Source: an uncultured Candidatus Saccharibacteria bacterium (lineage in GTDB: Bacteria; Patescibacteriota; Saccharimonadia; Saccharimonadales; Saccharimonadaceae). Taken from it: DNA of 64,000 bases. The stretch lies in contig CAMYXA010000002.1 in the NCBI GenBank assembly GCA_947302975.1, positions 26,627 to 90,626 of the forward strand, in the 5' to 3' direction. Position numbers and translations under genes: made by a program. The notes under the pieces were generated by a model. It worked only from the letters and a program-made list of their open reading frames with translations, searched no databases and was not told the origin of the DNA. Shown here piece after piece: positions 1 through 64,000 of this stretch. Within the stretch, counting starts at the first letter, position 1. The number at the start of each line of letters is the position of its first letter.

Positions 1-219
1 AATGAGATTAGTATCTTCGATAAAATTCAGCACGACATCGAATATGTCGACCATTGCTCGATCAAAATGGACCTCAAAATTCTCTGGCGCACCTTCATTT
101 CCGTTCTAATTCATCAAGGCGTCACAGGTGGCAAGGGAACGATTGAGGACGAGATTGGAGCACTCCAAAACGAGCAATTCAAATCCCGTGGCGTAAAGAT
201 CGTGAACATCTTCCAGTAA
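1..219 (+). CDS. C-terminal fragment of a priming sugar transferase (Bac_transf family); 5' end outside the window
   Basis: Frame 1 reads NEISIFDKIQHDIEYVDHCSIKMDLKILWRTFISVL...IFQ*, matching the 'K..D..Y....S...D..Il..T' C-terminus of priming glycosyltransferases; it precedes glycosyltransferase genes. Confidence 0.75.
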   Translation, partial: NEISIFDKIQHDIEYVDHCSIKMDLKILWRTFISVLIHQGVTGGKGTIEDEIGALQNEQFKSRGVKIVNIFQ

Positions 220-266
220 CCTTTTTGGCGCCTATTTACAAACCTCGCATTTTCAGGTTCTAGCAC

Positions 267-295
267 TTGATTTTTCTTACGTTTTTTGGTATAAT
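267..295 (+). promoter_or_regulatory. Sigma70-type promoter TTGATT-17-(TGG)TATAAT
   Basis: -35 at 267-272, extended -10 at 287-295, ATG at 306. Confidence 0.6.
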
Positions 296-305
296 ATAAG
301 AATAC

Positions 306-1073
306 ATGAGTATTAATAGAACAGGGAGAAATCCATTAGTTAGCATCATAATTCCTGTTTTTAATGCCGAAAAATTCTTAAGAGATACAATCTCAACAAT
401 AAAAAGTCAAACATATACGAATTGGGAAGCTATTTTCGTCGATGATTGTTCGACCGACAACGGGACAAAAATCATTAAGTCCGAGGAAGATCCTCGCATA
501 AAACTAATTTCGAAAAAGGTCAATTCCGGTTCTGCCAAAACCAGAAACGTTGGCATCAGCAAAGCAAAAGGTAAATACATTTGTTTTCTTGATGCGGATG
601 ATTCCTGGAAACCAGAAAAGCTCGAGAAACAAATTGTCTTCATGAAAAAGACTGACGCAGCTTTTTCATTTACTGGCTACGAATTTGCAGACGAAAACTG
701 CAAGCCAAACGGGAAAAAAGTTTTTGTTCCAGAAAAAATGAATTATGGGCAGGCACTAAAGAATACTACGATCTTCATTTCGACCGTTATGTTTGATATG
801 TCAAAATTATCAAAAGAAGACATCACTATGCCAAACGTACGTAGCGAAGATACCGCAACCTGGTGGAAAGTCTTAAAGAAGATCGATTATGCCTACGGCC
901 TAAACAAAATCCTGTCTTACTACCGCCGAAGTACAAATACGAAGTCAGCAAATAAACTCAAAGCCATCAGCCAAACCTGGGAATTATATCGCAAAGTAGA
1001 AAAGCTTAACTTTTTCAAATCTAGCTACAACTTTTCTTGGTATGCATTCAATGCCGTGAGGAGGAGAATGTAA
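306..1073 (+). CDS. Glycosyltransferase family 2 (TuaG-like)
   Basis: VSIIIPVFNAE, VDDCSTD, SAKTRNVG, CFLDADD motifs. Confidence 0.9.
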   Translation: MSINRTGRNPLVSIIIPVFNAEKFLRDTISTIKSQTYTNWEAIFVDDCSTDNGTKIIKSEEDPRIKLISKKVNSGSAKTRNVGISKAKGKYICFLDADDSWKPEKLEKQIVFMKKTDAAFSFTGYEFADENCKPNGKKVFVPEKMNYGQALKNTTIFISTVMFDMSKLSKEDITMPNVRSEDTATWWKVLKKIDYAYGLNKILSYYRRSTNTKSANKLKAISQTWELYRKVEKLNFFKSSYNFSWYAFNAVRRRM

Positions 1074-2875
1074 TGAAAATCCAAACCTTAATTTCTACAA
1101 TGAACTGCACAAATCCAAAAGCCCTTCTCGAGAGCATGAAGATAAACGGTGATTACTATATAATCAATCAGATTACGGGTACGAAAGATCAGAAATTTAA
1201 TAACTTATACAACATGCACGAGACCGGCTTGAGCAAAAGTAGAAACGCCGCATTATTTCTCAGCGATGCCGACATATGTCTAATCGCGGACGACGATATA
1301 GAGTATCAACGTGATTTTCAAAAAACAATTCGGGAAGCATACAAAAAATACCCTAAAGCTGATATCATAGCCTTCTATCTAGACAGCGATGATGAAAAAA
1401 GTATAAAAAAGAAACTAAAATTTGGCAGAATCCGCAAGAGAAAATCGCTAAAAATTGCATCGTGTCAGCTCTCATTTAAACGCCATTCAATACTTCAATC
1501 CAATGTAAGGTTCGATGAGAAATTCGGAGCAGGCGCAAAATATAAAATGGGTGAAGAAAACATCTTTCTCATGGATTGCATTCGAGCAGGTCTTAAAGCC
1601 TATTCGTATCCTGTAAAGATTGGTACAGTAAGAGAAAAACATGCATCAACTTGGTTCAATGGCTACAACGAGGAATACTTTAAGTCGAGAGGGGCCGGAT
1701 ATTATAGAATATCAAAAAGATTCTATATCCCAATGTGCCTATTATTCGCATTAAAGAAAAAAAACAAGTACAATAATAAGCTGACCGTAAGAGACGCCAT
1801 AAGGCACATGATACTGGGCGTCAAAGAATTTAAACAAAATATAAGAATAGAAAACAATACAATTGATTTTGTCGTGCCATGGGTGGACTCAACAAGCAAA
1901 AAATGGCAAAACGAAAAAGCAAAATACGAGACAAAAACAAAAGGTATTGACGCTAGACAATCAAGATATCGTGATTGGGGTATTTTTCAATACTGGTTCA
2001 GAAGCATAGAAAAAAATGCGCCTTGGGTGCACAAAATTTATTTAGTAACTAATGGTGAGGACCCAGAATGGCTAGATACGAATAACTCAAAGATAAAAAT
2101 CGTTCATCATGAAGATTTTATAGACAAGAAATACTTACCAACATTCAATTCAAACACAATAGAGCTAAATATCTGCAATATTAAAGAACTTTCAGAAAAC
2201 TTCGTCCTATTTAATGACGATGTGTTTCTTCTGGGAAAAACAAAGCCTACGGATTTCTTCAAAAATGGAATACCAATAAATACATGCACAATAACTGATT
2301 GGCGAAACGACATCAATAATACTTATTACAAAACCAACCAAAATAACATCAATACCATAAGAAGAAATTTTGATTATAAAAAATTCAGAAAGGAAAATTT
2401 TTTTAAATTACTATCCCTTAGACAAGAAAAATATATCTACTGGACTTTAAAAAATATTGCATCAAAAGACTTTCCTGGTTTTGCGAACTATCATGGACCA
2501 AACGCATACAAAAAGAGTATTTTTAAAGAGGTACTGTACAGGGAACGCTGCGCAGTCGAAAAAAGCGTATCTCATAAACTAAGAAATTACAACAATAGCA
2601 TTAGCGACTGGGTAGTCAATTATTGGCAATTTGCGATGGGCACATTCAATCAAAAACGTGCTGGTTTCACAAAGCACGTCATGATCAATGACATAAAAAC
2701 ACCAAACCTAATCAAAAAATCAAGCAAAAAAGTCCTATGCCTAAGCGAAGGAGACGATATCGATAATATAGAGGAGATAAAACACAACACCCAGCAAGCA
2801 TTCGAATACAAATTCCCAGAAAAATCATCGTTTGAATTAGAAAACCCAAACAGAAAAAACAGGAAAGCGAGGTAA
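1073..2875 (+). CDS. GT2 domain fused to a Stealth-family hexose-1-phosphate transferase
   Basis: Start corrected to ATG 1073 (TAATG overlap). N-terminal GLSKSRN/IADDD GT2 motifs; C-terminal Stealth motifs IDFVVPWVD, RYRDWG..YWFRSIEKNAPWV, LPTFNSNTIE, FVLFNDDVF. Confidence 0.8.
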   Translation: MKIQTLISTMNCTNPKALLESMKINGDYYIINQITGTKDQKFNNLYNMHETGLSKSRNAALFLSDADICLIADDDIEYQRDFQKTIREAYKKYPKADIIAFYLDSDDEKSIKKKLKFGRIRKRKSLKIASCQLSFKRHSILQSNVRFDEKFGAGAKYKMGEENIFLMDCIRAGLKAYSYPVKIGTVREKHASTWFNGYNEEYFKSRGAGYYRISKRFYIPMCLLFALKKKNKYNNKLTVRDAIRHMILGVKEFKQNIRIENNTIDFVVPWVDSTSKKWQNEKAKYETKTKGIDARQSRYRDWGIFQYWFRSIEKNAPWVHKIYLVTNGEDPEWLDTNNSKIKIVHHEDFIDKKYLPTFNSNTIELNICNIKELSENFVLFNDDVFLLGKTKPTDFFKNGIPINTCTITDWRNDINNTYYKTNQNNINTIRRNFDYKKFRKENFFKLLSLRQEKYIYWTLKNIASKDFPGFANYHGPNAYKKSIFKEVLYRERCAVEKSVSHKLRNYNNSISDWVVNYWQFAMGTFNQKRAGFTKHVMINDIKTPNLIKKSSKKVLCLSEGDDIDNIEEIKHNTQQAFEYKFPEKSSFELENPNRKNRKAR

Positions 2876-2877
2876 AT

Positions 2878-4041
2878 ATGGACAGTAAAATCAAGAAGCA
2901 AAACAACCTGCAAAAAAAGAGTAGCGCTTTCCCAAACAGAAAAAAACCTCTTAGGATCTTGTTCGTAAATCAAACTATGAATCTTGGCGGCATAGAAACC
3001 TTTTTGATGACCCTAACAAAGGAACTTCTTGAGCAAGGGAACGAGGTGGCGTTTTTGTGCTATAAAGAGGGGACGTATTTTTACGAAAAAGAAATCACGA
3101 AAATTGGGTGCAAATTATATAAACTACACGAGGGGAAAAATACACCACATAAAAAACACTTCGACAACATTAGAAGGATCATCAGAGAATACAAACCAGA
3201 TGTAGTTCATTCTTGCACCTATGTTGATTCCATTCATGTCATGTTGGCTGCATTATTGTCTGGAGTAAAATGTAGGGTCACACATTCACATACTAGTGAA
3301 AAACCATCAGAGTTAAAGCAGACATTAAAATGGCCTATTGCTAAAGTTTTATTCAAGATACTTGCCACCGACAGAATCGCATGCAGCAAAGAAGCTGGAA
3401 AACAGTTATTTGCCAAAAACGATTATGTTGTCATAAAAAACGGTGTTGATATTAAAGAATTTCAATACGACCCAATAGCGAGAAAAACTATCAGATCGAA
3501 ATTAAATATCAAAGAAAATGAATACGTAATAGGTCACATCGGACGGTTTCATAAGGTCAAAAACCACACCTTTATAATTGACGTCTTTGCAAAAATCCTA
3601 GAGAAGAACAAAGATTGCAAACTTATGCTTGTTGGCGACGGAACCGAGCTCAACAATATTAAACTACACATCTCCAAGAAAAAAATTCCGTCCAATAAAG
3701 TGATTTTGACCGGAGCGGTAGATAATCCATCATTTTATTGCAACGCAATGGATACATTTATTTTTCCATCATTTTATGAAGGTCTACCAATGGCATTGGT
3801 TGAAGCCGGGACAAACGGGCTAAGAGTTACGGCAAACTCAGTGATTACAAGAGACGCAATCGTAAACAACAATATCACATTTTTAAGCTTAGATGACGAT
3901 ATTGACATCTGGGCAAATACGGTGATAGCAAGCAAACGAAACAAATCGCCAAAAGAGTCTTTATTAGCAAAAAGCGAATATAATATAAAGAATACGGCAA
4001 GAACATTTGAAAAACTATACCGAAGAAGGATACAGAAATGA
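2878..4041 (+). CDS. Glycosyltransferase family 4 (GT-B, EpsF-like)
   Basis: LGGIETF, IGRFHKVKNH, FPSFYEGLPMALVEA motifs. Confidence 0.9.
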   Translation: MDSKIKKQNNLQKKSSAFPNRKKPLRILFVNQTMNLGGIETFLMTLTKELLEQGNEVAFLCYKEGTYFYEKEITKIGCKLYKLHEGKNTPHKKHFDNIRRIIREYKPDVVHSCTYVDSIHVMLAALLSGVKCRVTHSHTSEKPSELKQTLKWPIAKVLFKILATDRIACSKEAGKQLFAKNDYVVIKNGVDIKEFQYDPIARKTIRSKLNIKENEYVIGHIGRFHKVKNHTFIIDVFAKILEKNKDCKLMLVGDGTELNNIKLHISKKKIPSNKVILTGAVDNPSFYCNAMDTFIFPSFYEGLPMALVEAGTNGLRVTANSVITRDAIVNNNITFLSLDDDIDIWANTVIASKRNKSPKESLLAKSEYNIKNTARTFEKLYRRRIQK

Positions 4042-5132
4042 ATGTTTTATTATTAATACTTATCCTAATAGTTTCAACAACGATCATGACATTTTTTTGC
4101 ATGAAGAAGAGAAGCGTCGTATCAACAGTAATATTCTCTATATTATTCGGAATGGTATACGGGGTGGGAGCGTATCATATGCAGCCAAAACAGGATTTTG
4201 ACATTGTCAGATTGCAGCAAATTGCTTCAAAATATGAAAATGTAACCACAATTGAAGAATTCGCCCAGAAATCCTCATCAGATAAACTGGAAATCGGGCC
4301 AAAAGTATATAGCGCTATCATATCAAAAACTGGCAACCTAGATCTTCTCCAGTTTTTTATTGTCTGGGCCGGGTATGCGCTTCTATCATTCATGATCATT
4401 GACTATCAAAATAAAAAACAGCTAAAGCCCGCAAGTTTTATACCGATAGCAATAGTCATATTGCTAGGACAAGATGTGCTCTTTTATTTTAGCGGATTAT
4501 ATAATTATTTAGCGATCATATTATTCTCATTCGCCTATTATATCGAGCAAAACTACAATAAAAAGTTATTGCCTCTTTTCTTCTATATCTTATCGATCCT
4601 TATCCATACGTCTATCGTCCTGCCAATATCGATGCTCTTATTTGGCAAGCTGTGGAGAGGAAAAATAAAAATGGGAGCAATTATCGCGACAGTCATAATA
4701 GGGCTACTAGCCGGCCCAATAGTGAATATAATTGCCGACTCAGTAAATATAGGAGTCATAGAAGATGCAAGATCTCTCCTTAATGAATATATAGCGTCAA
4801 ACGATGAATTCTTCGGATTGTATGACGGCGGATATTTGATTGCCAGCATCCTGAAGATCCTCCTTGTAATAATTAGCGCTCTCCTGGTTTCGACTAAACA
4901 AAAAGATAGCAAGATAGACAACTTTCCAATTTTAATGACGATCCTCATCGTAGTCCTTTCGTTCTCGTCAATCGCAATCACCAGATTTACATCAATAGTA
5001 TTATTCACACAGCTTCCTGTTATTGCAAAAGCATCTGAGCAAAAACAGGTAATATTCTTTAAAGTACTATTGTATATGTCGGCATTATTCTTTGTTGTGT
5101 ATAGCATAAATGAGTTATATCCACTATATTGA
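4038..5132 (+). CDS. wzy: Polysaccharide polymerase (EpsG/Wzy-like)
   Basis: Polytopic membrane protein with a 'ILIHTS' motif, located between GT genes and the flippase. Confidence 0.65.
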   Translation: MNVLLLILILIVSTTIMTFFCMKKRSVVSTVIFSILFGMVYGVGAYHMQPKQDFDIVRLQQIASKYENVTTIEEFAQKSSSDKLEIGPKVYSAIISKTGNLDLLQFFIVWAGYALLSFMIIDYQNKKQLKPASFIPIAIVILLGQDVLFYFSGLYNYLAIILFSFAYYIEQNYNKKLLPLFFYILSILIHTSIVLPISMLLFGKLWRGKIKMGAIIATVIIGLLAGPIVNIIADSVNIGVIEDARSLLNEYIASNDEFFGLYDGGYLIASILKILLVIISALLVSTKQKDSKIDNFPILMTILIVVLSFSSIAITRFTSIVLFTQLPVIAKASEQKQVIFFKVLLYMSALFFVVYSINELYPLY

Positions 5133-5140
5133 GGTATAAG

Positions 5141-6652
5141 ATGTCTAGAAGAAAAAACTCAATAAAAAACATTGCGACATCTTTTATTAGCAATATAGTC
5201 ACAGTCGCAGCTGGCGTTGTAGCCCAAGCCGTTTTCATTAGGCTTCTTGGCAAAGATTTTTTGGGTCTAAATGGATTATTCTCAAATATTATAACGATGC
5301 TGTCCGTTGCAGAGCTTGGCATTGGTTTAGCAATTGTCCATGAATTATACAAACCAATAGCATCAAACAACGAGAAAAAAATAAAAGAACTGATGTCCTT
5401 CTATAAGAAGTGCTACAAGATTATTGGCACAACAATAGGTGTTATCGGCCTATGCCTCATACCTCTGCTTTCAACAATAGTAGACATCGAATCTGCTCCG
5501 GCAAGCATCAACATCTATAGCGTATACCTACTATTTCTACTAGAGTCAGTTATCTCGTATTTTGTTTCGTACAAGAGAAGCATACTATATGCAAGCCAAA
5601 AAAATCACATAATCGATATCGTCCATATTTTATACACGATTCTAATGAACGCCGTACAAATTTTGCTCCTCTACACTACTCACGACTATTATCTATACTT
5701 AATTACAAGAATTGTCTTCAAGTTTGTCGAAAATATAGTCATAACGACCCTCGCAAACAAGTATTATCCATCAATAAGAAAGCTGCGCAGACAAAGTGTA
5801 GACCCCACAGTCAAAAAAGGAATATTAGCACAAATGCGTGCGCTATTCCTACACAGAATTGCTGGCATCGTAGTGAACGGCACAGACAACGTCTTGATTT
5901 CTAAGTTCTTCGGATTAGGGACAGTTGGTCTTTATTCAAACTATTACCTTATCATTAATGCAATACAGACAATTTTTAGCCAGACATCGAGGGCAGTCAC
6001 CGCAAGTGTGGGAAACCTACTAGTCACGGAAACAAAAGAGAAGCAATTTGATTCATTTAGGAAGATTAGATTTCTAAATTTCTGGATAGCAACTTTCGCA
6101 AGCATAGCGACAATGATCATAATTGAACCATTTGTGTCGGTATGGATAGGCACTGATTACATAATGGACAAATTGGTTTTAATTACGTTAATCATAAACT
6201 TATACCAAACATTAATGAGAAATGCATATATGTCATTCAAGGAAGCGGCCGGTATTTTCAGACAGGACAAGTTCGTACCACTAGTAGAAGCAACCACGAA
6301 TATAGTATTCTCGATCCTCTTCATTTATCTATTCGGATTGGCCGGCGTCTTTATGGGTACTATAGCCAGTAGTTTAGTTATTTGGTTCTACAGTTATCCA
6401 AAATACGTATACAAAAACTTGTTCAGTCGCACATACAGGAGTTATGCGAGGGAAACCGTAGCATACGCTATACTTTTCGCGCTAATCGCAACCGCAACTT
6501 TCGCGTTATCTTCACTAATTCCATCTGGGAATATCTGGCTTGAGCTCATTCTGAACATACTTCTCGCAATCGCCGTACCAAACATATTATTGTTGATAAT
6601 TTTCGGAAGAACAGAACTATTTAAAAACTCCTTGAAACTATTCAAAAAATAG
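5141..6652 (+). CDS. wzx: Polysaccharide flippase (Wzx/MATE-like)
   Basis: ATG 5141 follows GAGGT; about 12-14 hydrophobic segments; 'RLLGKDFLGLNGLF', 'GTDNVLISKFFG' motifs. Confidence 0.85.
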   Translation: MSRRKNSIKNIATSFISNIVTVAAGVVAQAVFIRLLGKDFLGLNGLFSNIITMLSVAELGIGLAIVHELYKPIASNNEKKIKELMSFYKKCYKIIGTTIGVIGLCLIPLLSTIVDIESAPASINIYSVYLLFLLESVISYFVSYKRSILYASQKNHIIDIVHILYTILMNAVQILLLYTTHDYYLYLITRIVFKFVENIVITTLANKYYPSIRKLRRQSVDPTVKKGILAQMRALFLHRIAGIVVNGTDNVLISKFFGLGTVGLYSNYYLIINAIQTIFSQTSRAVTASVGNLLVTETKEKQFDSFRKIRFLNFWIATFASIATMIIIEPFVSVWIGTDYIMDKLVLITLIINLYQTLMRNAYMSFKEAAGIFRQDKFVPLVEATTNIVFSILFIYLFGLAGVFMGTIASSLVIWFYSYPKYVYKNLFSRTYRSYARETVAYAILFALIATATFALSSLIPSGNIWLELILNILLAIAVPNILLLIIFGRTELFKNSLKLFKK

Positions 6653-6735
6653 CACTTTCCAAGCTAAGCCAACATAACAAAATCCGCACCTCCACCTCTT
6701 TACAAAACCCCTCATCTATGCTATAATTATAGTAT

Positions 6736-8109
6736 ATGGAAAATATAGATATCAGGGAGATGTTTGGATATTTCCTCAAAAAATTGGGTATTATTATAAC
6801 ACTTTTTGTGGTAACAATGCTAATCGGAAATATCTATACTTTTTATCTCCAAAAACCAGTTTATCAATCTTATTCAACCGTCGTTCTTGCCGGTGATGAA
6901 TCCTCAAAGACCACCACTTCAAGCGACGTTACCTTGAACAAGAACCTCATCAGTTCCTACACCGAAGTTGTAAAATCTCGCCGCGTCCTCGACGCCGTCA
7001 ATGAAGAAATCGGCTACGGCTATGATTTCGATCAATTGAACAGAAAGATCAACGTTTCGTCTGTCGATAACGTGTCCATCATCAAGATCACGGCCACCGA
7101 CGATGAACCAGAACGCGCAGAGGCAATCGCAAACTCAACCGCCGAACACTTCATTCCAGTCGTTGCCGAGAAATACAAACTCAACAACGCTAGCGTCCTC
7201 GACTACGCCGTTAAAAACGACGAGCCATCCAACAAAAATCTCGTCAAACAAGAAATTATCTATATTATCCTTTCTCTTGTCGTTAGCCTAGGCTCCGCCT
7301 TCCTAACTTTCTATTTTGACCGTTCCATCAAAACCGCCGAACAGGTCGAGCAACTCACCAAACTCCCTGTTATTGGTAAGGTCAGAAAGACCAACAAAAA
7401 CACCGACCTCGTCCTAAAGGACGATCCAAAGTCCAACATCAGCGAAGACATTCGTACTCTCCGTACCAACATTCAATTCATTTTGAACAACAACAATAGC
7501 GTCGCTCTTATCACCAGCTCAACCCCACACGAAGGTAAGAGCTTCATCTCAACCAACCTCGCTATCGCCCTTGCTGAGGCTAGGAAGAAAGTCGTGATCG
7601 TCGATGGCGATATGCGCCTCGGCCGCATCCACGAAATTTTCAACATTCCAAACGAAAGAGGTCTCTCTGCACTCCTCTCATCTCGCAAAATCGTTAGCTA
7701 CGGCGACTACATCACCGAGACTCGCATCCGCGGCCTCTCGATTATTCCACGTGGCATCGTCCCTCCAAACCCAAGCGAACTTCTTGATTCATCCAACATG
7801 GATCACTTGATTAAGCACCTTCGCGGCAAATTTGACTACGTCATCATCGATGGTACCCCACTTAACGGTCTTCCAGACTCTCTCGTTATGACCAAGTTTG
7901 CCGACCGCACCCTCCTCGTTTGTGCCACCAACACCACCGCCACCGACGACATGAACAATGCCATCAAATCTCTTGAGAACATCAACAGTAACGCATCTGG
8001 CGTCATCATGAACTTCATGCCATCCAAGGGTAAAAAATACGGTGGCTATTACAACTCTTATTACCAAGCCACCGAAGACCATAGACGCTCCAAACACGGT
8101 AGGCACTAA
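6736..8109 (+). CDS. wzc: Wzc-type tyrosine autokinase (CpsC-CpsD fusion)
   Basis: Two TM segments around a chain-length domain; Walker A PHEGKS, A' IVDGDMR, B IIDGTP; Tyr-rich tail YGGYYNSYY. Confidence 0.9.
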   Translation: MENIDIREMFGYFLKKLGIIITLFVVTMLIGNIYTFYLQKPVYQSYSTVVLAGDESSKTTTSSDVTLNKNLISSYTEVVKSRRVLDAVNEEIGYGYDFDQLNRKINVSSVDNVSIIKITATDDEPERAEAIANSTAEHFIPVVAEKYKLNNASVLDYAVKNDEPSNKNLVKQEIIYIILSLVVSLGSAFLTFYFDRSIKTAEQVEQLTKLPVIGKVRKTNKNTDLVLKDDPKSNISEDIRTLRTNIQFILNNNNSVALITSSTPHEGKSFISTNLAIALAEARKKVVIVDGDMRLGRIHEIFNIPNERGLSALLSSRKIVSYGDYITETRIRGLSIIPRGIVPPNPSELLDSSNMDHLIKHLRGKFDYVIIDGTPLNGLPDSLVMTKFADRTLLVCATNTTATDDMNNAIKSLENINSNASGVIMNFMPSKGKKYGGYYNSYYQATEDHRRSKHGRH

Positions 8110-8813
8110 TGATTGATATCCATTCCCACATTCTTCCCGGCATCGACGATGGCAGCAAGTCCATGGACGAATCGCTCGCCATTTTGAAGCAAATGGAAGA
8201 ACTTGGGTTCACGGACATCGTCTGCACCCCGCATTATATCGAGCTCACTACCTTCCGTGCGAACAACACGAAGAAGCAGGAACTCCTTAGGAAAACTCAA
8301 GCCGCCGCGAAGAAGGCCGGCATCAGCATCAAGCTCCACCTCGGAAACGAAATTTTTGTGAGCCGCGACATCGTGAAATTCCTAGAAAAGAAAGAAGCGA
8401 TGCCAATCAACAAAAAATACGTCCTTTTTGAGCTTCCATTCACGACCGAAATTAAAAACTTGGGCGACATCATCTTCGACATCAAGGTGAACGGCTACAC
8501 GCCGATCCTCGCTCACCCAGAGCGTTATCTCATGATCCAAAAAGATATTCGTGTCGCAAAAATGCTCAAAGAAAAAGGCGTGAAGCTTCAGTGCAATTAT
8601 TCCAGCATCACCGGCCAATACGGCAAAAAACCGATGAAGACCATGAAAAAACTTCTAAAAAACGGCCTCGTCGACTATCTTGGCTCGGACATCCACCGCG
8701 CGAAACACAGTTTCTATGGCGACTTTCCAAAGATGTTAAAGCGTATCAAGCGCATCGCCGGGGAATCATACTTCGAAAAAATTGAGAAAGACACCGCCAG
8801 CCTCATAAAATAA
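8109..8813 (+). CDS. cpsB: PHP-family protein-tyrosine phosphatase (CpsB/CapC)
   Basis: MIDIHSHILPGIDDG, CTPHY, AHPERY, GSDIH motifs. Confidence 0.9.
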   Translation: MIDIHSHILPGIDDGSKSMDESLAILKQMEELGFTDIVCTPHYIELTTFRANNTKKQELLRKTQAAAKKAGISIKLHLGNEIFVSRDIVKFLEKKEAMPINKKYVLFELPFTTEIKNLGDIIFDIKVNGYTPILAHPERYLMIQKDIRVAKMLKEKGVKLQCNYSSITGQYGKKPMKTMKKLLKNGLVDYLGSDIHRAKHSFYGDFPKMLKRIKRIAGESYFEKIEKDTASLIK

Positions 8814-8858
8814 CCCGCCCTCTCTAAAATTTGCTATAATAAGGCAAAAGGAGGCTTG

Positions 8859-9476
8859 ATGCACATAGTAATCGAAGGCCAAGACGGCACCGGAAAAGAT
8901 ACCCAGACTGATCTTCTAGTCAAATATTTTGAATCTTTAGGGGAGAAGGTTGTCCGCTATTCCGAATCCGGGACCAATTCATCCGACCCATTCGTCAAAG
9001 AAATCGCGCGCCTAAACTACGGCAGCAACCAAGATATCGACAATCGCACTCGCGTAATGCTTTATCTCATCAACCGCTATGAACAGTGGCGAAAGCTCGC
9101 CGAACCAGCACTAAAAAACGGCGATATCGTCATCACCACCAGAAACTGGCTCTCAACCTTACTCTACGAAGGTTACTGCGCTGGCGTCAGCAAATCCCTC
9201 ATCATTCGTCTCCACAAGCAAGTCATGCCTGAGCCATACTTCCATCCAGACAAAATCGTCATCCTGACCCTCTCCGAAAAAGAGCGTGAAGCCCGCCGCA
9301 TTTCTCAGGGCGAACGCACCTCGACCGAAGTTTGGAAGTCCAAACCAACCGAATTCCAAGAAAAGCTCAACTCTGGCTACCTTAAGGTCGCAAAAGAATT
9401 TAATGTTCCAACCATGTCGGCCGCCGGCACTCCAGAAGAAGTCCACGAACGCCTAAAAAAGTTCTTCGAAATCTAA
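8859..9476 (+). CDS. tmk: Thymidylate kinase
   Basis: P-loop IEGQDGTGKDTQ; SD AGGAGG before ATG 8859. Confidence 0.8.
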   Translation: MHIVIEGQDGTGKDTQTDLLVKYFESLGEKVVRYSESGTNSSDPFVKEIARLNYGSNQDIDNRTRVMLYLINRYEQWRKLAEPALKNGDIVITTRNWLSTLLYEGYCAGVSKSLIIRLHKQVMPEPYFHPDKIVILTLSEKEREARRISQGERTSTEVWKSKPTEFQEKLNSGYLKVAKEFNVPTMSAAGTPEEVHERLKKFFEI

Positions 9477-9477
9477 A

Positions 9478-10125
9478 ATGCACGAAAGTTGGAAACCTTT
9501 TCTTAGCTCAGAGTTTGAAAAACCCTATTTCAAGGAGCTCGCGAGCTTCCTGCACGAAGCCTACGAAACTCGCACTATCTTCCCAAGAAAGCAAGATGTT
9601 TTTCGTGCCTTCACCACCAACCTAGACGATACAAAAGTCGTGGTTCTCGGCCAAGACCCCTATCACACTCCTGGCGCCGCCATGGGCCTGGCCTTTTCCG
9701 TTCCAGACCAAGAAAAAATCCCGCCATCCCTCGTCAATATCTATAAAGAAATCGATAGCGACGTTGGCCCGCACCACAACAAAACCGGCAGCCTCGTGAG
9801 CTGGCAAAACCAAGGCGTGTTGCTTCTTAACAACGTCCTCACTGTCGAAGCACACCTCGCCGGCTCTCATCGTGGCAAAGGCTGGGAAACCTTCACTGAA
9901 GACACTATAAAATATCTCAGCGATACTCGCCCACATCTCGTCTTTATTTTGTGGGGCCGTGACGCTCGCTCCAAAAAATCTTTAATCGACACCGAGAAAC
10001 ATTTCATCATCGAATCCGCTCATCCGTCTCCGCTTTCCGCCCACAACGGATTCTTTGGCAGTAAGCCATTTTCAAAGTGCAACAAAAAACTGGAAGAATG
10101 GGGTCTTCCAGTTATTGAGTGGTAA
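9478..10125 (+). CDS. ung: Uracil-DNA glycosylase family 1
   Basis: GQDPYH, GVLLLN, HPSPLS motifs. Confidence 0.95.
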   Translation: MHESWKPFLSSEFEKPYFKELASFLHEAYETRTIFPRKQDVFRAFTTNLDDTKVVVLGQDPYHTPGAAMGLAFSVPDQEKIPPSLVNIYKEIDSDVGPHHNKTGSLVSWQNQGVLLLNNVLTVEAHLAGSHRGKGWETFTEDTIKYLSDTRPHLVFILWGRDARSKKSLIDTEKHFIIESAHPSPLSAHNGFFGSKPFSKCNKKLEEWGLPVIEW

Positions 10126-10674
10126 TTATAGCCAAGCTTTTAGCTTGTTATATTCTTCTGAACCCTCGTCGTATTGCTCCAAAATATCCTCGATATAGGT
10201 TTTGCCGTTCGTGACGTTTAGTGTCTTCACATCCGGCATCGCCGCAAGCATTCTCACAATCGCCTCATCGGTCTCAAAATTTGTCATCGACTTAGTCCCG
10301 TCTGAAGTATGAGAATGGACACGTAGTCTCTCATAGACAAAGCGTTTAATTCCAGCCTGAAGACAATGCTTAAGACAGTTGTCACAAGTTGCGAAGTTGC
10401 AATAAACTGTGCAACCAGTGAGATCTCTTCGTGCAAACAAAGCCGCATTCATCTCAGCATGAACAACCATATGGTATTTCATTGGACGCTCAGTCATCGT
10501 GAGCTTGCTCTCGTCTGCACCTTGAATCAAACCATTGTATCCAGTCGAAACAATGCGGCGATTTTGATCCACAACAATACAACCACATTTGGTCGATGGG
10601 TCTTTCGATTTTAGCGCAACCGTTTCGGCAATTTTTAGGAAATATTCATCCCACGCTAATTGTTTCTGGTCCAT
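10126..10674 (-). CDS. dCMP deaminase (ComEB family)
   Basis: WDEYFL, SKDPSTK, TGYNG, HAEMNA, CDNC zinc motifs; start reassigned to the ATG after GGAGGT. Confidence 0.85.
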   Translation of the reverse strand: MDQKQLAWDEYFLKIAETVALKSKDPSTKCGCIVVDQNRRIVSTGYNGLIQGADESKLTMTERPMKYHMVVHAEMNAALFARRDLTGCTVYCNFATCDNCLKHCLQAGIKRFVYERLRVHSHTSDGTKSMTNFETDEAIVRMLAAMPDVKTLNVTNGKTYIEDILEQYDEGSEEYNKLKAWL

Positions 10675-10766
10675 TTTACCTCCGTTTGGAATCATTATAT
10701 CACGTAGTGGGTTGATTTTTTATTTTCGCATGCTAATAATCCCGAAGATTAAAAAGTGGAGGAAAA

Positions 10767-12392
10767 ATGACCAAAAAATTACTCATATTAGTTTTAATAT
10801 TAGGAACCATTCCGATTCGTTTGCCAAGCGTAGGCGCAATCGAATGCCCGGACGTTGAGCTCGTTTTTGCGCGTGGCTCTGGCGAAGCCCAAAACGAAAG
10901 CGCCAGCTTCAAGGCCTTTCAAGAATCTTTAGCCCCTAAACTCAGTCGCGCCAAAATTTCATATCGTTTCACCGACCTATCTTATCCCGCCATCGCCGTG
11001 GACAATTTCGGAGTTCTCGTCGGCGCTTTCATTAGCGGCGGTGAGGCATATTCTTTAGGCAGTAGCATCAACACTGGCGTCGAAAACCTTTTGCCCCTAG
11101 TTTCCAGTTCTTGCAAAAATACCAAGTTCGTTCTGGCCGGCTATTCGCAGGGCGCCATCGTCCTAGACAAAGCTTTGCCAAAGATAAATCCCGAAAAAAT
11201 CATCTATGTTGCAACTTTTGGCGACCCAAAGCTCTATCTCCCCGAGGGCGAAGGGCTCTTTCCGGCCGCCTGTCAGAACAAAAACTTATCCAGCTACCGC
11301 GCCTACGTTCCCGATTGTCACGCCTTCGAGGGAATCCTCGGCAGCATCCGCCCTTACGAACCCGGCGGATACTCCGGCAAAATCGGCACCTGGTGCAACA
11401 AAAAGGACATCATGTGTAGCAGCCATTTCAGTATCACCGACCACACGTCCTACATCTCCGAAAGTCTCTACGTCGACGCCTCGAAAATCATTTTCGACAA
11501 AATCACCTCGAGCCTAGGTCTCAAAAACACCGAAACTTCTCCTCACGACACCGCCATTTTGATCGACTCAACCGGCTCCATGGAATTCCTGATCGAAAAA
11601 TACAAAACCGAAGCCATTCGTCTCGCCAAGGAAACTCTAAATAGTGACGGCCGCGTTGCGCTCTATGATTATCGCGACCTCGCCGACCCCTATCTTCCGC
11701 AGGCCTACTGCTCATTCGAAACTTGCACACTAGAATCGTTCACTAGAGCAATCGACCAAATCAAAACCGATGGCGGCGGCGACATGCCAGAATCTCTTCT
11801 TTCTGCTGCCTTCGCCGTCATGAAAGAACTAAACTGGCAATTCGGCGCCACGAAGTCCCTCGTCGTCCTAACCGATTCCGGCTTCCACCAACCCGACCGC
11901 GACGGCACCGGCTTTATCGACGTCGTAAACCTTAGTCGCAAAATCGACCCCGTGAATTTCTATGTTATCACCGAGTCAGAAACCGCCCCCGAGTTTGAAG
12001 CGCTCGCTCGCGAGACCGACGGTGCAGTCTATACAAATCTCGACGAACTCTCCCTCGTCACAGAACACATCATGGCTCGCTACGACAGCTTGCCACGCGT
12101 CGAGCCAGAAGAAACCGCAACCGGAGACATCTCGCTAAAGATCCTCGAAACATCTCAAAATGAAGCCACTTTCACGGTCAAATTCGAAACTAGCGCCGAC
12201 GAAGTCCTCGTAGTCTTAAACGACGCCATCCTTGGCCTTGCCAAAGAAAAGGAAATCACCCTAAATAATCTAAACCTAAACACCGACAACACCCTTCGTC
12301 TCGTCCCCATCAAAAACGATAAAAAGGGGACATCAGCAACCCTCGAAATCTCCAGGTTCGTCCCCGGCGTTCCAAACACCGGCGGGCACTAG
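10767..12392 (+). CDS. Secreted cutinase-family hydrolase + vWA domain + Ig-like C-terminus ending VPNTGGH
   Basis: Signal peptide; CPDVELVFARGSGE, GYSQGA nucleophile, KKDIMC acid, DHTSY His; MIDAS-like DSTGSM. Confidence 0.75.
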   Translation: MTKKLLILVLILGTIPIRLPSVGAIECPDVELVFARGSGEAQNESASFKAFQESLAPKLSRAKISYRFTDLSYPAIAVDNFGVLVGAFISGGEAYSLGSSINTGVENLLPLVSSSCKNTKFVLAGYSQGAIVLDKALPKINPEKIIYVATFGDPKLYLPEGEGLFPAACQNKNLSSYRAYVPDCHAFEGILGSIRPYEPGGYSGKIGTWCNKKDIMCSSHFSITDHTSYISESLYVDASKIIFDKITSSLGLKNTETSPHDTAILIDSTGSMEFLIEKYKTEAIRLAKETLNSDGRVALYDYRDLADPYLPQAYCSFETCTLESFTRAIDQIKTDGGGDMPESLLSAAFAVMKELNWQFGATKSLVVLTDSGFHQPDRDGTGFIDVVNLSRKIDPVNFYVITESETAPEFEALARETDGAVYTNLDELSLVTEHIMARYDSLPRVEPEETATGDISLKILETSQNEATFTVKFETSADEVLVVLNDAILGLAKEKEITLNNLNLNTDNTLRLVPIKNDKKGTSATLEISRFVPGVPNTGGH

Positions 12393-12425
12393 CATTTTTG
12401 CGCAATTCATGATATAATTATCGTC

Positions 12426-14246
12426 ATGATTTTAGATAAGAATAAGATTCGAAACGTTGCGATCATCGCCCACGTCGACCACGGAAAAACTACCCTCGTG
12501 GATGGGCTTCTTAAGCAATCGCACACTTTTCGTGATAACCAAGCCGAGATGTCTCAGACTCTCATCATGGACTCCATGGATCAGGAGCATGAGCGCGGTA
12601 TCACCATTACCGCAAAACAAACTGCCGTTTTCTATAACGACTACAAGATCAACATTATCGATACCCCAGGCCACGCCGATTTCTCCGGTGAAGTCGAGCG
12701 CACCCTCAACATGGCCGACGGTGTCATCCTCGTCGTTGATGCCCAAGAAGGCCCAATGCCACAAACCAAGTTTGTGCTTCAAAAAGCCCTCAGCCTCAAA
12801 CTTCGTCCAGTCGTCATTATCAATAAAATTGATAAGCCAGCCGCTCGCATCGAAGAAGTTGAAAGCGAAATCGCCGACCTCTTCCTCGAACTCGCAACCG
12901 ACGAATCCCAGCTTAATTACCCAATTTACTACGCTATCGCACGCGACGGCAAAGCTGGCAAAACCCCAGAACTCGACAACGATCTTCACGTAATTTTCGA
13001 ATCTATTATCAATGATATTCCAGCACCAAAAGTTGACCCAGAATCAGACAAAGGTGCTCAACTCTTGGTCGCTGCTCTTGCAGCCGACAACTACCTCGGC
13101 AAATATTGTATCGGCAAAATCTTCCGTGGCACCTTCAAGAAAGGCCAAACCGTCAAAATTCTTCAAAACGGAGTCTCAAAGAACGCCAAAATCGATAAAC
13201 TCTTCACCTATAAAGGTCTCGGCAAGGAAGAAGTCGAATCTGCTATTGCAGGTGATATCGTCGCTATCGTCGGAACCGGCGAAGCAAATATCGGCGACAC
13301 TATCGCAACTGGCGACAACCCGGAAGCTCTCCCAACCATCGAACTCGAGCCACCAACACTCTCAATCTACATTGGCCCAAACACTTCACCCTTGAAGGGC
13401 AAAGAAGGCGAATTTACGACTTCCCGCCAAATCGCCGAACGTCTCGAAAAAGAACTTGAAACGAACATCGCTCTCAAAATCGTTCCAGATGGACTTGGCT
13501 ACAAAGTCTCTGGTCGTGGCGAGCTCCACCTTTCAGTTCTTATCGAAACTATGCGCCGCGAAGGTTACGAACTCGAAGCTGGTCGTCCAGAAGTCGTTTA
13601 CAAAGAAATCAATGGCGAGAAATGCGAACCAATCGAAAACCTCACTATCGAAGTTGAACCAGAATATGTTGGTGCCGTTTCTCAAGAACTTGGCATCCGA
13701 AAAGCCGAACTAAAGACTCAGGAGCTAACCTCAACTGGCGCAACCAGATTCACCTACGAAATCTCAACCGCTGCATTAATCGGTCTTCGCAATATGCTCA
13801 TGACCGCAACCAAGGGAACCGTTCTCATGTCTAGCATTCCATGCGGCTATCGCCCAGCTGATGCAAAATATAAACCAGAACGTAACGGTGCCCTCATCTC
13901 ATTCGAATCTGGCGTTTCTACCGCTTATGCGCTCGACGCCGCTCAGGCTCGTGGTATCCTATTTATTCCACCACAGGTTCCAGTCTATCAAGGCATGATC
14001 GTAGGTCTCTCCAACAAAAAGGAAGATATCGACATCAACATCTGTCGCGAGAAACAGCTCACCAACATGCGTACCCACGCATCCGATGGTGCTATTCAGC
14101 TCACTCCATACACCCAGCTCTCTCTCGAGCAGTGCTTGGACTTCCTTCTAGATGACGAGCTCCTCGAAGTTACTCCAAAGTCACTTCGTTTGAGGAAGCG
14201 CCAACTCGACCCAATCAAGCGAAAACGCGAAAACCGCATCGCTTAG
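12426..14246 (+). CDS. typA: Translational GTPase TypA/BipA
   Basis: [37 protein letters not shown] motifs. Confidence 0.97.
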
Positions 14247-14262
14247 AGAACCCAGAATAGGA

Positions 14263-14289
14263 AAAAGCCCGGACGTTGTCCGGGCTTTT
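14263..14289. terminator. Bidirectional intrinsic terminator
   Basis: AAAA-GCCCGGAC-gtt-GTCCGGGC-TTTT. Confidence 0.85.
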
Positions 14290-14366
14290 GGTGTGGTGAA
14301 TTATTCAATTTTAATGTTCTTTTGACGCTGAAAATCTCTGTTGTATTCACCAGGTTAATAAGTTAC

Positions 14367-14549
14367 TCAACCCCCGTATAGTGCTTCCTTGTAGAATTCT
14401 ACAATGGCCGTAGGCGATTTGCGAGGATAGCTCTTGTCGAGCTCTGAAAGTATGATTTTTTCACGTTCAGAGTCCGGCAAATGGCAATAGTCGCTAATTT
14501 CTAAAACGGCACAAATTTTAGCCGTGGGGTTGCTTGATGTTTCCTGCAT
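14367..14549 (-). CDS. 60-aa hypothetical protein
   Basis: AAAAGGAGGTGGATTT-ATG with upstream TGTTATAAT; lies within the tracked 94-aa ORF. Confidence 0.5.
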   Translation of the reverse strand: MQETSSNPTAKICAVLEISDYCHLPDSEREKIILSELDKSYPRKSPTAIVEFYKEALYGG

Positions 14550-14649
14550 AAATCCACCTCCTTTTATGCATAGAATTCGCACTACTAGTTTCATTATAAC
14601 ACTACTCTCGAGATTTTTAAAGACTTTTCGGGCGTGATAAAATATAAAC

Positions 14650-15456
14650 ATGTTAATTGATTCGCATTGCCATCTTCACGATCGTGAATTTTTCTCCGAA
14701 GAAGCCGCCGAAGCTGCGCTTTCTCACGCGCGCGAAAACGGTGTCGAGAAAATCATTTGCATCGGCACCGATCCAAAAGATTCGCTTGCCGCTCGTGACT
14801 TCTCCCTCTCGCATGAAAATGTTTTCTGGACCTACGGAATCCACCCATCGGAATGGAGGAGCGCAAGTGGCGTTTCGCAGTCGCAACTCGGAGCCTGCTG
14901 GCGAGAATTAGGAGCCGAGCCCCGTAAAGACGGGCGCGAGGACTCCGGCGACAAGAAATGCCACCGCGTATCTCCAGTTGCGATTGGTGAAGTCGGGCTA
15001 GATTATCATTTCGGAAGCGAAGACAAAGACGAGCAAATCAAACTCTTTAACGAAATGTTGCAACTCGCAAAAGACAACGACCTTCCTCTCAGTTTTCACG
15101 TTCGCGAAGCCTTTGACGATTTCTTTGGTGTCGTCGCAAATTTCCCAGAAGTCCGTGGCGTCATTCATAGTTTCACCGACAGCAAAAAGACCCTAAATAA
15201 AATCCTAAACAACACCGATTTCTACGTTGGCGTAAATGGCCTCGCCACCTACAGCACCCTCCCGCTTCCACCGCTCGACCGCATTCTTCTCGAAACCGAC
15301 GCCCCATTCTTAGCCCCGGTTCCATTCCGTGGCCAAACCAATGAGCCGGCTTATATTAAAAACATCGCCGAATGGCTAGCAGGGAAGCTCGAAATGAGCG
15401 CCGAGGAAATCGCCGAAAAAACCACCGAAAACGTCACGAAACTATTCCACATATAG
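14650..15456 (+). CDS. tatD: TatD-family DNase with an in-frame insertion
   Basis: IDSHCHL, GIHP, AIGEVGLDY, HVRE, HSF, LETDAPFL motifs. Confidence 0.93.
   Translation: MLIDSHCHLHDREFFSEEAAEAALSHARENGVEKIICIGTDPKDSLAARDFSLSHENVFWTYGIHPSEWRSASGVSQSQLGACWRELGAEPRKDGREDSGDKKCHRVSPVAIGEVGLDYHFGSEDKDEQIKLFNEMLQLAKDNDLPLSFHVREAFDDFFGVVANFPEVRGVIHSFTDSKKTLNKILNNTDFYVGVNGLATYSTLPLPPLDRILLETDAPFLAPVPFRGQTNEPAYIKNIAEWLAGKLEMSAEEIAEKTTENVTKLFHI
14854..14976. repeat. Nested palindromic element in frame within tatD
   Basis: Stems 14867-14876/14955-14964, 14880-14884/14948-14952, 14889-14893/14943-14947, 14921-14925/14930-14934. Confidence 0.65.
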
Positions 15457-15477
15457 GTCTTATGCTAAAATAAAAGC

Positions 15478-15903
15478 ATGACAAAGCAGAAGAAAATCTC
15501 AATCATCATCTTTATTCTTGGACTTATCGTGCTTGCTGCTGGCGGCGCACTGCTCGGCTACAAGTTTTTGAAGAAACCGTCCATCCGCGATGGCGAATAC
15601 CTCGTCAGCGTTGGCGAGTGGCAACTCGAAGGCGATGATTCTGTGATCTGGAAATTTACCGAAATCGGCAAAGGCGTCATCACGACTGACGCTCACGCTA
15701 GCGATTTTGATTTCATCTGGGCTATCGATGGCGACGTTTTGAAGCTCGAAACTTCGTGGCACTACCTCGTCGACAACGAATATCATTATTCTTTGAATCA
15801 ATCCGAAAACAAACTCACCCTAACCGAAAACGACAAAACCTACACCCTCGTCAAATACGAAGCGCCAACTGAAGAGATCCAAGACGAATCTGAAGAAGAT
15901 TAG
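15478..15903 (+). CDS. Membrane-anchored hypothetical protein (beta-rich ectodomain)
   Basis: N-terminal TM helix, acidic tail, core-like codon usage. Confidence 0.7.
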   Translation: MTKQKKISIIIFILGLIVLAAGGALLGYKFLKKPSIRDGEYLVSVGEWQLEGDDSVIWKFTEIGKGVITTDAHASDFDFIWAIDGDVLKLETSWHYLVDNEYHYSLNQSENKLTLTENDKTYTLVKYEAPTEEIQDESEED

Positions 15904-17363
15904 TTTATATCAACTTCCGTTCCAGAAGTTGCATTGATGCCAAGATTTGAGAGCACCACCATCTCGTCATCCGGGATGAGATGGGTTGCGTGTAGTTCCG
16001 CTCCACGAAGTTTATCGAGATTATCAACGGCCTTTTTGACAATTGGGTTCGTCGTCGAACAAATCGAAAGCGCAACCAAAACTTCACCGAACTTGAGGTA
16101 GCTCTCACGGAAATTTGAAGTCCTATTTTTAATATCCAAAATCGGCTCAAGCACTGCCGGCGAAATCAAATCCACTTCGTCTGGAATCTTAGTAAGATGC
16201 TTAATTGCGTTTAGCATCGTGCTGGAAATTGGGGAAAGATAGCCAGTTTTTCGGCCCACGATATACTTCTTGCCAATTTGAATCGCTGCGCTCGGCAAAT
16301 TGCCAGCCGCAATACGTTTTTCTTCCGCCTTCTTCACCACGACACGATCTTTTTCGGAAATCTCGAGCTCGTTCATGAGAAGCTTAATGCGTTCCGGAAT
16401 AATCGGCTCAGCAATGCCGCGCTTCACATCAGTTAGCGCGCGATAGTAGCGACGGATAATCTCAGCTTTGGCCGCTTCTTTTGCCGCTTCATCATCAGTA
16501 ATACAAAAGCCAATCATGTTCACACCCATATCGGTCGGGGAATAATAAATACTCTTGCCACAAATGCGCGTCAAAATTTCTTTGAGAACCGGAAAAGTCT
16601 CGAGGTCACGGTTATAATTCACGACCGTCTCGCCATATTTCTCAAGATGGAAATAGTCGATCATATTTTTGTCATTAAGATCGGCAGTCGCAGCTTCGTA
16701 GGCGATATTCACAGGGTGTTTTAGAGGCATATTCCAGACTGGGAAAGATTCAAACTTCGCATAACCAACCTTCGAACCACGCTTGGACTCGTGATAAAGC
16801 TGCGAAAGCGCCGTAGCGAGCTTGCCGGAGTTTGGACCCGGAGCCGAAACAATAACGAGTTTTCTGGTCGTCTCAATGTACGGATTCGCGCCATAACCCT
16901 CATCCGAAACAATCGTATCGACATCGGTTGGATAACCCTTGGTGAAGGTATGGAAATAAGTTCTCACATTATAATCTTTGAGTTTCTCAGCAAAATCCTT
17001 GGCCTTCTTCTGACCATCAAATAGTGTAATCACGACCGACGAAACCAAAAGCCCGCGACTTCGGAGGAACTCAATCAAACGCAAAACTTCCGTCTCATAA
17101 GAGATCATGCGGTCAGCGCGGATTTTGGATTTTTCGATCGCGTTTGCGTTGATACAAAGAATAATTTCAGCTTCGTTTTTAAGCTCTTGCAGGAGACGGA
17201 TTTTGAGGTCAGGTTCGTACCCCGGAAGAGTACGCGCAGCGTGTTGGTCATCAATCAGCTTGCCACCAAACTCAATGTAGAGTTTATCAAACATCTTGAT
17301 GCGCTCCATAATCTTCTGCTTCTGGATTCTTAGGTATTTTTTCGCATCAAAACACTTTCTCAT
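15900..17363 (-). CDS. DUF1846/UPF0371 family protein
   Basis: LYIEFGGKL.DD.HAAR.LPG, APGPNSGKLAT, YAKFESFPVWN motifs; SD AAGGAGGT. Confidence 0.85.
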   Translation of the reverse strand: MRKCFDAKKYLRIQKQKIMERIKMFDKLYIEFGGKLIDDQHAARTLPGYEPDLKIRLLQELKNEAEIILCINANAIEKSKIRADRMISYETEVLRLIEFLRSRGLLVSSVVITLFDGQKKAKDFAEKLKDYNVRTYFHTFTKGYPTDVDTIVSDEGYGANPYIETTRKLVIVSAPGPNSGKLATALSQLYHESKRGSKVGYAKFESFPVWNMPLKHPVNIAYEAATADLNDKNMIDYFHLEKYGETVVNYNRDLETFPVLKEILTRICGKSIYYSPTDMGVNMIGFCITDDEAAKEAAKAEIIRRYYRALTDVKRGIAEPIIPERIKLLMNELEISEKDRVVVKKAEEKRIAAGNLPSAAIQIGKKYIVGRKTGYLSPISSTMLNAIKHLTKIPDEVDLISPAVLEPILDIKNRTSNFRESYLKFGEVLVALSICSTTNPIVKKAVDNLDKLRGAELHATHLIPDDEMVVLSNLGINATSGTEVDIN

Positions 17364-17456
17364 GAATTACCTCCTTATAACTCTTTTATTATAGCACGCG
17401 TGAACCGCTATCCTCTAGCTCTTTTTATAGAGCCCAAAATATGTTATAATATATAC

Positions 17457-18602
17457 ATGATTTATCTTGATCACGCCGCCGCTACGCCGGTATCCGAAAA
17501 AGCCAAAAAGGCCATGGAGCCATATTTTTCTGAGCGCTTTTTCAACCCATCCGCTGCCTACCAGGCCTCTGTTGATGTGCGCCGTGATTACGAAGCCGCA
17601 AAAGATCGCATCGCCCACGTCATTGGAGCCAAGGGTGCAGACATCGTCATTACCGCCGGCGCTACTGAGTCTATTAACCTTGCTTTTAACGCCATAAACC
17701 CAGGCGCCGAAGTCCTCATTTCGAGCATCGAGCACGCCTCAGTTTTTGAAGCCGCCAAACGCTTCAAAACCAAAGAAATCACTGTCGACAAAAACGGCAA
17801 AATTCTGATCGAAGACCTCAAAAAGAAACTCGACAAAAACACTGAATTCATCTCCATCAGCCTCGTCTCTGGAGAACTCGGCACCATTGAGCCAATCGCC
17901 GAAGTCGCCAGCCTCGTCAAAGCCGAACGTCTCCGCCGCAAACTTGCCGGCGAAGAGACCCCACTATATCTTCACTGCGATGCCTCGCAAGGCATTGGCC
18001 TCATCGAAGTCAAAGTCGGCCGCCTCGGCGTCGACCTTCTGACCATCAACTCTGCCAAAGTCTATGGACCAAAAGGTGTTGGTGCGCTTTATGTCGGCCA
18101 CAATGTCAAATTGAAACCGCTCGTCGTTGGCGGCGGACAAGAGCTTGGCCTCCGTTCCGGAACCGAAAATGTTGCTGGCGTCATTGGCTTTGCTGCAGCT
18201 ATCGAAGAAGCAGAGAGTCATCTAAACGGCGAAAGGAAGCGCCTGGGTTTACTCCGAAATATCTTAATAAAAGAACTCGAAAAAGTCCCGAATATCGCCT
18301 TCCTCGGAAACGCCAAAAACCAACTCGTGAGCTTTGTTCCTATCTCTGTTCCTGGCGTCGATGCCGAGCGCCTCATCTTTATGCTTGAAAACGAAGAAAT
18401 CTACGTTTCAACCGGCGCCGCCTGCTCCGCCTCGAAGGGAATTAAATCCCGCACTCTCACCGCCATCGGCCTCTCAGACGAAGAAATCGCCGGCTCACTC
18501 CGCATCACAATGGGCCATTTAAACACCGAAGAAAACATCAAACTCGCTGGCGAAAAGATCCGCGAAGCCATCATCGCCGAACAAACCCGCACTGCAAAAT
18601 AG
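17457..18602 (+). CDS. iscS: Cysteine desulfurase (IscS/NifS)
   Basis: IYLDHAAATP, NSAKVYGPKG (PLP Lys), RSGTEN, STGAACS; start reassigned to 17457. Confidence 0.93.
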   Translation: MIYLDHAAATPVSEKAKKAMEPYFSERFFNPSAAYQASVDVRRDYEAAKDRIAHVIGAKGADIVITAGATESINLAFNAINPGAEVLISSIEHASVFEAAKRFKTKEITVDKNGKILIEDLKKKLDKNTEFISISLVSGELGTIEPIAEVASLVKAERLRRKLAGEETPLYLHCDASQGIGLIEVKVGRLGVDLLTINSAKVYGPKGVGALYVGHNVKLKPLVVGGGQELGLRSGTENVAGVIGFAAAIEEAESHLNGERKRLGLLRNILIKELEKVPNIAFLGNAKNQLVSFVPISVPGVDAERLIFMLENEEIYVSTGAACSASKGIKSRTLTAIGLSDEEIAGSLRITMGHLNTEENIKLAGEKIREAIIAEQTRTAK

Positions 18603-18604
18603 AG

Positions 18605-18630
18605 GACCAGCTTGCATAGCTGGTCTTTTT
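18605..18630 (+). terminator. Intrinsic terminator
   Basis: GACCAGCT-tgcat-AGCTGGTC-TTTTT. Confidence 0.8.
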
Positions 18631-18672
18631 GTGTTAAAATATTAAGTATTCTTCTAGAAGGAGGTGGCTAAC

Positions 18673-18888
18673 ATGAAGAAAGCTCTTTTACCTATTATCC
18701 TCTTTTCGTCGGCACTCGTTGCTGGCGCCATCGTAGTCTACAAGATTCTTTCAAAAATACAGAAGGAGTCAGATGACGTTATCTCCCTTGGGGAAGCTGC
18801 GACCATTGCATTCGATGAATGCAAGAGAAAATTTGGAGGCAGTGATTCCTCCGTCATCATTTCGGACTACGCCGAAGAAGGGGAATAA
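18673..18888 (+). CDS. Small membrane-anchored hypothetical protein (71 aa)
   Basis: SD AAGGAGGT, ATG 18673, N-terminal TM, own terminator. Confidence 0.6.
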   Translation: MKKALLPIILFSSALVAGAIVVYKILSKIQKESDDVISLGEAATIAFDECKRKFGGSDSSVIISDYAEEGE

Positions 18889-18898
18889 GTTCCACCGG

Positions 18899-18921
18899 AG
18901 CGGGGCTTTTGCCCCGCTTTT
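18899..18921 (+). terminator. Intrinsic terminator
   Basis: AGCGGGGC-tttt-GCCCCGCT-TTT. Confidence 0.75.
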
Positions 18922-18942
18922 CAAGTTCTAATAATTTGCATT

Positions 18943-18966
18943 AAAAACCGGCACCTTAGTGCCGGT
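18943..18966 (-). terminator. Intrinsic terminator overlapping the stop of the minus-strand ORF
   Basis: ACCGGCAC/GTGCCGGT stem with T-tract on the minus strand. Confidence 0.7.
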
Positions 18967-19294
18967 CATTTTTCTCGTCGTCACCATAGATATCTTTATG
19001 ATAGCGTATCGCGACTCTTGCTAGCAGTAAGCCAATTAAAGCTCCAGCGACCTCACAACCAGCTACTATTGCTCCCCCAGTCGGCCCACCAATAAATAAA
19101 GCAACAATAAATAGGGGCATAGGAACAAATGTAAACCACAACAGAAATTTGGCATGCAAACGCCGGTCCCTCACGCAGGAATCCTCCGGATTATTGAACA
19201 AATGATCAGTCAACCAGAAGGCATATTTCAGTTCAATGATTACATGTGTAACTAGCATAACGAAACCGAGAATTGAACAAATTACTATACCCAT
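18956..19294 (-). CDS. Hypothetical membrane protein (about 3 TM)
   Basis: SD AAAGGGG 8 nt before ATG 19294 (GTG 19303 is an alternative start); own promoter TTGCAC-17-TATAAT. Confidence 0.6.
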   Translation of the reverse strand: MGIVICSILGFVMLVTHVIIELKYAFWLTDHLFNNPEDSCVRDRRLHAKFLLWFTFVPMPLFIVALFIGGPTGGAIVAGCEVAGALIGLLLARVAIRYHKDIYGDDEKNDRH

Positions 19295-19378
19295 ACACAC
19301 CACCCCTTTCTACGAGTTATCTACATATATTATAACATAAGATTCAAAAAAGTGCAACAGATGTGGTATAATTAAAAC

Positions 19379-20398
19379 ATGAAAACAGTATACGTCGGCA
19401 TGTCTGGAGGCGTTGATTCCTCCGTGTCTGCAGCCCTCTTGAAAGAGCAGGGTTATCATGTTGTCGGCGTCTACATGAAGAACTGGTCCAAAAATCTCCC
19501 AGGCATGAAATGCCCATGGGCCGAAGATCTCGCCGACGCTAAGCGCGTTGCCGTAAACTTAAGAATCGACTTCAAGGTTTTTGATTTTGAAAAAGAATAC
19601 AAGCAAAAAGTCGTCGACTACATGATCGAGGAATACAAGAAGGGAAACACCCCAAACCCAGACATCATGTGCAACCAAGAAATCAAGTTCAAGCTCTTTG
19701 CCGAGACCGCCTTCGAGGACGGCGCCGACCTCATCGCCACCGGGCACTACGCCAATGTCGAAGACGGCAAGCTCCTGAAAGCCAAAGACGAAAACAAGGA
19801 CCAGACCTATTTCTTATATCGCGTCACTTCTGAGGTTCTAAAACGCACCTTGTTCCCAGTCGGAAACATGCTAAAACCAGAAGTGAAAAAGCTTGCCGAA
19901 AAATTCGGGCTTGTCAATGCCCACAAACCAGAATCCATGGGTGTCTGCTTTGTTGGAGAAGCCAACATGAAGGACTTCCTCTCTGAGTTTATCGACGTGA
20001 AGCCAGGCGAAATCCGCGAACTCGAAACCGACAAAAAACTCGGCTACCACGACGGCGCCATTTTCTACACCATCGGACAGCGCCACGGCTTAAACGTCGG
20101 CGAAGGCCTGCCTTATTACGTCGCCAAAAAAGATATGGAAAAGAATATCGTCTATGTCTCCAAGAATCTAAACGAAAAGAATCTCTGGACCAAGGAAATT
20201 AAACTAAAAGATGTCTTCCTACGTGAAGAGGCTCCAAAAGAAATCGAAATCCGCGTCCGCCATCGCGCCGCGCTCATCCCAGCCACTTTTGACGGCGACA
20301 CCCTCCACCTCAAAAACGAAACCAAGCGCATAGCATCCGGCCAGTCCGTCGTCTTCTACAAAGACAACGTCTGCCTCGGCGGCGGCATTATCGAATAG
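19379..20398 (+). CDS. mnmA: tRNA-specific 2-thiouridylase MnmA
   Basis: GMSGGVDSS, PNPDIMCN, ATGHYA, KDQTYFL, ESMGVCF, GQSVVFY motifs. Confidence 0.97.
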   Translation: MKTVYVGMSGGVDSSVSAALLKEQGYHVVGVYMKNWSKNLPGMKCPWAEDLADAKRVAVNLRIDFKVFDFEKEYKQKVVDYMIEEYKKGNTPNPDIMCNQEIKFKLFAETAFEDGADLIATGHYANVEDGKLLKAKDENKDQTYFLYRVTSEVLKRTLFPVGNMLKPEVKKLAEKFGLVNAHKPESMGVCFVGEANMKDFLSEFIDVKPGEIRELETDKKLGYHDGAIFYTIGQRHGLNVGEGLPYYVAKKDMEKNIVYVSKNLNEKNLWTKEIKLKDVFLREEAPKEIEIRVRHRAALIPATFDGDTLHLKNETKRIASGQSVVFYKDNVCLGGGIIE

Positions 20399-20429
20399 AA
20401 AAACTCCCTGACCAAGGTCAGGGAGTTTT
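20399..20429. terminator. Bidirectional intrinsic terminator
   Basis: AAAACTCCCTGACC-aa-GGTCAGGGAGTTTT. Confidence 0.85.
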
Positions 20430-20449
20430 CAGAAGGAAGGTCCGGAACA

Positions 20450-20518
20450 TCATCTCTCGTACTCGAGATAGAATAATTCGTTAAATAAGTTGTACATAAG
20501 TCCAAATAATCTTTTCAT
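20450..20518 (-). CDS. Putative 22-aa peptide MKRLFGLMYNLFNELFYLEYER
   Basis: Not in the ORF track; AGGGGG-ATAAA-ATG directly after the stop of the 197-aa ORF. Confidence 0.3.
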   Translation of the reverse strand: MKRLFGLMYNLFNELFYLEYER

Positions 20519-20529
20519 TTTATCCCCCT

Positions 20530-21123
20530 TTACAGATTATAACCTTCGACTTCTGCAAGTGCTTTTTCGATCTCGACAATCTGATCGAGAAATTCAGAAT
20601 TAACGCCGATACAAAGATTGATTGCTTCGATCGTATCGTGATACCCCTGTATCTCAGACCACAAATGATCCTTCATTTTGATGAAGGTAGCCTCAGTAAA
20701 ATCATCATCAAAGCCACACTTTAGTGCGCTAATGACGCGGACGATAAGGGGCATCATCTCATGTGTTCTTTCGAGCATACGATTGACGCAATTACGAAGT
20801 TTTTCTTCGTCATCCTCTTCATCCAAGAGGCCCGGGTCCATAAAAGCATCGAAGTCTAGTGTCTTGCAGTCGTTCGTCGAAGTATCGACATCTGACGGCT
20901 TATCACTGCCACCCATGATCAAATCTCGTGGAAAAGAGGTGACAGTACAGTGCACCTCGGTACCTTCGTCGGACTCATCATCCTCGTCGTCATAATTATC
21001 GTCATCTCCAAGATCAAGACTAGCCGCCAGATCTTTGGCGCGATAATACTTAACGGCTAAGAAAAGAATAGAAAGACCCAGGACAATCACAACTACAGTA
21101 AGAACATACACAAGTGTAGTCAT
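20530..21123 (-). CDS. Acidic hypothetical protein with N-terminal TM
   Basis: SD AGGAGGAG; D/E-rich tracts. Confidence 0.7.
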   Translation of the reverse strand: MTTLVYVLTVVVIVLGLSILFLAVKYYRAKDLAASLDLGDDDNYDDEDDESDEGTEVHCTVTSFPRDLIMGGSDKPSDVDTSTNDCKTLDFDAFMDPGLLDEEDDEEKLRNCVNRMLERTHEMMPLIVRVISALKCGFDDDFTEATFIKMKDHLWSEIQGYHDTIEAINLCIGVNSEFLDQIVEIEKALAEVEGYNL

Positions 21124-21291
21124 TTATACTTCTCCTCCTTTATGAAAATGTTCCATGAACTCCTTGTAATCCCTTTCGGCATCCCGAACGATAGGATGTT
21201 TGATAACTTCAAAGATGAAAATAATAAGTATCTCAAAACCTAAAAGACCTCCAAACAACCAAAAAACCTGCTTAACTTCTTCCCAATTCAT
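21124..21291 (-). CDS. 55-aa single-TM hypothetical protein (MNWEEVKQVFWLFGGLLGFEILIIFIFEVIKHP...GGEV)
   Basis: Not in the ORF track; SD AAAAGGAGGAAGAT-ATG; its stop abuts the next ATG (TAA ATG). Confidence 0.55.
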   Translation of the reverse strand: MNWEEVKQVFWLFGGLLGFEILIIFIFEVIKHPIVRDAERDYKEFMEHFHKGGEV

Positions 21292-21443
21292 ATCTTCCTC
21301 CTTTTAAAGAACGAACTTTTTCAAGCCTACCTTTATATTATAGCACAAAATCGCGAAAAAAGCAATAGCGTCATCTGTAAAAACACCCATAAAACCCCTT
21401 ATTCGTCTCCAGATTTTCCTCAGAATATGATATAATTATCACC

Positions 21444-23399
21444 ATGAATGCAAACGAAATCCGACAAAAATTCTTAGATTTTCAAGTTAAACGTGGTCAC
21501 AAAGTCATCGCGCCAGCCCCACTTGTGCTCGAAAATGACCCAACCACCCTTTTCACCGGCTCAGGCATGCAGCCATTATTGCCATATCTTCTCGGAAAAC
21601 CACACAAAGACGGCACCCGTCTAACCGACTCCCAACCATCCCTTCGTTTGCAGGATATTGAGGATGTCGGCGACCCGCGCCACACTACGGTCTTCGAGAT
21701 GCTTGGCAACTGGTCTCTCGGCGATTATTTCAAGGAAGAACAAATTCGTAGCTTCTTTGAGTTTCTAACCAAAGAAGTTGGCTTGAATCCAGAAAAAATC
21801 TACGTCACCTGTTTCATTGGCGACGAAAAATACGGCATTCCAAAAGACGAGGAAGCCGCCCGCATCTGGCAAGAAGTCTTCAAAGAAGCTGGTATCGACG
21901 CCAAAATTGCCGAGATCGGCTCCGCTGAAAACGGCGACAAGCGTGGCATCAAACCAGGCGAACACATTTTCTTCTACGACGATCACGAGAACTGGTGGAG
22001 CCGCGGCGGTGGCATCGAAACCACCCCAATTGGCGACCCATGTGGCCCAGATTCCGAAGTTTTCTACGATTTTGGTGACGACAAACAAGATGTCGAAAAA
22101 TACGGCCTCGCCCACCCAGCTTCCGATGGCGCTCGCTTCATGGAAATCGGCAACCAAGTCTTTATGCAATATCGCCGCAAAGAAGACGGCACCTTCGAAG
22201 AACTCGAAAAGAAAAACGTCGACTTTGGTGGCGGTCTTGAACGTATCGCGGCCGCTGCAATCGACAGCTTCGATGTCTTCAAAGGCTCATTACTCAAGCC
22301 AATCATCGACAAACTCGAAGAAATCTCCGGCAAAGATTACGAATCCAACACCAGCGACATGCGCATTATCGCCGACCACATTCGTGGCGCCTACCTTCTT
22401 TCCGCCCAAGGCTTGAAACCAAGCAACAAGCAACAAGGCTACGCTCTTCGCCGCCTCATCCGCCGCGCTATCTTAAAGGCCCTTGATCTCGGCATTGCCC
22501 AAAACTTCATTAGCGAAGTTATTCCAGTTGTTGCTAAGAATTACGAATCACTTTCTGACGAAATCTTAACCACCCGCGAAGAAGCTATCGTCACTCTCGA
22601 AAAAGAGGAAAAAGTCTTCCGCGAAACCCTCTCAAAAGGTCTTCGCGAAATGCACAAAATGGTCGCGAAAGATGCCGACGGCGTCCTCACCGGCACCGAC
22701 CTCTTCAAACTCCAAGACACCTATGGCTTCCCATTTGAAATCTCCGTCGAGGAAGCTTTCCACCAGAACATTCCACTTTCAAAAGACTATCAAAAAGAAT
22801 TCGAAGAAGCCTTGAAGGAACAACGCGAACGCTCCCAAACTGCCTCAAAAGGTATGTTCAAGGGCGGCCTCGAAGATCATGGCGAAACCACCACTAAATA
22901 TCACACCGCGACCCACCTCACCCTCGCCGCACTTCAAAAACACGTCGACGAAAACATCGGTCAACGCGGCTCCAACATCACCGCCGACCGCATGCGCTTT
23001 GACTTCAACTGCGACCACAAATTGACCGACGAAGAAAAGAAAGCCGTCGAAGACCAAGTTAACGAATGGATCTCAAAAGATCTCAAAGTCGTTTTCGACG
23101 AATACGACAAAGAATATGCCAAAAACGTTTTGAAAGCTCACGGTCAATTCTGGGAAAAATATGGCGACATCGTCAAAGTCTATACCATCGCTCCGGCCAA
23201 ATATTTCGAAGAACACAAATATGAAGGCGGCAAAGCCGAAAACCCACTCGAAGCCCGCTCTTCCGAAGACGCTCCAGTCTCCGTCGAAATCTGCGGTGGC
23301 CCACACGTCGAGCACACCGGCCTCATTGGCCACTTCAAACTCGTGAAGGAAGAAGCTTCCTCCGCCGGTGTTCGCCGCATCAAAGGCGTTATAGAATAG
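21444..23399 (+). CDS. alaS: Alanyl-tRNA synthetase (short form ending at the editing domain)
   Basis: DPTTLFTGSGMQP, FEMLGNWS, GGGLER, HTATHL, EICGGPHV, GVRRI motifs. Confidence 0.97.
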   Translation: MNANEIRQKFLDFQVKRGHKVIAPAPLVLENDPTTLFTGSGMQPLLPYLLGKPHKDGTRLTDSQPSLRLQDIEDVGDPRHTTVFEMLGNWSLGDYFKEEQIRSFFEFLTKEVGLNPEKIYVTCFIGDEKYGIPKDEEAARIWQEVFKEAGIDAKIAEIGSAENGDKRGIKPGEHIFFYDDHENWWSRGGGIETTPIGDPCGPDSEVFYDFGDDKQDVEKYGLAHPASDGARFMEIGNQVFMQYRRKEDGTFEELEKKNVDFGGGLERIAAAAIDSFDVFKGSLLKPIIDKLEEISGKDYESNTSDMRIIADHIRGAYLLSAQGLKPSNKQQGYALRRLIRRAILKALDLGIAQNFISEVIPVVAKNYESLSDEILTTREEAIVTLEKEEKVFRETLSKGLREMHKMVAKDADGVLTGTDLFKLQDTYGFPFEISVEEAFHQNIPLSKDYQKEFEEALKEQRERSQTASKGMFKGGLEDHGETTTKYHTATHLTLAALQKHVDENIGQRGSNITADRMRFDFNCDHKLTDEEKKAVEDQVNEWISKDLKVVFDEYDKEYAKNVLKAHGQFWEKYGDIVKVYTIAPAKYFEEHKYEGGKAENPLEARSSEDAPVSVEICGGPHVEHTGLIGHFKLVKEEASSAGVRRIKGVIE

Positions 23400-23418
23400 T
23401 TTGTGCTATAATGTAAGC

Positions 23419-24636
23419 ATGAACACTATTCTGGCGCTAGATATTGGAACTGAATACGTAAAAGCTGTAATCGCGAAAGCCGACAAAAAAGGCTCGCTCG
23501 AGGTAATTGGCGTTGGTCGTGCCAAGCAGGCCGAAGCCAACATGTTTTCTGGTGCCATTGCCGATATTCCTGCCGTTGTCTCTACCTGTGAAAAGGCCCT
23601 TCTTGATGCTGAAGAGGAAGCTGGCGAGACCGCCAAGACCACCGTCGTTGGTATTGCTGGCGAGCTAATCAAGGGAACCACTACCACCGTCCGCTATCAT
23701 CGCGAAAACGCCAACAAACCGATCACTGATGATGAAATGAATATCATCATCAAAAAGGTCCAAGAAAAAGCTGGCGAAGCTGCCAAAAAGTCTGTCGCGC
23801 TCGAAACCGGCAACAAAAACGTCGAAATCCGTTTGATTAATTCCGCCATCGTGTCACTAACAATCGATGGCTACAAGATCTCAAACCCAATCGGCTTCAA
23901 AGGCTCCGACGTCGTCATCCAATTCTACACCGCCTTCGCGCCACTTATCCACGTTTCGGCCATCGAAAAAGTCTGCGCCGAACTCAACCTCGAACTTCTC
24001 ACCGTTGCCGTCGAACCATTCGCCGTCTGCCGCGCCTGCCTCGGTGACAATCTCGACTCTAATTTCTCTGGCATCGTCATGGACATTGGTGGCGGAACCA
24101 CCGATATCGCCGTTATCGACGATGGTGGCGTTGATGGCACCAAAATGTTCTCCATCGGCGGCCGCAGCTTCACACACCAAATCGCCAAAGGCCTAGGCGT
24201 TGATTTCGACACCGCCGAAGAATATAAAACCGATCTCGAAAACCTCGACGAACCTCTAAAGAAAAAAGTCGAAGCCGCCATCTCTAAAAACATCAAAGTT
24301 TGGATTTCCGGCATCGAAGTTGCGCTCGAAGATTTCAACATTGTCGAAGTCTTGCCGAGAAACATCTTGCTCTGTGGTGGTGGCGCCAGCCTCTCCACTC
24401 TCCAAGAATCCCTCGCTGTCTCCGACTGGTATAAAGCCTTGCCGTTCGCACGCCGCCCAATCATCAATATTATCGACGTCAACACACTTCCAGACATTCT
24501 CTACAAGACCAAAACCACCATCGATCATTCCTACGCCACCGCCCTCGGACTTCTTCGCGTCGGCGTAGATACTTTGGCCGGCTGCCCAGAAGAAGAAGGC
24601 TTGAAAGCCAAACTCTCCAAACTTTTGCAAAACTAA
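23419..24636 (+). CDS. ftsA: FtsA-like actin-fold ATPase
   Basis: LALDIGTEYVK, VMDIGGGTTD, LLCGGGA motifs; start reassigned to 23419; no adjacent ftsZ. Confidence 0.7.
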   Translation: MNTILALDIGTEYVKAVIAKADKKGSLEVIGVGRAKQAEANMFSGAIADIPAVVSTCEKALLDAEEEAGETAKTTVVGIAGELIKGTTTTVRYHRENANKPITDDEMNIIIKKVQEKAGEAAKKSVALETGNKNVEIRLINSAIVSLTIDGYKISNPIGFKGSDVVIQFYTAFAPLIHVSAIEKVCAELNLELLTVAVEPFAVCRACLGDNLDSNFSGIVMDIGGGTTDIAVIDDGGVDGTKMFSIGGRSFTHQIAKGLGVDFDTAEEYKTDLENLDEPLKKKVEAAISKNIKVWISGIEVALEDFNIVEVLPRNILLCGGGASLSTLQESLAVSDWYKALPFARRPIINIIDVNTLPDILYKTKTTIDHSYATALGLLRVGVDTLAGCPEEEGLKAKLSKLLQN

Positions 24637-25320
24637 TTATCTATGAACTTTCACCCACTGACCTTCCGGAAGGCCAGATAGTCCGTATTTCCCAAATTGA
24701 GTACGGTGGAGCTTCACCACCCTGTAGCCTAGCGCCGCGAATGTACGGCGAATTTGTCGATTTCTACCTTCAGAAAGCACGACCTTAAGCTCGTGGCGGC
24801 CACCTTTTTCATGGACGACTGTGAACTTGGAAATACCATCCTCAAGTTGCACACCAAAATCTGAAATCATTTGCTGATGAAGCGGTGCGAGCTCGCGGTC
24901 AAGCATCACCTCATAAACCTTTTCCTTATAGAACTTCGGGTGAGTCATCTCAAACGCAAAATCACCATCGTTCGTGAGGAGAATTATCCCAGAAGAATCC
25001 TTATCAAGACGCCCAACCGTCTTCAGACTCTTCATATCCTTCGGGAGAAGATCATAAATGGTCGGCGCATCGCCTTGCGCACGGCGAGAACAAACATAGC
25101 CAATCGGTTTATTAAACGCGACATAAGAAAATTCCGCTTCGAACGGAACTATACTACTATTATAGCATACTTTATCCGTTTTGTCAACTCGTGCCCCTAG
25201 AGCGGCCGGCTTATCATTGACTAAAACTTTGCCAGCAGCAATAATGTCATCCGCTTCGCGGCGTGACATTCCCAGACGTTCGGCCAAAAATTTATTGAGC
25301 CGGATTTCCTGAGACTCCAT
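24637..25320 (-). CDS. RsuA/RluB-family rRNA pseudouridine synthase
   Basis: S4 domain RLNKFLA; VGRLDKDSSG; EGRNRQIRR; start reassigned to 25320. Confidence 0.92.
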   Translation of the reverse strand: MESQEIRLNKFLAERLGMSRREADDIIAAGKVLVNDKPAALGARVDKTDKVCYNSSIVPFEAEFSYVAFNKPIGYVCSRRAQGDAPTIYDLLPKDMKSLKTVGRLDKDSSGIILLTNDGDFAFEMTHPKFYKEKVYEVMLDRELAPLHQQMISDFGVQLEDGISKFTVVHEKGGRHELKVVLSEGRNRQIRRTFAALGYRVVKLHRTQFGKYGLSGLPEGQWVKVHR

Positions 25321-25831
25321 TTCCTGGAACCCTTGTGCTGAATTGGCTTGGTGAAATGAGCGGGGCTGCGGCAGCAATCGAAGTTGGGGAAACAATTGGA
25401 TTATTGGCAGGAGCTGGTGCGCCTGGAGCAGCAGGAGCAGCTGGAGCAGCAGGAGCAGCGGCCTTGTCGCCAAGAACTTCATGAATCACGTTAACCACGT
25501 CTTCAATACCAACTTGTGATTTCACCAAATAACGGTCAGCACCGAGAGCTTCGCCACGTGCGCGCTGTTCTTCGGAGGAAAGAGCAGTCATCATCACAAC
25601 TTTGACATCTTTTAGCTCTGGGGTGGAACGAATGATATCCAGCATATCAAACCCGGAGATTTTCGGCATCATCACGTCAGACAAAATGAGATCTGGCTTT
25701 TCGCGCACAGCGATAGCTAGTGCCTCCTCGCCATCACCGGCCACCACAATCGTGTAGCCTTCGGCCGTCAGGCGAATACTGTAGATTTCTCGTAGGGCGA
25801 TATCGTCTTCTACGATCATTAATTTTGTCAT
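25292..25831 (-). CDS. Stand-alone receiver protein with Ala/Pro-rich tail
   Basis: IVEDD, LILSDVMMP, MTA, YLVK motifs; no output domain. Confidence 0.9.
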   Translation of the reverse strand: MTKLMIVEDDIALREIYSIRLTAEGYTIVVAGDGEEALAIAVREKPDLILSDVMMPKISGFDMLDIIRSTPELKDVKVVMMTALSSEEQRARGEALGADRYLVKSQVGIEDVVNVIHEVLGDKAAAPAAPAAPAAPGAPAPANNPIVSPTSIAAAAPLISPSQFSTRVPGNGVSGNPAQ

Positions 25832-27165
25832 ATTGTTCCTCCGTTATTTTGTTGATATTGCTGGGTTACGATTTGTGGTTGCGGCGCAGGCTGTGGGGCT
25901 GGCTGTTGCACCATCTGTGCGGCAGCCTGAATGGTCGGCGCCGGGGCTGGCTGCTGATTCATCTGTGGGGCAAATTGTTTCTGATTATTGATAATCGCGA
26001 CGCGTTTTTGATATTCTTCAGAACTTAGGCGCGGCAAGGAAACAAAGAAGGTCGACCCTTCACCAAATCCAGACTCAACCCAAATTCTTCCGCCGATCGC
26101 CTCGACGCGTTGTTTAACGAGGTAAAGCCCAAGGCCGGTCCCGCCAATTTCGCGAGTGTCCGAATTGTCAGCGCGATAAAACTTCTGGAAAATATGCTGA
26201 ATATCATCAGCCGAAATACCGATGCCAGTATCCGTAACATTAATAAGCACTCGGTCGCCATCGCCACGCACATTCACCCAAACCGAACCACCGGCCGGAG
26301 TATATTTCATGGCGTTATCGAGGAGATTATCCATAATTTCTTGCAAGAAATGAATATCAACATAGCCATAAACCACCTGGTCGAGCTTCACGCCGGAGCC
26401 GTCGCTCATACTATTAGACGAACCAAAAGTATAACTAATTTTTAGATCAGGGAACTGACCATAAAACGTATCGGCCATCTGGCGAACAGTCGAGACCATT
26501 TCCACTGGCACCATTTCCGGACGAATGCGTCCATCATCGAGTTTTGTCACATCAAGAAGATCCTGGAACAATTTTCCAAGGTGTTTGGAAGCGGTGTGGG
26601 CAGCCGTGAGATAGCCTTGCGCACGTGCATCAATCGTTGCTGTTTGCGGATTCAGAGCTAGGGAAAGATACCCCTCGATCGAGGCCACTGGAGTTCGCAT
26701 TTCGTGCGAGGCCGTGGAAATAAACTCCGTCTGCGCGCCTTCTTCTTCGAGCTCCTTTGCGATATTTCTGAGCGTCACAATCTTATCGCCAGCCCCGCCT
26801 TCAGCGTTAATCACAGACACCGAAACCGGCACACGCTTATTCGTATTTCCAACAATCAAACTACCACGGAAAGAATCCACGGTCTCCCCGCTCGCCAAAG
26901 CAAGAACTAGAGGATTTTCTTGGTCGGAAAGCTCACGTCCTTCCTTTGACTCCAAGCGAAAAACTGAACGAAGATCGAGCCCCACCGCAGAGAGCATTGG
27001 GTTAAAATCAATCATGCGAAGCGCCGCAGGATTCACGAAACGGATGATCCCGGAGCGATCAAGAATCACGACACCGTCATTAATCGATTTCAGCGCAATT
27101 TCAGCCAGTTCAAAATTATTGCCATTAGCAGCCACAGAATTATTGTTGCGCTTAAAAAGACTCAT
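25828..27165 (-). CDS. Soluble PAS-domain sensor histidine kinase with Gln/Pro-rich tail
   Basis: H-box SHEMRTP, N-box NLLDNAMKY, G1 DTGIGI, F-box FQKFYR, G2 GTGLGL; no clear TM. Confidence 0.92.
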   Translation of the reverse strand: MSLFKRNNNSVAANGNNFELAEIALKSINDGVVILDRSGIIRFVNPAALRMIDFNPMLSAVGLDLRSVFRLESKEGRELSDQENPLVLALASGETVDSFRGSLIVGNTNKRVPVSVSVINAEGGAGDKIVTLRNIAKELEEEGAQTEFISTASHEMRTPVASIEGYLSLALNPQTATIDARAQGYLTAAHTASKHLGKLFQDLLDVTKLDDGRIRPEMVPVEMVSTVRQMADTFYGQFPDLKISYTFGSSNSMSDGSGVKLDQVVYGYVDIHFLQEIMDNLLDNAMKYTPAGGSVWVNVRGDGDRVLINVTDTGIGISADDIQHIFQKFYRADNSDTREIGGTGLGLYLVKQRVEAIGGRIWVESGFGEGSTFFVSLPRLSSEEYQKRVAIINNQKQFAPQMNQQPAPAPTIQAAAQMVQQPAPQPAPQPQIVTQQYQQNNGGTI

Positions 27166-27212
27166 CCATTATATTTTAACACAAGCTCTATAAAATGTGA
27201 TATATTTTGAAT

Positions 27213-28928
27213 ATGAATAAAGACGTCATTTATATTGAGCCAGAAGACGATATTACAGATATCATCTCAAAGCTCGAAACTGCGAAAGAAAAAATCGTCG
27301 CCCTTGTTCCACCAAAGAAGAGTACAGTCCTAAGGAGCGCCGTCAATATCAAACTAATTTCCAAAGCTGGCGCAAATGCTAGCAAAAACATCGTTCTCGT
27401 GACGACTGATCCTTCGATCGTGAAGCTTGCTGCAAGCATCAAGATTCCTGTGACCAAAAATCTTCAGTCCGCCCCATCCATCCCAACCGAAGACGACATC
27501 AAAGAAGAAGTAATCGAAGAAGAAATTACCGAAGACGCCATCAGCGACAAAGTCGAAGGCAAAGACGAAAAAGTCGAAGAAGAAGACAAGACTGAGGAAG
27601 AAGAAAAAGCTGAGGAAGTCGCCAAAGAAATCGAAAAAGAAGAAGAAAAAGACGACGAAAAACCAGCTAAGCCTGAAAAAGCTCCAAAAGAGAAGAAAGA
27701 AAAGGCAGCTCCAAAGAATCCAGTTCTTGCTTGGATTGTTAGCAACAAAAAATGGGTCGCTATCGGCAGCTCCGCTCTTGGCGTGCTCATTCTTTTCCTC
27801 GTCTGGGCATTCGTTATTGCTCCAGCCGTCAAAATCAACGTCGCAGTTCGTACCAACACCAACAACTTCTCCGAAATGATTTCATTCACTAACGACCAGA
27901 CCAAAGAAGACGTCGAGGCTGGCGTATTCTATCTTGAAGAAATCAAAACCGAGCAAAAGCAAAAAGCCGAATTCACCGCCACCGGAACCAAAAACGTCGG
28001 CGAAAAAGCCAAAGGCCAAATCACCATCATCGGCATGCTGAGAGAAAACGACATCCATATCAATTCTGGAACCGTTTTAAAGCACAACGATCTAGTTTAT
28101 TACACGACCGAAGATGTCGCGCTTTTGGCTAATGAATCAACCCCTTGCGAAAACAAGGATCAAACATTTGATCTCATCAAAAACGGTTGCAAGAAATCCG
28201 CCAAAATCGGTATTGTTGCGGCCGAACCAGGCGAAAAATACAACATTGAAGAAGGTGCTGGCAACTGGGTCATTAGCGCCAATGTTTCTGCTTACACCGA
28301 AACCGGAGTCACCGGTGGCACCGACAAAAACGTCATCGTCGTAACCGATGAAAACGTTGATGTTGCAAGAGGCAAAATCGCTAGCGGCAACGCTGAAAAT
28401 CTCGAAGACACCAAGAACGCTTTGAAAGAGCAAGCTGGCGACCGTATTCTCATCGAATCCAGCTTCAAACAAGAAATGGGCGAACCAGAAGTTAGCCCGA
28501 AGGTTGGCGAAGAAGTCCCGTCCGACACCATCCCATCCATCACCTTGACCACCACAACTTCCTACTTCGCTATCGACAAAACCAAGGTTGAAGAATTCAT
28601 CACCAGCAAAGCCAAAATCCCAGAAGATCAAAAGATCTATGCCATCAACAACCCATTTATCGAAAGTTTCATGGCAACCGATACCGCCATCACCGGCAAA
28701 ATCAAAACCTCATATTCAACCGGTTCCAAGCTTACCGAAAATGACATTCTCGAAATGGTCAAAGGCAAAGGCATTGGCGACGTTCAGCACACTTTGAAAT
28801 CCGTCAGCGGGGTCAGCAAAGTTTCCATCAACCCATCTTATCCATGGGTCAATACCGTCCCAACCGATAGCGGCAGAATCACTATCGAACTAACAATTGA
28901 AGAAACAACCTCCCAAAACAAGGAATAA
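27213..28928 (+). CDS. Conserved bitopic membrane protein with an acidic linker; ectodomain possibly baseplate-J-like
   Basis: N-terminal cytoplasmic domain, E/K-rich linker, one TM, ectodomain with ATG..NVG..A.G and PGEKYNI motifs recalled from baseplate-J-like annotations. Confidence 0.5.
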   Translation: MNKDVIYIEPEDDITDIISKLETAKEKIVALVPPKKSTVLRSAVNIKLISKAGANASKNIVLVTTDPSIVKLAASIKIPVTKNLQSAPSIPTEDDIKEEVIEEEITEDAISDKVEGKDEKVEEEDKTEEEEKAEEVAKEIEKEEEKDDEKPAKPEKAPKEKKEKAAPKNPVLAWIVSNKKWVAIGSSALGVLILFLVWAFVIAPAVKINVAVRTNTNNFSEMISFTNDQTKEDVEAGVFYLEEIKTEQKQKAEFTATGTKNVGEKAKGQITIIGMLRENDIHINSGTVLKHNDLVYYTTEDVALLANESTPCENKDQTFDLIKNGCKKSAKIGIVAAEPGEKYNIEEGAGNWVISANVSAYTETGVTGGTDKNVIVVTDENVDVARGKIASGNAENLEDTKNALKEQAGDRILIESSFKQEMGEPEVSPKVGEEVPSDTIPSITLTTTTSYFAIDKTKVEEFITSKAKIPEDQKIYAINNPFIESFMATDTAITGKIKTSYSTGSKLTENDILEMVKGKGIGDVQHTLKSVSGVSKVSINPSYPWVNTVPTDSGRITIELTIEETTSQNKE

Positions 28929-28930
28929 CT

Positions 28931-30538
28931 ATGAAAATCATCGGACTTGATGTCGGAGAGAAACGTATTGGCGTCGCTCGTGCCGACCTATCAACTAAAA
29001 TTGCTGTCCCAGTAGGCTATATCGAAGTCGACGGCACCGAGTGGGAAAAACTTAAAAAACTAGCATTCTTAAACAGCACCAAGTTCTTCGTGCTTGGCCG
29101 TCCACGCAGCAACGAGGGAAATGAAACCAAACAAACCCTCTTTGTGATGAATTTCGCCAAGAAACTCACCGAAGTCATCCCGGACATCAAAATCCGCTAC
29201 CAAGATGAATCTTTGACTTCTGTCGAAGCCGAAACCAGGCTGAAAGCCAGCAAAAAGGCATACGAAAAGGGCGACATCGACGCCGAAGCCGCATCCATCA
29301 TCTTACAAGATTTCATTGAGTCCTTCCGCGAACCAACCCAGACGACCGTCACCCCTGAGTCAACTAATCTCGTCAAGAAACAGGTAAAAAAAACTATCTT
29401 GAACGCTAAAATCGCGGCCGAAAAACCAAAGAAAATCGTTAAAATCGCCACCGACACCCCTCAAAAAATCATCAAAAAAGCTCGCATGAAGAAAATTCTC
29501 ACCCCAATTATTATCGTGTTGATCCTCGGCCTACTCGCCGCGGGCTCCGTCTTTTGGTATTTTGAGTCACTCTCCCCAGTTATCAAAAACTGCGAAGACA
29601 ACCGCTGCCCAGATACTGAATTCGTCGTTAGAGAAGGCGATTCCATCGACCAAATCGCCGAAAGACTCGACGAAATGGACCTAATCAGAAGCTCTTTCTT
29701 CTTCAAAATCAACCTAAAGCTCAACCACCCAGACGCATCCCTAAAGACTGGTATCTATACCCTGGATAAAGGCATGTCCGCCGATGAAATCGCTGGAAAA
29801 CTTGCCGAAGGCTCGATCGACCCGAACGTCTTCTCGTTTACCATTCTTCCAGGCGAAACCATCTTTGATATCAAGAAGAAACTTATCAACTTCGGATATC
29901 GCACCGAAGAAATCGACGAAGCGCTCTACAAAAACTACGATTTTGAGGTTTTGAAAGATCGCCCAGCCGGCAGCTCGCTCGAAGGCTATCTCTTTGGCGA
30001 AACCCACGAATTCTACAACTCTGCCAGCGTATCAGAGATTTTCGAAGTCTTCCTTAAAAATTTTGACACCATCGCAAAAGACAATGATCTTGCCGGACAA
30101 TTTGCGAAGAAAGGCCTCAATCTCCATCAGGGAATTACCCTCGCTTCAATCGTCCAAAAAGAGGCTCATTCTGCCGACCAACCAACTGTCGCCCAGGTCT
30201 TTCTTTCTCGTCTCTCCGCCGGTTACCCACTCGGTAGCGACGTAACCGTCTCCTACGCACTTGACGTCATCGACCCAGACAGAAAAACCTACAACAACAA
30301 TGCCGACGCTCTGAACGTCGATTCTTGCTACAACACGCGAAAAAATGCCGGCCTGCCATGCGGCCCAATCTCAAATCCAAGCCTTAATGCACTTCTTGCC
30401 GTCGCTAACCCAACAGATACCGCTTATTTCTATTTCTTGACAGGGGACGACGGGTCGATGTATTATAGTTATACAGAGGACGAGCACAACCAGAAAGCCC
30501 GCGACTACTGCCAAGTCCTTTGTAATATTTCATTATGA
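28931..30538 (+). CDS. mltG: YqgF/RuvX nuclease fused to MltG endolytic transglycosylase
   Basis: N-terminal GLDVGEKRIGVA, QDESLTS, IDAEAASIILQ; TM; C-terminal LEGYLF, ASIVQKE, LGSDVTV, YNT..GLPCGPISNP. Confidence 0.88.
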   Translation: MKIIGLDVGEKRIGVARADLSTKIAVPVGYIEVDGTEWEKLKKLAFLNSTKFFVLGRPRSNEGNETKQTLFVMNFAKKLTEVIPDIKIRYQDESLTSVEAETRLKASKKAYEKGDIDAEAASIILQDFIESFREPTQTTVTPESTNLVKKQVKKTILNAKIAAEKPKKIVKIATDTPQKIIKKARMKKILTPIIIVLILGLLAAGSVFWYFESLSPVIKNCEDNRCPDTEFVVREGDSIDQIAERLDEMDLIRSSFFFKINLKLNHPDASLKTGIYTLDKGMSADEIAGKLAEGSIDPNVFSFTILPGETIFDIKKKLINFGYRTEEIDEALYKNYDFEVLKDRPAGSSLEGYLFGETHEFYNSASVSEIFEVFLKNFDTIAKDNDLAGQFAKKGLNLHQGITLASIVQKEAHSADQPTVAQVFLSRLSAGYPLGSDVTVSYALDVIDPDRKTYNNNADALNVDSCYNTRKNAGLPCGPISNPSLNALLAVANPTDTAYFYFLTGDDGSMYYSYTEDEHNQKARDYCQVLCNISL

Positions 30539-31614
30539 AAAAGAAAATCGATATTGATAAGCTAAAAAGATTCAGCCTCTACTTTTTAGCAGGCGCCGGA
30601 ATCTTGACGTTGGTTTTTGTCGGCACACTCGACAAAAACAGCTCCAGCACCACCATTAGCCTTAGTGCTTTTGATGACTCCGGATTCGGCATCTCTTCTG
30701 ACCAAGTTTCAGAGGCGTATCTTGTTGCCGATTTGTCCAGTGCCCTAAATCTACCTAGCGCCGAGGATGCCGCTTACCACTATGCCGCCACCAGCAGCCT
30801 TTACAGCATCGGCCAAACCTCAGAGGGTAAGATCGAAAAGGGCTATACCATCGATACCTCAAAATTCTCTCGTGGCGTCACGACCTACGTTGTTAACGCC
30901 GGCGAGAGCATGGAATCTATCGCCGCCAAATTCGGCCTCACCACCGACCAAATTCGCTGGTCTAACGGCCTCAAAAACACTAATCTTAGCGCCGGCACCA
31001 CTCTTTACCTCACCAAGAACGTCTCCGGTATCGTCTATACAGTTAAATCCGGCGATACTCTCGAGGGAATCGCCTCAAAATATGGTTCAACCGCCGAAAA
31101 AATTCGCCATTTGAACGATATCGAAGTGACCGGTATTTCCGAAGGTATGAAGATTGCTATCGAGGGCGGCTCACTTCCAACAACCGAACGCCCAGAATAC
31201 GTCCCACCTCGCCCAGTCTATACCTACAGCACCTACGGTAACACCGGTACCCGTATTAATATCTCCATCGTCATCGCAAACGGCTTCGGTTCATACGGTG
31301 GCTACGGATGGGGTCAATGTACCAGCTGGGCTTGGTTCAACCGCCAAGATCTCCCAACAAACCTCGGCAACGCCAGCTCCTGGGCCTATAACGCCGCTGC
31401 AGCCGGATTCCCAGTCGACCACAACCCTCAGCCCGGAGACATCTTCCAGCATGGTGGTGGTTGGTATGGTCACGTTGGTTATGTTGAATCTAAAAATGAT
31501 GACGGTTCAATCACCATCACTGAAGCTAACTACAACTACTACGCCGGTCGTGTCACCCGCGCAACCATCCCAGCCAACGTCGTTCCGTCCTTGAATTACA
31601 TCCATAGACGATAA
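30535..31614 (+). CDS. LysM x2 + CHAP peptidoglycan hydrolase
   Basis: YVVNAGESMESIA and YTVKSGDTLEGIA LysM repeats; GQCTSWA, LGNASSW, YGHVGYVE, ITEANY CHAP motifs. Confidence 0.9.
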   Translation: MKKKIDIDKLKRFSLYFLAGAGILTLVFVGTLDKNSSSTTISLSAFDDSGFGISSDQVSEAYLVADLSSALNLPSAEDAAYHYAATSSLYSIGQTSEGKIEKGYTIDTSKFSRGVTTYVVNAGESMESIAAKFGLTTDQIRWSNGLKNTNLSAGTTLYLTKNVSGIVYTVKSGDTLEGIASKYGSTAEKIRHLNDIEVTGISEGMKIAIEGGSLPTTERPEYVPPRPVYTYSTYGNTGTRINISIVIANGFGSYGGYGWGQCTSWAWFNRQDLPTNLGNASSWAYNAAAAGFPVDHNPQPGDIFQHGGGWYGHVGYVESKNDDGSITITEANYNYYAGRVTRATIPANVVPSLNYIHRR

Positions 31615-31642
31615 CGCTAAAAAATGTTATAATATAAATATT

Positions 31643-32938
31643 ATGTTCGTAGATACAGCGAAAGTTAATTTGAAGGCCGGTAAAGGCGGTGATGGCGCCG
31701 TTTCTTTCCGTCACGAAATCTACATTCCTAAGGGTGGACCAGATGGCGGTGACGGCGGAAAAGGTGGCGACATTGTTTTTCGTGCTGACAAAGATACGAA
31801 CACCCTTCTAGATTTCAAATTCTCCCCAATTCTAACTGCCGAAGATGGCAAAAACGGATCCGGCACTCGCTCTGCTGGCCGCTCCGGAAAAGATTTAATC
31901 GTCGAAGTCCCAATCGGCACCGTCGTTCGTCGCGATGGTAAGGTTATTGCCGATTTAACCCACGACCAAGAAGAAGCTATCGTAGCCAAAGGTGGCGACG
32001 GCGGCTTTGGCAATGCCCACTTCAAATCATCCACCCGCCAAGCCCCAATTATCGCCGAAGTTGGCGAACCAGGCGAAGAGTTCGAAGCCGAACTAGAGCT
32101 AAAACTCCTTGCCGATGTTGGTCTCGTTGGTCTTCCTAATGCCGGCAAATCCACATTCCTCTCTGTTATTTCAAACGCTAAGCCAGAAATTGCCGACTAC
32201 CCATTCACGACCATCACCCCAAATCTTGGCATGGCCCATATCGACGAACGAGATCTCCTCATCGCCGACATTCCTGGCCTTATCGAGGGCGCTTCAGAAG
32301 GGAAAGGTCTAGGACACGCCTTCCTTCGCCACGTCGACCGCACTGCTGTTTTGCTTCACCTTATCGATGTCTATAACGATGATGCTGGCGAAGCCTACCA
32401 AACCATCCGAAACGAGCTCGACAAATATTCAGATCTTAAAGACCGCCCAGAGGTGGTCGCACTCACTAAATGCGAGGGCTTAGACCCTGAAATCATCAAG
32501 ATGCAGGAAGCTTCCATCCTCGCCAAGAATCCAAATGCTCAAATTTTCACCATTTCTTCTCAAGCCCACCAGGGATTAACCGAACTTTTGCGCGAGCTCA
32601 AAACCCGCGTTGAAGCCTCAAGCTTCTCTGGGGCTCAGTCTCCAGCAGAAGAGGAAGAATTAGTCTCATCAGAAGTTCCAACCATCTCTCTTAATCCTTC
32701 TGAAACCAAGAATACCTGGAACATCGAAAGAACCGAAGACGGCGTATTTATCGTCCGCGGCGAAAAGATTGAAAAATTTGCCCGCCGCACCGATCTAAAT
32801 AACTACGCATCTGTGAACCGCCTCCGCGATATCATGAAAAAACTTGGCATCAAATCAGAGCTCACCTCTCTTGGCGCCGAGCCAGAATCTATCATCAGTA
32901 TCGCCGGCAAAGAATTCACCCTTGTCGAAGACTACTAA
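31643..32938 (+). CDS. obgE: Obg GTPase
   Basis: Gly-rich Obg fold GGPDGGDGG, GLPNAGKST, YPFTT, DIPG, C-terminal DUF1967-like domain. Confidence 0.97.
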   Translation: MFVDTAKVNLKAGKGGDGAVSFRHEIYIPKGGPDGGDGGKGGDIVFRADKDTNTLLDFKFSPILTAEDGKNGSGTRSAGRSGKDLIVEVPIGTVVRRDGKVIADLTHDQEEAIVAKGGDGGFGNAHFKSSTRQAPIIAEVGEPGEEFEAELELKLLADVGLVGLPNAGKSTFLSVISNAKPEIADYPFTTITPNLGMAHIDERDLLIADIPGLIEGASEGKGLGHAFLRHVDRTAVLLHLIDVYNDDAGEAYQTIRNELDKYSDLKDRPEVVALTKCEGLDPEIIKMQEASILAKNPNAQIFTISSQAHQGLTELLRELKTRVEASSFSGAQSPAEEEELVSSEVPTISLNPSETKNTWNIERTEDGVFIVRGEKIEKFARRTDLNNYASVNRLRDIMKKLGIKSELTSLGAEPESIISIAGKEFTLVEDY

Positions 32939-32970
32939 AAAAAGAGCTGCCCTGGTGGGCAGCCTTTTTT
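32938..32970. terminator. Bidirectional intrinsic terminator
   Basis: A-tract, GCTGCCC-tggt-GGGCAGC, T-tract. Confidence 0.75.
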
Positions 32971-33739
32971 ATAAAGTACTTCTTGATTTGGCCTTGTTTC
33001 GAAGAGAAGCTTCGACAACGCTAGAAAATGCTTTTCTATACGCCTCTCCGTCAGAAGAAAAACTTGAAAGTGGTGCTTTTGAGAATGCGCGAAGCAGGAA
33101 TCTTCCAACCTTATCGGGTCGGAAATTCGCATGTTTCGGATATTCTCCAGATCCGCGAGATGCGCCAGCTGCGTAATTCGTAAGCTTAGCTGCAACATCC
33201 GGATCCACAATCTTGTCACCAAGACTATAGACCACACCGTCAACCCTGTTTTTCTTGATACCTGCGTTCGTTGATGCAGCTTTATACTGCTTTGCGATCG
33301 CATAGATAGACAAGAACCAGCCATCCGGCTTAGTTCCGCCGAAAAGAGGCCAAAACCTGTGTTTCTTGAAGGGTTTCGATATGAACATGATGACACTCAT
33401 CATCAAACTAATAACCCCCCTGAAAATGCAAACTGCGGCATTTTTCCTGACTGAGTCCACACCGAGGTATGGACAAACGTAGTAGACATCCGTGTCTTCG
33501 TCGTCCGCAAGGATATTGCCAACCAAAGCCCCAAGCGATATGCAGATCAGAACCTTCTTTTCTGCATTATCCTCACGAATTTGATTCGCAAATTCTGCTG
33601 GATCCCAATCCTCGCCTGCACGAAGATTTTCGACCGGCCATTTGCCATAATTGTCAACGATCACGTCAACTAATGGCTGATAAAACTTCTGTTCCGTCCC
33701 AGCAAGAGCGCCAGGTATCAGATAAATCTTACCATTCAT
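32969..33739 (-). CDS. ORFan, probable alpha/beta hydrolase
   Basis: YLIPGA oxyanion-like strand, CISLG elbow, SLGDKIVDP acid, PKHANF His. Confidence 0.5.
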   Translation of the reverse strand: MNGKIYLIPGALAGTEQKFYQPLVDVIVDNYGKWPVENLRAGEDWDPAEFANQIREDNAEKKVLICISLGALVGNILADDEDTDVYYVCPYLGVDSVRKNAAVCIFRGVISLMMSVIMFISKPFKKHRFWPLFGGTKPDGWFLSIYAIAKQYKAASTNAGIKKNRVDGVVYSLGDKIVDPDVAAKLTNYAAGASRGSGEYPKHANFRPDKVGRFLLRAFSKAPLSSFSSDGEAYRKAFSSVVEASLRNKAKSRSTL

Positions 33740-33845
33740 AACATTCCCTCCATTTTAATGTGCAAATTTAGTTCTACCTTATATTATATCACAAAATGCC
33801 AAAAAAATCAATAGACACCCCTGATCAGGAGGGTCGAATTCGGTA

Positions 33846-33874
33846 TTGACAAATCGACGCTTATGCTTTATTAT
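33846..33874 (+). promoter_or_regulatory. Promoter TTGACA-17-TATTAT
   Basis: Near-consensus elements at 33846-33851 and 33869-33874. Confidence 0.7.
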
Positions 33875-33880
33875 AAACAT

Positions 33881-34036
33881 AAGCTGATACGCTTCACAGG
33901 GGTTCCACTGAATTATTTAGTGGAGTGTGGAGACTTACATTAAAAACAAAAACAGCGGATTAAAACAAAACAATGTGCCCCAAGGGTGGGCGCGCATCAG
34001 CGCGAAAAAGAGACAGACGCAAGTCGTCTCTTTTTT
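33881..34036 (+). ncRNA. Candidate ~155-nt structured small RNA of unknown family
   Basis: Own promoter, closing helix, two internal hairpins, A-rich repeats, GCAA-capped terminator. Confidence 0.5.
34005..34036 (+). terminator. Intrinsic terminator with GNRA loop
   Basis: AAAAAGAGAC-a-GAC-gcaa-GTC-GTCTCTTTTTT. Confidence 0.8.
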
Positions 34037-34052
34037 ATGTTATAATATAGGT

Positions 34053-35405
34053 ATGAGCAAACTAGAAGATATCGTAAGTTTATGTAAACGCCGTGGGTTT
34101 ATTTTCCCAGGCTCCGATGTTTATGGCGGCATGGCCGGCACTTGGGACTTCGGGCCTCTTGGCGTCTCGTTGAAGAAAAACATCATGGATGCATGGTGGA
34201 ATTACTTCGTCGAAAAACGCGACGACATGTATGGTGTCGACGCAGCCATCATTATGAATCCAAGAACTTGGGTCGCTTCTGGTCACACTGCAACTTTTGC
34301 CGATCCACTCGTTGAATGTAAAGAATGTAAATCTCGCTTCCGCGCCGACAAAATCGCAGACGGTATCTCCGAATCTGTTACTACTGAAGAATTCTTGGCC
34401 ACCCACACCAAGTGTCCAGTTTGTGGCAAAGAAAACTGGGGTCCAATCCGCAAGTTTAACATGATGTTCTCAACCCATGTTGGCGCCGTCCTTCCAGAAG
34501 ACACTCAGGATAATCCAGAGCTCGCCGCAAAAAACATTGCCTATCTTCGCCCAGAAACCGCACAAGGTATCTTCACTAACTACAAAAACGTTATCGATAC
34601 AATCTATCCAAGCCTGCCATTCGGTCTCGCCCAACAGGGAAAAGCCTTCCGTAACGAAATTTCTCCGCGCGACTTTATCCTTCGCGACCGTGAATGTTCG
34701 CAGATGGAGATCGAATACTTCGTACATCCAGATTCATGGGAAGGCGAGTTTGAAAAACTTCGCGCCCTCCAACATGACTTCCTCGAGAATGTTGTAAAAC
34801 TTCCAGCCGAGAATATCCACGAGCTAGAAGTTCCAGCCGAAGACCGCGCCCACTATTCTAAGCGCACCATCGACTTTATGTTTGATTATCCAAACGGCGA
34901 AGAAGAGTTGATGGGTCTTGCCTATCGCACCGATTTCGACCTCTCGAATATCCAACGCGAATCTGGCAAAAATATGGAATATCGCGATAAAAACACCGGC
35001 GAAACCTTCATTCCACACGTCATCGAGCCATCAATCGGCGTCGAGCGTCTCTTCCTCGCTATTCTTTCTACCGCCTACACTGAAGAAGAGAACGAAGGGA
35101 AAACCCGTATCCTCTTAAAGCTTCCTGAAAACCTTGCCCCATATCATTTCTGCGTTTCACCACTCCTTAAGAACAAACCAGAGCTCGTCGAGAAGGCTCG
35201 TGCCGTCTATGATATGCTCCGCGAGAAGTATGGCAATGTTACTTGGGACGATTCCGGCAACATTGGTAAGCGCTACATGAAACAAGACGAAATCGGAACT
35301 CCAAAATGCGTCGTTATTGACTTCGACACCTTAGAAGACGACACCGTAACCGTTCGCGACCGCGACACCACCAAGCAGACTCGCGTCAAGATTAGCGAAT
35401 TATAG
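34053..35405 (+). CDS. glyS: Glycyl-tRNA synthetase, alpha2 (homodimeric) type
   Basis: LCKRRGFIF, YLRPETAQGIF, FRNEISPR, HYSKRT, PHVIEPS motifs; start reassigned to 34053. Confidence 0.96.
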   Translation: MSKLEDIVSLCKRRGFIFPGSDVYGGMAGTWDFGPLGVSLKKNIMDAWWNYFVEKRDDMYGVDAAIIMNPRTWVASGHTATFADPLVECKECKSRFRADKIADGISESVTTEEFLATHTKCPVCGKENWGPIRKFNMMFSTHVGAVLPEDTQDNPELAAKNIAYLRPETAQGIFTNYKNVIDTIYPSLPFGLAQQGKAFRNEISPRDFILRDRECSQMEIEYFVHPDSWEGEFEKLRALQHDFLENVVKLPAENIHELEVPAEDRAHYSKRTIDFMFDYPNGEEELMGLAYRTDFDLSNIQRESGKNMEYRDKNTGETFIPHVIEPSIGVERLFLAILSTAYTEEENEGKTRILLKLPENLAPYHFCVSPLLKNKPELVEKARAVYDMLREKYGNVTWDDSGNIGKRYMKQDEIGTPKCVVIDFDTLEDDTVTVRDRDTTKQTRVKISEL

Positions 35406-35413
35406 GAGAATCA

Positions 35414-36931
35414 ATGCCAAAGAAGACCACGAAAAAAGCTGAAGAACCAAAAAAGCGCCCGATCCAAAAGATCGTGGCGTGGTCTTTTGTTGGGATTTCG
35501 CTTGTGCTTTCCGGATGGTTGCTCATCTCTCTCATCCGCCTCAACATTTTGCCAAACCGCATCTTTATTCCAATCACCATTATTCTTGTCGCCCTAAACT
35601 TCATCGCGCTCGGCCTAGCACTCTCAAAGAAAAGAGCTTCACTCATCATCTCAACCGTTCTTTCCGCACTCCTTATCGGAGCTGGCGCATTTGCCGCTCT
35701 CAAAATCAATGACACGATCAGCTTCCTCGACACCAACTTCGGACAGGCCAAAGCCACTACGGCCTACAACATCGTCGTCGCAACGAATTCCGTCTACGAC
35801 GAAAATTCCGACCTCTCCGGAAAGGAAATCTTTACCCTCCGCGACCTCGTTGCCGACCTTAACAAAATCAAGACCGGCATCAAGGACAACACCGGCGCAG
35901 TCGTGAGCTTCGTCGAGAACTTGCCAGAGCTAATCAGCTCCGTAAAAGACAACAACGAAAAAATTGCCGCCATCAACGCCGGCTCATTTGAGGCCTTCCT
36001 GATCGACAACGAAGACTACCAAGACAAGCTCCGCATCATTAAAACCATCAAAATCGATGACAAAAAAGATAGCGAAACATTGGCTGGGAATATCCTCGAC
36101 AAGCCATTCGCGATTTATCTATCCGGCATCGACACCAGAAGTGGCAGCCTCCCAGACCGCAGCCTTTCAGACGTTAACATCGTTGCTGCCATCGACCCAG
36201 TCTTAAAGAAAATCCTTCTCGTCTCCATCCCGCGTGACTATTACGTCTATATCCACGGCACCGCCGGCACCGGATATCGCGACAAACTCACCCACGCCGG
36301 TTCAATCGGCGGCGTCGAGCTCTCCAAAGCCACGATCGAAGACCTACTCGGAATCAGTATCCCATACTACATGCGTGTTAACTTCAATTTCATTTCTAAA
36401 CTCGTCGATGCAATCGGCGGCGTCGAGGTCAACTCCGACGTCGACTACAGCTTTAAATGCGGCGACAAGAAAGAATGTACCATCAATCCTGGCTCAAACT
36501 ACCTCATGGGCAAATGCGCCCTCGCCTTCGCCCGTGAGCGCCACTCCTATGCTTCCGGCGACCGTCACCGCGGCGAAAACCAAGAGCAGCTCATCTCGGT
36601 TATCATGAAAAAAGTTTCATCTTCCGCAACTCTTCTCACTAATTATTCCGAAATTCTAAATTCTCTTAGCGGCACCTTTGAAACCAACCTCACCACCGAT
36701 AACATCACCAGCTTCGTCAAAGCCCAGCTCGACAACATGAGCCCATGGACCACCGAAACCTCAAACCTCGATGGCTACGGCGGCATGGAGCTAACTTATA
36801 GCTACCGCGCACAACGCCTCTACGTCATGCATCCAAACGAAGCCACGGTGACCACCGCCAAAGAGAAACTCAGCAAATTCTTAACCGTCCCGGAACCACC
36901 AAAAGAAGAACCAGTCGAAACTGAGGAATAA
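35414..36931 (+). CDS. LCP (LytR-CpsA-Psr) family glycopolymer transferase, CpsA-like
   Basis: Three N-terminal TMs; SGIDTR, SDVNIV, SIPRDYYV, DKLTHAG, FARERH, GDRHRGENQ motifs. Confidence 0.92.
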   Translation: MPKKTTKKAEEPKKRPIQKIVAWSFVGISLVLSGWLLISLIRLNILPNRIFIPITIILVALNFIALGLALSKKRASLIISTVLSALLIGAGAFAALKINDTISFLDTNFGQAKATTAYNIVVATNSVYDENSDLSGKEIFTLRDLVADLNKIKTGIKDNTGAVVSFVENLPELISSVKDNNEKIAAINAGSFEAFLIDNEDYQDKLRIIKTIKIDDKKDSETLAGNILDKPFAIYLSGIDTRSGSLPDRSLSDVNIVAAIDPVLKKILLVSIPRDYYVYIHGTAGTGYRDKLTHAGSIGGVELSKATIEDLLGISIPYYMRVNFNFISKLVDAIGGVEVNSDVDYSFKCGDKKECTINPGSNYLMGKCALAFARERHSYASGDRHRGENQEQLISVIMKKVSSSATLLTNYSEILNSLSGTFETNLTTDNITSFVKAQLDNMSPWTTETSNLDGYGGMELTYSYRAQRLYVMHPNEATVTTAKEKLSKFLTVPEPPKEEPVETEE

Positions 36932-36964
36932 AAGATGAGCCCCTTGGGAGGAGCTCATCTTTTT
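36930..36964. terminator. Bidirectional terminator between convergent LCP gene and ppa
   Basis: AAAAGATGAGC...GCTCATCTTTT. Confidence 0.8.
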
Positions 36965-36972
36965 ACCGAATT

Positions 36973-37515
36973 TTACTCGTGACGATCAGATTCGTCCCAA
37001 CGCTTGATAGATTCAGCAATAACTTTCTTAGCCTCATCAAGACCAAAGAAGCCTTTAACCTCAGTTGAGCCAGGTTTCTTAAGATCCTTGTAGTGATTGA
37101 AGTGGAATTCGATCTGCTTCAAAAGTTGTTTTGGAAGATCTTCCAAAGTCTGATACATGTCGCCATTGTTGCGGTCGTCTTCAGGAACACAAATGATCTT
37201 GTCATCAACCTCGCCACCATCGACGAATTTCATAACGCCAAGGATGCGGGCTTTCATCCAGATACCGGTCGTGAGTGGTTGATCGGTAATCATGAGAACA
37301 TCGAGCTCATCGCCGTCCTCGTCGATAGTCTGAGGAATGAAACCATAGTTGCAAGGCTTAGCAAAAGCAACTGGTTCAACACGATCAAGCATAAAGCAAG
37401 CATGCTCACGATCCCATTCAATCTTGTGGTTGGATCCAGTAGGGATTTCGATTACAACATTTAGTGAACCATTTTCATAGTCACCGACAGTTAGAACTTT
37501 ATTAAAATCTGCCAT
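36973..37515 (-). CDS. ppa: Inorganic pyrophosphatase family I
   Basis: NYGFIPQT, DEDGDELDVL, DDKII motifs. Confidence 0.95.
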   Translation of the reverse strand: MADFNKVLTVGDYENGSLNVVIEIPTGSNHKIEWDREHACFMLDRVEPVAFAKPCNYGFIPQTIDEDGDELDVLMITDQPLTTGIWMKARILGVMKFVDGGEVDDKIICVPEDDRNNGDMYQTLEDLPKQLLKQIEFHFNHYKDLKKPGSTEVKGFFGLDEAKKVIAESIKRWDESDRHE

Positions 37516-37598
37516 GTATTCTCCATGTTAAATTATTCCCATATTATACCACAAATAAACCACTTGCAAAAACATAAAAATTATATAATAATATTATT

Positions 37599-39383
37599 AT
37601 GTCCAAAAAAGAACCAAAAGAAAAAATGAATGCAAAAAGGACTATCTACTATTTCTGGAAAGCCCTCATGCAGTGCAAAGTGCGAACCACAACCGTGTTC
37701 ACGCTTACTCTTTTGCGCTCTTTCGTTAACACCGTCGTTTTTCCGAAAGGCGCCAGTGAAATCATCGGCCAACTTTCGAGCGGCGACTATGAACTAGGGA
37801 ACTATGTCGGACTTCTTTGTCTTACAGTCATTCCGCCAGCTGTCAACAACCTTGTTGTGTCCCGTATTATTGATTGGCTCGACTGGTCCATGGACGCTAT
37901 CGGAGGAAAATACCTCTCCATTTTGGCCTTTGACGCTATTTCTAACCAGTCCATGACCTTCCACAACAACCACTTCTCCGGCTCGCTCACCTCCCAAGCC
38001 AACAAGCTTCCAAATGCCTTCATTCGTTTGAAATCTGGCATGATTTGGGAAATTCTCCCATTTGCGCTCAGCATTTTCTATTCATTAATCGCCGCAGCGC
38101 TCGTCTGTTTGCCATACGCCGGAATCCTCACCATCTTCTCAATCGTCTATATCGGCACCGCCATTTTGATTTATGTCAAAACCCAAAAAGTTGACATCGA
38201 GCTCGCCTCAGCCGAAAACAAACAAACCGGCCAGCTCGCCGACTCCGCCACTAACATCATGAGCGTCAAATCCTACGCTCGCGAGGCTCATGAAAAGAAG
38301 CGCTTCGAAAAAGCTACCGACCGCACTTTCCGTGCCACCATCGGTTGCGCCAAAGTTTCATTCTTCAGAAACTTCACCCTGAACGTCTTTAGTATCATCG
38401 CCCTCGCCGCTTCGCTCATCCTCATCATTCTCGGCCACGATTTATTCAACCTCTCAATCGCCGACACCGTATTCCTCTACACCATCACCAGTTCAATGCT
38501 TAACAACATCTGGGGAATCAACCCAATCCTCCGCACCATCAACCGCTCATTCAGTGACGCAAAAGAAATGGTCGAAATTCTCGACCTTCCATTCATCGTC
38601 GATGACAAGACCGATAAAGTTCTCGAAGTCAACGATTCCACCATCGAATTTAGCCACATTTCCTTCACTCACGACGAGCAAAAAGATACTCTCTTCGATG
38701 ACTTCTCGCTCACGATTCCATCCGGCAAACGCTTTGGCCTCGTTGGTATTTCCGGCTCCGGCAAAACCACTTTAACCAAGCTCCTCCTTCGCTTCGCCGA
38801 CGTTGAAAAAGGCTCGATCTTTATTGATGGCCACGACATTCGCGACGTCACCCAAAAATCTCTCCGCGAAAACATCGCCTACGTTCCACAAGAGTCATCA
38901 CTCTTCCATCGCTCCGTCAAGGAAAACATCGCCTATGGCAAACCAGATGCAACCGATGAAGAGGTTTTCGAAGCAGCAAAGCTCGCCCATGCCGATGATT
39001 TCATCAGGCAACTCCCAGATGGCTACGAAACTCTCGTTGGTGAACGCGGCGTTAAGCTCTCTGGCGGTCAGCGTCAGCGTATCGCTATCGCTCGTGCTAT
39101 CTTAAAGAACGCACCAATTCTTGTTCTCGACGAGGCAACCTCTGCGCTCGACTCTGAGTCTGAAGCTGCTATTCAAAAAGCTCTTGAAAATCTCATGAAG
39201 AATCGCACCTCAATCGTGATTGCTCACCGCCTCTCAACCGTAGCCAACCTCGACCAAATCGTTGTCCTCGAAGACGGCAAAATCATCGAGCAGGGAACTC
39301 ACAAAGAACTCCTCAAAAACCATGGCGAATACGAAAAGCTCTGGTCCCGCCAGTCTGGTGCATTTTTCGAGACTACCGATTAG
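37599..39383 (+). CDS. ABC exporter (fused permease/ATPase)
   Basis: 6-TM domain; GISGSGKT, LSGGQRQR, ILVLDEATS motifs. Confidence 0.93.
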   Translation: MSKKEPKEKMNAKRTIYYFWKALMQCKVRTTTVFTLTLLRSFVNTVVFPKGASEIIGQLSSGDYELGNYVGLLCLTVIPPAVNNLVVSRIIDWLDWSMDAIGGKYLSILAFDAISNQSMTFHNNHFSGSLTSQANKLPNAFIRLKSGMIWEILPFALSIFYSLIAAALVCLPYAGILTIFSIVYIGTAILIYVKTQKVDIELASAENKQTGQLADSATNIMSVKSYAREAHEKKRFEKATDRTFRATIGCAKVSFFRNFTLNVFSIIALAASLILIILGHDLFNLSIADTVFLYTITSSMLNNIWGINPILRTINRSFSDAKEMVEILDLPFIVDDKTDKVLEVNDSTIEFSHISFTHDEQKDTLFDDFSLTIPSGKRFGLVGISGSGKTTLTKLLLRFADVEKGSIFIDGHDIRDVTQKSLRENIAYVPQESSLFHRSVKENIAYGKPDATDEEVFEAAKLAHADDFIRQLPDGYETLVGERGVKLSGGQRQRIAIARAILKNAPILVLDEATSALDSESEAAIQKALENLMKNRTSIVIAHRLSTVANLDQIVVLEDGKIIEQGTHKELLKNHGEYEKLWSRQSGAFFETTD

Positions 39384-39398
39384 TAGTATATTAGTATT

Positions 39399-40271
39399 AT
39401 GAAAAAGCTCGTCGCTGTGATACTTTTGAACGCTATGCTAATCGCGATTATCGTGTCTCTTATCATCAAAAAGAACGAAGAGAAGCCTCTAGAAGATTCT
39501 CCCGAAGAAGAAGAAAAGGTCCTCGAGCTGGAAAAATCTGGCGTCGAAGATATGACAATTAGCGACTCGCCAAAAACTTCTGCGCCAGCCACGCCAGTGG
39601 ATTGCAGTAGCGCAAACTACACCACTTCCTGGAAATCTTTGATGTTAATAAACCCAAATTTCAAGGTCTCGACTGCCTGGATTGCTAGCCGAAAAACTGA
39701 GCTTGTTAATCTCACCGACTTATACGGCATCAACGAGCTTAACCACTGGAACGGCATTCCACTCATCGATCCAGAAGCCGCACCAAACCTAAACGCCATG
39801 ATAAAAGCCTATGAGGCTGAGCATCCGGGCCACACCCTCGGCACAGTTTCATGTTTCCGTTCCGTCGGGACAAGCTGCGGCCGCATGTGTGCCGCCACCG
39901 GGGAATCAGATCATCACGCCGGATACACTTGCGACCTCGCCGACCCAGCCTATGGTTACGCCCTTGGCACCGACTTCAACGCTAACCACCCAGAGTGGGC
40001 TTGGCTCCACGAAAACTCTTATAAATTCGGCTTCATCGACCGTTTTATCCCAGAATGGGCCGGCGGTCCAATGAGTGAACCAGCCAATGTCGACGCAAAT
40101 GGTACCACTGGTCTCTACGAGACCTGGCATTTCCGCTACGTCGGAACAGGCCCGGCCTACGAAATCGCCACCGGAAAACACAATAACGGCAGCTATGATT
40201 CTCTAGAACACTATCTTAAAGCCACTGGCCGAATTAAGAATCTTCTTTCCCCAAATCAGGGGTGCGAATAA
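39399..40271 (+). CDS. M15B (VanY/LdcB-like) carboxypeptidase, membrane anchored
   Basis: SCFRS, GESDHHAG, CDL, WLHENSYKFGFI, ETWHFRYVG motifs. Confidence 0.85.
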   Translation: MKKLVAVILLNAMLIAIIVSLIIKKNEEKPLEDSPEEEEKVLELEKSGVEDMTISDSPKTSAPATPVDCSSANYTTSWKSLMLINPNFKVSTAWIASRKTELVNLTDLYGINELNHWNGIPLIDPEAAPNLNAMIKAYEAEHPGHTLGTVSCFRSVGTSCGRMCAATGESDHHAGYTCDLADPAYGYALGTDFNANHPEWAWLHENSYKFGFIDRFIPEWAGGPMSEPANVDANGTTGLYETWHFRYVGTGPAYEIATGKHNNGSYDSLEHYLKATGRIKNLLSPNQGCE

Positions 40272-41469
40272 AAATCTTCTCGTCTTTTATCTCATCAGGT
40301 AGATAGTTTTTATCAAGATGAAAACCGGATTCCCATTTTTGGCCCTTACCAAAACCTAGTTCCTTCATCAGCTTGGTCGGAGCATTACGGAGCCAAGTCG
40401 GAACTGGGAGCCCCATGGTTTTATGCGCCAGGCCCATCGCTTTAAACCAAGCGTCAGCCGAGTCACGATTCTTCTTCGACTTCGAGAGAGCAACACAGGT
40501 GTGCGCCAAGATTAGGCCAGACTCTGGCATCCCCACGCGTTCCACCGCTTGGAAGCAAGCCGTCGCAAGCGACAGGGCACCATTACCAGCTAGCCCAATG
40601 TCTTCCGACGCAAAAATCACCATTCGCCTTGCGATAAACTTCGGGTCTTCACCCGCCTCCACCATGCGCGCCAAATAATATAAAGCAGCATCCGTGTCAG
40701 AGCCACGCATCGACTTAATGAAGGCTGAAATATTATCATAATGAGCATCGCCTTTCTTATCATAGCCAGGGACTTTGCGTCCTGCCGCTTCTTTTACCGT
40801 ATCAACATCAACTTTATTCGTCAGAGAAAGTGCAAGCTCGAGGTCACCAAGTGCCGAACGTGCATCTCCGCCCGAAAGCTCAGCGAGATAATCAAGCGCG
40901 GCTTCAGAAATTTTAGCCCCGCCAGCCGTAGTCATCTTTTTGACCACCTTAACGCCTTCGGCTTTCACGGCCCGGTTCAAAACTTCAAGGATTGCCTCCT
41001 TTGAAAGTGGCGAGACCACCACCACGCGCGAGCGTGATAAAAGCGGTGAAATCACTTCAAAGGAAGGGTTCTCGGTCGTCGCGCCAATGAGCGTAATCAA
41101 CCCAGATTCCACATGCGGCAAAAACGCATCTTGCTGCGCCTTATTAAAGCGATGGATTTCATCCACGAAAAGCACGGTGCGCGTTTTAAGGTTCCAGTTC
41201 ACCTTTGCGCGCTCAACCACCTCTTCGACATCTTTCTTGCCGGCCGTAACAGCGGAAATCTCTACAAAATCCGCCTCAAACTCATGCGCCAAAATACGTG
41301 CGAGCGTCGTTTTGCCAGTACCCGGAGGACCCCAGAAAATCAGGTTCACCGGCTCCTTAGCGCGGACGATCTCCGTCAAAATCTTGCCCTCCCCAATGAT
41401 TTTTTCCTGACCGACCACGTCCGACAGTTTTTTCGGACGCATCCTCTCCGCTAGCGGCACTCTATTCAT
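40234..41469 (-). CDS. rarA: Replication-associated recombination protein A
   Basis: GPPGTGKT, VDEIHRFNK, GATTENPSF, SAFIKSMRGSD, ASEDIG motifs. Confidence 0.95.
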   Translation of the reverse strand: MNRVPLAERMRPKKLSDVVGQEKIIGEGKILTEIVRAKEPVNLIFWGPPGTGKTTLARILAHEFEADFVEISAVTAGKKDVEEVVERAKVNWNLKTRTVLFVDEIHRFNKAQQDAFLPHVESGLITLIGATTENPSFEVISPLLSRSRVVVVSPLSKEAILEVLNRAVKAEGVKVVKKMTTAGGAKISEAALDYLAELSGGDARSALGDLELALSLTNKVDVDTVKEAAGRKVPGYDKKGDAHYDNISAFIKSMRGSDTDAALYYLARMVEAGEDPKFIARRMVIFASEDIGLAGNGALSLATACFQAVERVGMPESGLILAHTCVALSKSKKNRDSADAWFKAMGLAHKTMGLPVPTWLRNAPTKLMKELGFGKGQKWESGFHLDKNYLPDEIKDEKIFIRTPDLGKEDS

Positions 41470-41585
41470 ATTTCTATTATATCACTACCCCAGATGGCTA
41501 CCGAATAAAAAAATAAGCAATAAAATTATGCTAAAAATAAAAAATGTGCTATATTAGAAGTAATAATATTAAGAGGAGTTTTAAA

Positions 41586-41987
41586 ATGGACTTTTCATCA
41601 CTACTAGATAGTGCAACATCATCACTTAAAGAGATCTACACCGGCCCTAGCGGTTGGCAAATCGCTGGCATCGTCGTTGGTGTCCTCGGTGCTCTCGGTA
41701 TCTTTGCATACTTCACCTTCTTCGCAAAAGGTGCAGAAAAGAAAAGCTTTGGCGAATGGTGCAAAGGCCTCTTCACAATGAAAGGCAACTTCGCTCTTGA
41801 TCTTGCAAAGATCATTCTTTACTACATGAGCATCAAACTTATCATCACTTCATTTGAGCCAGTTGCAGCCGGTTCTGCACACGCTTTCTATCACTTCGTC
41901 GTTGATGTCATCGGTGGCCTCGTTTGGTACCGCTTCGTCTACGAAATCATCACTGCAGTTGTCAAATTCTGCAAAGGCGACAAGTAG
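41586..41987 (+). CDS. Hypothetical membrane protein (C-terminus reminiscent of DUF4282)
   Basis: SD GAGGAG before ATG 41586; 3 hydrophobic segments; YRFVYE motif. Confidence 0.6.
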   Translation: MDFSSLLDSATSSLKEIYTGPSGWQIAGIVVGVLGALGIFAYFTFFAKGAEKKSFGEWCKGLFTMKGNFALDLAKIILYYMSIKLIITSFEPVAAGSAHAFYHFVVDVIGGLVWYRFVYEIITAVVKFCKGDK

Positions 41988-42001
41988 TCTAACCGCTTAA
42001 G

Positions 42002-42031
42002 AAAATCCCCCCTCGCGAAGGGGGATTTTTT
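42002..42031 (+). terminator. Intrinsic terminator
   Basis: AAAATCCCCC...GGGGGATTTTT. Confidence 0.8.
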
Positions 42032-42047
42032 ATGCTATAATATATTT

Positions 42048-42731
42048 ATGCCAAAAATCAAATTCACAATTATCACTCTGTTTCAAGAAGCCATTGAGCC
42101 GTATCTCAATGTTTCTATGATGTGGAAAGCTCAGGACAAGGGAATTGCTGAGTTTGATTTTGTTAATCTCCGCGACTTTGGTCTCGGCCCTCACAAATCC
42201 GTCGACGACACCCCTTATGGCGGCGGCGACGGCATGCTTCTGCGCTGTGAACCAGTCTATAACGCTATCGAATCCGTAAAAGAGAAAGATCCGTCCGCAA
42301 AAGTCATTCTTCCGACCCCAGTTGGAGATATCTGGAACCAAGGGCTTGCCAAGAAACTCGGCGTCGAAAGCCTCGAAGAAGGAAAGACTCTTCACTACAT
42401 CATCTTGTGCCCACATTACGAGGGTTACGACGAACGCATTCTAGACATCGTCGACTACAAAGTCTGTCTCGGCAAATTCGTTTTAACCGGCGGCGAACTT
42501 CCAGCCCTCACCATCATCGATTCCATCGTCCGCCTCATCCCAGGCGTCCTTGGCGGCGAAACCTCCGCCGAGATCGAATCTTTCTCTGATGGTGACAACC
42601 TCGAATACCCACAATACACCAAACCATACGACTTCCGCGGGAAAACCGTCCCAGATATTCTCCTCTCCGGCAACCACGGCGAAGTTGACAAATGGCGCCG
42701 AGAACACTCCAAAACTTGCAAAAATAACTAA
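42048..42731 (+). CDS. trmD: tRNA (guanine-N1)-methyltransferase
   Basis: VDDTPYGGGDGM, YEGYDER, FVLTGGELPA, EYPQYTKP, LLSGNH motifs. Confidence 0.97.
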   Translation: MPKIKFTIITLFQEAIEPYLNVSMMWKAQDKGIAEFDFVNLRDFGLGPHKSVDDTPYGGGDGMLLRCEPVYNAIESVKEKDPSAKVILPTPVGDIWNQGLAKKLGVESLEEGKTLHYIILCPHYEGYDERILDIVDYKVCLGKFVLTGGELPALTIIDSIVRLIPGVLGGETSAEIESFSDGDNLEYPQYTKPYDFRGKTVPDILLSGNHGEVDKWRREHSKTCKNN

Positions 42732-42818
42732 ATTATGATACAATTATAAGAGTAGTCACTCTAGACCTATTTTTTACGGTCCAAAAAACTTGCACATTAA
42801 CATCATGGAGGTGGGAAA

Positions 42819-43994
42819 ATGAATAATAAAAACAACCTGTGGCTTACCGTAATCGCTGGAGGAAACGGCACAAGACTGTTCCTTTTCAGCAATAAAGATC
42901 GTCCTAAGCAATTTTGCCGAATGAATGAGGATAATACTTTCATTCAGGCAACCGTCGAACGCTTCTTGCAGTTCGGCATAGATCCAAAGCACGTCATCAT
43001 TATCGTAGCGAACGAAGTCCAGCAGGACCTCGCAATCACGCAGCTGTCTGAACGCTTCAATATCCTTTCTAGCAACATTCTTAACATCGGCCCCGATCAC
43101 GGATACGCCGGTGCCAAGATTTATGCAACCAAGGTTATTGAGGAAAAAGATCCAAACGCTAAGATTATCATGACTCCCGCGGATCAGTACGTAGAAAACA
43201 ATCAGGACTTCAAGAACGCCATACTGCGCGGACTTGCAATCGCAGAGACAAACCCCGTTGTAATCGGAAAGAGAATCAACGATGCGAACGCCGCCAAGGA
43301 ACTTGGAAACATCATCTACGACAATGAAGAAAACAAGGCGGAGGCTAACGGATTTTCCATCGAGACATTCGTAGAAAAACCCGATATCGACTGGATCACC
43401 AAGACGATGCTTGAAAAATCATCAGCCTGCAACACCGGTATTTCCATCTGGAAGCCCAGTCAAATCATCAAGGATAACGATATCGACATCGGCACCGACA
43501 AGCTCATCAACGAGCTCCTTATCGAACCGAAACTCGTTGTTGGTAAATTCCCTTGGGAAGACTGCGGAACCTTTGAGGCACTCTATCGCCTGAATTCCCA
43601 GTATACTGGAGCAGACGTTGTCACCCTGAGCGATAAGGAAAACATCGTGCCTAGAGATTGCAGCAGATGTCTCATCATTTCAAGTAATTCCATCGAGCTA
43701 AACGTCAATGGCATTAAAGATGCCGCCGTCATTGCAACTATGATCGACGGCGAATATTATCTCGAAATCGCATCTTTTAATGCAACAAAGAGCGTTGCTA
43801 CGGCCGCAAAAATCTTTGAGGAAGACCCTGATATGTTCAAACAGGGCATCACTCTGGGGGGAAAGAATAATGGTTTCACTAATCCCTACGGGGATAAATT
43901 CCATGTTTGTTTCATTGGTGTCAGCGGCTGCAAAGTCGATCCGTATCTCCGCAAAAAAGGTACTCCCTGCTTCTTAGTAAGCTGTGGATTCTGA
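42819..43994 (+). CDS. Mannose-1-phosphate guanylyltransferase-like nucleotidyltransferase
   Basis: IAGGNGTRLF..S..RPKQF, PADQY, FVEKP, NTGI, WEDCGT motifs; no cupin isomerase domain. Confidence 0.75.
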   Translation: MNNKNNLWLTVIAGGNGTRLFLFSNKDRPKQFCRMNEDNTFIQATVERFLQFGIDPKHVIIIVANEVQQDLAITQLSERFNILSSNILNIGPDHGYAGAKIYATKVIEEKDPNAKIIMTPADQYVENNQDFKNAILRGLAIAETNPVVIGKRINDANAAKELGNIIYDNEENKAEANGFSIETFVEKPDIDWITKTMLEKSSACNTGISIWKPSQIIKDNDIDIGTDKLINELLIEPKLVVGKFPWEDCGTFEALYRLNSQYTGADVVTLSDKENIVPRDCSRCLIISSNSIELNVNGIKDAAVIATMIDGEYYLEIASFNATKSVATAAKIFEEDPDMFKQGITLGGKNNGFTNPYGDKFHVCFIGVSGCKVDPYLRKKGTPCFLVSCGF

Positions 43995-44009
43995 TATCAC
44001 CCTCCATGT

Positions 44010-44039
44010 ACACCCCCGCTCCTTGCGGGGGTGTTTTTT
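44010..44039 (+). terminator. Intrinsic terminator
   Basis: ACACCCCCGC-tcctt-GCGGGGGTGT-TTTTT. Confidence 0.85.
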
Positions 44040-44053
44040 GTTATAATAAAACT

Positions 44054-46069
44054 ATGAATCTTGAATCGTCCGTGGAGTTTTTGAAGGGAATTGGCCCCAA
44101 AACTGCCGAAATCTTAAAAAAGGCCGGCATCAAAACCGTACGTGACTTTTTTTATAATTTACCTCGTGATTACGAGAATTTCCAGGCGCCAGCAAAAATT
44201 GCCGACATCGAACCCGGAAATGTCGTAATCAAGGGGAAAATCGAGAACCTGAACACTCGCCGCACCCGCCGCCGCAATCTCACCATCACAGAAGGAATCG
44301 TTCGCGACAGCTCCGACGCCGTGCGCGTCGTCTGGTTCAACCAATCCTATCGCGCCAAACAGTTCGAAAGCGGCCGTGAATACTATTTTACGGGCCTCTA
44401 CGAACTAAAAAACGGCCGCTATCAGCTCACTTCGCCATCCGCCGCTCTAGTTACCGATGTTGACCAAAATTCATCCTTCCAGCCCATCTACGTGGCTCAC
44501 GGAGCCTTAAAATCACACGATTTTAAGCGCTTGCTCGAAAAATCCAAACCAAAATTTGCCGAAATCCCGGATCTCTTACCAAACGTCGAAAAAGGCCTCC
44601 GTCGCAACTCCCTGTTTAATGCCCATTTTCCCACCTCAAGAGAAGATGTTTCTTCTGCCCGCGAATACCTTGCCTACGAAGAACTTTTTGAACTAATTCT
44701 CGCCGCAAAGCTTAATAAACTCGAAAATCAAAAACTCAGCGCGACCCCTGTCTCGTTTCATGCCGAAACCATCAAAAAGTTCATCGAAAAACTTCCATTT
44801 AAGCTTACCAATGCCCAGCGTCTTGCTACCTGGGAAATCTTTCAAGACCTCGAAAAAGGCACCCCTATGAACCGTTTACTTCAGGGCGATGTTGGCTCCG
44901 GAAAAACCATGGTTGCCGCTCTCGCTGCTTACGAAGTTGCCTCAGCTGGTTGCCAAACTGCTCTCCTTGCCCCAACTGCCATCTTGGCCACCCAGCACTA
45001 CGAAAACTTGAGAAACCTTCTCGAGCCATTTGGCCTAAAAGTTGCACTTTTGACCGGTGCCACCAAGAAAAAAGACGACCTAAAAGCCGAAATCAAAGCT
45101 GGCAAAATCGATCTCATCATCGGCACTCACGCCCTTCTCACCGACGACACCGAATTTAATGATCTCACCCTCGTCATCATCGACGAACAACATCGCTTCG
45201 GCGTCGAACAAAGGGAAAAACTAGTATTAAAATCCCCAAAAGGGAAAGCTCCACACCTCCTCGCCATGACCGCCACTCCAATCCCACGCTCACTCCAGCT
45301 AACTGTTTTTGGAGATCTCGATGTCTCTATCTTGAACGAATTACCAAAGGGTCGCCAGCCAATCGAGACTTCCATCATCCCAGAAATTGCCCAAAAAGAA
45401 ACCCTCTACCCAAAGATTCGCGAAATTATCTCAAAAGGGCAACAAGCTTATTGGATTTGTAAGGCCATCGACGATAACCCAACCACCGAAACCGCCTCTG
45501 TAAAATCCCGCACTAAGAAACTTCAAGAAATTTTCAAAGATTACAAAATCGAATTCTTGCACGGTCGCATGAAGCCAGCCGAAAAAGACGAAATTATGGG
45601 GCGCTTCTCGAGTGGCGAAATCCAAATTCTCGTTTCCACTACAGTGGTCGAAGTTGGTGTCGACGTGCCAAACTCTACTCTCATGGTCATCGAAGATGCC
45701 GAAAACTACGGTCTCGCCCAGCTCCACCAACTCCGTGGCCGCGTTGGCCGTGGCCAAGAGAAATCCTACTGTTTCTTGCTCACCTCTGGTGACAAAGACC
45801 CGTCTCGCCGCCTAAAAGAGCTCGAAAAGTCCACCGACGGTTTCCATCTTGCCGAGGTCGATCTAAAGCTCCGCGGCCCAGGCGAGATTTATGGCAACCT
45901 CCAGCACGGCGCCCTCGACCTTCGCATCGCTACCCTCTCAGACACGAAACTAATCGCCAAAGCCCGCCACGATACCGACCTTCTCTTGAAAAATCCAGAA
46001 AATATGTTAAAATACGAAGAATTAATGTCGAATATTCACAAATATCAACAACTAACAACCTTGAACTAG
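44054..46069 (+). CDS. recG: ATP-dependent DNA helicase RecG
   Basis: LQGDVGSGKT, DEQHRFGV, MTATPIPR, QLHQLRGRVGR motifs; start reassigned to 44054. Confidence 0.97.
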   Translation: MNLESSVEFLKGIGPKTAEILKKAGIKTVRDFFYNLPRDYENFQAPAKIADIEPGNVVIKGKIENLNTRRTRRRNLTITEGIVRDSSDAVRVVWFNQSYRAKQFESGREYYFTGLYELKNGRYQLTSPSAALVTDVDQNSSFQPIYVAHGALKSHDFKRLLEKSKPKFAEIPDLLPNVEKGLRRNSLFNAHFPTSREDVSSAREYLAYEELFELILAAKLNKLENQKLSATPVSFHAETIKKFIEKLPFKLTNAQRLATWEIFQDLEKGTPMNRLLQGDVGSGKTMVAALAAYEVASAGCQTALLAPTAILATQHYENLRNLLEPFGLKVALLTGATKKKDDLKAEIKAGKIDLIIGTHALLTDDTEFNDLTLVIIDEQHRFGVEQREKLVLKSPKGKAPHLLAMTATPIPRSLQLTVFGDLDVSILNELPKGRQPIETSIIPEIAQKETLYPKIREIISKGQQAYWICKAIDDNPTTETASVKSRTKKLQEIFKDYKIEFLHGRMKPAEKDEIMGRFSSGEIQILVSTTVVEVGVDVPNSTLMVIEDAENYGLAQLHQLRGRVGRGQEKSYCFLLTSGDKDPSRRLKELEKSTDGFHLAEVDLKLRGPGEIYGNLQHGALDLRIATLSDTKLIAKARHDTDLLLKNPENMLKYEELMSNIHKYQQLTTLN

Positions 46070-46070
46070 T

Positions 46071-46595
46071 ATGCAAATCATCTCTGGAATTTATAAAAAC
46101 AGACCCCTAAAGTCGCCGATGAACGAAAAGACCCATCCAATGGGCTCACGCGAGAAGCTTGCGCTTTTTAACATGCTTTTGCCATATCTTGAGGGCAGCG
46201 TCGTTCTCGACGCCTATGCCGGCTCCGGAGCCCTCGGCCTCGAAGCATTGTCTCGTGGCGCCAAATTTGTCACCTTCGTCGAAAGCTCCGGCAAAGTCGC
46301 AAAAACCATCAAAGAAAACATCAGATCACTCGACGAGACCGCCGAGGAAAACTCCGAAATCATCGTCCGCGAAATCGCCAAATTCCAGCCGAAAGAGAAT
46401 TACGATCTCATCATTGCCGACCCACCATACAACAATTTTCACCCTGAAGAAATCGAGTCTCTAGCCAGCTTTCTAAAACCTGCCGGCATACTCGCCCTTT
46501 CTCATCCCGGCGACGCCCCAACTTTCTCCGGATTGTCACTTCAAAAATCCCACACCTACGCCGCCGCGACCATCTCAATCTACAAGAAAAGCTGA
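46071..46595 (+). CDS. rsmD: 16S rRNA m2G966 methyltransferase family
   Basis: LDAYAGSGALGLEALSRGA, ADPPY motifs. Confidence 0.88.
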   Translation: MQIISGIYKNRPLKSPMNEKTHPMGSREKLALFNMLLPYLEGSVVLDAYAGSGALGLEALSRGAKFVTFVESSGKVAKTIKENIRSLDETAEENSEIIVREIAKFQPKENYDLIIADPPYNNFHPEEIESLASFLKPAGILALSHPGDAPTFSGLSLQKSHTYAAATISIYKKS

Positions 46596-46623
46596 GTCTG
46601 TGTTATAATTAGCTCACATCCAA

Positions 46624-46708
46624 GCCCGGATGGTGAAATTGGTATACACGTATGCCTTAGGAGCATATGCCGCAAGGTGTGCAGGTTCAAGTCCTGTTCC
46701 GGGCACCA
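46624..46708 (+). tRNA. tRNA-Leu (anticodon TAG) with encoded CCA
   Basis: Acceptor GCCCGGA/TCCGGGC, anticodon stem TATGC/GCATA with loop CTTAGGA, long variable arm, GGTTCAAGTCC T-arm. Confidence 0.97.
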
Positions 46709-46721
46709 AATTAGCTACTAT

Positions 46722-46756
46722 AAGAGGCCTCATTCATCTGGACGAGGCCTCTTTTT
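46722..46756 (+). terminator. Intrinsic terminator after the tRNA
   Basis: AAGAGGCCTC...GAGGCCTCTTTTT. Confidence 0.8.
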
Positions 46757-46853
46757 GTCGCTTATGAAAATCACCATAAACACTATTGACTTTTTATTCC
46801 GTTTATGTATAATAAAATACGTAAAAGGTCATAAAAACAAAAAAGGAGACAAA

Positions 46854-47375
46854 ATGAAAAAACAATTAATGACCGCAGCTGGTATTGTCGCCGGGCTTGG
46901 AGCCGTGGTTCTCCCACTTAGCTCTTATGCAGCCAATAGCGCAACGACAAATATCACGGCAAATGTTGCTGGCTCGATCTCAATCACAGCAACCGACGCT
47001 ATCACCATCGGTGATCTAACTGCCACCCCAGCAACCCTCGTTCCTGGTACATCTGGCACCGCAACGATTGCCCTCCACGTCGAGACCAACGTCGCTGGCG
47101 GCTTCAATGTTACTGCAACCCCAACCGCATTGACCAAGGGTTCTGACGCTATCAACTACAACGCTGCCGCAGCTGCTGGCACCCGTGGTTGGAGCATCCA
47201 AGGTGAAGGCGATGCATCCGCCTTTAGCGGCACCGGCGTCCTCTGGACCTTCGGTACTGCAAGCACCATCTCTGCAAACGAAGACAAGAACTTCACAGTT
47301 ACCGTTGGTACTGATACAACCACCCCAACTGGTACCTACACCGGTTCTATCTCATTTGTCGCTGCAAACAACTAA
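46854..47375 (+). CDS. Secreted 173-aa Thr/Ala/Gly-rich beta-sandwich protein (small WxL/pilin-like)
   Basis: Promoter TTGACT-16-TATAAT, SD AGGAG, signal peptide ending SYA, C-terminal GTYTGSISFVA. Confidence 0.6.
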   Translation: MKKQLMTAAGIVAGLGAVVLPLSSYAANSATTNITANVAGSISITATDAITIGDLTATPATLVPGTSGTATIALHVETNVAGGFNVTATPTALTKGSDAINYNAAAAAGTRGWSIQGEGDASAFSGTGVLWTFGTASTISANEDKNFTVTVGTDTTTPTGTYTGSISFVAANN

Positions 47376-47386
47376 TCTTTAGCAAG

Positions 47387-47415
47387 AAAAATATGCCCCT
47401 CGGGGCATATTTTTT
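47387..47415. terminator. Intrinsic terminator within the surface cluster
   Basis: AAAAATATGCCCC-tc-GGGGCATATTTTT. Confidence 0.85.
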
Positions 47416-47464
47416 GTGCCGCGTTTACGGCCTGTGTTATAATAATCCCATAACCAGGAGGTAA

Positions 47465-48373
47465 ATGAAAAAACATCTTATTTACAGTGCGATTGTATTA
47501 GTTGCCGCTATTTTTAGCTTTGGTCTTATTAGCAACACATATGCCGATGACAAACCAACCGTCACTATTTCTATTTCTCCAACTCGCGAATCCGCCGATT
47601 TGAAGCCAGGCGATAGCTTCACAGGTTCTTTCCGCGTCGCCTCCATCGGAACCGCCGCTTTCGACTACGCCATCTCTGCCAAGCCATTCACTGTCACAGA
47701 TCGCAATTATTCCTTCAATTACGGAGAATCAAACGAATTTACCAACACCGAAGATTGGGTGATCTTCGATAGTATCAGTGGTCACCTCGAGCCAAACTCC
47801 GTTGACCGCATCTATTACACCATCCATGTTCCACATGACGCTACCCCTGGCGGACACTACATTGCGCTCCTTGCTTCAACTAAAGGCGGCGAAGATGCCA
47901 TGATTAACGTTGAATCGAGTGTCGCTCTCATCGTCTACCTCACCGTCGAAGGCGAAATCAACCGCTCTGGCGATATTATCGAAAATAATATCCCTCAATT
48001 CTATCTAACTGGCCCAATTCATGTCGACTCTCTCGTAAAGAACACCGGCAACATCCATGGCGAAGCCACTTACGAAATCGAAATCCGCAACTTCTTCACC
48101 GATGAAGTTGCCTATACCAACGTAGAAAATCCAAGCACCTCCATCATCCTTCCAAAAACCGAACGTTTCTCGACCAGTAACTGGGATGGGACTCCAGCCC
48201 TTGGTATCTTCAAGGTTCGCCAAACCATCAGATTCCTCGACAAAGTCTCAACTGAAGAAAAAATCGTGATCATCTGCCCACTCTGGCTTATCTTCGTTAT
48301 CGTCTTCGTTATCGCCCTCCTCATTGTCCGCGCTTTCTCCCATAAGAAAAGCCAAGACAAAGTCTCAGCATAA
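47465..48373 (+). CDS. DUF916/DUF3324-like (WxL-interacting, CscA-like) protein with C-terminal TM
   Basis: Signal peptide; LKPG...V, TIHVP..A.PGGHY, VKNTGNIH motifs; C-terminal TM plus basic tail. Confidence 0.6.
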   Translation: MKKHLIYSAIVLVAAIFSFGLISNTYADDKPTVTISISPTRESADLKPGDSFTGSFRVASIGTAAFDYAISAKPFTVTDRNYSFNYGESNEFTNTEDWVIFDSISGHLEPNSVDRIYYTIHVPHDATPGGHYIALLASTKGGEDAMINVESSVALIVYLTVEGEINRSGDIIENNIPQFYLTGPIHVDSLVKNTGNIHGEATYEIEIRNFFTDEVAYTNVENPSTSIILPKTERFSTSNWDGTPALGIFKVRQTIRFLDKVSTEEKIVIICPLWLIFVIVFVIALLIVRAFSHKKSQDKVSA

Positions 48374-48514
48374 ACCCACCTAGAAACTACATAAAAAAAT
48401 AAGCTTGACAATTTTCAATTTTTAGCTATACTATTAGTTAGGAATATATTTGGTATGTTGCGAGCATACCGAAGAAAGCCAAAATAAAAACATAAAATTT
48501 AAAGAGTGTAGAGT

Positions 48515-49447
48515 ATGAAAAGACAAAGAAAGAATTTTGTCGGAATCATAGGATTGTTCGCTGTTGCCGCGATGACGGCGTTTGCGTACAATATTCCGAT
48601 CCCTAGCGTCAACGCAGAACCTGCGACCGCTACCACGACAATAACAGTAAATGTCGTCAATGAACGCATCCCAACGATGACTATCGTTGATCCTTCTGAT
48701 GGCGACGTTGTAACCGACCCAGCAGTCGACGTGCGTTTCACGTTCACGAACGCTGAATCCTTTGTCTTCCATATTAAGAACAATCGAACTGGCGTCACAA
48801 CCGATATCAACGAGCCACTCGATCCATCAATCGATCCAGCAGTCGGCTCCGGAACCCAAGTTAAAGCATTGAACCTCGAAGACTACGGCACCTACGGCGA
48901 CAGCTTCACTATTACAGTATCATCAGTTGGCGCTTCTAGCTTTGCCGAAGACTCAGTCACGATCAGCCTAAAAAGCATCAAGATTAGACCAGTCGACCCA
49001 GACGATCCAAACAACCCAGAAGATGATCCAGTTATTGAGATCACCGAAAAGATGCCAGGCGTCTGCTCTGTCAGCGTCCAGGTCTACCAACTCCCAGCAG
49101 GGAATCCACTCTTTGATCCAGCTATCGTCCAGAACGTAGAGTCGCTCACAGCCAAAATTGTTCTACCATTCGACGATGCTCTTGCTGAATCCGGCCAATA
49201 TCGTGTCGAGGTCACCCCACTATCCTGTACTGACCCAACCGACCCTGATGACGAACCACAGCCGGTCGGAACCCCAGAATCAATTATCATCGACTACACT
49301 AAACCAGAAACTCCAGTCGTACCGAATACTGGTCTCATGTTCGCTGGACTTAACATCTCGCAATCAGATTACATTATCACGGGTCTCGTCATCTTCTTCA
49401 TACTCAGCGGTGGCGTACTCATCTACCTCAAGAAATCTCGTCGCTAG
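48515..49447 (+). CDS. Surface protein with sortase-type sorting signal (VPNTG-TM-KKSRR)
   Basis: Signal peptide, Ig-like strands, DPDDP repeats, VPNTG followed by a hydrophobic segment and basic tail. Confidence 0.7.
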   Translation: MKRQRKNFVGIIGLFAVAAMTAFAYNIPIPSVNAEPATATTTITVNVVNERIPTMTIVDPSDGDVVTDPAVDVRFTFTNAESFVFHIKNNRTGVTTDINEPLDPSIDPAVGSGTQVKALNLEDYGTYGDSFTITVSSVGASSFAEDSVTISLKSIKIRPVDPDDPNNPEDDPVIEITEKMPGVCSVSVQVYQLPAGNPLFDPAIVQNVESLTAKIVLPFDDALAESGQYRVEVTPLSCTDPTDPDDEPQPVGTPESIIIDYTKPETPVVPNTGLMFAGLNISQSDYIITGLVIFFILSGGVLIYLKKSRR

Positions 49448-49471
49448 TCCGAATTAGGAAAACCGACCAAT

Positions 49472-49508
49472 AAAATAGGCGCTCAAAAACTGCGAGGGCG
49501 CCTATTTT
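49472..49508. terminator. Intrinsic terminator
   Basis: AAAATAGGCGC...GCGCCTATTTT. Confidence 0.75.
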
Positions 49509-49546
49509 GGTTGCGACTTAAGTTGCGAGCCCAAAACTCAGGCAAC

Positions 49547-49575
49547 AAAAAACCAGCCGCTTTGGGCTGGTTTTT
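49547..49575. terminator. Intrinsic terminator of rpmE
   Basis: AAAAAACCAGCC...GGCTGGTTTTT, 2 nt beyond the rpmE stop. Confidence 0.8.
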
Positions 49576-49576
49576 A

Positions 49577-49909
49577 TTATTTCTCGTTTGCCTTAGCTTT
49601 TTTATCAGCTTCTTTGGCTTGCTTCTTAGCTTTATTGCTGAGGGCAGCTTTCATAGCGGCAGCTCTCTCGGCACGAGCCTTAAAGCGATCAACACGACCT
49701 TCAGTATCGATGATCTTTTCTTCACCGGTAAAGAATGGGTGTGAAGCAGAAGAGATTTGAACCTTAACAAGAGGATATTCCTTGCCATCAGTCCATTTGA
49801 TGGTCTCTTCGCTTTTTGCCGTTGATTTTGTCAAAAATGAAAATTTTGCAGTCTCATCTGAAAAAACAACGTCGCGATATTCTTTAGGATGTAGTTCTTT
49901 TTTACTCAT
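49577..49909 (-). CDS. rpmE: 50S ribosomal protein L31, type B (no Zn cysteines)
   Basis: [35 protein letters not shown] motifs. Confidence 0.95.
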
Positions 49910-50007
49910 AACTGCCGACCATTATATCAGATAATAATTTTTTTGTAAACACAAAATCTTGAGACAAAATTGTTGCCAATCTCGAAATAAGGTGTTATAA
50001 TAGCCGA

Positions 50008-50096
50008 GTAATAAATTTTAATGAATCACCTCTGGGAGGTTTCCTGTCTGCAAAATGCAGATTAAAATACCCAGAGCGAAGGAAAGGAAATCATAT
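50008..50096 (+). promoter_or_regulatory. Structured rpsB 5' leader (probable S2 autoregulatory element)
   Basis: Promoter TTGCCA-17-TATAAT (49973-50001); stems CTCTGGG/CCCAGAG (50030-36/50070-76) and TCTGCA/TGCAGA (50047-52/50056-61). Confidence 0.5.
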
Positions 50097-50783
50097 ATGA
50101 CCGTAGCTGTCGATATGAAAGCACTCTTAGAAAGTGGTGCACATTTTGGTCACAAGACCAGCCGCTGGCATCCAAAAATGGCTCCTTACATTCACAGTAA
50201 GCGCCAGGAAGCCCACATTATCAACCTTGAAAAGACTGTCGAAAGCCTCGAAGCTGCTCTTCCAAAGATCACCGAGATCGTTAAGGGCGGCAAGAAGGTT
50301 CTCTTCGTTGGTACCAAGAAACAGATGAAAGAGCTCGTTAAGAGCGCTGCTGAATCTGTTGACATGCCATACGTTACCGTCCGTTGGGTCGGTGGTACTC
50401 TTACCAACGTTGACACCGTCAACCGCCAAATCAAAAAGGTCAAAGATCTTGAACGCCGCATGGCTTCTGGCGAACTTGAAAATCGCTATTCAAAGCTTGA
50501 AGTTCAACGCTTCCAAGAAGAAATCGACACCCTTAATGAGCGCTACGGCGGCATCAAGGATATGAGCGAGCAACCAGCCGCTATCATCGTTGTTGACGCG
50601 ATCGAAGACAAGAACGCTATCAAAGAAGCAAATAATCTTCACATCCCAGTTTTTGCTATCACCGACACTAACGTCGATCCAACCAACATCGACTATGTCA
50701 TTCCAGCAAACGATGACTCATTGAAGGCAACCACCCTTATTCTTAATTACTTCGTTGAAGCAATCAAAGAAGGTAAAAAATAA
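50097..50783 (+). CDS. rpsB: 30S ribosomal protein S2
   Basis: LLESGAHFGH..RWHPKM, VGTK, RWVGGTLTN, DTNVDP, PANDD; start reassigned to 50097. Confidence 0.98.
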   Translation: MTVAVDMKALLESGAHFGHKTSRWHPKMAPYIHSKRQEAHIINLEKTVESLEAALPKITEIVKGGKKVLFVGTKKQMKELVKSAAESVDMPYVTVRWVGGTLTNVDTVNRQIKKVKDLERRMASGELENRYSKLEVQRFQEEIDTLNERYGGIKDMSEQPAAIIVVDAIEDKNAIKEANNLHIPVFAITDTNVDPTNIDYVIPANDDSLKATTLILNYFVEAIKEGKK

Positions 50784-50795
50784 TTAGGAGGCAAA

Positions 50796-51386
50796 ATGGC
50801 AGAAATTTCCATTGAACAAATCAAAAAACTCAAAGAGCTCTCTGGCGTTGGTTTGACCGATGCCAAAAAAGCTCTTGTCGAAGCCGACGGCGATTTCGAC
50901 AAAGCTCTTGATGCTATGCGCAAAAAGGGTCTCACCAAAGCTGAAAAACGTGGTGACCGTGAAACTCGCGAAGGTCTTATCGATTCTTACATCCACGACG
51001 GCCGCCTCGGTGCCATCGTCGAAGTAAACTGTGAAACTTCTTTCGTTGCCAAAACCGACGAATTCAAAACTTTGGCTCACCAAATCGCCATGCAAGTTGC
51101 TTCCATGAATCCACTTTATGTCTCTGAAGAAGACATCCCAGAAGACGTCAAAGCCGCCAAGATGAAAGAACTTGAAGAAAACTTCAAGGGTCCTGAAAAC
51201 ATGAAAGAGCAAATTCTTGCTGGTCAAGCCAAGAAAGCATTTGCCGACAAGGTCCTCATGAACCAACCATTCATTTTGGACGACACCAAGACAGTTGAAC
51301 AATTCATCAAAGAAGCTATTGCAAAGACTGGTGAAAACATCACTATTCGCCAATTCAAGCGCATCGAGCTCGGTGTCACTGAATAG
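50796..51386 (+). CDS. tsf: Elongation factor Ts (short form)
   Basis: IKKLKELSGVGLTDAKKAL, EVNCETSFVA motifs. Confidence 0.97.
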   Translation: MAEISIEQIKKLKELSGVGLTDAKKALVEADGDFDKALDAMRKKGLTKAEKRGDRETREGLIDSYIHDGRLGAIVEVNCETSFVAKTDEFKTLAHQIAMQVASMNPLYVSEEDIPEDVKAAKMKELEENFKGPENMKEQILAGQAKKAFADKVLMNQPFILDDTKTVEQFIKEAIAKTGENITIRQFKRIELGVTE

Positions 51387-51397
51387 TTGATTTTACT

Positions 51398-51588
51398 CGT
51401 AAAGCTCTAGGAAAGTATTGAATAATTGACTTAGACTTTTGTAAAAACTACAACTATACACGAAGTTCATAAAACAAAATTGAAACCTCCCTACGGGGAG
51501 GTTTCTTGTTTTATTCACTCGGTATAGCTGTATTTTTTACAATGTCTAAATCTATAAATATTATTCAATACTTTCCCAGAACTCTACG
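51398..51588. repeat. 191-bp imperfect palindrome (long hairpin)
   Basis: Arms 51398-51491 and 51496-51588 around loop TACG; outer 29 bp match at 26 positions. Confidence 0.85.
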
Positions 51589-51780
51589 GAAATAATTAAC
51601 TCTGTGCAGTGGGGGGTTGATTTTTCTTTTTAAACCCCTAGAATGTCTGTGGGTTGGAGAAATTTTATTTTGCGACTAAATATAGATCCCCGAACTCCAG
51701 GGGGATTTATTCGCGGCAATTCTAGATAGCTAGGCTAAACCCCCTAAATTGTACCTAGAAAAACAAAAAAGGAGGTTTAA

Positions 51781-51858
51781 ATGATAGTATTGGAAATCCA
51801 TTTCAAACTTACATTACGGCCTAAAATAAAAAAGATTACTCTCCAAACAGAAGAGTAA
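51781..51858 (+). CDS. 25-aa peptide MIVLEIHFKLTLRPKIKKITLQTEE; candidate type I toxin
   Basis: Not in the ORF track; SD AAAGGAGGTTTAA-ATG; upstream promoter TTGATT-16-TAGAAT (51617-51644); anti-SD at 51736-51745. Confidence 0.45.
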   Translation: MIVLEIHFKLTLRPKIKKITLQTEE

Positions 51859-51896
51859 TCAACCAAACCCAGATAGGTTTCTAGAGCCTATCATTA
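51828..51896 (-). ncRNA. Candidate ~70-nt antisense RNA overlapping the 3' end of the peptide ORF
   Basis: Minus-strand TGGTATAAT at 51903-51911; terminator stem 51834-42/51852-60 followed by a U6 tract. Confidence 0.45.
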
Positions 51897-52015
51897 ATGA
51901 TAATTATACCATAACTAAAATATAGCAACACATCAAATAGTAGCCAATTATTCAATACATTCCAAATATCCCTCAATATCATGTTATAATATACCTTATA
52001 ACAATAGGAGTTATA

Positions 52016-52561
52016 ATGTTTGACACAAGTGAAGATCGTAAAAAAATGGAAGCCGTCATTGAACGTTTCAAAGACGAAATGAAAAAGGTTCGCACCGGAC
52101 GTGCTCACCCAGATATGCTTTCAATGATCAAGGTTGAAGCTTACGGTCAGTTTATGCCTCTAAATCAGGTTGCCAACGTGACTGCAGCTGATGCAACTAT
52201 GCTTGTAATCACCCCATTTGATCCAGCCAATATTCAGGCCATTTCAAGCGCCATCCGCGCCGATCAAACTCTCGGACTCAATCCAGCCGACGATGGTCGC
52301 ATTGTTCGTGTGCCAATCCCAGCTTTAACTGAGGAACGCCGCAAGGAAATCGTAAAAAACGCATCCGAAAAAGTTGAAAATGCTAAGGTCGCCATCAGGA
52401 ACATCCGCGAAGATGCTAGAAAAGCCATCAAAGCCGCAACTGATCTTTCTGAAGACGTCAAAAAACGTGCCGAGAAGGATATTGATGATCTCACCAAGGA
52501 ATTCAGCGACAAAGTCGATACTGAGTTCAAGACAAAGTCAGACGAGATAATGAAAATTTAA
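52016..52561 (+). CDS. frr: Ribosome recycling factor
   Basis: KVRTGRAHP, YGQFMPLNQVANV, PALTEERRKE, AKVAIRNIR motifs. Confidence 0.97.
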   Translation: MFDTSEDRKKMEAVIERFKDEMKKVRTGRAHPDMLSMIKVEAYGQFMPLNQVANVTAADATMLVITPFDPANIQAISSAIRADQTLGLNPADDGRIVRVPIPALTEERRKEIVKNASEKVENAKVAIRNIREDARKAIKAATDLSEDVKKRAEKDIDDLTKEFSDKVDTEFKTKSDEIMKI

Positions 52562-52562
52562 T

Positions 52563-53240
52563 ATGGAAGAAACTCTACACTTAGGCTTTATTGTTGATGG
52601 TAACCGTAGGTGGGCAAGAGAGCGCAATCTCCCAACCCTTCAGGGCCATAAAAAAGGCCTCGACAAGGTCGAAACCGTTATCGACGCCCTTACCCAGCAT
52701 CCAGAAGTAAAATATTCTAGCTTCTATCTTTTTAGTACCGAAAACTGGAATCGCACCAAAGAAGAAGTCGATTACCTCATGGACCTTTTGGTCTCTAAGA
52801 TCGGCGGCCTCGCCAAAAAGATGAAAAAGAACAATGTTCGCTGTATCATTCTTGGTTCAAAAGATCGTCTTTCTGAAAAAGTTTTGAATGCCCTAAGAAA
52901 TGCCGAAGAAATCACCAAAGAATGCACCGGCATGATGGCATGCTTCTGCTTCAACTACGGCGGCAAACTCGAAATCTCCGATGCCGTAAATAAACTCATC
53001 GAAAAAGGTGAGTCAGTCACTCCAGAATCAATCGAAGCAAATCTCTATCATCCAGAAGTTCCGGCTTGCGACATGATCGTCCGCACCAGTGGAGAAGAGC
53101 GCATCTCTGGCTTCATGCTTTGGCGCGCCGCATACTCTGAATTCTTGTTCCTCAAAAAGTTTTGGCCAGACATGGAAGCATCCGACGTTGACGCCATACT
53201 TGAAGAATACAAAAGTCGCGGCCGTCGCTTCGGCAAATAA
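52563..53240 (+). CDS. uppS: Undecaprenyl diphosphate synthase
   Basis: HLGFIVDGNRRWA, FSTENWNR, FNYGG, IVRTSGEERISGF motifs. Confidence 0.96.
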   Translation: MEETLHLGFIVDGNRRWARERNLPTLQGHKKGLDKVETVIDALTQHPEVKYSSFYLFSTENWNRTKEEVDYLMDLLVSKIGGLAKKMKKNNVRCIILGSKDRLSEKVLNALRNAEEITKECTGMMACFCFNYGGKLEISDAVNKLIEKGESVTPESIEANLYHPEVPACDMIVRTSGEERISGFMLWRAAYSEFLFLKKFWPDMEASDVDAILEEYKSRGRRFGK

Positions 53241-53255
53241 TGATATAATAAGCTC

Positions 53256-54521
53256 ATGGATATATTTGTTGGAGTTATTGTTGGTCTATTAGTTTTAATG
53301 ACCCTTGTTACATTGCATGAGCTTGGTCATTTTATTGCCGCAAGAAGAAACGGCGTTAGAGTTCTCGAATTCGGAATCGGCTTCCCGCCGCGCGCTATCG
53401 CCTGGGTCAAAGATCCCAAAACTAAAAAATGGACCCGTCTCAAAAAGTCTGAATGGGACAAACCTCAAAAAGGTTTGATTTTTAGTTTCAACTGGCTTCC
53501 AATTGGCGGTTTCTGTCAGATGGACGGAGAATCTGCAAACGACATCAGAAAGGGAACTTTCGGCAACGCTCGCTTCTGGGCCAAAACCAAAATCCTCTTT
53601 GCCGGCGTCGCCATGAACTGGCTCACTGCCTTTATTATTTTGCTCGTTCTCTCTCTAACCGGACTTCCGAAAATGATCCCAAACCAATTCTCGGTTCAAA
53701 GTGACGAATCCGTCTTCAACCGTTCCCACGTGACCGTGACTGAAGTTTTGGACGATTCTCCAGCCAAAGCTGCCGGGTTCGAAAAGAATGACGTCATTGT
53801 TGCCGTAGCTGGCGAAGAAGTCTTTGCCTCGTCTGACGTTTCGAAGATTAATTCCGCCCACGTCGGCGAAGAAGTCGTATACACTGTTTCTCGCGCTTCT
53901 AATTGCGAATTAAAAACCCCAGAAGAAACCCCAGCCGACGGCGAAGCGAATTGCGAAAACAAAGAAGAAGAACTTCTTCTAACTGCCAAGCTCAATAACT
54001 CTGACGCAGAATATTTGCTCGGCATCACCATGTCCTCATCGCAAGAGCTCTATCGCTACACTTGGTCTGCACCAGTCGTAGCCGCCGGACTCACCGTCCA
54101 GCTCACTGGCGAAACCTTAAAAGGTGTTGGCGAACTCATCGGTAACCTCGTTTCTGGAGCCTTCAAACAGCTCAACCCAGACGATAACACCCGCGCCGAA
54201 GGCCGTGCCGCTCTAGAATCCGCCGGAGAATCCGTTTCTGGTCCAGTCGGCATCATCGGTGTCATTTTCCCAGCATTCACATCAGCCGGCGTCACCAACG
54301 TCGCCTACCTCGCCGCACTCATCTCCGTCTCCCTCGCCTGCATGAACGTTCTTCCAATCCCAGCCCTCGACGGCGGCCGCTGGCTCCTCATCGCTATTTT
54401 CAAACTCCGCAAAAAAGAACTCTCAAAAGAACTCGAAGAAAAGATCGTCTCACGCGCCTTCCTAGTTTTACTCATCTTAATCGCCCTCATCACTATTCTT
54501 GATATAACGAGATTCTTCTAA
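53256..54521 (+). CDS. rseP: Site-2 (M50) protease with PDZ domain
   Basis: HELGH, PIGGF, PDZ 'DSPAKAAG', NVLPIPALDGG motifs. Confidence 0.93.
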   Translation: MDIFVGVIVGLLVLMTLVTLHELGHFIAARRNGVRVLEFGIGFPPRAIAWVKDPKTKKWTRLKKSEWDKPQKGLIFSFNWLPIGGFCQMDGESANDIRKGTFGNARFWAKTKILFAGVAMNWLTAFIILLVLSLTGLPKMIPNQFSVQSDESVFNRSHVTVTEVLDDSPAKAAGFEKNDVIVAVAGEEVFASSDVSKINSAHVGEEVVYTVSRASNCELKTPEETPADGEANCENKEEELLLTAKLNNSDAEYLLGITMSSSQELYRYTWSAPVVAAGLTVQLTGETLKGVGELIGNLVSGAFKQLNPDDNTRAEGRAALESAGESVSGPVGIIGVIFPAFTSAGVTNVAYLAALISVSLACMNVLPIPALDGGRWLLIAIFKLRKKELSKELEEKIVSRAFLVLLILIALITILDITRFF

Positions 54522-55258
54522 TGATAAATAAGAAGCCCGCCAACAAGAAACCAACCGACAAGAAAAAAGTCGCCATCACCTGCCTTGCTTTGTCCGCCTG
54601 GACGATGGCCGTCGTATTTGGAACTCAGTTTTTGGTCGCTTATCCAATGCACTGGATTCTTGGTAACGACTTAAACACACCAGTCTGGTCCGCAATCTAC
54701 ACCGCGCTAGTTTATTTATTATCACTCATCCTTATCGCTATTTTGCCATGGAAGCTTTTCAAGAAATGGAAAACTAACAGGGAAGAGCTAGGTTTGTCTG
54801 GACTTCCAACCTGGACCGATATCGGTCTAGCGCCAATCGGCTACGCCGTCTCAATTCTTTTGGCCTACGTCCTCACCGCCGCCTTCTCGATTTTCCCATG
54901 GTTCAATGCCGCCGAAGCCCAAAACGTTGGCTTTAACAATATCGCCACCGGCTTAGACCGCGTCGTCGCGTTCATCGCGCTCGCCGTCGTGGCCCCAATC
55001 GCTGAAGAACTCATCTTTCGCGGCTGGCTCTACGGAAAACTCCGCGCCCATGTCAACATGGTTATCTCCATTATTATCGTCTCACTCCTCTTTGCCATTG
55101 CGCACTTACAGTGGAACGTCGGCGTGACCGTCTTTGCTATGTCCGTCGTAAACTGTCTACTTCGCGAGATCACCGGCACTATCTATTCCGGCACCATTCT
55201 CCACATCATCCGAAATGCCATAGCATTCTACGCCGTCTTCATCCTCGGCATCGCCTAG
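54521..55258 (+). CDS. CPBP (CAAX/Abi) intramembrane metalloprotease
   Basis: PIAEELIFRG, FAIAH, HIIRN motifs. Confidence 0.88.
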   Translation: MINKKPANKKPTDKKKVAITCLALSAWTMAVVFGTQFLVAYPMHWILGNDLNTPVWSAIYTALVYLLSLILIAILPWKLFKKWKTNREELGLSGLPTWTDIGLAPIGYAVSILLAYVLTAAFSIFPWFNAAEAQNVGFNNIATGLDRVVAFIALAVVAPIAEELIFRGWLYGKLRAHVNMVISIIIVSLLFAIAHLQWNVGVTVFAMSVVNCLLREITGTIYSGTILHIIRNAIAFYAVFILGIA

Positions 55259-55314
55259 TCTTTTTCTCTGGTTAGTCACCAAATAACCTGTAAATATGTT
55301 ATAATAATCTCATT

Positions 55315-56544
55315 ATGAGACTATCGAATTCTTTCATTAAAACCCTTCGTGATGCGCCAAAAGACGAAACCGCAAAGAGTGCTGGTTTTCTAATTCGCGC
55401 TGGTTATATTTACAAAGAAATGGCTGGAGTCTATGATTATCTTCCTCTTGGCCTAAAAGTTATCGAAAACATCAAAGGCATTGTCCGCGACGAGCTCAAC
55501 AAAATCGGCGGCCAAGAAGTCTTAATGGCTGCCCTCCAAAATCCAGAACTCTGGAAGAAAACCGATCGTTGGGACGATCAAAAAGTAGATATTTGGTTCA
55601 AAACCGAGCTTTCCGCCGGTGGGGAATTAGGTCTCGCCCCAACCCACGAAGAGCCGATCACCAACATGCTAAAGACCTACGTCAAAAGCTACAAAGATTT
55701 GCCGCTTGCCGTTTATCAATTCCAAACCAAATTCAGAAACGAACTTCGCGCCAAATCTGGCATCATGAGAACCCGCGAATTCATCATGAAAGATCTTTAT
55801 AGCTTCCATACTTCCGAAGAGGATTTGGATCGCTACTATCACGAAGTCGAAAATGCCTACGCCCGCATTTATGACCGCCTCGGCCTTGGCGACATTACCT
55901 TCGAAACCTTCGCATCCGGTGGCGTCTTCTCAAAGTATTCTCACGAATACCAAACCTTCATCCCAGTTGGCGAAGACACTGTTTACTATAACAAAGACAA
56001 ATCCGTAGTCTTGAACGAAGAAGTTTTGCAAGACGACGTATTAGAAGACCTTGGCGTCAAACGCGATGAGCTCGAAGAAACTCGTGCCGCCGAAGTTGGA
56101 AACATCTTCAAACTTAAGTTCAAATATTCTGAGCCACTTGGCCTCAAAATCTCCGACGAAAACAACGAAATCAAAACCGTTTATATGGGTTGCTACGGTA
56201 TCGGCATCTCCCGCGTTATGGGCGTGATTGCTGAGAAATTCTGCGACGACAAAGGTCTCGTCTGGCCAGAGAACATCGCTCCGTTTAAGTTTTACCTCGC
56301 TCCAATCGGCGAAAACGGCTCCAAGATTGCCGAAGAGATTTATCTCGGGAACGAAGATAAAATCCTCTTTGATGACCGCGCTCTTCGCCCAGGCGAAAAA
56401 TTCGCCGACGCTGAGCTCATGGGTATCCCATTCCGTGTTGTCATCTCCGACAAAACCCTAGCCGAGAACTCTGTTGAAATCACCAACCGCAAAACCGGCG
56501 AATCAGAACTAGTCTCAATCGAAGAATTCAAAAAGTCTATTTAG
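55315..56544 (+). CDS. proS: Prolyl-tRNA synthetase (short form)
   Basis: LAPTHEE, QTKFRNELR, RTREFIMKD, EVGNIFKL, MGCYGIG motifs. Confidence 0.96.
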   Translation: MRLSNSFIKTLRDAPKDETAKSAGFLIRAGYIYKEMAGVYDYLPLGLKVIENIKGIVRDELNKIGGQEVLMAALQNPELWKKTDRWDDQKVDIWFKTELSAGGELGLAPTHEEPITNMLKTYVKSYKDLPLAVYQFQTKFRNELRAKSGIMRTREFIMKDLYSFHTSEEDLDRYYHEVENAYARIYDRLGLGDITFETFASGGVFSKYSHEYQTFIPVGEDTVYYNKDKSVVLNEEVLQDDVLEDLGVKRDELEETRAAEVGNIFKLKFKYSEPLGLKISDENNEIKTVYMGCYGIGISRVMGVIAEKFCDDKGLVWPENIAPFKFYLAPIGENGSKIAEEIYLGNEDKILFDDRALRPGEKFADAELMGIPFRVVISDKTLAENSVEITNRKTGESELVSIEEFKKSI

Positions 56545-56607
56545 TGTTGACATAACAGATGAATTTTTGTAAACTCATTATGTTATTAAAACGTGGAGAA
56601 TACTGAT

Positions 56608-57054
56608 ATGATCAAGAAGAGTATCAGCCTTACTGCAGAAGGTAAGAAAGAATTAGAGAAAGAACTTGAACAGCTTATTGCCGAGCGCCCAGCCATTACC
56701 GAACGTATTGCCACTGCCCGTGCTTTTGGTGATTTGTCCGAGAATGAAGAATATAGCTCCGCAAGAAATGAGCAAAAGCTCGCTGAGAGTCGCATTCTAG
56801 AAATCCAAGACATTTTGAAAAACGCCAAGATTATCAAGGGTGGATCGAAATCCGCAGTTGTGCTTGGCGCAACCGTCGACATCGACTTTGGCGGCGCCAA
56901 AAAGACCTACACCGTCGTTGGTCCAACTGAAGCCAACCCACTCGAAGGCAAAATCAGCAACGAGTCCCCAATCGGCAAAGAGCTCTTAGGACACAAAACC
57001 GGCGAAAGCTTCGACTTTAACGGCAAAAAAGTTAAAATCTTAGCAATCAAATAG
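56608..57054 (+). CDS. greA: Transcription elongation factor GreA
   Basis: ARAFGDLSENEEY, ISNESPIG motifs; promoter TTGACA-17-TAAACT at 56547-56575. Confidence 0.96.
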   Translation: MIKKSISLTAEGKKELEKELEQLIAERPAITERIATARAFGDLSENEEYSSARNEQKLAESRILEIQDILKNAKIIKGGSKSAVVLGATVDIDFGGAKKTYTVVGPTEANPLEGKISNESPIGKELLGHKTGESFDFNGKKVKILAIK

Positions 57055-57064
57055 TCTTTAAGAT

Positions 57065-57100
57065 AAGCAATCATCTTTAAAAAGAGGTGATTGCTTTTTT
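57065..57100 (+). terminator. Intrinsic terminator
   Basis: AAGCAATCAT...GTGATTGCTTTTTT. Confidence 0.7.
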
Positions 57101-57129
57101 ATAGAGTTAGTTTATGGTATAATATTTTT

Positions 57130-58590
57130 ATGTTACTTGAAGATTATCGCAACGAACGTTTGAAAAAACTAGAAGAACTCAAGGCTCGTGGTATCGATCC
57201 GTACCCAGCCAAATCTTATCGCAACGCCAAAATTTCTGACATCATCAATCATTTTGATGAAAAAGAAGGTCAGGAAGTTGTTGTTGCTGGCCGCATTGTC
57301 GCCATTCGCTCGTTCGGTAAACTTGCTTTCATCAAAATCCGTGACTACTTTGGCGAAATCCAAATCTTCATGAAGGCCGACGCATCCGCCGAACCTGTTG
57401 ACACTCCTGATCTCCTCGGCATCAAAGATATTAGACTTCTTGATACTGGCGACTTCATCGAAACTAAAGGTATCGTTGGCAAATCTCAAACTGGCGAAAT
57501 CTCTATCTTCTCTAATGCCGTCAGAATTCTTACCAAATCACTTCGTCCACTTCCAGAACAATTCACCAACAAGGAAGAGCGCTATCGCCGCCGCTATGTT
57601 GATATGAACGTAAACCCAGAAGTTCGCGAGCGCCTCGTTCGCCGCAGCAAATTCTGGCAAGCCACTCGCGACTTCATGAACAAACACGGCTTCATCGAAA
57701 TTAACATTCCAGTCCTCGAGCACACCACTGGTGGTGCCGACGCTACTCCATTTGTTACTCACATTAACGCCTATGACGAAGATCTTTATCTTCGCATTTC
57801 CCACGAGCTTCCTTTAAAGCGCCTTCTTGGTGGTGGCTTTGAAAAAGTCTACGACATCGGCGTCCGCTTCCGCAACGAAGGTGTCGACGACGAGCATCTT
57901 CCAGAACATATTGCTTTTGAGTCTTACGCTGCTTACGAAAACTACGAAGACGGTATGAAACTCTACGAAGAGATGATTAAATACGTCGCCAAAGAAACCT
58001 GGGGAACCTTGGAATTCCACGTTGACGGATTCGACATCAATCTCGACTGTGAATGGCCACGCATCAAATATTCTGATCTTTTGAAAGAAAAATTCGGCGT
58101 CGACGTCTTCAATCCAGATCGCGAACAACTCATTAAGATCCTAAAAGATAACGGCCAAGAAGTAAAAGAAGAAACCACTACCAACCATCTCATCGACGAC
58201 GTCTGGAAACTCATCCGCAAAACTTCCGCTGGTCCATACTGGCTCGTCGAAGAGCCACTCGCTCTCAGCCCACTCGCCAAAGTCGTCCCAGAAAATCCAC
58301 TCGTAACTGAGCGCTTCCATCCAATCATCGCTGGAACCGAAATGGGGAACGGCTATTCAGAGCTTAACGACCCTCTAGATCAGCTCGAGCGCTTCAAAGA
58401 ACAGCAAGCCGCCCGCGACGCTGGCGACGATGAAGCCCAGATGCTTGATCAGGATTTCGTCGAGATGCTTGAGTATGGTATGCCACCAGCCTGTGGCTGG
58501 GGCAACTCCGAACGCAACTTCTGGCTTCTTGAAGGCGTCCCAGGTAGGGAAGCAGTGCCATTTCCTATCATGAAATCCAAGGAAGACTAA
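57130..58590 (+). CDS. lysS: Lysyl-tRNA synthetase class II
   Basis: RYRRRYVD, LRISHEL, FRNEG, EMGNGYSELNDP, YGMPP motifs; start reassigned to 57130. Confidence 0.97.
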   Translation: MLLEDYRNERLKKLEELKARGIDPYPAKSYRNAKISDIINHFDEKEGQEVVVAGRIVAIRSFGKLAFIKIRDYFGEIQIFMKADASAEPVDTPDLLGIKDIRLLDTGDFIETKGIVGKSQTGEISIFSNAVRILTKSLRPLPEQFTNKEERYRRRYVDMNVNPEVRERLVRRSKFWQATRDFMNKHGFIEINIPVLEHTTGGADATPFVTHINAYDEDLYLRISHELPLKRLLGGGFEKVYDIGVRFRNEGVDDEHLPEHIAFESYAAYENYEDGMKLYEEMIKYVAKETWGTLEFHVDGFDINLDCEWPRIKYSDLLKEKFGVDVFNPDREQLIKILKDNGQEVKEETTTNHLIDDVWKLIRKTSAGPYWLVEEPLALSPLAKVVPENPLVTERFHPIIAGTEMGNGYSELNDPLDQLERFKEQQAARDAGDDEAQMLDQDFVEMLEYGMPPACGWGNSERNFWLLEGVPGREAVPFPIMKSKED

Positions 58591-58595
58591 AAAAT

Positions 58596-58624
58596 AAAAA
58601 CCGCCACGATCGTGACGGTTTTTT
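58596..58624. terminator. Bidirectional intrinsic terminator
   Basis: AAAAACCG-c-CACG-at-CGTG-a-CGGTTTTTT. Confidence 0.75.
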
Positions 58625-58667
58625 GATTCGTTTTTATATCACAGCGTATTTACTGTTACATTCTTAT

Positions 58668-59429
58668 TCAGGTTTTTCTGCTTTCAAGCTTAAAATAAAG
58701 CGCATCGTCCGATATGGAAACACCGTACGACACACCTTTAAATGTGTAGTTACTGACTTTTTTATCGAGATGATGTTTTGCTCGATAAGCGTCAGCGTCA
58801 ATCATTGCCATACGTACAAAATCATCAAGATGCTTAGCAACATATTCTTCACGCCAATCCGTATCTCCATCACATTCTTCGGGCTTCAGCATGTCATAAA
58901 ACACCTTATAGCATTCCTTGCCTTTTTCATCGGTTTGAAACGATACGCGACCAACTTTCGAACGACAAAACTCTCTGACTTTTGACGAACTAAACTGATA
59001 CTTGTCCCCGATTGTCGCAAACATCTGCGGGCGTTTAGGTGATTCCAGCAGATATTGCTGCTGACGCGCCTTGGCGGCGTCATCAAGCTGAAAAACCGGG
59101 GTAAGACGAATCAGGAGAGTACTAATTGTATCTCCGTCTCGAAGACTAAGAAAAGCCTTCTTGAATGCGGTGCTGTCGAACCTACAGTGATGATATTTTT
59201 CATATACCTCCCAAAAGACTACACTCATGATCGAATGTCCTTCTTTATCGACGTAAAGATTCTTATCCTTGCAAAACGCAATCACAGATTCAGCGTTCCG
59301 AAGCGCCTTGTAGGTGTCACCCTCAAATGACCCAAGTTCGAAGAACTTCTCATCCGAGCGGCAATAGAACGACGTTCCAGACAAACTTTTTCCAATCGGA
59401 CGACCACTGCCAAAACAATATTCCTTCAT
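58668..59429 (-). CDS. ORFan hypothetical protein (253 aa)
   Basis: SD AAAGGAGGG; own promoter TTGACT-17-TATAAT (59481-59509). Confidence 0.7.
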   Translation of the reverse strand: MKEYCFGSGRPIGKSLSGTSFYCRSDEKFFELGSFEGDTYKALRNAESVIAFCKDKNLYVDKEGHSIMSVVFWEVYEKYHHCRFDSTAFKKAFLSLRDGDTISTLLIRLTPVFQLDDAAKARQQQYLLESPKRPQMFATIGDKYQFSSSKVREFCRSKVGRVSFQTDEKGKECYKVFYDMLKPEECDGDTDWREEYVAKHLDDFVRMAMIDADAYRAKHHLDKKVSNYTFKGVSYGVSISDDALYFKLESRKT

Positions 59430-59537
59430 AATAACATCCCTCCTTTTTAAGGTACAAAAAAAACGAATCTATCTCTTATTATTATACTATATTTTGGGTA
59501 TTTAGTCAAACTAAGCACTATGTTATAATAAACTTGT

Positions 59538-61562
59538 ATGCCAAGTTTTAAGCTTCATTCCAAGTATCAGCCGACTGGCGACCAGCCAGCAGCTATCGAC
59601 CAGCTCGTCAAAGGGATTCTTTCTCATAGACGCGAGCAAACCCTGCTTGGTGTGACCGGCTCCGGCAAGACCTTCACGATGGCCAACATCATCGAAAAGG
59701 TTCAACGACCAACCCTTATCCTTGCCCACAACAAAACCTTGGCCGCACAGCTTTATTCTGAATTTCGCGAGTTCTTTCCAGAAAACGAGGTTCATTATTT
59801 CGTTTCATACTTCGATTACTACCAACCAGAAGCCTACATTGCTTCGACAGATACCTATATTGAAAAAGACTCTGCCATCAACGATGAAATCGACCGTCTT
59901 CGCCATGCCGCAACCGAAGCCTTGCTCACGCGCCGCGATGTAATCGTAGTCGCATCCGTTTCTTGTATCTACGGTATCGGTTCTCCAGCTCACTACCTTG
60001 AGATGTCCCTCCCACTCTGGAAAGACGGCTCTTCCTGGAAAGCCGTAAACCCAGACGCCGAAGAAAACGACCCAGCGAGGAAAGCCGATATTTCCCAGTC
60101 CGATTTCGTTTACGACCTCATCAACATGCAGTATCACCGAAACGACCTCGCTTTTGAGCGCGGTAATTTCCGCATCATGGGCGACACCATCGACCTCTAT
60201 CCAGCTAATGGTGAGTTCGCTTATCGCTTCGAATTTGGTTTTGATACGCTCGAAAAAGTCAAAATTGTCGACCCACTCACCTTCGAGACTCGCGAAGAAC
60301 CAGATCATATCCACATCTTCCCAAACACCCACTATGCAACTCCAAAGGATCAGCTCGAAAAAGCCATCGAATCCATCAAGGCCGAGTTCGATATCCGCAT
60401 GGAGTATTTCAATAAGCACAACAAATACCTCGAAGCCGAGCGCCTCTCGCAGCGCACCAAATATGATCTCGAAATGCTCGAAGAAACCGGCTTTGTGAAG
60501 GGAATCGAAAACTACTCTCGCCACCTCGATGGTCGAAAACCCGGTGAACCACCAGCCACGCTTCTTGATTTCTTCCCGGAGGATTTCCTACTAATCGTTG
60601 ACGAGTCTCACATGACCTTACCACAAGTTCGTGGCATGTATAATGGTGACCACGCTAGGAAGGAAACGCTCGTTGAATACGGTTTCCGTCTTCCATCCGC
60701 CCTCGACAACCGCCCACTAACCTATAACGAATTCAATAACCGCATCAACCAGGCCATTTATGTTTCCGCAACCCCAGGCGAATACGAACTCACACATTCA
60801 CCAAAGCCAGCCGAGCAGGTGATTCGCCCAACCGGCCTTCTCGACCCAGAAATCGAGGTCCGTGGCTCCGATGGACAAATCGACGACTTACTTAGCGAAA
60901 TTCATAATCGCATCAAAAAAGGTCAGCGTACGCTCGTGACCACACTTACCAAACGCATGGCCGAAGATTTGACCGACCACTTGAAAGACCAAGGCATCAA
61001 GACCGCCTATATCCACTCCGATATCGACACCTTGGAACGTGGTGATATTTTGAGAGATCTCCGCGCCGGTGTCTATGATGTACTCGTCGGCATTAATCTC
61101 CTCCGCGAGGGTCTCGACCTTCCAGAAGTTTCACTTGTCGCCATCCTCGACGCCGATAAAGAAGGCTTCCTCCGTTCCGAATCCGCCCTCATCCAAACCA
61201 TCGGCCGCGCTGCTCGTCACGAAGAAGGCAAGGTTATTATGTATGCCGATCAAATCACCGAATCTATGGCTAAGGCCATTGAAGAAACCAACCGTCGCCG
61301 CGAAATTCAGAAAGAATACAACGCCAAGAACAACATCACCCCACATTCCATCAAGAAGGAAATTAGCGCCGGTCTTCGCGCCATCATCCCTGAAAAGATG
61401 AAGGAGAATAAACTAGATATCCGCAAGGTACCGAAAGAAGAATTGCCAGGACTCATCAAGAGCCTCACCGGCGAAATGAAACTTGCCGCCGCCAACCTCG
61501 AGTTCGAAAAAGCCGCCGCTATTCGTGATGAAATTGAGAGAATCAAAGAATTCACCAAATAG
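59538..61562 (+). CDS. uvrB: Excinuclease ABC subunit B
   Basis: [16 protein letters not shown]-like [37 protein letters not shown] motifs. Confidence 0.98.
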
Positions 61563-61580
61563 TATGCTATAATAATAAGC

Positions 61581-62519
61581 ATGAACGGGTTGGGCAACTC
61601 TAGTATTGAAGTGATCGAAAAAATCAACCGCCGCATCCGCGCTTGCGACTATCTTGTCGTTGCGCAACTTTTCTTGAAAGATAACTTTCTTCTCGAGCGC
61701 GAACTAGATTTCTCAGATATTAAGCCGAGACTTCTTGGCCACTGGGGAACCTGTCACGGCATCAACGTTGCTTACGCCAACCTCAAAGCTTTTTTCAAAA
61801 ACGACCCGAATTTCTCATTCGTCCTTGGTCCTGGCCACGGCTTCCCAGCCCTCCAAGCCAACCTCTATATTGATGGCGACCTCGAAAAAGTAGACAAGAA
61901 CGCTACCAAAAATTACGACGGCCTCAGATATCTCTGCCGAAACTTCTCTTGGCCAGATGGTTTCCCATCTCACGCCAGTCCATTCACCCCAGGAATCATC
62001 ACCGAAGGCGGCGAGCTTGGCTATGCGCTTGCAAACGCCTACGGCGTAGCTCTCGGACATCCAGAAAAGACCATTGCCGTCCTAATTGGCGACGGCGAAC
62101 TCGAAACTGCCACAGCCCTCGCATCCTTAAACCTCAAAAACCTTCTCTCCGGCTCACAAAACGGCAAAGTTATCCCGATTTTACATCTTAATGGTTACAA
62201 AATTTCTGCTCCATCCATCTACGCTAGAAAATCCGAGAGGGAACTAAACGAACTCATTCGCGGCTTCAGCTTCGACCCGATTTTGATCGATGGCGACGAG
62301 CCAGAAAAATTCCAAATCGCACTCGAGAACGAATCCAAGAATCCATTCTTCATCCTAAAAACCGAGAAAGGCGCCACCGGTCCAAATCGCTACCAATTCT
62401 CACATCAAATCCCACTAAAGAATGTTAAAACCGACGAAAAAGAGCTTAGGATTCTCGAAAAATGGCTGAACTCATACAACATTAAGGAGATAATCAAACA
62501 CATATGTCTGGAAATATAA
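61581..62519 (+). CDS. xfp: Phosphoketolase N-terminal (TPP-binding) subunit
   Basis: GHWGTCHG, GPGHG, SHASP, EGGELGY, GDGELET..NGYKI, HQIP motifs. Confidence 0.88.
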   Translation: MNGLGNSSIEVIEKINRRIRACDYLVVAQLFLKDNFLLERELDFSDIKPRLLGHWGTCHGINVAYANLKAFFKNDPNFSFVLGPGHGFPALQANLYIDGDLEKVDKNATKNYDGLRYLCRNFSWPDGFPSHASPFTPGIITEGGELGYALANAYGVALGHPEKTIAVLIGDGELETATALASLNLKNLLSGSQNGKVIPILHLNGYKISAPSIYARKSERELNELIRGFSFDPILIDGDEPEKFQIALENESKNPFFILKTEKGATGPNRYQFSHQIPLKNVKTDEKELRILEKWLNSYNIKEIIKHICLEI

Positions 62520-63691
62520 TCACCAAGTATCTCGAAAAGCGTCGCAAAGCTCAGGTTTATTCTCCTGCCGAAAAATTTGGCGAGCTCCTCATGAAGAAAC
62601 TCAAAGAAGATCGTCATTTTTATTTCTTTTCTCCAGACGAAACCACATCAAATCGCTTTGATGCCGTATTCGACGTCGAGAAGCGTGCCTGGAACCTACC
62701 AAAAGAATCTTGGGACCTTCCTGAAAGCAAAAACGGCCACATTGTCGAAATGCTTTCTGAAAACGTACTCTTCTCGGTCATGACCGGGCATCTCATGAAT
62801 GGCGAGCAAGCCATGATGGGAAGCTATGAAGCATTCTTCACTGTTGCCGCATCTCAAATCTTGCAGCAAATCAAATTTATTAAACAAACCAAGCAAACTG
62901 AATGGCGAAAACCACTTCCAGCCGTCAACCTACTTTCGACTTCTACCTGCTGGCGCCAAGATCACAATGGCTTCACCCACCAATCTCCAGCCCTTATTTC
63001 AACTCTACTTTCCGTCCCATCAAATCTCGTAAACTGTCTTTTTCCAGTCGACGATATCTCCGTCAAAGACACCTTTGACTTCATGTTAAAATCTAAAAAT
63101 GTTGTAAATCTTACAACATTTAATAAGCACCCTGAACCAAGATTCCTAGATCGCAAGAAGTCCGAAGAACAGTTCAAAAACCACGGCGTTGTTATATTGG
63201 ACGAATTCTCCGACGAAGACCCAGACATCATCCTCGCTGGCGTAGGCGACATCCCAACCCAAGAAATTGTCGCCGCAATCCGCATCATCAAAGACGACGT
63301 TCCGAGTATCAAGATTCGCTGCATCAATATCAACGCGCTTTCATATCGCGCCATCGGCATTTCCACCAACAAGCTCGGCAAGAAAGAATTCGCCGAATAT
63401 TTCACCGCCGACAAGCCGATCGTCGCCTGCTTCCACGGCTATCCAGAAACTTTTGAGAACATTCTCGAAAACTACACCGAGAGAAAGCGCCTCCGTGTCC
63501 ACGGCTTCATCGAGGAGGGTTCAACCACGACTCCATTCGAAATGCTCCGTCGAAACGGCGCTTCAAGATATGATATCGCAATCAGCGTTGCTTCAGCACT
63601 AAGGCAAACTGGCCTCGTCGAAACCTACAAACAAGAACTCGCCAACAACCACAATTATGCCGTAAAATACGGCGAAGATTTATTCGATTAG
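62504..63691 (+). CDS. xfp: Phosphoketolase C-terminal subunit
   Basis: FSPDETTSNR, EMLSE, SYEAF, WRQDHNGFTHQ, GSTTTPFEM motifs. Confidence 0.88.
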   Translation: MSGNIITKYLEKRRKAQVYSPAEKFGELLMKKLKEDRHFYFFSPDETTSNRFDAVFDVEKRAWNLPKESWDLPESKNGHIVEMLSENVLFSVMTGHLMNGEQAMMGSYEAFFTVAASQILQQIKFIKQTKQTEWRKPLPAVNLLSTSTCWRQDHNGFTHQSPALISTLLSVPSNLVNCLFPVDDISVKDTFDFMLKSKNVVNLTTFNKHPEPRFLDRKKSEEQFKNHGVVILDEFSDEDPDIILAGVGDIPTQEIVAAIRIIKDDVPSIKIRCININALSYRAIGISTNKLGKKEFAEYFTADKPIVACFHGYPETFENILENYTERKRLRVHGFIEEGSTTTPFEMLRRNGASRYDIAISVASALRQTGLVETYKQELANNHNYAVKYGEDLFD

Positions 63692-63714
63692 ATTTTGTGT
63701 GATATTATAGCTGC

Positions 63715-64000
63715 ATGGAATTATTTATTTTGATCGTAACTTTGGCTATTCTAGCCGAGACCACTTTTCTTCTTTCAAGGAATAGCAAGAAACTAAAAAC
63801 CGGCAGCGGCCGCCGCAAAGTCTATGTAGACACCTCAGTCCTAATCGACGGACGAATTCTAAACATCGCAAAAACCGGCTTCATTAGCGATGAGATGCTA
63901 ATTCTAAAAAGCGTCCTAAAAGAACTTCAACTTCTTGCCGATGGCAAGGATTCCGAAAAGCGCAGCCGCGCTCGTGCTGGTCTTGAAACCGTAAACGAAC
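63715..64000 (+). CDS. PIN-domain membrane protein (YacL PIN/TRAM-like), truncated by the window end
   Basis: N-terminal TM, then VYVDTSVLIDGRI...VLKELQLLAD. Confidence 0.8.
   Translation, partial: MELFILIVTLAILAETTFLLSRNSKKLKTGSGRRKVYVDTSVLIDGRILNIAKTGFISDEMLILKSVLKELQLLADGKDSEKRSRARAGLETVNE

Follow-up and report, generated by a model that had tools for sequence, protein, structure and literature searches.

A fold-back DNA repeat with a conserved Y-shaped core, probably selfish, lies in frame in tatD and other genes of Candidatus Nanosyncoccaceae

Introduction

The closest described counterparts of the DNA element reported here are the Rickettsia palindromic elements (RPEs), RPE-1 to RPE-10 (Ogata et al., 2000, 2002, as summarised in PMC10969869), each family of which is described there as encoding a conserved peptide. 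By the same account, RPEs are short hairpin-forming repeats (about 100-150 bp) of a reduced genome, a large share of which lie in frame in unrelated housekeeping genes and leave these unbroken, and they have no transposase of their own (PMC10969869). The element found in tatD of a Candidatus Saccharibacteria bacterium is alike in all these respects. In contrast to the conserved peptide, single frame and single orientation given for RPEs (PMC10969869), the copies described here occur in both orientations and are read in five frames. What the Saccharibacteria copies have in common is limited to the central ~80-90 nt, the stem being private to each; their orientation follows GC skew; and the host phylum is another one, with a 24-nt core pattern found only in Saccharibacteria among the named matches listed. 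Since there is no conserved peptide and no Rickettsia record stands among the named matches listed for the core pattern, we do not file the repeat as an RPE member.

The definition of a MITE calls for conserved terminal inverted repeats, target-site duplications and a related IS (PMC10969869). Like the bacterial MITEs found in genes (ERIC, BOX, Correia/NEMIS), the present element is small, non-autonomous, structured, multi-copy and sometimes intragenic (PMC10969869). Here, however, the termini are the variable part, with outer stems that differ in every copy, and no parent IS was found (Y1_Tnp and TnpB were searched for, and the neighbours of intergenic copies are ordinary). Assignment to the MITEs thus fails on the conserved termini.

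IS200/IS605 elements, REP/RAYT systems and integron attC sites are all recognised as a folded single DNA strand, and their orientation is linked to replication direction. Conserved hairpins stand at their ends or form the whole site, and in attC structure is more conserved than sequence. Copy orientation in the family described below is linked to strand as in IS200/IS605 and REP/RAYT, but the apex is conserved and the base variable, unlike in any of the three. Assignment to IS200/REP fails on co-occurrence with a Y1 (HUH) transposase.

Long near-perfect inverted repeats of which both arms are translated, as is presumed for those reported here, occur as coding palindromes in the mitochondria of Nematomorpha (PMC6649704), and template switching in replication can create and perfect hairpin stems (bioRxiv 10.1101/2023.04.19.537475). 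Those cases are eukaryotic or organellar and, unlike the present one, are not dispersed families with a conserved asymmetric core.

Saccharibacteria have some of the smallest and most gene-dense bacterial genomes and are usually described as repeat-poor, a picture that the fold-back family contradicts. The family sits in genes for aminoacyl-tRNA synthetases, topoisomerase, TatD and similar proteins, and alters protein length between sister species. Together with Rickettsia, it would provide two independent cases in which selfish DNA adds peptide segments to essential proteins. The first-pass annotation knew of no such element described for the CPR, and we likewise found no publication on one in Saccharibacteria or Patescibacteria in a literature coverage that is incomplete.

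Our analysis started from a window of 64,000 nt (contig CAMYXA010000002.1 of assembly GCA_947302975.1), to which plain positions refer. The assembly is called G000 here; it comprises 673 kb in 18 contigs and is 91% complete. We consider, with a probability of roughly 60% and from sequence data, that the tatD segment belongs to a family of selfish, non-autonomous fold-back DNA repeats, the surviving copies of which lie in frame and are presumably read through.

Results and Discussion

A lengthened linker in TatD

The tatD gene encodes a product of 268 aa, and its reading frame continues uninterrupted across the element. Residues 3-267 match Pfam TatD_DNase (PF01026) with an E-value of 5.8e-60, and the protein matches E. 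coli YcfH in the PDB (1yix) at 1e-36. The alignment with 1yix is interrupted where the query passes from residue 69 to 109 and the chain from 71 to 89, and this break makes the position of the insert within TatD clear.

The linker between GIHP and VAIGE has 43 residues (44 when counted up to AIGE, as in the first-pass annotation, which rightly called it longer than usual). The corresponding linker has 24-25 residues in 11 genomes from other families of the same order, and 14-19 residues in seven "empty" orthologues of the same genus. The insert would fill the linker between beta3 and beta4, where other families have the 25-residue segment. An example of a predicted insert-encoded peptide is ELGAEPRKDGREDSGDK; the peptide quoted at first pass for tatD was confirmed in sequence. 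Judged from their open frames, surviving copies in general would be read through and add ~30-45 residues to the host proteins.

Fold and parts of the tatD copy

The fold-back element of tatD and its parts are listed in Table 1, together with the other copies in the same genome.

Table 1. Coordinates of the tatD element, its parts, and the copies found in genome G000 (plain positions refer to the window, C-prefixed ones to contigs of G000)
Feature	Position	Strand	Evidence or remark
tatD (TatD/YcfH-family metal-dependent hydrolase), host gene	14650..15456	+	ORF list; Pfam PF01026; PDB YcfH 1yix
Whole fold-back element as paired, 148 nt, in frame, stop-free	14842..14989	+	minimum-energy fold, DNA parameters, codon-level controls
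Conserved family unit: inner P1 + P2 + P3	14871..14961	+	covariance model R1 match, G000:C2:41497-41587, 84.4 bits, E 4e-19
P1 5' arm (private stem); outermost ~17 nt are host codons His-Pro-Ser-Glu-Trp-Arg	14842..14884	+	folds
P2 hairpin CTCGGAG-CC TGCT GG-CGAGAAT, G/A-rich internal loop	14887..14907	+	helices 2 and 3 90-100% paired, compensatory changes
P3 hairpin	14911..14946	+	near-invariant core GAGCCCCGTAAAGACGGGCGCGAG at 14917-14940; invariant columns in 27 copies
P1 3' arm (private stem); outermost part is host codons Ser-Pro-Val-Ala-Ile-Gly	14948..14989	+	fold
Copy in tatD	C2:41497-41587 (window 14871-14961)	sense	covariance model
Copy in pheT	C4:53005-53095	sense	covariance model
Copy in UPF0020/RMKL-like methyltransferase gene	C9:25825-25915	sense	covariance model
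Copy in cysS	C2:20054-20140	antisense	covariance model
Copy in tsaD	C18:1-79, contig end	antisense	covariance model
Copy in spacer upstream of acyl-CoA ligase gene	C3:69900-69993	intergenic	covariance model

Fold energy was compared with dinucleotide shuffles and with two codon-level controls. The whole paired element folds as RNA at -78.1 kcal/mol, against a shuffle mean of -51.7 (z -6.93; none of 200 shuffles was as stable), and with DNA parameters at -41.3 (z -5.88). The native 147 nt (-74.3) were also far more stable than sequences recoded synonymously with genome codon usage for the same peptide (-49.0 +/- 5.3, minimum -64.4) and than permutations of the element's own synonymous codons (-51.5 +/- 3.6), with z-values against the codon-level controls from -4.7 to -6.3. 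All the nested pairings listed in the first-pass annotation recur in the minimum-energy fold. The hairpin it had placed at 14854-14976 therefore stands, but not in that extent, as the full stem is longer. The GC-rich composition described there was also found again (0.61-0.65 in the element versus ~0.45 in the genome).

The outermost pairing of P1 in this gene is CAC CCA TCG GAA TGG AGG against TCT CCA GTT GCG ATT GGT G, which are the codons for conserved TatD residues on both sides. These flanking host codons pair at -20.3 kcal/mol in the tatD of G000, compared with -4.0 to -14.6 for the same positions in 29 orthologues. The 43-residue linker can be divided into ~30 residues of core plus 13, a remainder close to the empty-linker length. 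Recruitment of tatD host codons into P1 fits these data, and the linker arithmetic is compatible with growth of the stem into the insertion site, in this single case.

A dispersed family with a Y-shaped core and private stems

The first-pass annotation had proposed a repeat family, and the segment is indeed not a single copy. BLAST of 151 nt against the G000 assembly gave two more partial copies, and covariance model R1 brings the total in this 0.67-Mb genome to six, with 149 distinct copies across the related loci examined. The copies in tatD and pheT read GAEPR(K/N)DGREDSG, and the copy of the same DNA in the methyltransferase gene reads GASPVTTGASD; what recurs is therefore the nucleotide sequence and not the peptide.

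About 30 copies from relatives were folded and share a three-way junction of P1, P2 and P3. Each consists of a conserved Y-shaped core of ~80-90 nt closed by a long P1 stem of private sequence. P2 often has the form TTCGGAG-stem-CGAGAA with UACG, AACG or TGCT loops, and P3 carries GAGCCCCGTNNNGACGGGCGCGAG, which hardly varies; 15 columns are the same in all of 27 copies. From a sequence-only MAFFT alignment of these 27 copies, RNAalifold recovered only the invariant P3 tip; a hand-set structure on seven well-aligned copies, with model-based realignment, was used instead, and R1 was built from these seven. Double changes occur in 16 of the 31 pairs in the seven copies, a number reached by 0 of 500 shuffles, and 89.9% of cells are paired in the hand-set structure versus 34-45% when the partner is slid.

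The P1 arms, with a median of 23 bp (range 7-51), show almost perfect pairing. Identity between genomes (95-100%) is confined to a core of ~70-82 nt and the outer stems are unrelated; inter-copy identity ends ~5-10 nt inside the model boundaries. Within one genome, L008 and L022 form a pair of copies that share 99% identity along a 114-nt stretch taking in P1, and their flanks are unrelated; the stem can therefore travel with the element. The conserved unit is a Y-shaped core rather than a simple palindrome.

Turnover at tatD and between sites

The tatD linker was surveyed in 20 orthologues of the genus clade. Seven linkers, of 14-19 aa, are short and lack a hairpin, another three, of 23, 24 and 26 aa, show no structure and give no model match, four contain the element in sense and four in antisense orientation, and two (L039 and L051) hold other long inserts outside model R1. 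Filled and empty, as well as sense and antisense, states are interleaved on the TatD tree, where L036 (antisense) is sister to L040 (empty) and L035 (sense) to L075 (antisense). The tatD linker is therefore a recurrent landing or retention site.

Cores do not track host orthology. Of 87 copies with a same-host partner in another genome, only 13 had their best core match within the same host family; for the other 74 it lay in another gene or a spacer. The tatD core of G000 itself is 87% identical to the pheT core of the same genome versus 72% to the best copy at a tatD site elsewhere. The element is therefore probably copied or homogenised within genomes.

The unmatched inserts at this site are themselves long. 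That of L039 (1315-1509; G206) is a 195-nt hairpin of -87.6 kcal/mol, and that of L051 (1975-2181; G214) comprises 207 nt and is less structured (-63.2). In L043 (1978-2283; G215), an antisense R1-type copy adjoins a second, unmatched hairpin, with 306 nt and -153.8 in all. The unmatched inserts could be a second fold-back family or decayed cores.

Distribution and partner enzymes

In the Nanosyncoccaceae sample, 25 of 151 genomes, from 15 of 95 genera, contain between 1 and 22 copies by the covariance model. Of 151 Patescibacteria genomes sampled across 130 genera, two match, G000 and a second member of its genus, and none of the other 149 does. The exact core pattern was found in at least 116 stretches of a collection of 185,579 species; the named records among the matches listed are all MAGs of Candidatus Saccharibacteria or Candidatus Nanosyncoccus, with ruminant gut as the main source and some from human and termite. 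No copies were found in the viral contigs searched. On the TatD tree, a tatD locus labelled Candidatus Nanosyncoccus / Nanosyncoccaceae nests inside the genus of the window. As far as sampled, the repeat is confined to Candidatus Nanosyncoccaceae (Saccharibacteria).

Neither a Y1 (IS200/RAYT-type) transposase nor TnpB was found in the 91% complete G000. Y1_Tnp is present in 6 of 25 element-positive versus 22 of 126 element-negative family genomes, and is absent from the three genomes with the highest copy numbers (G144, G096 and G042, with 12-22 copies). Y1 transposase and TnpB were rejected as partners, being missing in G000 and, for Y1, showing no co-occurrence across the family. The neighbours of intergenic copies encode ordinary proteins (RadA, GH97, aldolase, ClpC, sortase, L10, ParA), and no target-site duplication is evident in L008/L022, the sole clearly recent pair.

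Independently of the fold-back element, with which they show no association, 28 of the 151 Nanosyncoccaceae genomes contain ORFs of ~200-215 aa that match only positions ~38-119 of the Y1 profile and may be RAYT-like. They number 1-4 per genome; examples are G041:C1:54853-55083 and G073:C2:49019-49246.

Orientation and strand

Of 144 copies, 117 have the + strand of the model on the strand that is locally C-rich (62 of 78 sense, 28 of 33 antisense and 27 of 33 intergenic ones). When each host cluster is counted once, 35 conform to this rule and 5 do not (p = 1.4e-6). In clusters with both orientations, sense copies are found where the coding strand is C-rich (18 versus 9) and antisense copies where it is G-rich (19 versus 4; Fisher p = 6e-4). 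Orientation therefore tracks a regional property of the strand and not transcription. In G000 itself, the six copies are split 3:3 relative to skew.

In a genome of two contigs (G075), skew and gene direction both switch near dnaA and the leading strand is G-rich, which is the usual case. On its dnaA contig, five of six copies have the + strand on the lagging-strand sequence. On contig C12 of G144, all eight copies are in + orientation to the right of dnaA, where skew is ~0.

Isolated mismatches within P1, read on the + strand, are G:T in 43 and A:C in 17 cases (p = 0.001), and the bias persists in antisense copies (15 versus 3), which points to folding of the element's own strand and not of the host mRNA. 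Only this strict isolated-mismatch count was used, as the thermodynamic G:U count is biased and a loose symmetric count is swamped by unpaired flanks. The skew-linked orientation points to a single-stranded DNA mechanism.

The contigs of G000 have a peculiarity of their own. GC skew is uniform along whole contigs, at about -0.15 on C2 (which holds the window) and +0.18 on C5, and on several contigs (C2, C4, C10 and C12, contrasted with C5) most long ORFs lie on the C-rich strand (303 versus 184 overall). With a G-rich leading strand and genes co-oriented with replication, such an arrangement would be unusual.

A possible mode of spread, and a host-kept site as alternative

Under the selfish-repeat reading, the element would spread or be copied within genomes at the DNA level. 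As the genomes are almost all coding sequence, the only survivors would be copies that keep the frame, are free of stops and sit in tolerant loops. Orientation follows skew and, on one strand, G:T mismatches outnumber A:C ones, both of which suggest that the element is inserted or selected as one DNA strand folded into a hairpin during replication. P1 could be kept paired, and be extended into host codons, by template switching or by repair templated on the hairpin, and recombination between the P1 arms could flip the core. A single-stranded hairpin intermediate at the replication fork would fit the link of orientation to skew, the wobble bias of one strand, stems that are private yet perfect, and the inversions seen between sister species. 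A conserved apex on a private stem made partly of host codons, together with skew-linked orientation, offers a tractable case in which to follow how hairpin DNA is created, maintained and moved in replication.

A bolder proposal, which we regard as possible but speculative, is that the family represents a new type of prokaryotic repeat: a core of folded single-stranded DNA that is copied between sites and homogenised within genomes by host replication and repair, or by an unrecognised enzyme, builds its stem from the insertion site and is oriented by the fork. If true, it would amount to a structure-driven mobile element without a transposase signature inside essential genes of ultra-small genomes.

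As a counterpoint to recent spread, the near identity of cores across genera (95-100%) could reflect selection for function. Of the alternatives, the one that survives best, unlikely as we judge it, is a DNA site kept by the host for a replication-oriented chromosomal function, such as a hairpin for the fork, recombination or segregation, and tolerated inside genes. The near-invariant core would suit such a site, as would an orientation tied to GC skew independently of gene direction, the small number of copies per genome (1-22) and the repeated occupation of the same host sites. A function of this kind is hard to reconcile with a patchy distribution that leaves out most genomes and genera of the family and, outside the genus of the window, all 149 genomes of the phylum sample. 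Within one genus the copy number per genome ranges between 1 and 22, and the tatD site is empty in many cases. Copies show no apparent relation to landmarks of the chromosome, and the even split of the G000 copies relative to skew also argues against such a function.

Coding context, and readings at the RNA or protein level

The 149 distinct copies come from 143 loci; long ORFs enclose 80 of them in sense and 34 in antisense orientation, and the other 35, which no such ORF spans, lie mostly in spacers or at gene ends. About three quarters (114) are thus genic, and all of these are open in the host frame. Their hosts form 44 protein clusters, including IleS, ArgS, TatD, MnmA, Obg, P-type ATPase, TruB, TopA and QueA. 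In genomes that are ~90% coding, random insertion with purifying selection would also give three quarters genic copies, so these numbers are no evidence of a preference for genes.

Five of the six frames are used (S0 45, S1 31, A0 16, A1 12 and A2 5), and the sense frame in which the P3 loop is read as TAA is essentially unused. Peptides from different frames are unrelated (EPRNDGRE, SPVTTGA, SLAPVVTGL, RPSLRGS). The use of five frames indicates that the DNA is conserved and the peptide is not. The RPE-like character proposed at first pass holds for multi-copy repeats lying in frame; the simple palindrome gives way to a Y-shaped core, and the conserved peptide, an RPE feature, is absent. Nor is the TatD segment conserved at the protein level, the insert being missing from many TatDs of the same genus and from all those of other families.

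The argS genes of two ruminant-gut MAGs (L087:2322-3846 and L097:4683-6122) hold three copies each, in two frames, and are still open.

A structured RNA acting within the mRNA, be it an excised intron-like element, a self-cleaving or protein-binding motif, or a cis-regulator of translation or decay, is an explanation that we consider improbable, even more so than a host-kept DNA site. It would account well for the three-way junction with covariation in all helices, for the G/A-rich internal loops and UACG-type tetraloops, for a + strand that folds ~7 kcal/mol better than its complement, and for the surplus of sense over antisense copies. Yet 30% of the genic copies are antisense, with a wobble bias that follows the element strand and not the mRNA, and orientation goes with skew and not with transcription. 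Every genic copy (114 of 114) is open in the host frame, the frame with the stop in the loop is avoided, and no visibly split gene was seen among the 35 unspanned copies as judged from their coordinate lists. Rfam 15 gave no match over positions 14500-15300 at E-values up to 10, save two chance hits elsewhere in tatD.

That the insert is an adaptive, lineage-specific TatD loop selected for its peptide is very improbable: it is in frame and replaces the linker at a roughly constant position, but the same DNA gives unrelated peptides in five frames, is inverted or absent in sister species, and is conserved in its nucleotide core and not in its amino acids.

Assembly effects and neighbouring hairpins

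We give practically no credence to a chance hairpin or an assembly artefact, for which the tsaD copy at a contig end (C18:1-79), where the repeat disturbs assembly, might speak, in view of z-values of -6.9 against shuffles and -4.7 to -6.3 against codon-level controls and of the same structure in MAGs from many independent studies and animal hosts.

Contig C18 of G000 starts inside this antisense copy. The assembly is thus interrupted by the repeat, and MAGs probably represent fewer copies than the organisms contain. Besides breaking assemblies at contig ends, the family will confuse orthologue alignments and gene calling in the phylum.

Near the intergenic copy on C3, a small separate hairpin, GTCCGCTCCTTACGAGGAGCGAAAG, with a TTACGA loop like that of many P2 hairpins, lies at G000:C3:69850-69875, ~25 nt before the long stem of the copy. 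The stem itself ends in GGGGTTTTGCT, which has a terminator-like appearance.

Follow-up and report, generated by a model that had tools for sequence, protein, structure and literature searches.

Similar promoters and leaders of five accessory transcription units in a Saccharibacteria genome probably reflect a common consensus and not a mobile cassette class

The window, a stretch of 64,000 nucleotides from a Saccharibacteria genome, has five loci (units A to E) where look-alike promoters and leaders precede accessory genes. The initial annotation suggested a common source or dispersal mechanism for such units, or a shared regulon, which raises the question of what the likeness means. The evidence argues that these are probably five independent accessory transcription units, and that the likeness is the consensus of one sigma factor together with a canonical initiation region, kept by selection and not by mobility. 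The source genome (G000) is ~0.7 Mb, with an assembly of 673 kb that is 91% complete; G004 and G007 are sister species used as independent congeners for replication. Like other Patescibacteria, Saccharibacteria live as ultra-small epibionts and have very few regulators.

The strings quoted in the initial annotation were each recovered on the right strand and at the right position, and 17-bp spacers are present in 5/5 promoters (Table 1). A TG lies one base upstream of the -10 box (TGnTAnAAT) in units A, B, C and D; unit E has no TG but a full TTGACT -35. The elements of a sigma-70 promoter with an extended -10 (TTGnnn, a 16-18-bp spacer, a TATAAT-like box and TG) are found across the five units. 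Gram-positive bacteria have extended -10 promoters with TRTGn, and the TnTGnTATAAT and 17-bp spacer of these units are the same, with no difference of substance. Transcription is predicted to start 6-8 nt downstream of the -10 box, in agreement with promoter conservation above the level of the coding sequence in relatives. At alaS only the extended -10 is conserved and the -35 appears to be dispensable.

Table 1. Positions of the predicted promoters, leaders, ORFs and terminators of units A to E in the window
Feature	Position	Strand	Description
Unit A promoter	19329..19357	-	-35 TTGCAC 19352-19357; 17-bp spacer; extended -10 TGTTATAAT 19329-19337
mnmA promoter, divergent, leaderless	19343-19372		TTCAAA-18-TATAAT; overlapped by unit A promoter
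Unit A leader to terminator	18947..19322	-	SD GGGGTGGTG 19298-19306
Unit A ORF	18956-19303	-	115 aa; predicted membrane protein
Unit A bidirectional terminator hairpin	18947-18966		Common to unit A and convergent gene
Unit B promoter	21337..21365	-	-35 TTGCTT 21360-21365; T-rich 17-bp spacer; extended -10 TGCTATAAT 21337-21345
Unit B leader and two ORFs	20530..21330	-	SD AAAAGGAGGA 21296-21305
B1 ORF	21124-21291	-	55 aa; TM
B2 ORF	20530-21123	-	197 aa; N-terminal TM and acidic domain
Unit C promoter	33783..33811	-	TTGATT-17-TGATATAAT
Unit C leader to terminator	32945..33777	-	Box TTGCACATTAAAA 33753-33765; SD GGAGGG 33746-33751
Unit C ORF	32969-33739	-	256 aa
Unit C bidirectional terminator	32945-32964		Common to unit C and obg
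Unit D promoter	42716..42744	+	TTGCAA-17-TGATACAAT
Unit D leader to terminator	42745..44034	+	Box TTGCACATTAAC 42790-42801; SD GGAGGTGGG 42807-42815
Unit D ORF	42819-43994	+	391 aa; NTP_transferase
Unit D own terminator	44010-44034	+	
Unit E promoter	59481..59509	-	TTGACT-17-TATAAT; TAGTATAAT before/at -10, read as without TG
Unit E leader to terminator	58596..59480	-	Box TTGTACCTTAAAAA 59444-59457; SD GGAGGG 59438-59443
Unit E ORF	58668-59429	-	253 aa
Unit E bidirectional terminator	58596-58623		Common to unit E and tRNA synthetase gene

The caution that part of the likeness is simply the sigma70 consensus was justified, and a PFM of 127 sites indicates that this consensus accounts for most of it; the 127 sites as a whole have TnTTG, an A/T-rich spacer, T-5/T-3/G-2 and an A-rich tail as generic features. 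The likeness ends at approximately -37 and +5. Unit A has an unexceptional promoter (rank ~18 of 119), and core genes have the T-rich spacer equally often, with no accessory bias in any of the three genomes. The promoters of B and C match at 28/45 non-box positions, which is the 95th percentile of the all-pair maximum in column shuffles; C2-21322, C16-3623 and C3-62582 form a small clique with them. Promoter pairs with at least 26/45 matches number 21, versus 1.7 expected, and the likeness among the four G000 promoters B, C, C2-21322 and C16-3623 exceeds what a null of independent columns permits. A flank PWM built from these four ranks accessory above core promoters in G000 (p=0.0008); the bias is absent from G004 (p=0.11) and G007 (p=0.52), in both of which core genes are driven by similar TTGAyT-TTTTAG...TGTGnTATAAT promoters. 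A TAG close to the start site does not characterize promoters in general (18/94 vs 14/94 in a control window). GTAG in this place weakly separates accessory from core genes (18/129 vs 3/125; 10/77 vs 2/81 in G004 and G007 alone, p=0.016).

The leaders are 20-70 nt long and the SD sites are strong (GGAGG/GGGG) in 5/5 units, both as described in the initial annotation, and all five leaders lack structure (z between -1.2 and +0.8). With gene calls and core and accessory classes that are crude calls made in this analysis, a strict count in G000 gives SD-led to leaderless ratios of 67:16 among accessory genes and 41:110 among core genes (OR 11, p=2e-15). The contrast was replicated in G004 (OR 4.6) and G007 (OR 4.3), which supports the conclusion that accessory genes as a class use a start design statistically unlike that of core genes; housekeeping genes in this genome seem mostly to start without a leader. 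GeneMarkS-2 describes 'group C' genomes with dual starts, in which a Pribnow box lies ~10 nt before leaderless first genes and an RBS serves the others (PMC6028130). The definition calls for many first genes with a Pribnow box 6-8 nt ahead of the start codon and no SD, and an RBS at the other genes. G000 has the same mix of leaderless and SD-led genes and falls within it; however, the SD-led genes of group C are operon-internal or leadered first genes, whereas the split in G000 follows core or accessory status. No published description of such a split along core versus accessory lines was found in the papers searched.

The leaders of C and D do share TTGCACATTAA before the SD, and the 673-kb genome has exactly these two copies. 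CACATTA occurs upstream of GGAGG six times (0.21 expected), and a leader box, GYACNTT(A)AAA, immediately 5' of the SD is more frequent at accessory genes. Among SD-led genes, 10/12 carriers of the box versus 70/199 others are accessory in G000 (OR 9.2; these data were seen before the motif was defined), and the values are 9/11 versus 74/229 in G004 (OR 9.4), with p=0.0003 for G004 and G007 pooled. The box is carried by ~10-12 genes per genome, and by only 3 in G007. The enrichment of the leader box and GTAG at accessory genes is not predicted by a purely generic consensus.

The core neighbors of the five units are mnmA, alaS, obg, trmD, recG, a tRNA-synt_2 synthetase gene and uvrB, and the evidence supports autonomous accessory units of one or two genes, in hypervariable slots that conserved, syntenic core genes flank. 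The mnmA/alaS gap contains unrelated genes and measures between 133 nt and 9 kb in 10 congeners and between 9 and 2921 nt in 60 metagenome loci; at trmD/recG, aspS/uvrB and neighboring junctions the accessory genes of G004 and G007 are different ones. There are terminators at all five loci. Three units were said to end at or near a core-gene terminator, and A, C and E do so, in bidirectional hairpins; D has its own. Accessory ORFs are dispersed in G000 (94 runs, 52 of them single). Antisense orientation is not a property of the class, since across the genome 17 single accessory genes face the same way as both core neighbors and 3 are antisense.

Comparison with close relatives gives 86-92% conservation for promoter, leader and terminator, whereas the ORF cores have ~50% identity or have been replaced or lost. 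Positional homologues of A, B, C and E occupy the same slots there. The unit A promoter is 91% identical to that of the close relative L104, versus 50% for the middle of the ORF; the positional homologue there is 43% identical and none was found in 45 congeners. The unit B promoter is 89% identical to L104, with differences only in four central spacer bases, and the leader is 92% identical. At the protein level B1 is 68% and B2 44% identical to L104; the N-terminal part of B2 retains 86% nucleotide identity and the C-terminal two thirds 47%, and B2 has no homologue in the 45 congeners. A DGR variable protein was considered and rejected, as there is no PF00078 match in the 91%-complete genome and, besides indels, the diverged regions have changes at each of the four bases and not at adenines only.

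The unit C promoter is the same as its L092 orthologue at 36/38 bases (83% for the CDS), and the sequence just upstream has diverged. Its protein is found in 1/24 other genomes of the genus and 0/16 genomes of other families, and homologues form five clusters among 5.8 billion proteins. The unit E promoter is unchanged in the 92% orthologue loci L088-L091. Homologues of the E protein form only two clusters (92% and 43%); those at 92% sit in the same aspS/uvrB slot, and the one at 43% adjoins a 481-aa minus-strand gene without family annotation, with the size and strand expected for the synthetase. The A protein gave no match in family searches. D is not an ORFan, as the initial annotation had it, but an NTP_transferase/mannose-1-phosphate guanylyltransferase-like protein with homologues (32-40% identity) in 7/45 congeners. 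At three D-homologue loci examined there is no trmD or recG match within ~1.5 kb, and 2/3 come after an EF-Tu-like C-terminus.

A mobile cassette class, spread by a dedicated integron-like, phage moron-like or retroelement-linked mechanism with the promoter and leader as the signature of the vehicle, is already disfavored and is highly improbable. The hypervariable slots, the moron-like promoter-ORF-terminator anatomy and the location of D homologues outside the trmD/recG slot in three other species would fit it. So would ~510 bp between p400 and mnmA that are cleanly present in one close relative and absent from another, where one boundary lies 4-5 nt past a -10 box; the promoter, however, remains in the empty site. 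It thus belongs to the locus, where it overlaps the mnmA promoter, and not to the inserted piece. The linked recombinase or reverse transcriptase that a cassette would call for did not materialize: the 91%-complete genome gave no match to a reverse transcriptase (PF00078), a resolvase or an rve transposase, and its sole tyrosine recombinase (PF00589) is Xer-like, lies on another contig (C1) and is conserved in both sister genomes. An all-against-all blastn-short of the five units and flanks for boundary repeats or attC-type ends gave a single match, between the B and C promoters (36 nt, 86%); the units have no other sequence in common, hence there are no boundary repeats. A dedicated mechanism is therefore not supported, and homologues that stay in their slots and a spacer equally common at core genes also speak against the proposed common source. 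The likeness is also confined to the footprint of RNA polymerase, 10 accessory proteins have no PHROG match, the G004 homologue of C has a different locus and promoter flavor, and the GC content of accessory genes, 2.4 points lower than in core genes, follows that of each host genome.

The opposite view, that nothing is class-specific beyond the sigma-70/SD consensus and the selection of look-alikes, is very unlikely. It agrees with the generic PFM, the T-rich spacer of core genes, the PWM without bias in G007, the ordinary promoter of A and the uninformative TAG, but not with the SD-led/leaderless contrast (OR 4-11 in three genomes) or the replicated leader-box bias. There is a limited possibility that GYACNTT(A)AAA, perhaps with GTAG, is a protein or RNA site co-regulating the translation or stability of an accessory subset genus-wide. 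The CACATTA excess and the independent recurrence of the bias in G004 suggest this, as does retention of the box in C- and D-family homologues (35-41% protein identity) at other loci (G046 GCACATTAAAAAGGAGG, L094 GCACATTAAAAT, G006 GCACTTTT) and in the C orthologue, where GCACATT becomes GTACTTT, within the degenerate consensus, and adjoining leader bases diverge. However, carriers are few, the motif was defined post hoc, there is no palindrome, stable structure, complementarity to 16S rRNA beyond the SD or candidate regulator, and the fixed place beside the SD is equally consistent with a plain A/U-rich initiation enhancer. It is doubtful that the units are recombinase-free cassettes, in which promoter-leader and terminator would act as homology arms for swapping hyperdivergent or unrelated ORFs by transformation, with the GYACNTT box as a common post-transcriptional control unlike the leaderless core.

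Known systems differ in similar ways. Phage morons (Hendrix/Juhala) are reportedly autonomous promoter-ORF-terminator units between conserved genes. The present units likewise have their own promoter and terminator, conserved neighbors to which they are unrelated and a patchy presence in relatives; but they are chromosomal, with housekeeping neighbors, lack PHROG matches, have near-host GC content and include many long-resident positional homologues diverging in place. The cassettes of integrons have attC sites but no promoter of their own, and form arrays beside intI behind a Pc promoter. They resemble these units in being single genes of unrelated functions and variable presence; here, in contrast, each unit has its own promoter, and the units are dispersed, with no common repeats and no integron integrase. 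Lineage-specific ORFans in small variable islets that separate core genes are part of the general pangenome concept. The present genes resemble them in being small and narrowly distributed, in often encoding predicted membrane or secreted proteins and in turning over fast at fixed junctions. The additions are the quantified conservation of regulatory frames versus ~50% ORF cores and an accessory-biased leader box.

The preferred reading is that the units look alike upstream because each uses the one standard promoter of the cell and a classical ribosome-binding leader. A single Sigma70_r2 gene was found in G000 (91% complete), and with one sigma factor strong promoters would converge on one information-rich consensus: TnTTGayt, a T-/A-rich proximal spacer, TnTGnTATAAT and an A-rich tail. 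Leadered genes would need the same initiation region, an A-rich tract and GGAGG, often preceded by a GYACNTT box. Purifying selection on function probably maintains the likeness locus by locus, without common descent or a mobile element. Turnover could proceed by DNA uptake (ComEC is present in G000) and homologous recombination in the conserved flanks, with occasional illegitimate events, and the SD-led design may be a requirement for autonomous expression wherever a gene lands.

Since the accessory proteins are often predicted to be membrane or secreted proteins, they are possibly involved in host contact. If core genes are leaderless and accessory genes SD-led, gene finders and start-site models for such genomes would need two grammars, and the SD-led set would be a cheap sequence marker of the flexible genome in metagenome bins. 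In that case the conserved frames around hyperdivergent ORFs would also suggest that diversifying pressure is strong or that alleles are often exchanged at fixed sites. The main result is a correction: the look-alike promoters are probably the house style of a one-sigma organism and not the signature of a mobile element.

The initial annotation noted that five ORFan units (A to E) share a promoter and leader design, and took this to suggest a dispersed gene-cassette class or a shared regulon. All of the sequences that it quoted were found in place, on the minus strand (plus for D). The window is contig C2:26627-90626 of a 673 kb, 18-contig, 91%-complete genome (G000, ~46% GC) with bovine rumen-type samples among its closest metagenome relatives. 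Gene neighbours and relatives place it in the Saccharibacteria (Patescibacteria).

Genes of the five accessory units and neighbouring features, in window coordinates
Feature	Position	Strand	Description
Unit A gene	18956-19303	-	115 aa, predicted membrane protein
A promoter	19329-19357	-	
mnmA promoter	19343-19372	+	leaderless
mnmA terminator hairpin	20400-20432		
Unit B2 gene	20530-21123	-	197 aa, TM anchor and acidic domain
Unit B1 gene	21124-21291	-	55 aa, TM
Unit C gene	32969-33739	-	256 aa
Stretch beside C promoter	33840-33930		downstream-gene side
Unit D gene	42819-43994	+	391 aa
Long recG ORF start and overlap	43907-44048		overlaps D, spans D terminator
D terminator	44010-44034		10-bp GC-rich stem
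Unit E gene	58668-59429	-	253 aa

No Pfam match was found for A, B1, B2, C or E, no NCBIfam or PHROG match for A, B2, C or E, and no match by sequence to solved structures for C and E. A phage origin of the units was rejected on the lack of PHROG matches. D is a nucleotidyl transferase resembling mannose-1-phosphate guanylyltransferase, and was wrongly called an ORFan. Among the congeners, A and B2 occur in 0/45, C in 1/24 and D in 7/45. Every unit ends in an intrinsic terminator; those of A, C and E are bidirectional hairpins common to the unit and its convergent neighbour, and D has its own. The long recG ORF starts inside D and would read through the D terminator, which shows this start to be spurious; the RecG family alignment starts at residue 48, which places the real start near 44050. 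Antisense orientation does not hold as a rule for accessory units.

The SD-led (Shine-Dalgarno) starts of the accessory units contrast with a mostly leaderless core. The whole-genome comparison covers two sister congeners, G004 and G007, with ~70-78% nucleotide identity to G000 in conserved core genes; neither of the two has A, B2, D or E, and C has one 39% homologue. A strict SD-led start has a GGAGG-type SD 4-10 nt before the start, and a strict leaderless start has a near-consensus -10 ending 6-8 nt before ATG or GTG. With crude gene calls and crude classes, which depend for each ORF on whether tblastn finds it in the other two genomes, SD-led to leaderless starts number 67:16 in accessory and 41:110 in core genes of G000 (odds ratio 11, p=2e-15), 48:23 and 50:111 in G004 (4.6, p=3e-7), and 34:19 and 46:110 in G007 (4.3, p=1.5e-5). 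Looser definitions give odds ratios of 2.7-3.6. Mixed leaderless and SD-led starts within one genome are already known (PMC6028130); a literature search found no description of a split that follows core or accessory status in Saccharibacteria. The 16S rRNA 3' end is GGATTACCTCCTTTCTTGAG, with ATTA where many bacteria have ATCA (G000 contig C3 ~76274; G004 contig C6 ~232586), and the anti-SD is intact, though the majority of core genes have no SD.

Some of the leaders also have a short motif in common. C and D have the sequence TTGCACATTAA, which belongs to a degenerate box, G[CT]AC[ACT][TA]T plus an A-run, directly 5' of the SD. CACATTA has six occurrences upstream of the 103 GGAGG-led starts versus 0.21 expected. 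Accessory genes make up 10/12 of the SD-led genes with the box versus 70/199 of the others in G000 (odds ratio 9.2), and 9/11 versus 74/229 in G004 (9.4), a genome which took no part in defining the box. The E leader carries it as TTGTACCTTAAAAA, the C orthologue in L092 as GTACTTT, and it also recurs in distant homologues of C and D that lie at different loci. Extended SD pairing or a T7-epsilon-like enhancer was rejected, as the 16S tail reads GGAUUACCUCCUUUCUUGAG and, chance 7-mers apart, nothing in the 16S rRNA is complementary to the box. The accessory-biased box may be a plain initiation enhancer or the mark of a small regulon. No significant leader hairpins were found; the five leaders fold no better than shuffled sequence. 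A 14-mer, ACATTAAAAGCTAG, is common to two different accessory-gene leaders flanking trmD in G007 (contig C3 ~238071 and ~239200); it includes the box, yet in one of these leaders it is as far as ~60 nt from the SD. Contig C16 of G000 has tandem paralogous accessory genes (3687-4531; 131 and 140 aa, both starting M[YF]SPTI..W.LYF), both SD-led and one with a GTACTTTAAAAAGGAGG leader.

The likeness among the promoters is largely generic. Across 127 aligned TTG-N17-TAnAAT sites of the genome, the consensus shows T two positions ahead of TTG, a spacer with A/T-rich ends, T-5, T-3 and G-2 (extended -10) and an A-rich stretch after the -10, which already covers most of the promoter features listed in the initial annotation. 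Only one sigma-70 family gene was detected in the genome, which explains the promoter uniformity and led to the rejection of an alternative sigma factor. A T-rich spacer was dropped as a class marker since core genes have it equally often, with no class bias in G000, G004 or G007. TAG near the start site, also tried, is no general property of the promoters; GTAG in the 16 nt that follow the -10 occurs in 18/129 accessory versus 3/125 core leadered promoters (10/77 versus 2/81 in G004 and G007 alone, p=0.016). This bias is a weak effect, and GTAG is not kept in the A promoter of a close relative.

A part of the likeness does exceed the consensus. Under a column-shuffle null that preserves the consensus, 21 promoter pairs have at least 26/45 non-box matches versus 1.7 expected. 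The B and C promoters form a clique of similar promoters with three outside the window; the A promoter is not in it. The clique promoters drive unrelated proteins, therefore duplication is not the cause of their likeness. A promoter travelling with its gene was also rejected, as the C homologue in G004 has a TTGACA/A-rich promoter. A PWM built from four clique promoters and scored against the generic background favours accessory genes in G000 (p=0.0008), with no such bias in G004 (p=0.11) or G007 (p=0.52), where core genes are driven by very similar TTGAyT-TTTTAG...TGTGnTATAAT promoters. The promoter flank motif, proposed as a cassette marker to be judged by its frequency at core genes, is therefore unsuited to that role. 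The A and mnmA promoters lie back to back and overlap, and the T-run in the A spacer is the reverse complement of the mnmA -35 (TTCAAA). On contig C3 of G000 (62616-66011) is a 1131-aa accessory protein of DVSNWDTSNVTDMSYMF-type repeats, by eye BspA-like leucine-rich repeats, followed by three further accessory genes behind a clique-type promoter.

Comparison with close relatives shows that within the slots, the variable gaps between syntenic core genes, regulatory signals are conserved and ORFs are not. L104, a metagenome locus with a 98% identical MnmA, has the same units in the same slots, with protein identities of 43% (A), 44% (B2), 68% (B1) and 85% (p74).

Nucleotide identity between G000 and L104
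Region	Identity	Remark
A promoter	91%	
A leader/SD	86%	
A ORF middle	50%	with indels
B promoter	89%	four changes in central spacer
B leader	92%	
B2 membrane anchor	86%	
B2 C-terminal two thirds	47%	78 gap columns
75 nt before alaS	99%	

The mnmA terminator hairpin shows paired changes between the two that preserve the stem (CTCCCTGACC..GGTCAGGGAG versus ATCCCCGACC..GGCCGGGGAG). C and its 86% orthologue in L092 have 36/38 identical promoter positions and 83% identity in the CDS; immediately upstream of the promoter their sequences have diverged. On the side of this promoter that faces the downstream gene, the first 68 aligned bases are identical and the next 45 nt diverged, which supports a function for the sequence there. 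For E, a 92% orthologue with identical signals occupies the same slot, and a 43% homologue adjoins an unannotated 481-aa minus-strand gene fitting the same synthetase flank.

Two relatives, each with 88% MnmA, are distinguished by a clean ~510 bp piece between the p400 stop and the mnmA promoter: the filled copy carries a terminator hairpin homologous to that of G000, a 157-aa membrane ORF that is unrelated, and an SD. TTGACT-17-TGCTATAAT, the minus-strand promoter, is retained in the empty copy, and the boundary falls 4-5 nt past its -10; this promoter, which overlaps that of mnmA, is therefore part of the locus rather than of the variable piece. The B slot of these two relatives holds different sequence right up to the extended -10 of alaS. 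The borders of the slots thus follow from the needs of the neighbours.

The flanks are syntenic while slot contents vary. p400 and mnmA are adjacent in 9/10 congeners examined, with p74 and A between them in G000. Between mnmA and alaS the distance varies from 133 nt to 9 kb across 10 congeners, and 60 metagenome loci have gaps of 9-2921 nt. The proteins encoded in this gap look unrelated (HD-domain-like, phosphoribosyltransferase-like, methyltransferase-like, HAD-like and small secreted, labelled from sequence motifs by eye); they were rejected as cross-species positional orthologues diverged past recognition because these motifs suggest different kinds. In G004, G043 and G021, and not in G000, the opposite strand immediately upstream of alaS encodes a small tail-anchored protein rich in lysine (MAQAKKK...LLCANAVMMIV); within the gap it is at 3888-4190 in L008, 1855-2151 in L010 and 52-243 in L011. 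G000, G004 and G007 have different accessory genes upstream of trmD, in trmD|recG, after recG and in aspS|uvrB; most of these are SD-led, and the core genes around them are leaderless. No trmD or recG match was found within ~1.5 kb of the D homologue in three loci examined. The 180 accessory ORFs of the genome fall into 94 runs, of which 52 consist of a single gene; their GC is 44.0% versus 46.4% for core genes, and the difference tracks each genome's own level.

The cassette or dispersal reading is not sustained: no reverse transcriptase, serine recombinase or rve transposase was found in the genome, the five units have no boundary repeats (the B-C promoter is the only sequence in common), and the promoter motif lacks accessory bias in the sister genomes. 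The single tyrosine recombinase is on another contig and is conserved in both. Since ComEC is present, DNA uptake with homologous recombination in the conserved flanks would be a plausible exchange route. The shared upstream design is real, with only a part of it exceeding the generic consensus. As stand-alone accessory genes, the units combine a canonical SD-led initiation region with the standard promoter of an organism in which one sigma factor was detected.

Follow-up and report, generated by a model that had tools for sequence, protein, structure and literature searches.

On the forward strand of the window, by which we mean the whole stretch of 64,000 nucleotides analysed here, a single open reading frame (ORF) joins the ruvX and mltG genes. 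From the N- to the C-terminus, the order is a RuvX/YqgF domain, a lysine-rich linker, one transmembrane (TM) helix and a complete MltG/YceG domain. A preliminary description, made from the letters of this stretch, had proposed the same arrangement within one ORF, and the searches with Pfam and NCBIfam profiles together with the hydropathy analysis bore it out. In a profile search of the source genome, a 673 kb draft in 18 contigs with 91% completeness, the fused ORF was both the sole RuvX match and the sole YceG match. Proteins of other contigs resemble its product closely, with 99% identity for P0001 and 91% for P0002. The features of the locus are collected in Table 1.

Table 1. Features of the ruvX::mltG locus, in positions of the window.
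Feature	Position	Strand	Remarks
Upstream gene, 573-aa TM protein without a Pfam family	27207..28928	+	TAA at 28926-28928, 2 nt before the fusion ATG
SD-like AGGA	28921..28924	+	6 nt 5' of the fusion ATG; within the end of the upstream gene
ruvX::mltG fused ORF	28931..30538	+	535 aa; ATG start, TGA stop
RuvX/YqgF nuclease domain	28931..29320	+	residues 1-130; Pfam, NCBIfam, Foldseek
Lysine-rich disordered linker	29321..29494	+	residues 131-188
Internal in-frame ATG, codon 186 ('MKKILTP')	29486-29488	+	present in the ORF
Single TM helix	29495..29563	+	residues 189-211; hydropathy, AF2
MltG/YceG domain	29621..30502	+	residues 231-524
Putative catalytic Glu, E411	30161-30163	+	Glu of 'IVQKEA'
Downstream peptidoglycan hydrolase, LysM x2 + CHAP	30535..31614	+	ATG overlaps the fusion TGA (ATGA)

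The fusion sits within a tight gene array, with obg next after the LysM-LysM-CHAP gene. LytR-CpsA-Psr and VanY genes are found downstream of the fusion; on the other side, alaS is located 5.5 kb upstream, and an FtsA/PilM-like gene comes after it. Proteins like the 573-aa upstream TM protein also directly precede ruvX in three other genomes (G080, G237 and G579), and in G080 the LysM-CHAP neighbour is found downstream as well.

The N-terminal half is a RuvX/YqgF domain by its family profiles, which it matched above the curated cut-offs across the full domain: PF03652 (RuvX) aligned to residues 1-130 with an E-value of 3.1e-29 and 102.5 bits against a cut-off of 29.2, covering profile positions 1-133 of 134, and the NCBIfam model TIGR00250 (RuvX) scored 73.8 bits against 43.25. 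In the AF2 model, the domain adopts an RNase-H-like fold with a pLDDT of 86-96 in 10-residue blocks, and Foldseek aligned it to known YqgF/RuvX structures with TM-scores by target of 0.68-0.85, among them 0.84 for 1nu0, 0.83 for 7w89, 0.72 for 1vhx and 0.68 for 7ess. The three metal-binding carboxylates of YqgF enzymes are represented by D7 (28949-28951), E93 and D117, which fall on the D, DE and D of E. coli YqgF when the domain is aligned with 1nu0, 7ess and 1vhx, and which are invariant in 53 fused proteins. The preliminary claim of an intact YqgF/RuvX domain of about 130 aa is upheld by the full-length profile match and the retained carboxylates. In the model, E93 terminates the strand 87-93 and D117 lies within the helix 113-131. 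An excerpt of PMC9601230 gives the carboxylates of DrYqgF as D22, E106 and D122, namely an Asp in strand 1, a Glu at the end of strand 5 and an Asp in the C-terminal helix, onto which D7, E93 and D117 would probably map one to one. Among 145 fused proteins, the RuvX positions with at least 97% conservation include D7, G9, R12, G14, D92, E93, D117 and D127. Given this conservation, the RuvX half is not degenerating into a simple tail.

The fused domain shares the family HMMs, the RNase-H-like fold and the carboxylates with the stand-alone RuvX/YqgF proteins of E. coli (1nu0/1ovq) and M. tuberculosis (RuvX, 7ess), and the same likeness extends to B. subtilis YrrK (1vhx) and D. radiodurans YqgF (7w89). 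However, the stand-alone proteins are soluble and about 130-170 aa long, whereas the fused domain forms the N-terminus of a 535-aa membrane protein and, unlike the stand-alone systems, has no free copy in its genome. A YqgF-like domain likewise works as a module of a larger protein in Tex/Spt6, which Foldseek also retrieved (3bzc, 2oce and Spt6 chains). Nevertheless, Tex/Spt6 proteins are soluble and nucleic-acid-binding with unrelated partner domains, none of which is a membrane anchor or a wall enzyme.

As to the probable role of this half, the genome also carries RuvC (154 bits) and RuvB, and a search of the genome did not find RecU. According to an excerpt of PMC9601230, E. coli YqgF is a processing enzyme for pre-16S rRNA within 70S ribosomes, and the YqgF of D. 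radiodurans, where RuvC is present, is an RNA nuclease without resolvase activity. Since RuvC and RuvB are encoded here too, by analogy the RuvX half is more likely to be a nuclease of RNA or pre-16S rRNA maturation than the main resolvase of Holliday junctions.

The C-terminal half, too, matched its family profiles along the whole domain, with scores beyond the curated thresholds. PF02618 (YceG) aligned to residues 231-524 with an E-value of 1e-67 and 229 bits against a cut-off of 32.4, covering profile positions 1-274 of 275, and TIGR00247 (MltG) scored 187.6 bits against 103.4 in an alignment starting at residue 186. The score against NF007619, the equivalog model of E. coli-type YceG, was 91.2 bits, below the cut-off of 532. 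Judged by these profiles, the MltG half is a member of the broad MltG family and not of the narrow NF007619 equivalog. A single N-terminal membrane anchor precedes the LysM-like and catalytic parts. The preliminary description had further stated that the xKE catalytic Glu is retained, and we came to the same result: in the alignments, E411 shares its column with the 'iiekea' Glu of Lmo1499 (4iiw) and the 'iieket' Glu of E. coli YceG (2r1f). We take the Glu aligned with E411 to be the catalytic E218 of E. coli MltG. E411 is invariant in the 53 fused proteins, and together with S406, Q409 and D437 it is among the MltG positions with at least 97% conservation in the 145. Foldseek matches of the C-terminal part were 4iiw, 8yoa, 8yq7 and 2r1f. 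The xKE Glu is thus common to the fused half and the stand-alone MltG/YceG proteins of E. coli (2r1f), L. monocytogenes (Lmo1499, 4iiw) and A. baumannii (8yq7, 8yoa), and all of them also have a TM anchor, a LysM-like subdomain and a catalytic domain. The difference lies in the cytoplasmic tail, which is a whole folded enzyme in the fusion and a short or disordered segment in stand-alone MltG.

Between the two enzymes lies a stretch of strongly positive charge, with 16 K+R against 4 D+E over residues 131-189. The AF2 pLDDT falls below 50 at residues 137-186, and in the alignment of the 145 fused proteins the linker has 33% gaps and a length of 26-297 aa with a median of 58. The MltG matches of unfused relatives reach back to query residues 137-190. 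Because these matches extend into the linker, the linker is what was once the N-terminal, cytoplasmic tail of MltG. Of all 19-residue windows, the one beginning at residue 189 is the most hydrophobic of the protein, with a Kyte-Doolittle mean of 2.61; the AF2 model has a helix at 187-214 with a pLDDT of about 90, and a TM segment scoring at least 1.97 was found in all 145 fused homologues. The positive charge on the N-terminal side of the helix fits an N-in, C-out topology, and we predict this orientation for the protein.

The AF2 model of the whole protein, built on an alignment of the 53 fused homologues, had a mean pLDDT of 88.2 with both domains confident, and Foldseek matched its C-terminal part to MltG structures and its N-terminal part to YqgF/RuvX structures. 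The arrangement of the two domains relative to each other carries no confidence (pTM 0.58, disordered linker). Conservation reaches at least 97% at 80 positions in the alignment of the 145 fused proteins; its mean value is 0.78 in RuvX, 0.73 in the MltG core and 0.30 in the linker. These data point to a bitopic two-enzyme protein with RuvX in the cytoplasm and MltG facing the cell wall. The nuclease tethered to the membrane, which the preliminary description had put forward, follows as a plain consequence from the conservation of this single-frame architecture; its placement at sites of wall synthesis, put forward in the same description, would be a further conjecture.

We then needed to separate a genuine fusion from a lost stop codon in the assembly, for which a read-level check had been suggested at the outset. 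Contigs from three DNA runs of different studies, taken from Logan, cover the junction: one 1252-nt contig of X2 spans 28700-29583, X1 spans 29278-29566, and X5 spans 28835-29332 and 29362-29718. None of the contigs from these three runs has a reported indel at the junction. Of the 18 listed differences of the X2 contig inside the ORF, 15 are synonymous, three are non-synonymous and none is a stop; this contig has three further differences beyond those listed. The junction is therefore open in contigs from other samples, and the stop codon that would have refuted the preliminary description did not turn up among the listed changes. The RNA-library run X20 contributed a 225-nt contig, which covers only positions 29022-29246 of the gene, and a further piece of 34 nt. 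At the protein level, 2859 homologues were obtained with E <= 1e-10 among 8000 scored candidates, and both Pfam domains were present in all of the best 120 of these 2859. The fused ORF is not an assembly error.

The distribution of the fusion was examined in three genome samples. In the genus sample, 99 of 101 genomes have RuvX, 95 of them within an open frame of 439-601 aa. Three others (G250, G216 and G263) have a shorter RuvX frame that lies less than 1 kb from a contig end on the side of the expected MltG. The last, G237 (84% complete), has a ruvX of 132 aa and an mltG of 309 aa as overlapping ORFs in different frames, and this split reflects a secondary frameshift or, alternatively, a mistake in the assembly. 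The family sample comprised 146 genomes of 95 genera. Its four genomes of the genus itself all have RuvX in frames of 443-560 aa, and in the 94 other genera RuvX lies in frames of 118-196 aa in all 141 genomes with a match. In the phylum sample of 146 genomes, the RuvX frames are 39-222 aa long in all 139 genomes outside the genus.

The separate genes of the relatives show where the two halves come from. In all 24 family genomes of other genera whose coordinates were compared, mltG follows immediately after ruvX on the same strand, and so it does in G018, G022, G183, G047, G128 and G130, which belong to other families. According to an excerpted table of PMC3814617, the B. subtilis genes yrrK (BSU27390) and yrrL (BSU27370) are near neighbours too. 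The ruvX-mltG pair of sister genera (e.g. G080, G077 and G116) has the same gene order and flanking genes as the fusion, and its MltG tail is homologous to the fusion linker. By contrast, the sister genera have two ORFs, in which the stop may abut the next ATG, whereas the window has one ORF. In G080, the TAA of ruvX abuts the ATG of mltG in the same frame, and the flanking genes are as in the window. Pairs in the same frame with a single stop between them were also found in five genomes of the genus g169, in G669 and in G044. In such pairs, one substitution would therefore give the observed architecture. Loss of the stop codon between abutting genes would thus be the most likely route to the fusion. 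Separately, we considered the long MltG frames of G128, G047, G183, G130 and G699 as fusions and rejected them, as RuvX has a frame of its own, 122-156 aa long, in each of these genomes.

Fused proteins also occur outside the genus. A RuvX match over 100 aa together with an MltG match over 200 aa was found in 28 of the best 150 representatives at 50% identity, and Pfam confirmed 13 RuvX+YceG two-domain proteins, 12 of 494-772 aa and P0127 of 521 aa. We built a FastTree phylogeny of the MltG part with 150 rows, 33 fused and 117 separate, leaving out 11 rows (eight near-duplicate cluster members, the truncated P0149 and the domain-swapped P0169 and P0172); its branch values are local supports only. 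The genus forms one clade with a support of 99, which contains 25 fused and three separate representatives. Given the three stand-alone MltG proteins in this clade and the split in G237, the fused state is not absolute. Explaining the fused and separate states on the tree takes nine changes, of which at least five are forced by well-supported branches. Outside the genus clade, the fused proteins are P0150, P0151 and the group P0137-P0142; the genus nearest to P0150 is g169 and that nearest to the P0137-P0142 group is g17, both themselves unfused. In G579, from another family, the C-terminal two thirds of RuvX are in frame with MltG in a 483-aa frame, and the N-terminus of RuvX is out of frame. 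P0169 and P0172 carry RuvX on a TM-anchored wall hydrolase, with a different enzyme as the catalytic half. Overall, the fusion arises repeatedly, but this genus is the only large group in which it has become fixed; its prevalence in the CPR, which the preliminary description had proposed to check, comes down to essentially one genus plus a few scattered lineages.

We are fairly confident that the locus represents a stably inherited fusion that arose by loss of the ruvX stop codon, with both halves in their ordinary separate jobs and the tether tolerated. In the ancestor of one Saccharibacteria genus, the ruvX stop codon would have been lost, so that ruvX was read through into the mltG immediately downstream and the cytoplasmic N-terminal tail of MltG became the disordered lysine-rich linker. 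The RuvX nuclease would then be a cytoplasmic domain, joined to MltG on the wall side through a flexible tether of some 60 residues and one TM helix. Both halves are presumably active as enzymes, and probably keep their ordinary separate jobs, RuvX in RNA or pre-16S rRNA processing and MltG in the cleavage of nascent glycan strands. We estimate that a tether of this length holds RuvX to within roughly 10-20 nm of the membrane. Saccharibacteria cells are reported to be very small. With much of the cytoplasm of such a small cell within reach of the tether and substrates diffusing to the membrane-tethered enzyme, the tethering should be tolerable. The fusion would persist because its reversal needs both a new stop and a new start. 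The neutrality assumed here is a presumption, since retention in more than 100 species and the repeated fusions could equally reflect an advantage.

The idea of such an advantage can be stated more specifically. A selected tether might place RuvX at the membrane by the wall-synthesis machinery, or RuvX might regulate MltG, so that, in a cell with a minimal division apparatus, the release of glycan strands would keep step with ribosome maturation or with the state of the nucleic acids. The retention of the fusion in 95 of the 99 genus genomes speaks for this adaptive coupling, as do the fused forms in at least three other places of the tree (P0150, P0151 and P0137-P0142) and in G579, and the retention of RuvX on a TM-anchored wall hydrolase in P0169 and P0172 despite a different catalytic half. 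It would also fit the ruvX-mltG neighbourhood, which is conserved across the class, with the two genes near neighbours in B. subtilis in the excerpted table of PMC3814617. On the other hand, the 141 genomes of 94 sister genera and the 139 genomes of the phylum sample do without the fusion, and the AF2 model does not fix the two domains relative to each other with confidence (pTM 0.58). Precise positioning is hard to reconcile with a linker that lacks conservation and ranges in length from 26 to 297 aa, and the abutting stop and start of the adjacent genes make repeated accidental fusion easy. Taken together, we consider adaptive coupling improbable, and tolerance of an accidental fusion remains our preferred reading.

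The fused ORF might also give two products, by a restart inside the linker or by cleavage of the linker after insertion, which would leave free RuvX and an ordinary MltG. The preliminary description had pointed to the first of these routes, in which the internal ATG at codon 186 yields MltG alone. This ATG lies three residues before the TM helix with an A-rich region upstream, a Met is found at most 12 residues upstream of the TM segment in 62 of the 145 homologues, and the disordered linker would be open to proteases. Nevertheless, a Met at the column of codon 186 occurs in only three of the 145 fused homologues, which are the query and two near-identical relatives. The next relatives (P0003-P0009, 63-66% identity) have no Met in the linker, and in 34 of the 145 the entire linker lacks one. 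Scanning codons 129-200, we found no SD-like word upstream of the in-frame ATG, GTG and TTG codons, which are codons 157, 186, 196 and 197; for comparison, such words stand before 14 of the window's 44 long ORFs and before about 8% of random positions. With the internal Met unconserved and without an SD-like motif, the proposal finds no support, and MltG alone is not a general product of the gene; as far as the alignment goes, a separate MltG from the internal ATG would at best be a peculiarity of this species. Moreover, internal initiation would still leave RuvX attached to the full-length chains, because the fused ORF is the only ruvX. We regard two products as quite unlikely, although cleavage in the linker or a start at a GTG or TTG codon may occur.

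We give still less credence to a functional tether, in which the sole RuvX, by its attachment to MltG, would link late 16S rRNA maturation or nucleic-acid sensing to the termination of glycan strands. If this were true, a single protein in these ultra-small epibionts would match the growth of the wall to the supply of ribosomes, and the repeated fusions together with the RuvX-TM-glucosaminidase variants would be convergent solutions. Finally, that the fusion is an artefact of this MAG, with a stop codon lost or the frame shifted through faulty sequencing or assembly, has next to no chance of being correct: the genome is a draft of 18 contigs with 91% completeness and the genus member G237 has ruvX and mltG in different frames, but 95 of the 99 genus genomes with RuvX have the long frame, all of the best 120 among the 2859 homologues are fused and come from many sources, three other runs cover 28700-29718 without indels and without stops among the listed changes, and the substitutions in this frame are mostly synonymous.

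In the full-text literature outside subscription journals, we found no paper treating MltG and RuvX/YqgF together, apart from the table of PMC3814617 that merely lists the two B. subtilis genes, and none on Saccharibacteria with MltG; the passages of a preprint retrieved for the cytoplasmic domain of MltG yielded nothing useful on its tail. The fusion is a new domain architecture of two well-known families. Both enzymes are otherwise ordinary, and the fusion is real yet a modest curiosity. Its value is that of a natural experiment, in which an essential-type cytoplasmic nuclease is tied permanently to the membrane across more than 100 species, and this limits where and how RuvX must act. The ruvX-mltG neighbourhood of Gram-positive-type genomes has long been noted and is unexplained, and the fusion provides a physical link for it. 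The locus would also show how abutting genes of compact genomes become fusions through a single substitution. Among the best 120 of the 2859 homologues, those with a name are annotated only as 'endolytic transglycosylase MltG [Candidatus Saccharibacteria bacterium]', and name-based surveys may therefore score ruvX as missing in this genus.

Among the best 150 representatives at 50% identity, we singled out two homologous proteins, P0169 and P0172, in which RuvX is followed by only the N-terminal part of YceG (Pfam profile positions 1-165 or 1-173 of 275). By sequence, another wall hydrolase appears to stand in place of the MltG catalytic half in both proteins, with the RuvX tether retained. 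Alternatively, this architecture may reflect a chimeric assembly.

Fused proteins also differed in length. Four proteins of 650-772 aa (P0126, P0134, P0135 and P0136) formed one clade with a support of 100, and their linker between RuvX and the TM helix is very long (175-297 residues). The shorter fused proteins formed a subclade of the genus, comprising those of genomes G119, G143, G199 and G065 (L007, L008) and the homologues of 442-486 aa found among the best 120 homologues of the fusion. When compared with the 535-aa fusion, the MltG match of this subclade starts only at query residues 292-293, and the first LysM-like subdomain (query residues about 231-291) seems to be absent or diverged. 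In the MltG of G237, 'FTFTIVPGETIFDI' comes almost immediately after the TM helix.

Two genomes, G237 and G579, deviated from the arrangements otherwise seen. In G579, MltG is fused in frame to the C-terminal part of RuvX, with the N-terminus of RuvX lying outside this frame. Either a true frameshift or a MAG error could account for this state, and either could likewise account for the overlapping frames of G237.

Features of the fusion neighbourhood and of related proteins (window and locus positions in nt, RuvX positions in residues)
Feature	Position	Strand	Remarks
alaS, then immediately FtsA/MreB/PilM-like actin-fold gene	window 21444-24636	+	
573-aa protein, no Pfam family	window 27207-28928	+	ORF listing and Pfam search
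ruvX::mltG fusion	window 28931-30538	+	
LysM x2 + CHAP protein	window 30535-31614	+	start overlaps stop of fusion
G237 ruvX/mltG	L011 630-1890	-	overlapping ORFs in different frames; genome of the fusion's own genus
G579 RuvX-MltG	L026 1443-2913	+	genome of another family; unusual frame state
P0169, 615 aa	RuvX 1-130		RuvX, partial YceG, C-terminal Glucosaminidase (PF01832); Pfam domain match
P0172, 620 aa	RuvX 1-130		RuvX, partial YceG, C-terminal Glucosaminidase (PF01832); Pfam domain match

On its downstream side, the fusion shares bases of its stop codon with the ATG of the LysM-CHAP gene. This ATGA overlap suggests that the two wall hydrolases are translationally coupled. The protein encoded directly upstream, for which the Pfam search returned no family match, begins with an N-terminal domain, continues through an acidic low-complexity stretch rich in Glu and Lys and a single TM helix, and closes with a large C-terminal part; a similar protein is encoded immediately upstream of ruvX in G237, G579 and G080. 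Gram-positive bacteria have an alaS-ruvX-mltG gene neighbourhood, of which the alaS and actin-fold pair, 5.5 kb upstream of the fusion, is reminiscent.

Judging from public sequencing runs, close relatives of the organism are common in the bovine gut, because the runs that each contain one third to one half of the sampled words of the fusion gene, which came from 12 studies, are mostly labelled bovine gut metagenome, and the run contigs aligned to the gene are 90-99% alike.

Follow-up and report, generated by a model that had tools for sequence, protein, structure and literature searches.

Chlorobi-1, Bacteroidales-1 and the raiA motif RNA are Rfam orphans encoded by stand-alone genes with a promoter and a terminator, each in one lineage, and they combine covarying helices with conserved unpaired nucleotides. 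CsrB and RsmZ, which bind CsrA, and CrcZ, whose A-rich AAnAAnAA motif binds Hfq/Crc, present repeated single-strand motifs on a structured scaffold. The cyanobacterial RNA Yfr1 is small, Hfq-independent and lineage-wide, with an invariant unpaired motif flanked by two hairpins. 6S RNA (~150–200 nt) is a housekeeping RNA with one copy per genome, in which a closing helix is combined with a two-stranded central bubble. The classical glyQS T-box leader (RF00230) has a glycyl-tRNA synthetase gene downstream and a terminator.

The small RNA (sRNA) gene described here, from Candidatus Saccharibacteria, resembled each of these in part. It shared the listed features of the first group, but it is smaller than raiA, matched none of the 4227 models of Rfam 15, and carried an internal loop (GGGUGGGC) and a loop motif (AAAA[C/U]AAA[A/C]A) that are peculiar to it. 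Like CsrB, RsmZ and CrcZ, it is a stand-alone, probably abundant transcript that displays single-strand motifs, and it may work alike; however, CsrA and Hfq are absent here, only one or two motif copies are present, and its GGA motifs are confined to a genus-specific insert. With Yfr1 it has in common the small size, the independence of Hfq, the lineage-wide occurrence and an invariant unpaired motif between stems, whereas the motifs themselves are unrelated and the sRNA is built of two nested long-range helices and an internal loop. It is of housekeeping type like 6S RNA, with a closing helix, an internal loop and one copy per genome, but it is far shorter and its loop is one-sided. The likeness to the T-box comprised the glycyl-tRNA synthetase gene downstream (in the host genome only), a GGGUGG sequence and the terminator, but no Stem I features were recognizable by eye and the sRNA forms a separate transcription unit.

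Saccharibacteria have tiny genomes (0.6–1 Mb) from which many functions were shed, and Hfq, CsrA and the signal recognition particle (SRP) system are absent. No description of such an RNA was found in the literature searched on small and structured RNAs of Saccharibacteria and Patescibacteria. New here are the core fold, the invariance of one side of its internal loop, the apical loop motif, the apparent limitation to one order, the ancestral site behind ligA, the association with an RRM protein and its loss in Candidatus Nanosyncoccus, and the explicit exclusion of known identities.

An sRNA gene upstream of glyS

The window, a 64,000-nt stretch of an uncultured Candidatus Saccharibacteria genome (GCA_947302975.1, CAMYXA010000002.1:26627–90626), belongs to a 673-kb assembly of 18 contigs (91% complete) assigned to Candidatus Nanosyncoccus, whose source material is metagenome-assembled genomes from the guts of ruminants and other animals. 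The sRNA gene occupied positions 33846–34036 of the plus strand, on which all features lie unless marked otherwise, and consisted of a promoter, a folding RNA of ~156 nt and an intrinsic terminator. The promoter and terminator proposed in the first-pass annotation were both confirmed, and each feature it listed was found where its coordinates placed it. The sigma-70-type promoter (33846–33874) contained TTGACA (33846–33851), a 17-nt spacer and TATTAT (33869–33874), agreeing with the consensus at 11 of 12 positions. Transcription was predicted to start at ~33881, yielding an RNA of ~156 nt (33881–34036). The terminator (34004–34036) was a hairpin with a GCAA loop followed by U6 (T6 in the DNA). 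No credible coding potential was found between promoter and terminator, and the listed open reading frame (ORF) 33927–35405 was merely an in-frame upstream extension of glyS across the sRNA.

The 159 nt from position 33878 had a fold energy of −52.4 kcal/mol, compared with −32.8 ± 3.6 kcal/mol for dinucleotide shuffles (z = −5.5), none of 200 of which folded as well. In addition, 22 of the 24 genus genomes carried the element at 81–92% identity, so that it is more than a product of chance. We regard the existence of the gene together with its fold as close to certain.

The first-pass annotation had also noted that glyS has a promoter of its own, and this was borne out. An extended −10 box (TGtTATAAT, 34038–34046) was located outside the RNA, and the ATG start codon (34053–34055) followed 7 nt past it, which fits a leaderless transcript. 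The encoded protein (34053–35405) gave matches to the core domain of class II tRNA synthetases and to an anticodon-binding domain. The start was not preceded by a Shine–Dalgarno sequence, the T run of the sRNA terminator lay immediately 5' of the −10 box, and glyS appears to be leaderless from this arrangement. The neighbouring gene on the minus strand (start 33739) did possess a Shine–Dalgarno sequence (GGAGGG). This ORF (32969–33739, minus strand, 256 aa), located between obg and the sRNA gene, had no Pfam match and was not found at the equivalent position in other loci of the genus.

Occurrence and genomic context

In 20 aligned loci of the genus, the CTTGACA element, the 17-nt spacer and the TAnnAT box were all conserved, and the 111–128-nt core was nearly invariant. 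All 20 loci ended in a terminator hairpin and a U run, although the stem sequences differed. A covariance model built from the genus sequences alone (R1) matched 8 of 151 genomes of the order, a few distant homologs among them; it was too narrow and was superseded. The exact pattern GGGTGGGCGCGNANNAGC recovered more homologs, while the reversed control pattern recovered none. A second model (R2), made from 22 short-form sequences with helices P1 and P2 annotated, detected exactly one copy per genome in 92 of 151 sampled Saccharimonadales genomes, covering most families, and zero copies in 144 Patescibacteria genomes outside the order. Among the families in which it detected nothing were f4, f20, f24 and f30. 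Within this sampling, the sRNA is apparently restricted to the order Saccharimonadales. It is kept as a single copy in genomes of 0.6–1.5 Mb. The element in the window scored 146.6 bits with R1 and 38.9 bits with R2, and showed P1, P2, the GGGUGGGC loop, the A-rich motif, and its own promoter and terminator. The covariance model gives annotators a means of finding this gene, which present pipelines overlook.

The RNA measured 70–97 nt in most other genera and 70–121 nt across family members. The longer Nanosyncoccus form resulted from an inserted hairpin and a second A/C-rich tract. A TTGACA-type promoter preceded the sRNA in all family members inspected, distant families included. The 3' ends of the relatives inspected were either a separate terminator hairpin with a U run or a U run directly after P1.

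Several side observations were made during these searches. In one genome of the genus (G001) the sRNA gene was divided over two contig ends (G001:C3:1–87 and G001:C2:1–80) with the break within the A-rich region, where the low complexity of the sequence probably interrupted the assembly. Copies were also present on two contigs labelled Acidobacteriota (L252, CAWEPR010000005.1; 61.8 bits) and Bifidobacteriaceae (L216, CAZOIK010000258.1; 40.6 bits), which are probably misbinned Saccharibacteria contigs. The strings CATAAGC or GCTTATG(C/G) recurred between the −35 and −10 elements of the sRNA promoters (L029–L075, e.g. L073) and were found in some neighbouring promoters as well; they may be a general feature of Saccharimonadales promoters.

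The genes around the sRNA changed from locus to locus. glyS adjoined it in the host genome only; the other 19 of the 20 genus loci had no glyS within 1.5 kb. Their neighbour was obg, in all four relative orientations (upstream, downstream, convergent and divergent), and this variation at the obg site (L002–L020) suggests that the spot was locally inverted or rearranged more than once. Elsewhere in the order, the sRNA gene was most often directly preceded, on its own strand, by ligA, which encodes NAD-dependent DNA ligase (29 of 44 loci across the order); the genes downstream varied. Judging from this gene order, the site downstream of ligA is the ancestral position of the sRNA, and Nanosyncoccus has lost the linkage. 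The sRNA promoter abutted the ligA stop codon, and tight packing alone may explain the persistence of the linkage. In several families (L025, L061, L063, L065), tRNA genes were located ~40–260 nt from the sRNA gene.

Because promoter, core and terminator were conserved together while neighbours and orientation changed, the sRNA was considered a stand-alone unit. This agrees with the first-pass annotation, which had called the element a new sRNA that need not be a glyS leader; on the sequence signals and the comparative evidence it is an independent transcription unit and no leader of glyS. A leader or attenuator acting on glyS in cis through terminator read-through, T-box-like or other, has a negligible probability. 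It would account for the position directly 5' of glyS in the host genome and for the terminator at the end of the RNA, and the GGGUGG sequence resembles the start of the T-box sequence. However, glyS was adjacent in just one of 20 genus loci, the orientation to neighbouring genes varied, the ancestral site is behind ligA, and a separate, leaderless promoter serves glyS. No T-box (RF00230) was matched at the gathering threshold, at E-values up to 10, or in ten homologous loci, and relatives showed no linkage to aminoacyl-tRNA synthetase genes. The glycine riboswitch (RF00504) likewise had no covariance-model match at the gathering threshold or at E-values up to 10, and no synthetase linkage in relatives. 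The degenerate attenuator that the first-pass annotation had offered as a further reading found no support, since the downstream gene and even the orientation differ among relatives and a promoter of its own precedes glyS.

Core fold, apical loop and alternative structures

The fold of the family was an extended hairpin consisting of a 10-bp closing helix (P1), an asymmetric internal loop, a second helix of 4–10 bp (P2) and an apical loop. In the window, P1 was formed by GCUGAUACGC at 33883–33892 (DNA GCTGATACGC) and GCGCAUCAGC at 33992–34001 (DNA GCGCATCAGC), the closing helix that had already been recognized from the sequence. The 5' side of the internal loop (J5) was UUCACA (33893–33898), and its 3' side (J3), between P2 and P1, was GGGUGGGC (33984–33991). 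P2 paired GGGGU (33899–33903) with its long-range partner GCCCC (33977–33981).

Support for both helices came from an alignment of 44 sequences from many families (A4). This alignment was fitted to the model and hence favours the modelled structure; in it, standard pairing held for 92.9% of cells, and 14 of the 15 pairs in the model had changed on both sides. None of 500 shuffles reached such values, and slid controls were at most 62% paired. In P1, 9 of 10 pairs were changed on both sides and 93% of cells were paired, with covariation extending through the innermost pairs (GCGC/GCGC was replaced by GCGU/ACGC or GUAC/GUAC in some families). All five modelled pairs of P2 were changed on both sides. 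In a model-free helix search, the best helix began 2–7 nt past P1, its 3' strand abutted GGGUGGGC, and its mean length was 6.6 bp, compared with 5.0 bp when the 3' segment was shuffled. P2 had 48 different sequences among 116 distinct family sequences, such as GGGGU/GCCCC, GCGGCG/CGCCGC, GGGAC/GUCCC, GGCUCUUU/AAAGAGCC and AGAGGUUCUU/AAGAACCUCU. Within the genus, the change from GGGG to AGGG was matched by one from CCCC to CCCU (L012, L019, L022).

While P1, P2 and J5 varied, J3 was exactly GGGUGGGC in 111 of the 116 distinct sequences, and its GGUG was present in all 44 sequences of A4. Across the order, J5 was 2–7 nt long, variable and G-poor, although it was invariant inside the genus.

The apical loop comprised 24–73 nt with 49% A and 13% G. 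The motif AAAA[C/U]AAA[A/C]A was found in 43 of 44 aligned members, and 19 of 44 had a second copy. In the window, the two unpaired A/C-rich repeats of the first-pass annotation were both present: a single-stranded tract at 33942–33954 carrying the motif, and a second tract, AAAACAAAACAA, at 33962–33973. The commonest type of loop opened with C(G/U)UG and closed with CACC, giving, in many lineages, a C·C mismatch and 3–4 further pairs beyond P2. In several lineages, a copy of the motif was located in the loop of a small hairpin (stems AGAU/AUCU, AGGU/ACCU or GACA/UGUC).

Four other pairings were considered and set aside. The small GCCC/GGGC hairpin of the first-pass annotation could be drawn in the window, but it was not conserved in relatives, was impossible in families in which the 3' strand of P2 is AAGAGCC, and was replaced by P2, in which the CCCC pairs with GGGG(U) at 33899–33903. 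A CGCGC/GCGCG hairpin (33991–34004) was not conserved either. An ACAUU/AAUGU helix near the A-rich region was limited to some members of the genus. Instead of pairing with J3, the CAC of the loop segment CACC(C) better fitted, in most families, a 3–4-bp extension of P2 past the C·C mismatch.

The larger hairpin of the first-pass annotation was present (33893–33932). It contained the genus-specific insert (33904–33932), a hairpin with the strands UCCACUGA and UUAGUGGA and a variable loop, followed by UGUGGAG and containing two GGAG motifs. The insert was absent from the 70–97-nt forms of other genera. Among 107 distinct Nanosyncoccus sequences, its loop varied in sequence and length and its stems were fixed. 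J5 in the genus is predicted to be able to pair with UGUGGA(G) at 33926–33932 or, as UUCAC, with GUGGG of J3; covariation does not separate these two pairings because the segments are invariant in the 107 sequences.

Many members were predicted to be able to form a local 5' hairpin (H1), in which the inner GCGC of P1 and J5 pair with a UGCGC-like segment past the 5' strand of P2, so that it overlaps P1 and P2; some could also form a 3' hairpin (H2). Among homologs, the predicted minimum-energy folds alternated between the P1+P2 and the H1/H2 architectures. The Nanosyncoccus equivalent of H1 was CUUCACA/UGUGGAG with the inserted hairpin, which would form a pseudoknot if P2 is present alongside. 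H1 was missing in several families (L060, L063, L073, L074) and H2 was weak in family f34; P1+P2 was therefore taken as the universal fold.

These alternations bear on a quite improbable reading of the sRNA as a trans-acting ligand sensor, in which the internal loop and its G–C pairs would form a pocket and binding would shift the balance between P1+P2 and H1/H2. The pattern of invariant unpaired nucleotides beside covarying helices is aptamer-like, the alternation of folds would suit a switch, and in some species P1 and the U run themselves constitute the terminator. The families without H1 and with a weak H2, however, show that such a switch would not be universal; moreover, there is no conserved downstream gene to control, and no Rfam riboswitch matched even at E-values up to 10.

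Excluded identities and candidate functions

The Rfam scan proposed in the first-pass annotation gave no family match for the window at gathering thresholds. At E-values up to 10, the region 33700–34120 yielded only terminator-like noise (STnc250, isrF), and ten short-form homologous loci yielded only chance matches far under gathering scores, e.g. Thr_leader. Judged by these searches, the sRNA is a member of no described family. The lack of fit to T-box, glycine riboswitch, SRP RNA, tmRNA and 6S RNA that had been noted by eye also held, as none of the models matched.

For SRP RNA (RF00169/RF01854), no domain IV match was found in the window, the genome or 40 relatives. Searches for the Ffh M domain and the SRP-type GTPase domain of Ffh and FtsY (SRP_SPB, SRP54) were negative in the host (G000) and in a further 150 genomes from the phylum, and no ORF with a DTAGR motif was found in G000. 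That many CPR bacteria have lost SRP subunits has been published (PMC8080830). tmRNA (RF00023) was considered because SmpB was encoded in the host (C3:15552–15926) and tmRNA was missing, and it was rejected because relatives have a normal tmRNA elsewhere: an ordinary tmRNA of ~355 nt occurred at another locus in 28 of 31 genomes searched (host included), and ARAGORN and Rfam detected no tmRNA features at the sRNA. 5S rRNA (RF00001) was considered because an alternative fold has three-way-junction topology; there was no match, and relatives had a normal 5S gene elsewhere. Both tmRNA and 5S rRNA were absent from the host assembly, and since relatives have both, these host genes are most likely unassembled. 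RNase P RNA was present elsewhere in the host genome. Decoys of Hfq or CsrA were excluded as well, as PF17209 and PF02599 were absent from five genomes, four of which are 98–99% complete.

6S RNA (RF00013) had no model match, and the sRNA is too short and its internal loop one-sided. It is very unlikely that the sRNA binds RNA polymerase or the ribosome as a miniature analogue of 6S RNA, or otherwise stands in for a housekeeping RNA in this way. Such a role would be in keeping with the lack of a detectable 6S RNA in the host genome, the single-copy, order-wide occurrence and a promoter of strong constitutive appearance. With a length of mostly 70–97 nt, 15–20 bp in total and a one-sided loop, however, the RNA cannot mimic an open promoter, and the roles of SRP RNA, tmRNA, 5S rRNA and RNase P are excluded or already filled.

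A single copy retained across the order in such reduced genomes indicates that the sRNA is probably important to its hosts, and the near-invariance of the 8-nt loop strengthens this case. We tentatively favour the hypothesis that it acts in trans as a protein-binding RNA, with a likelihood somewhat short of even. Purine-rich asymmetric internal loops clamped by G–C pairs are typical protein-recognition sites. The hypothesis is favoured because of this character of the loop, the single-strand A/C motifs and the one copy kept in tiny genomes. The sRNA would serve either as the scaffold of a ribonucleoprotein or as a decoy that titrates a protein. Specific recognition would occur at the G-rich internal loop, which is invariant and has invariant G–C pairs on its flanks, and the displayed A/C-rich motifs would be a platform for a single-stranded-RNA-binding protein. 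A protein-binding decoy, one of the possibilities raised in the first-pass annotation, would be the most plausible mechanism.

Some observations do not sit easily with protein binding. The H1 alternative hairpin, which overlaps P1 and P2, is left unexplained by it. According to the predicted folds, most of J3 may be paired to J5 in the genus (UUCAC/GUGGG), which would count against protein binding. The invariance of the loop would be explained just as well if it formed a pocket for a ligand, made a tertiary contact or paired with a short sequence.

Base pairing as a riboregulator is possible but on balance unlikely. The seed would then be the A/C motif or GGGUGGGC, and its target sites in mRNAs would be rich in U/G or similar to GCCCACCC. 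In this reading P1 and P2 would be no more than a stabilizing scaffold, and the RNA would resemble Yfr1 or RsaE/RoxS in being independent of Hfq. The conserved unpaired motifs are flanked by covarying helices, several lineages expose the motif in the loop of a small hairpin, promoter and terminator are those of a classical sRNA, and without Hfq in these genomes a seed would need to be structurally exposed. However, a sequence complementary to the A-rich motif is U-rich and carries little information, and J3 lies inside a stable helix, where a seed would be poorly placed. GCCCACCC occurred only six times elsewhere in the genome, no excess over chance; when the genome was searched for sequences complementary to J3 or to the loop motif, nothing rose above chance, and no extended complementarity to other sites was found. 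A seed that is invariant throughout the order would also require a target conserved just as strictly, but the search revealed no such target.

Improbable, though of wider consequence, is a role as RNA subunit or sensor of a housekeeping machine specific to Saccharimonadales. The sRNA might be a bistable sensor acting in trans, with the invariant GGGUGGGC as its pocket for a metabolite or a tRNA 3' end, or the obligatory partner in a ribonucleoprotein that evolved within this order, whose members are ultra-small epibionts. Either, if true, would add a functional class to the bacterial RNAs, beyond regulatory sRNA. The question of function is now approachable by experiment in the few strains that are cultivable and naturally transformable.

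For the favoured protein-binding role, the other known sRNA-binding hubs, Hfq and CsrA, were missing from the five genomes. A protein with an RRM domain is a plausible candidate partner that would bind the single-stranded motifs, as far as gene content and gene order can suggest. It has ~100 aa, an RNP1 motif (KGFGFVEF) and an Arg/Gly-rich tail, and 141 of the 151 Saccharimonadales genomes encoded an RRM_1 protein. The RRM gene was arranged head-to-head with the sRNA, in the order ligA(+) RRM(−) sRNA(+), in several f1 genera and in one genome of family f29 (G114) (L037, L038, L040, L041, L045 and L193–L196; e.g. L193:2126–2380, minus strand). This adjacency may be mere inherited gene order; in most families the RRM gene was distant from the sRNA gene. 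The protein was found in none of the seven Nanosyncoccus genomes searched, host included, though these kept the sRNA, so it is not the sole or obligatory partner. In Nanosyncoccus, the lack of the RRM gene coincided, as a correlation only, with the relocation of the sRNA and the gain of the hairpin with two GGAG motifs.
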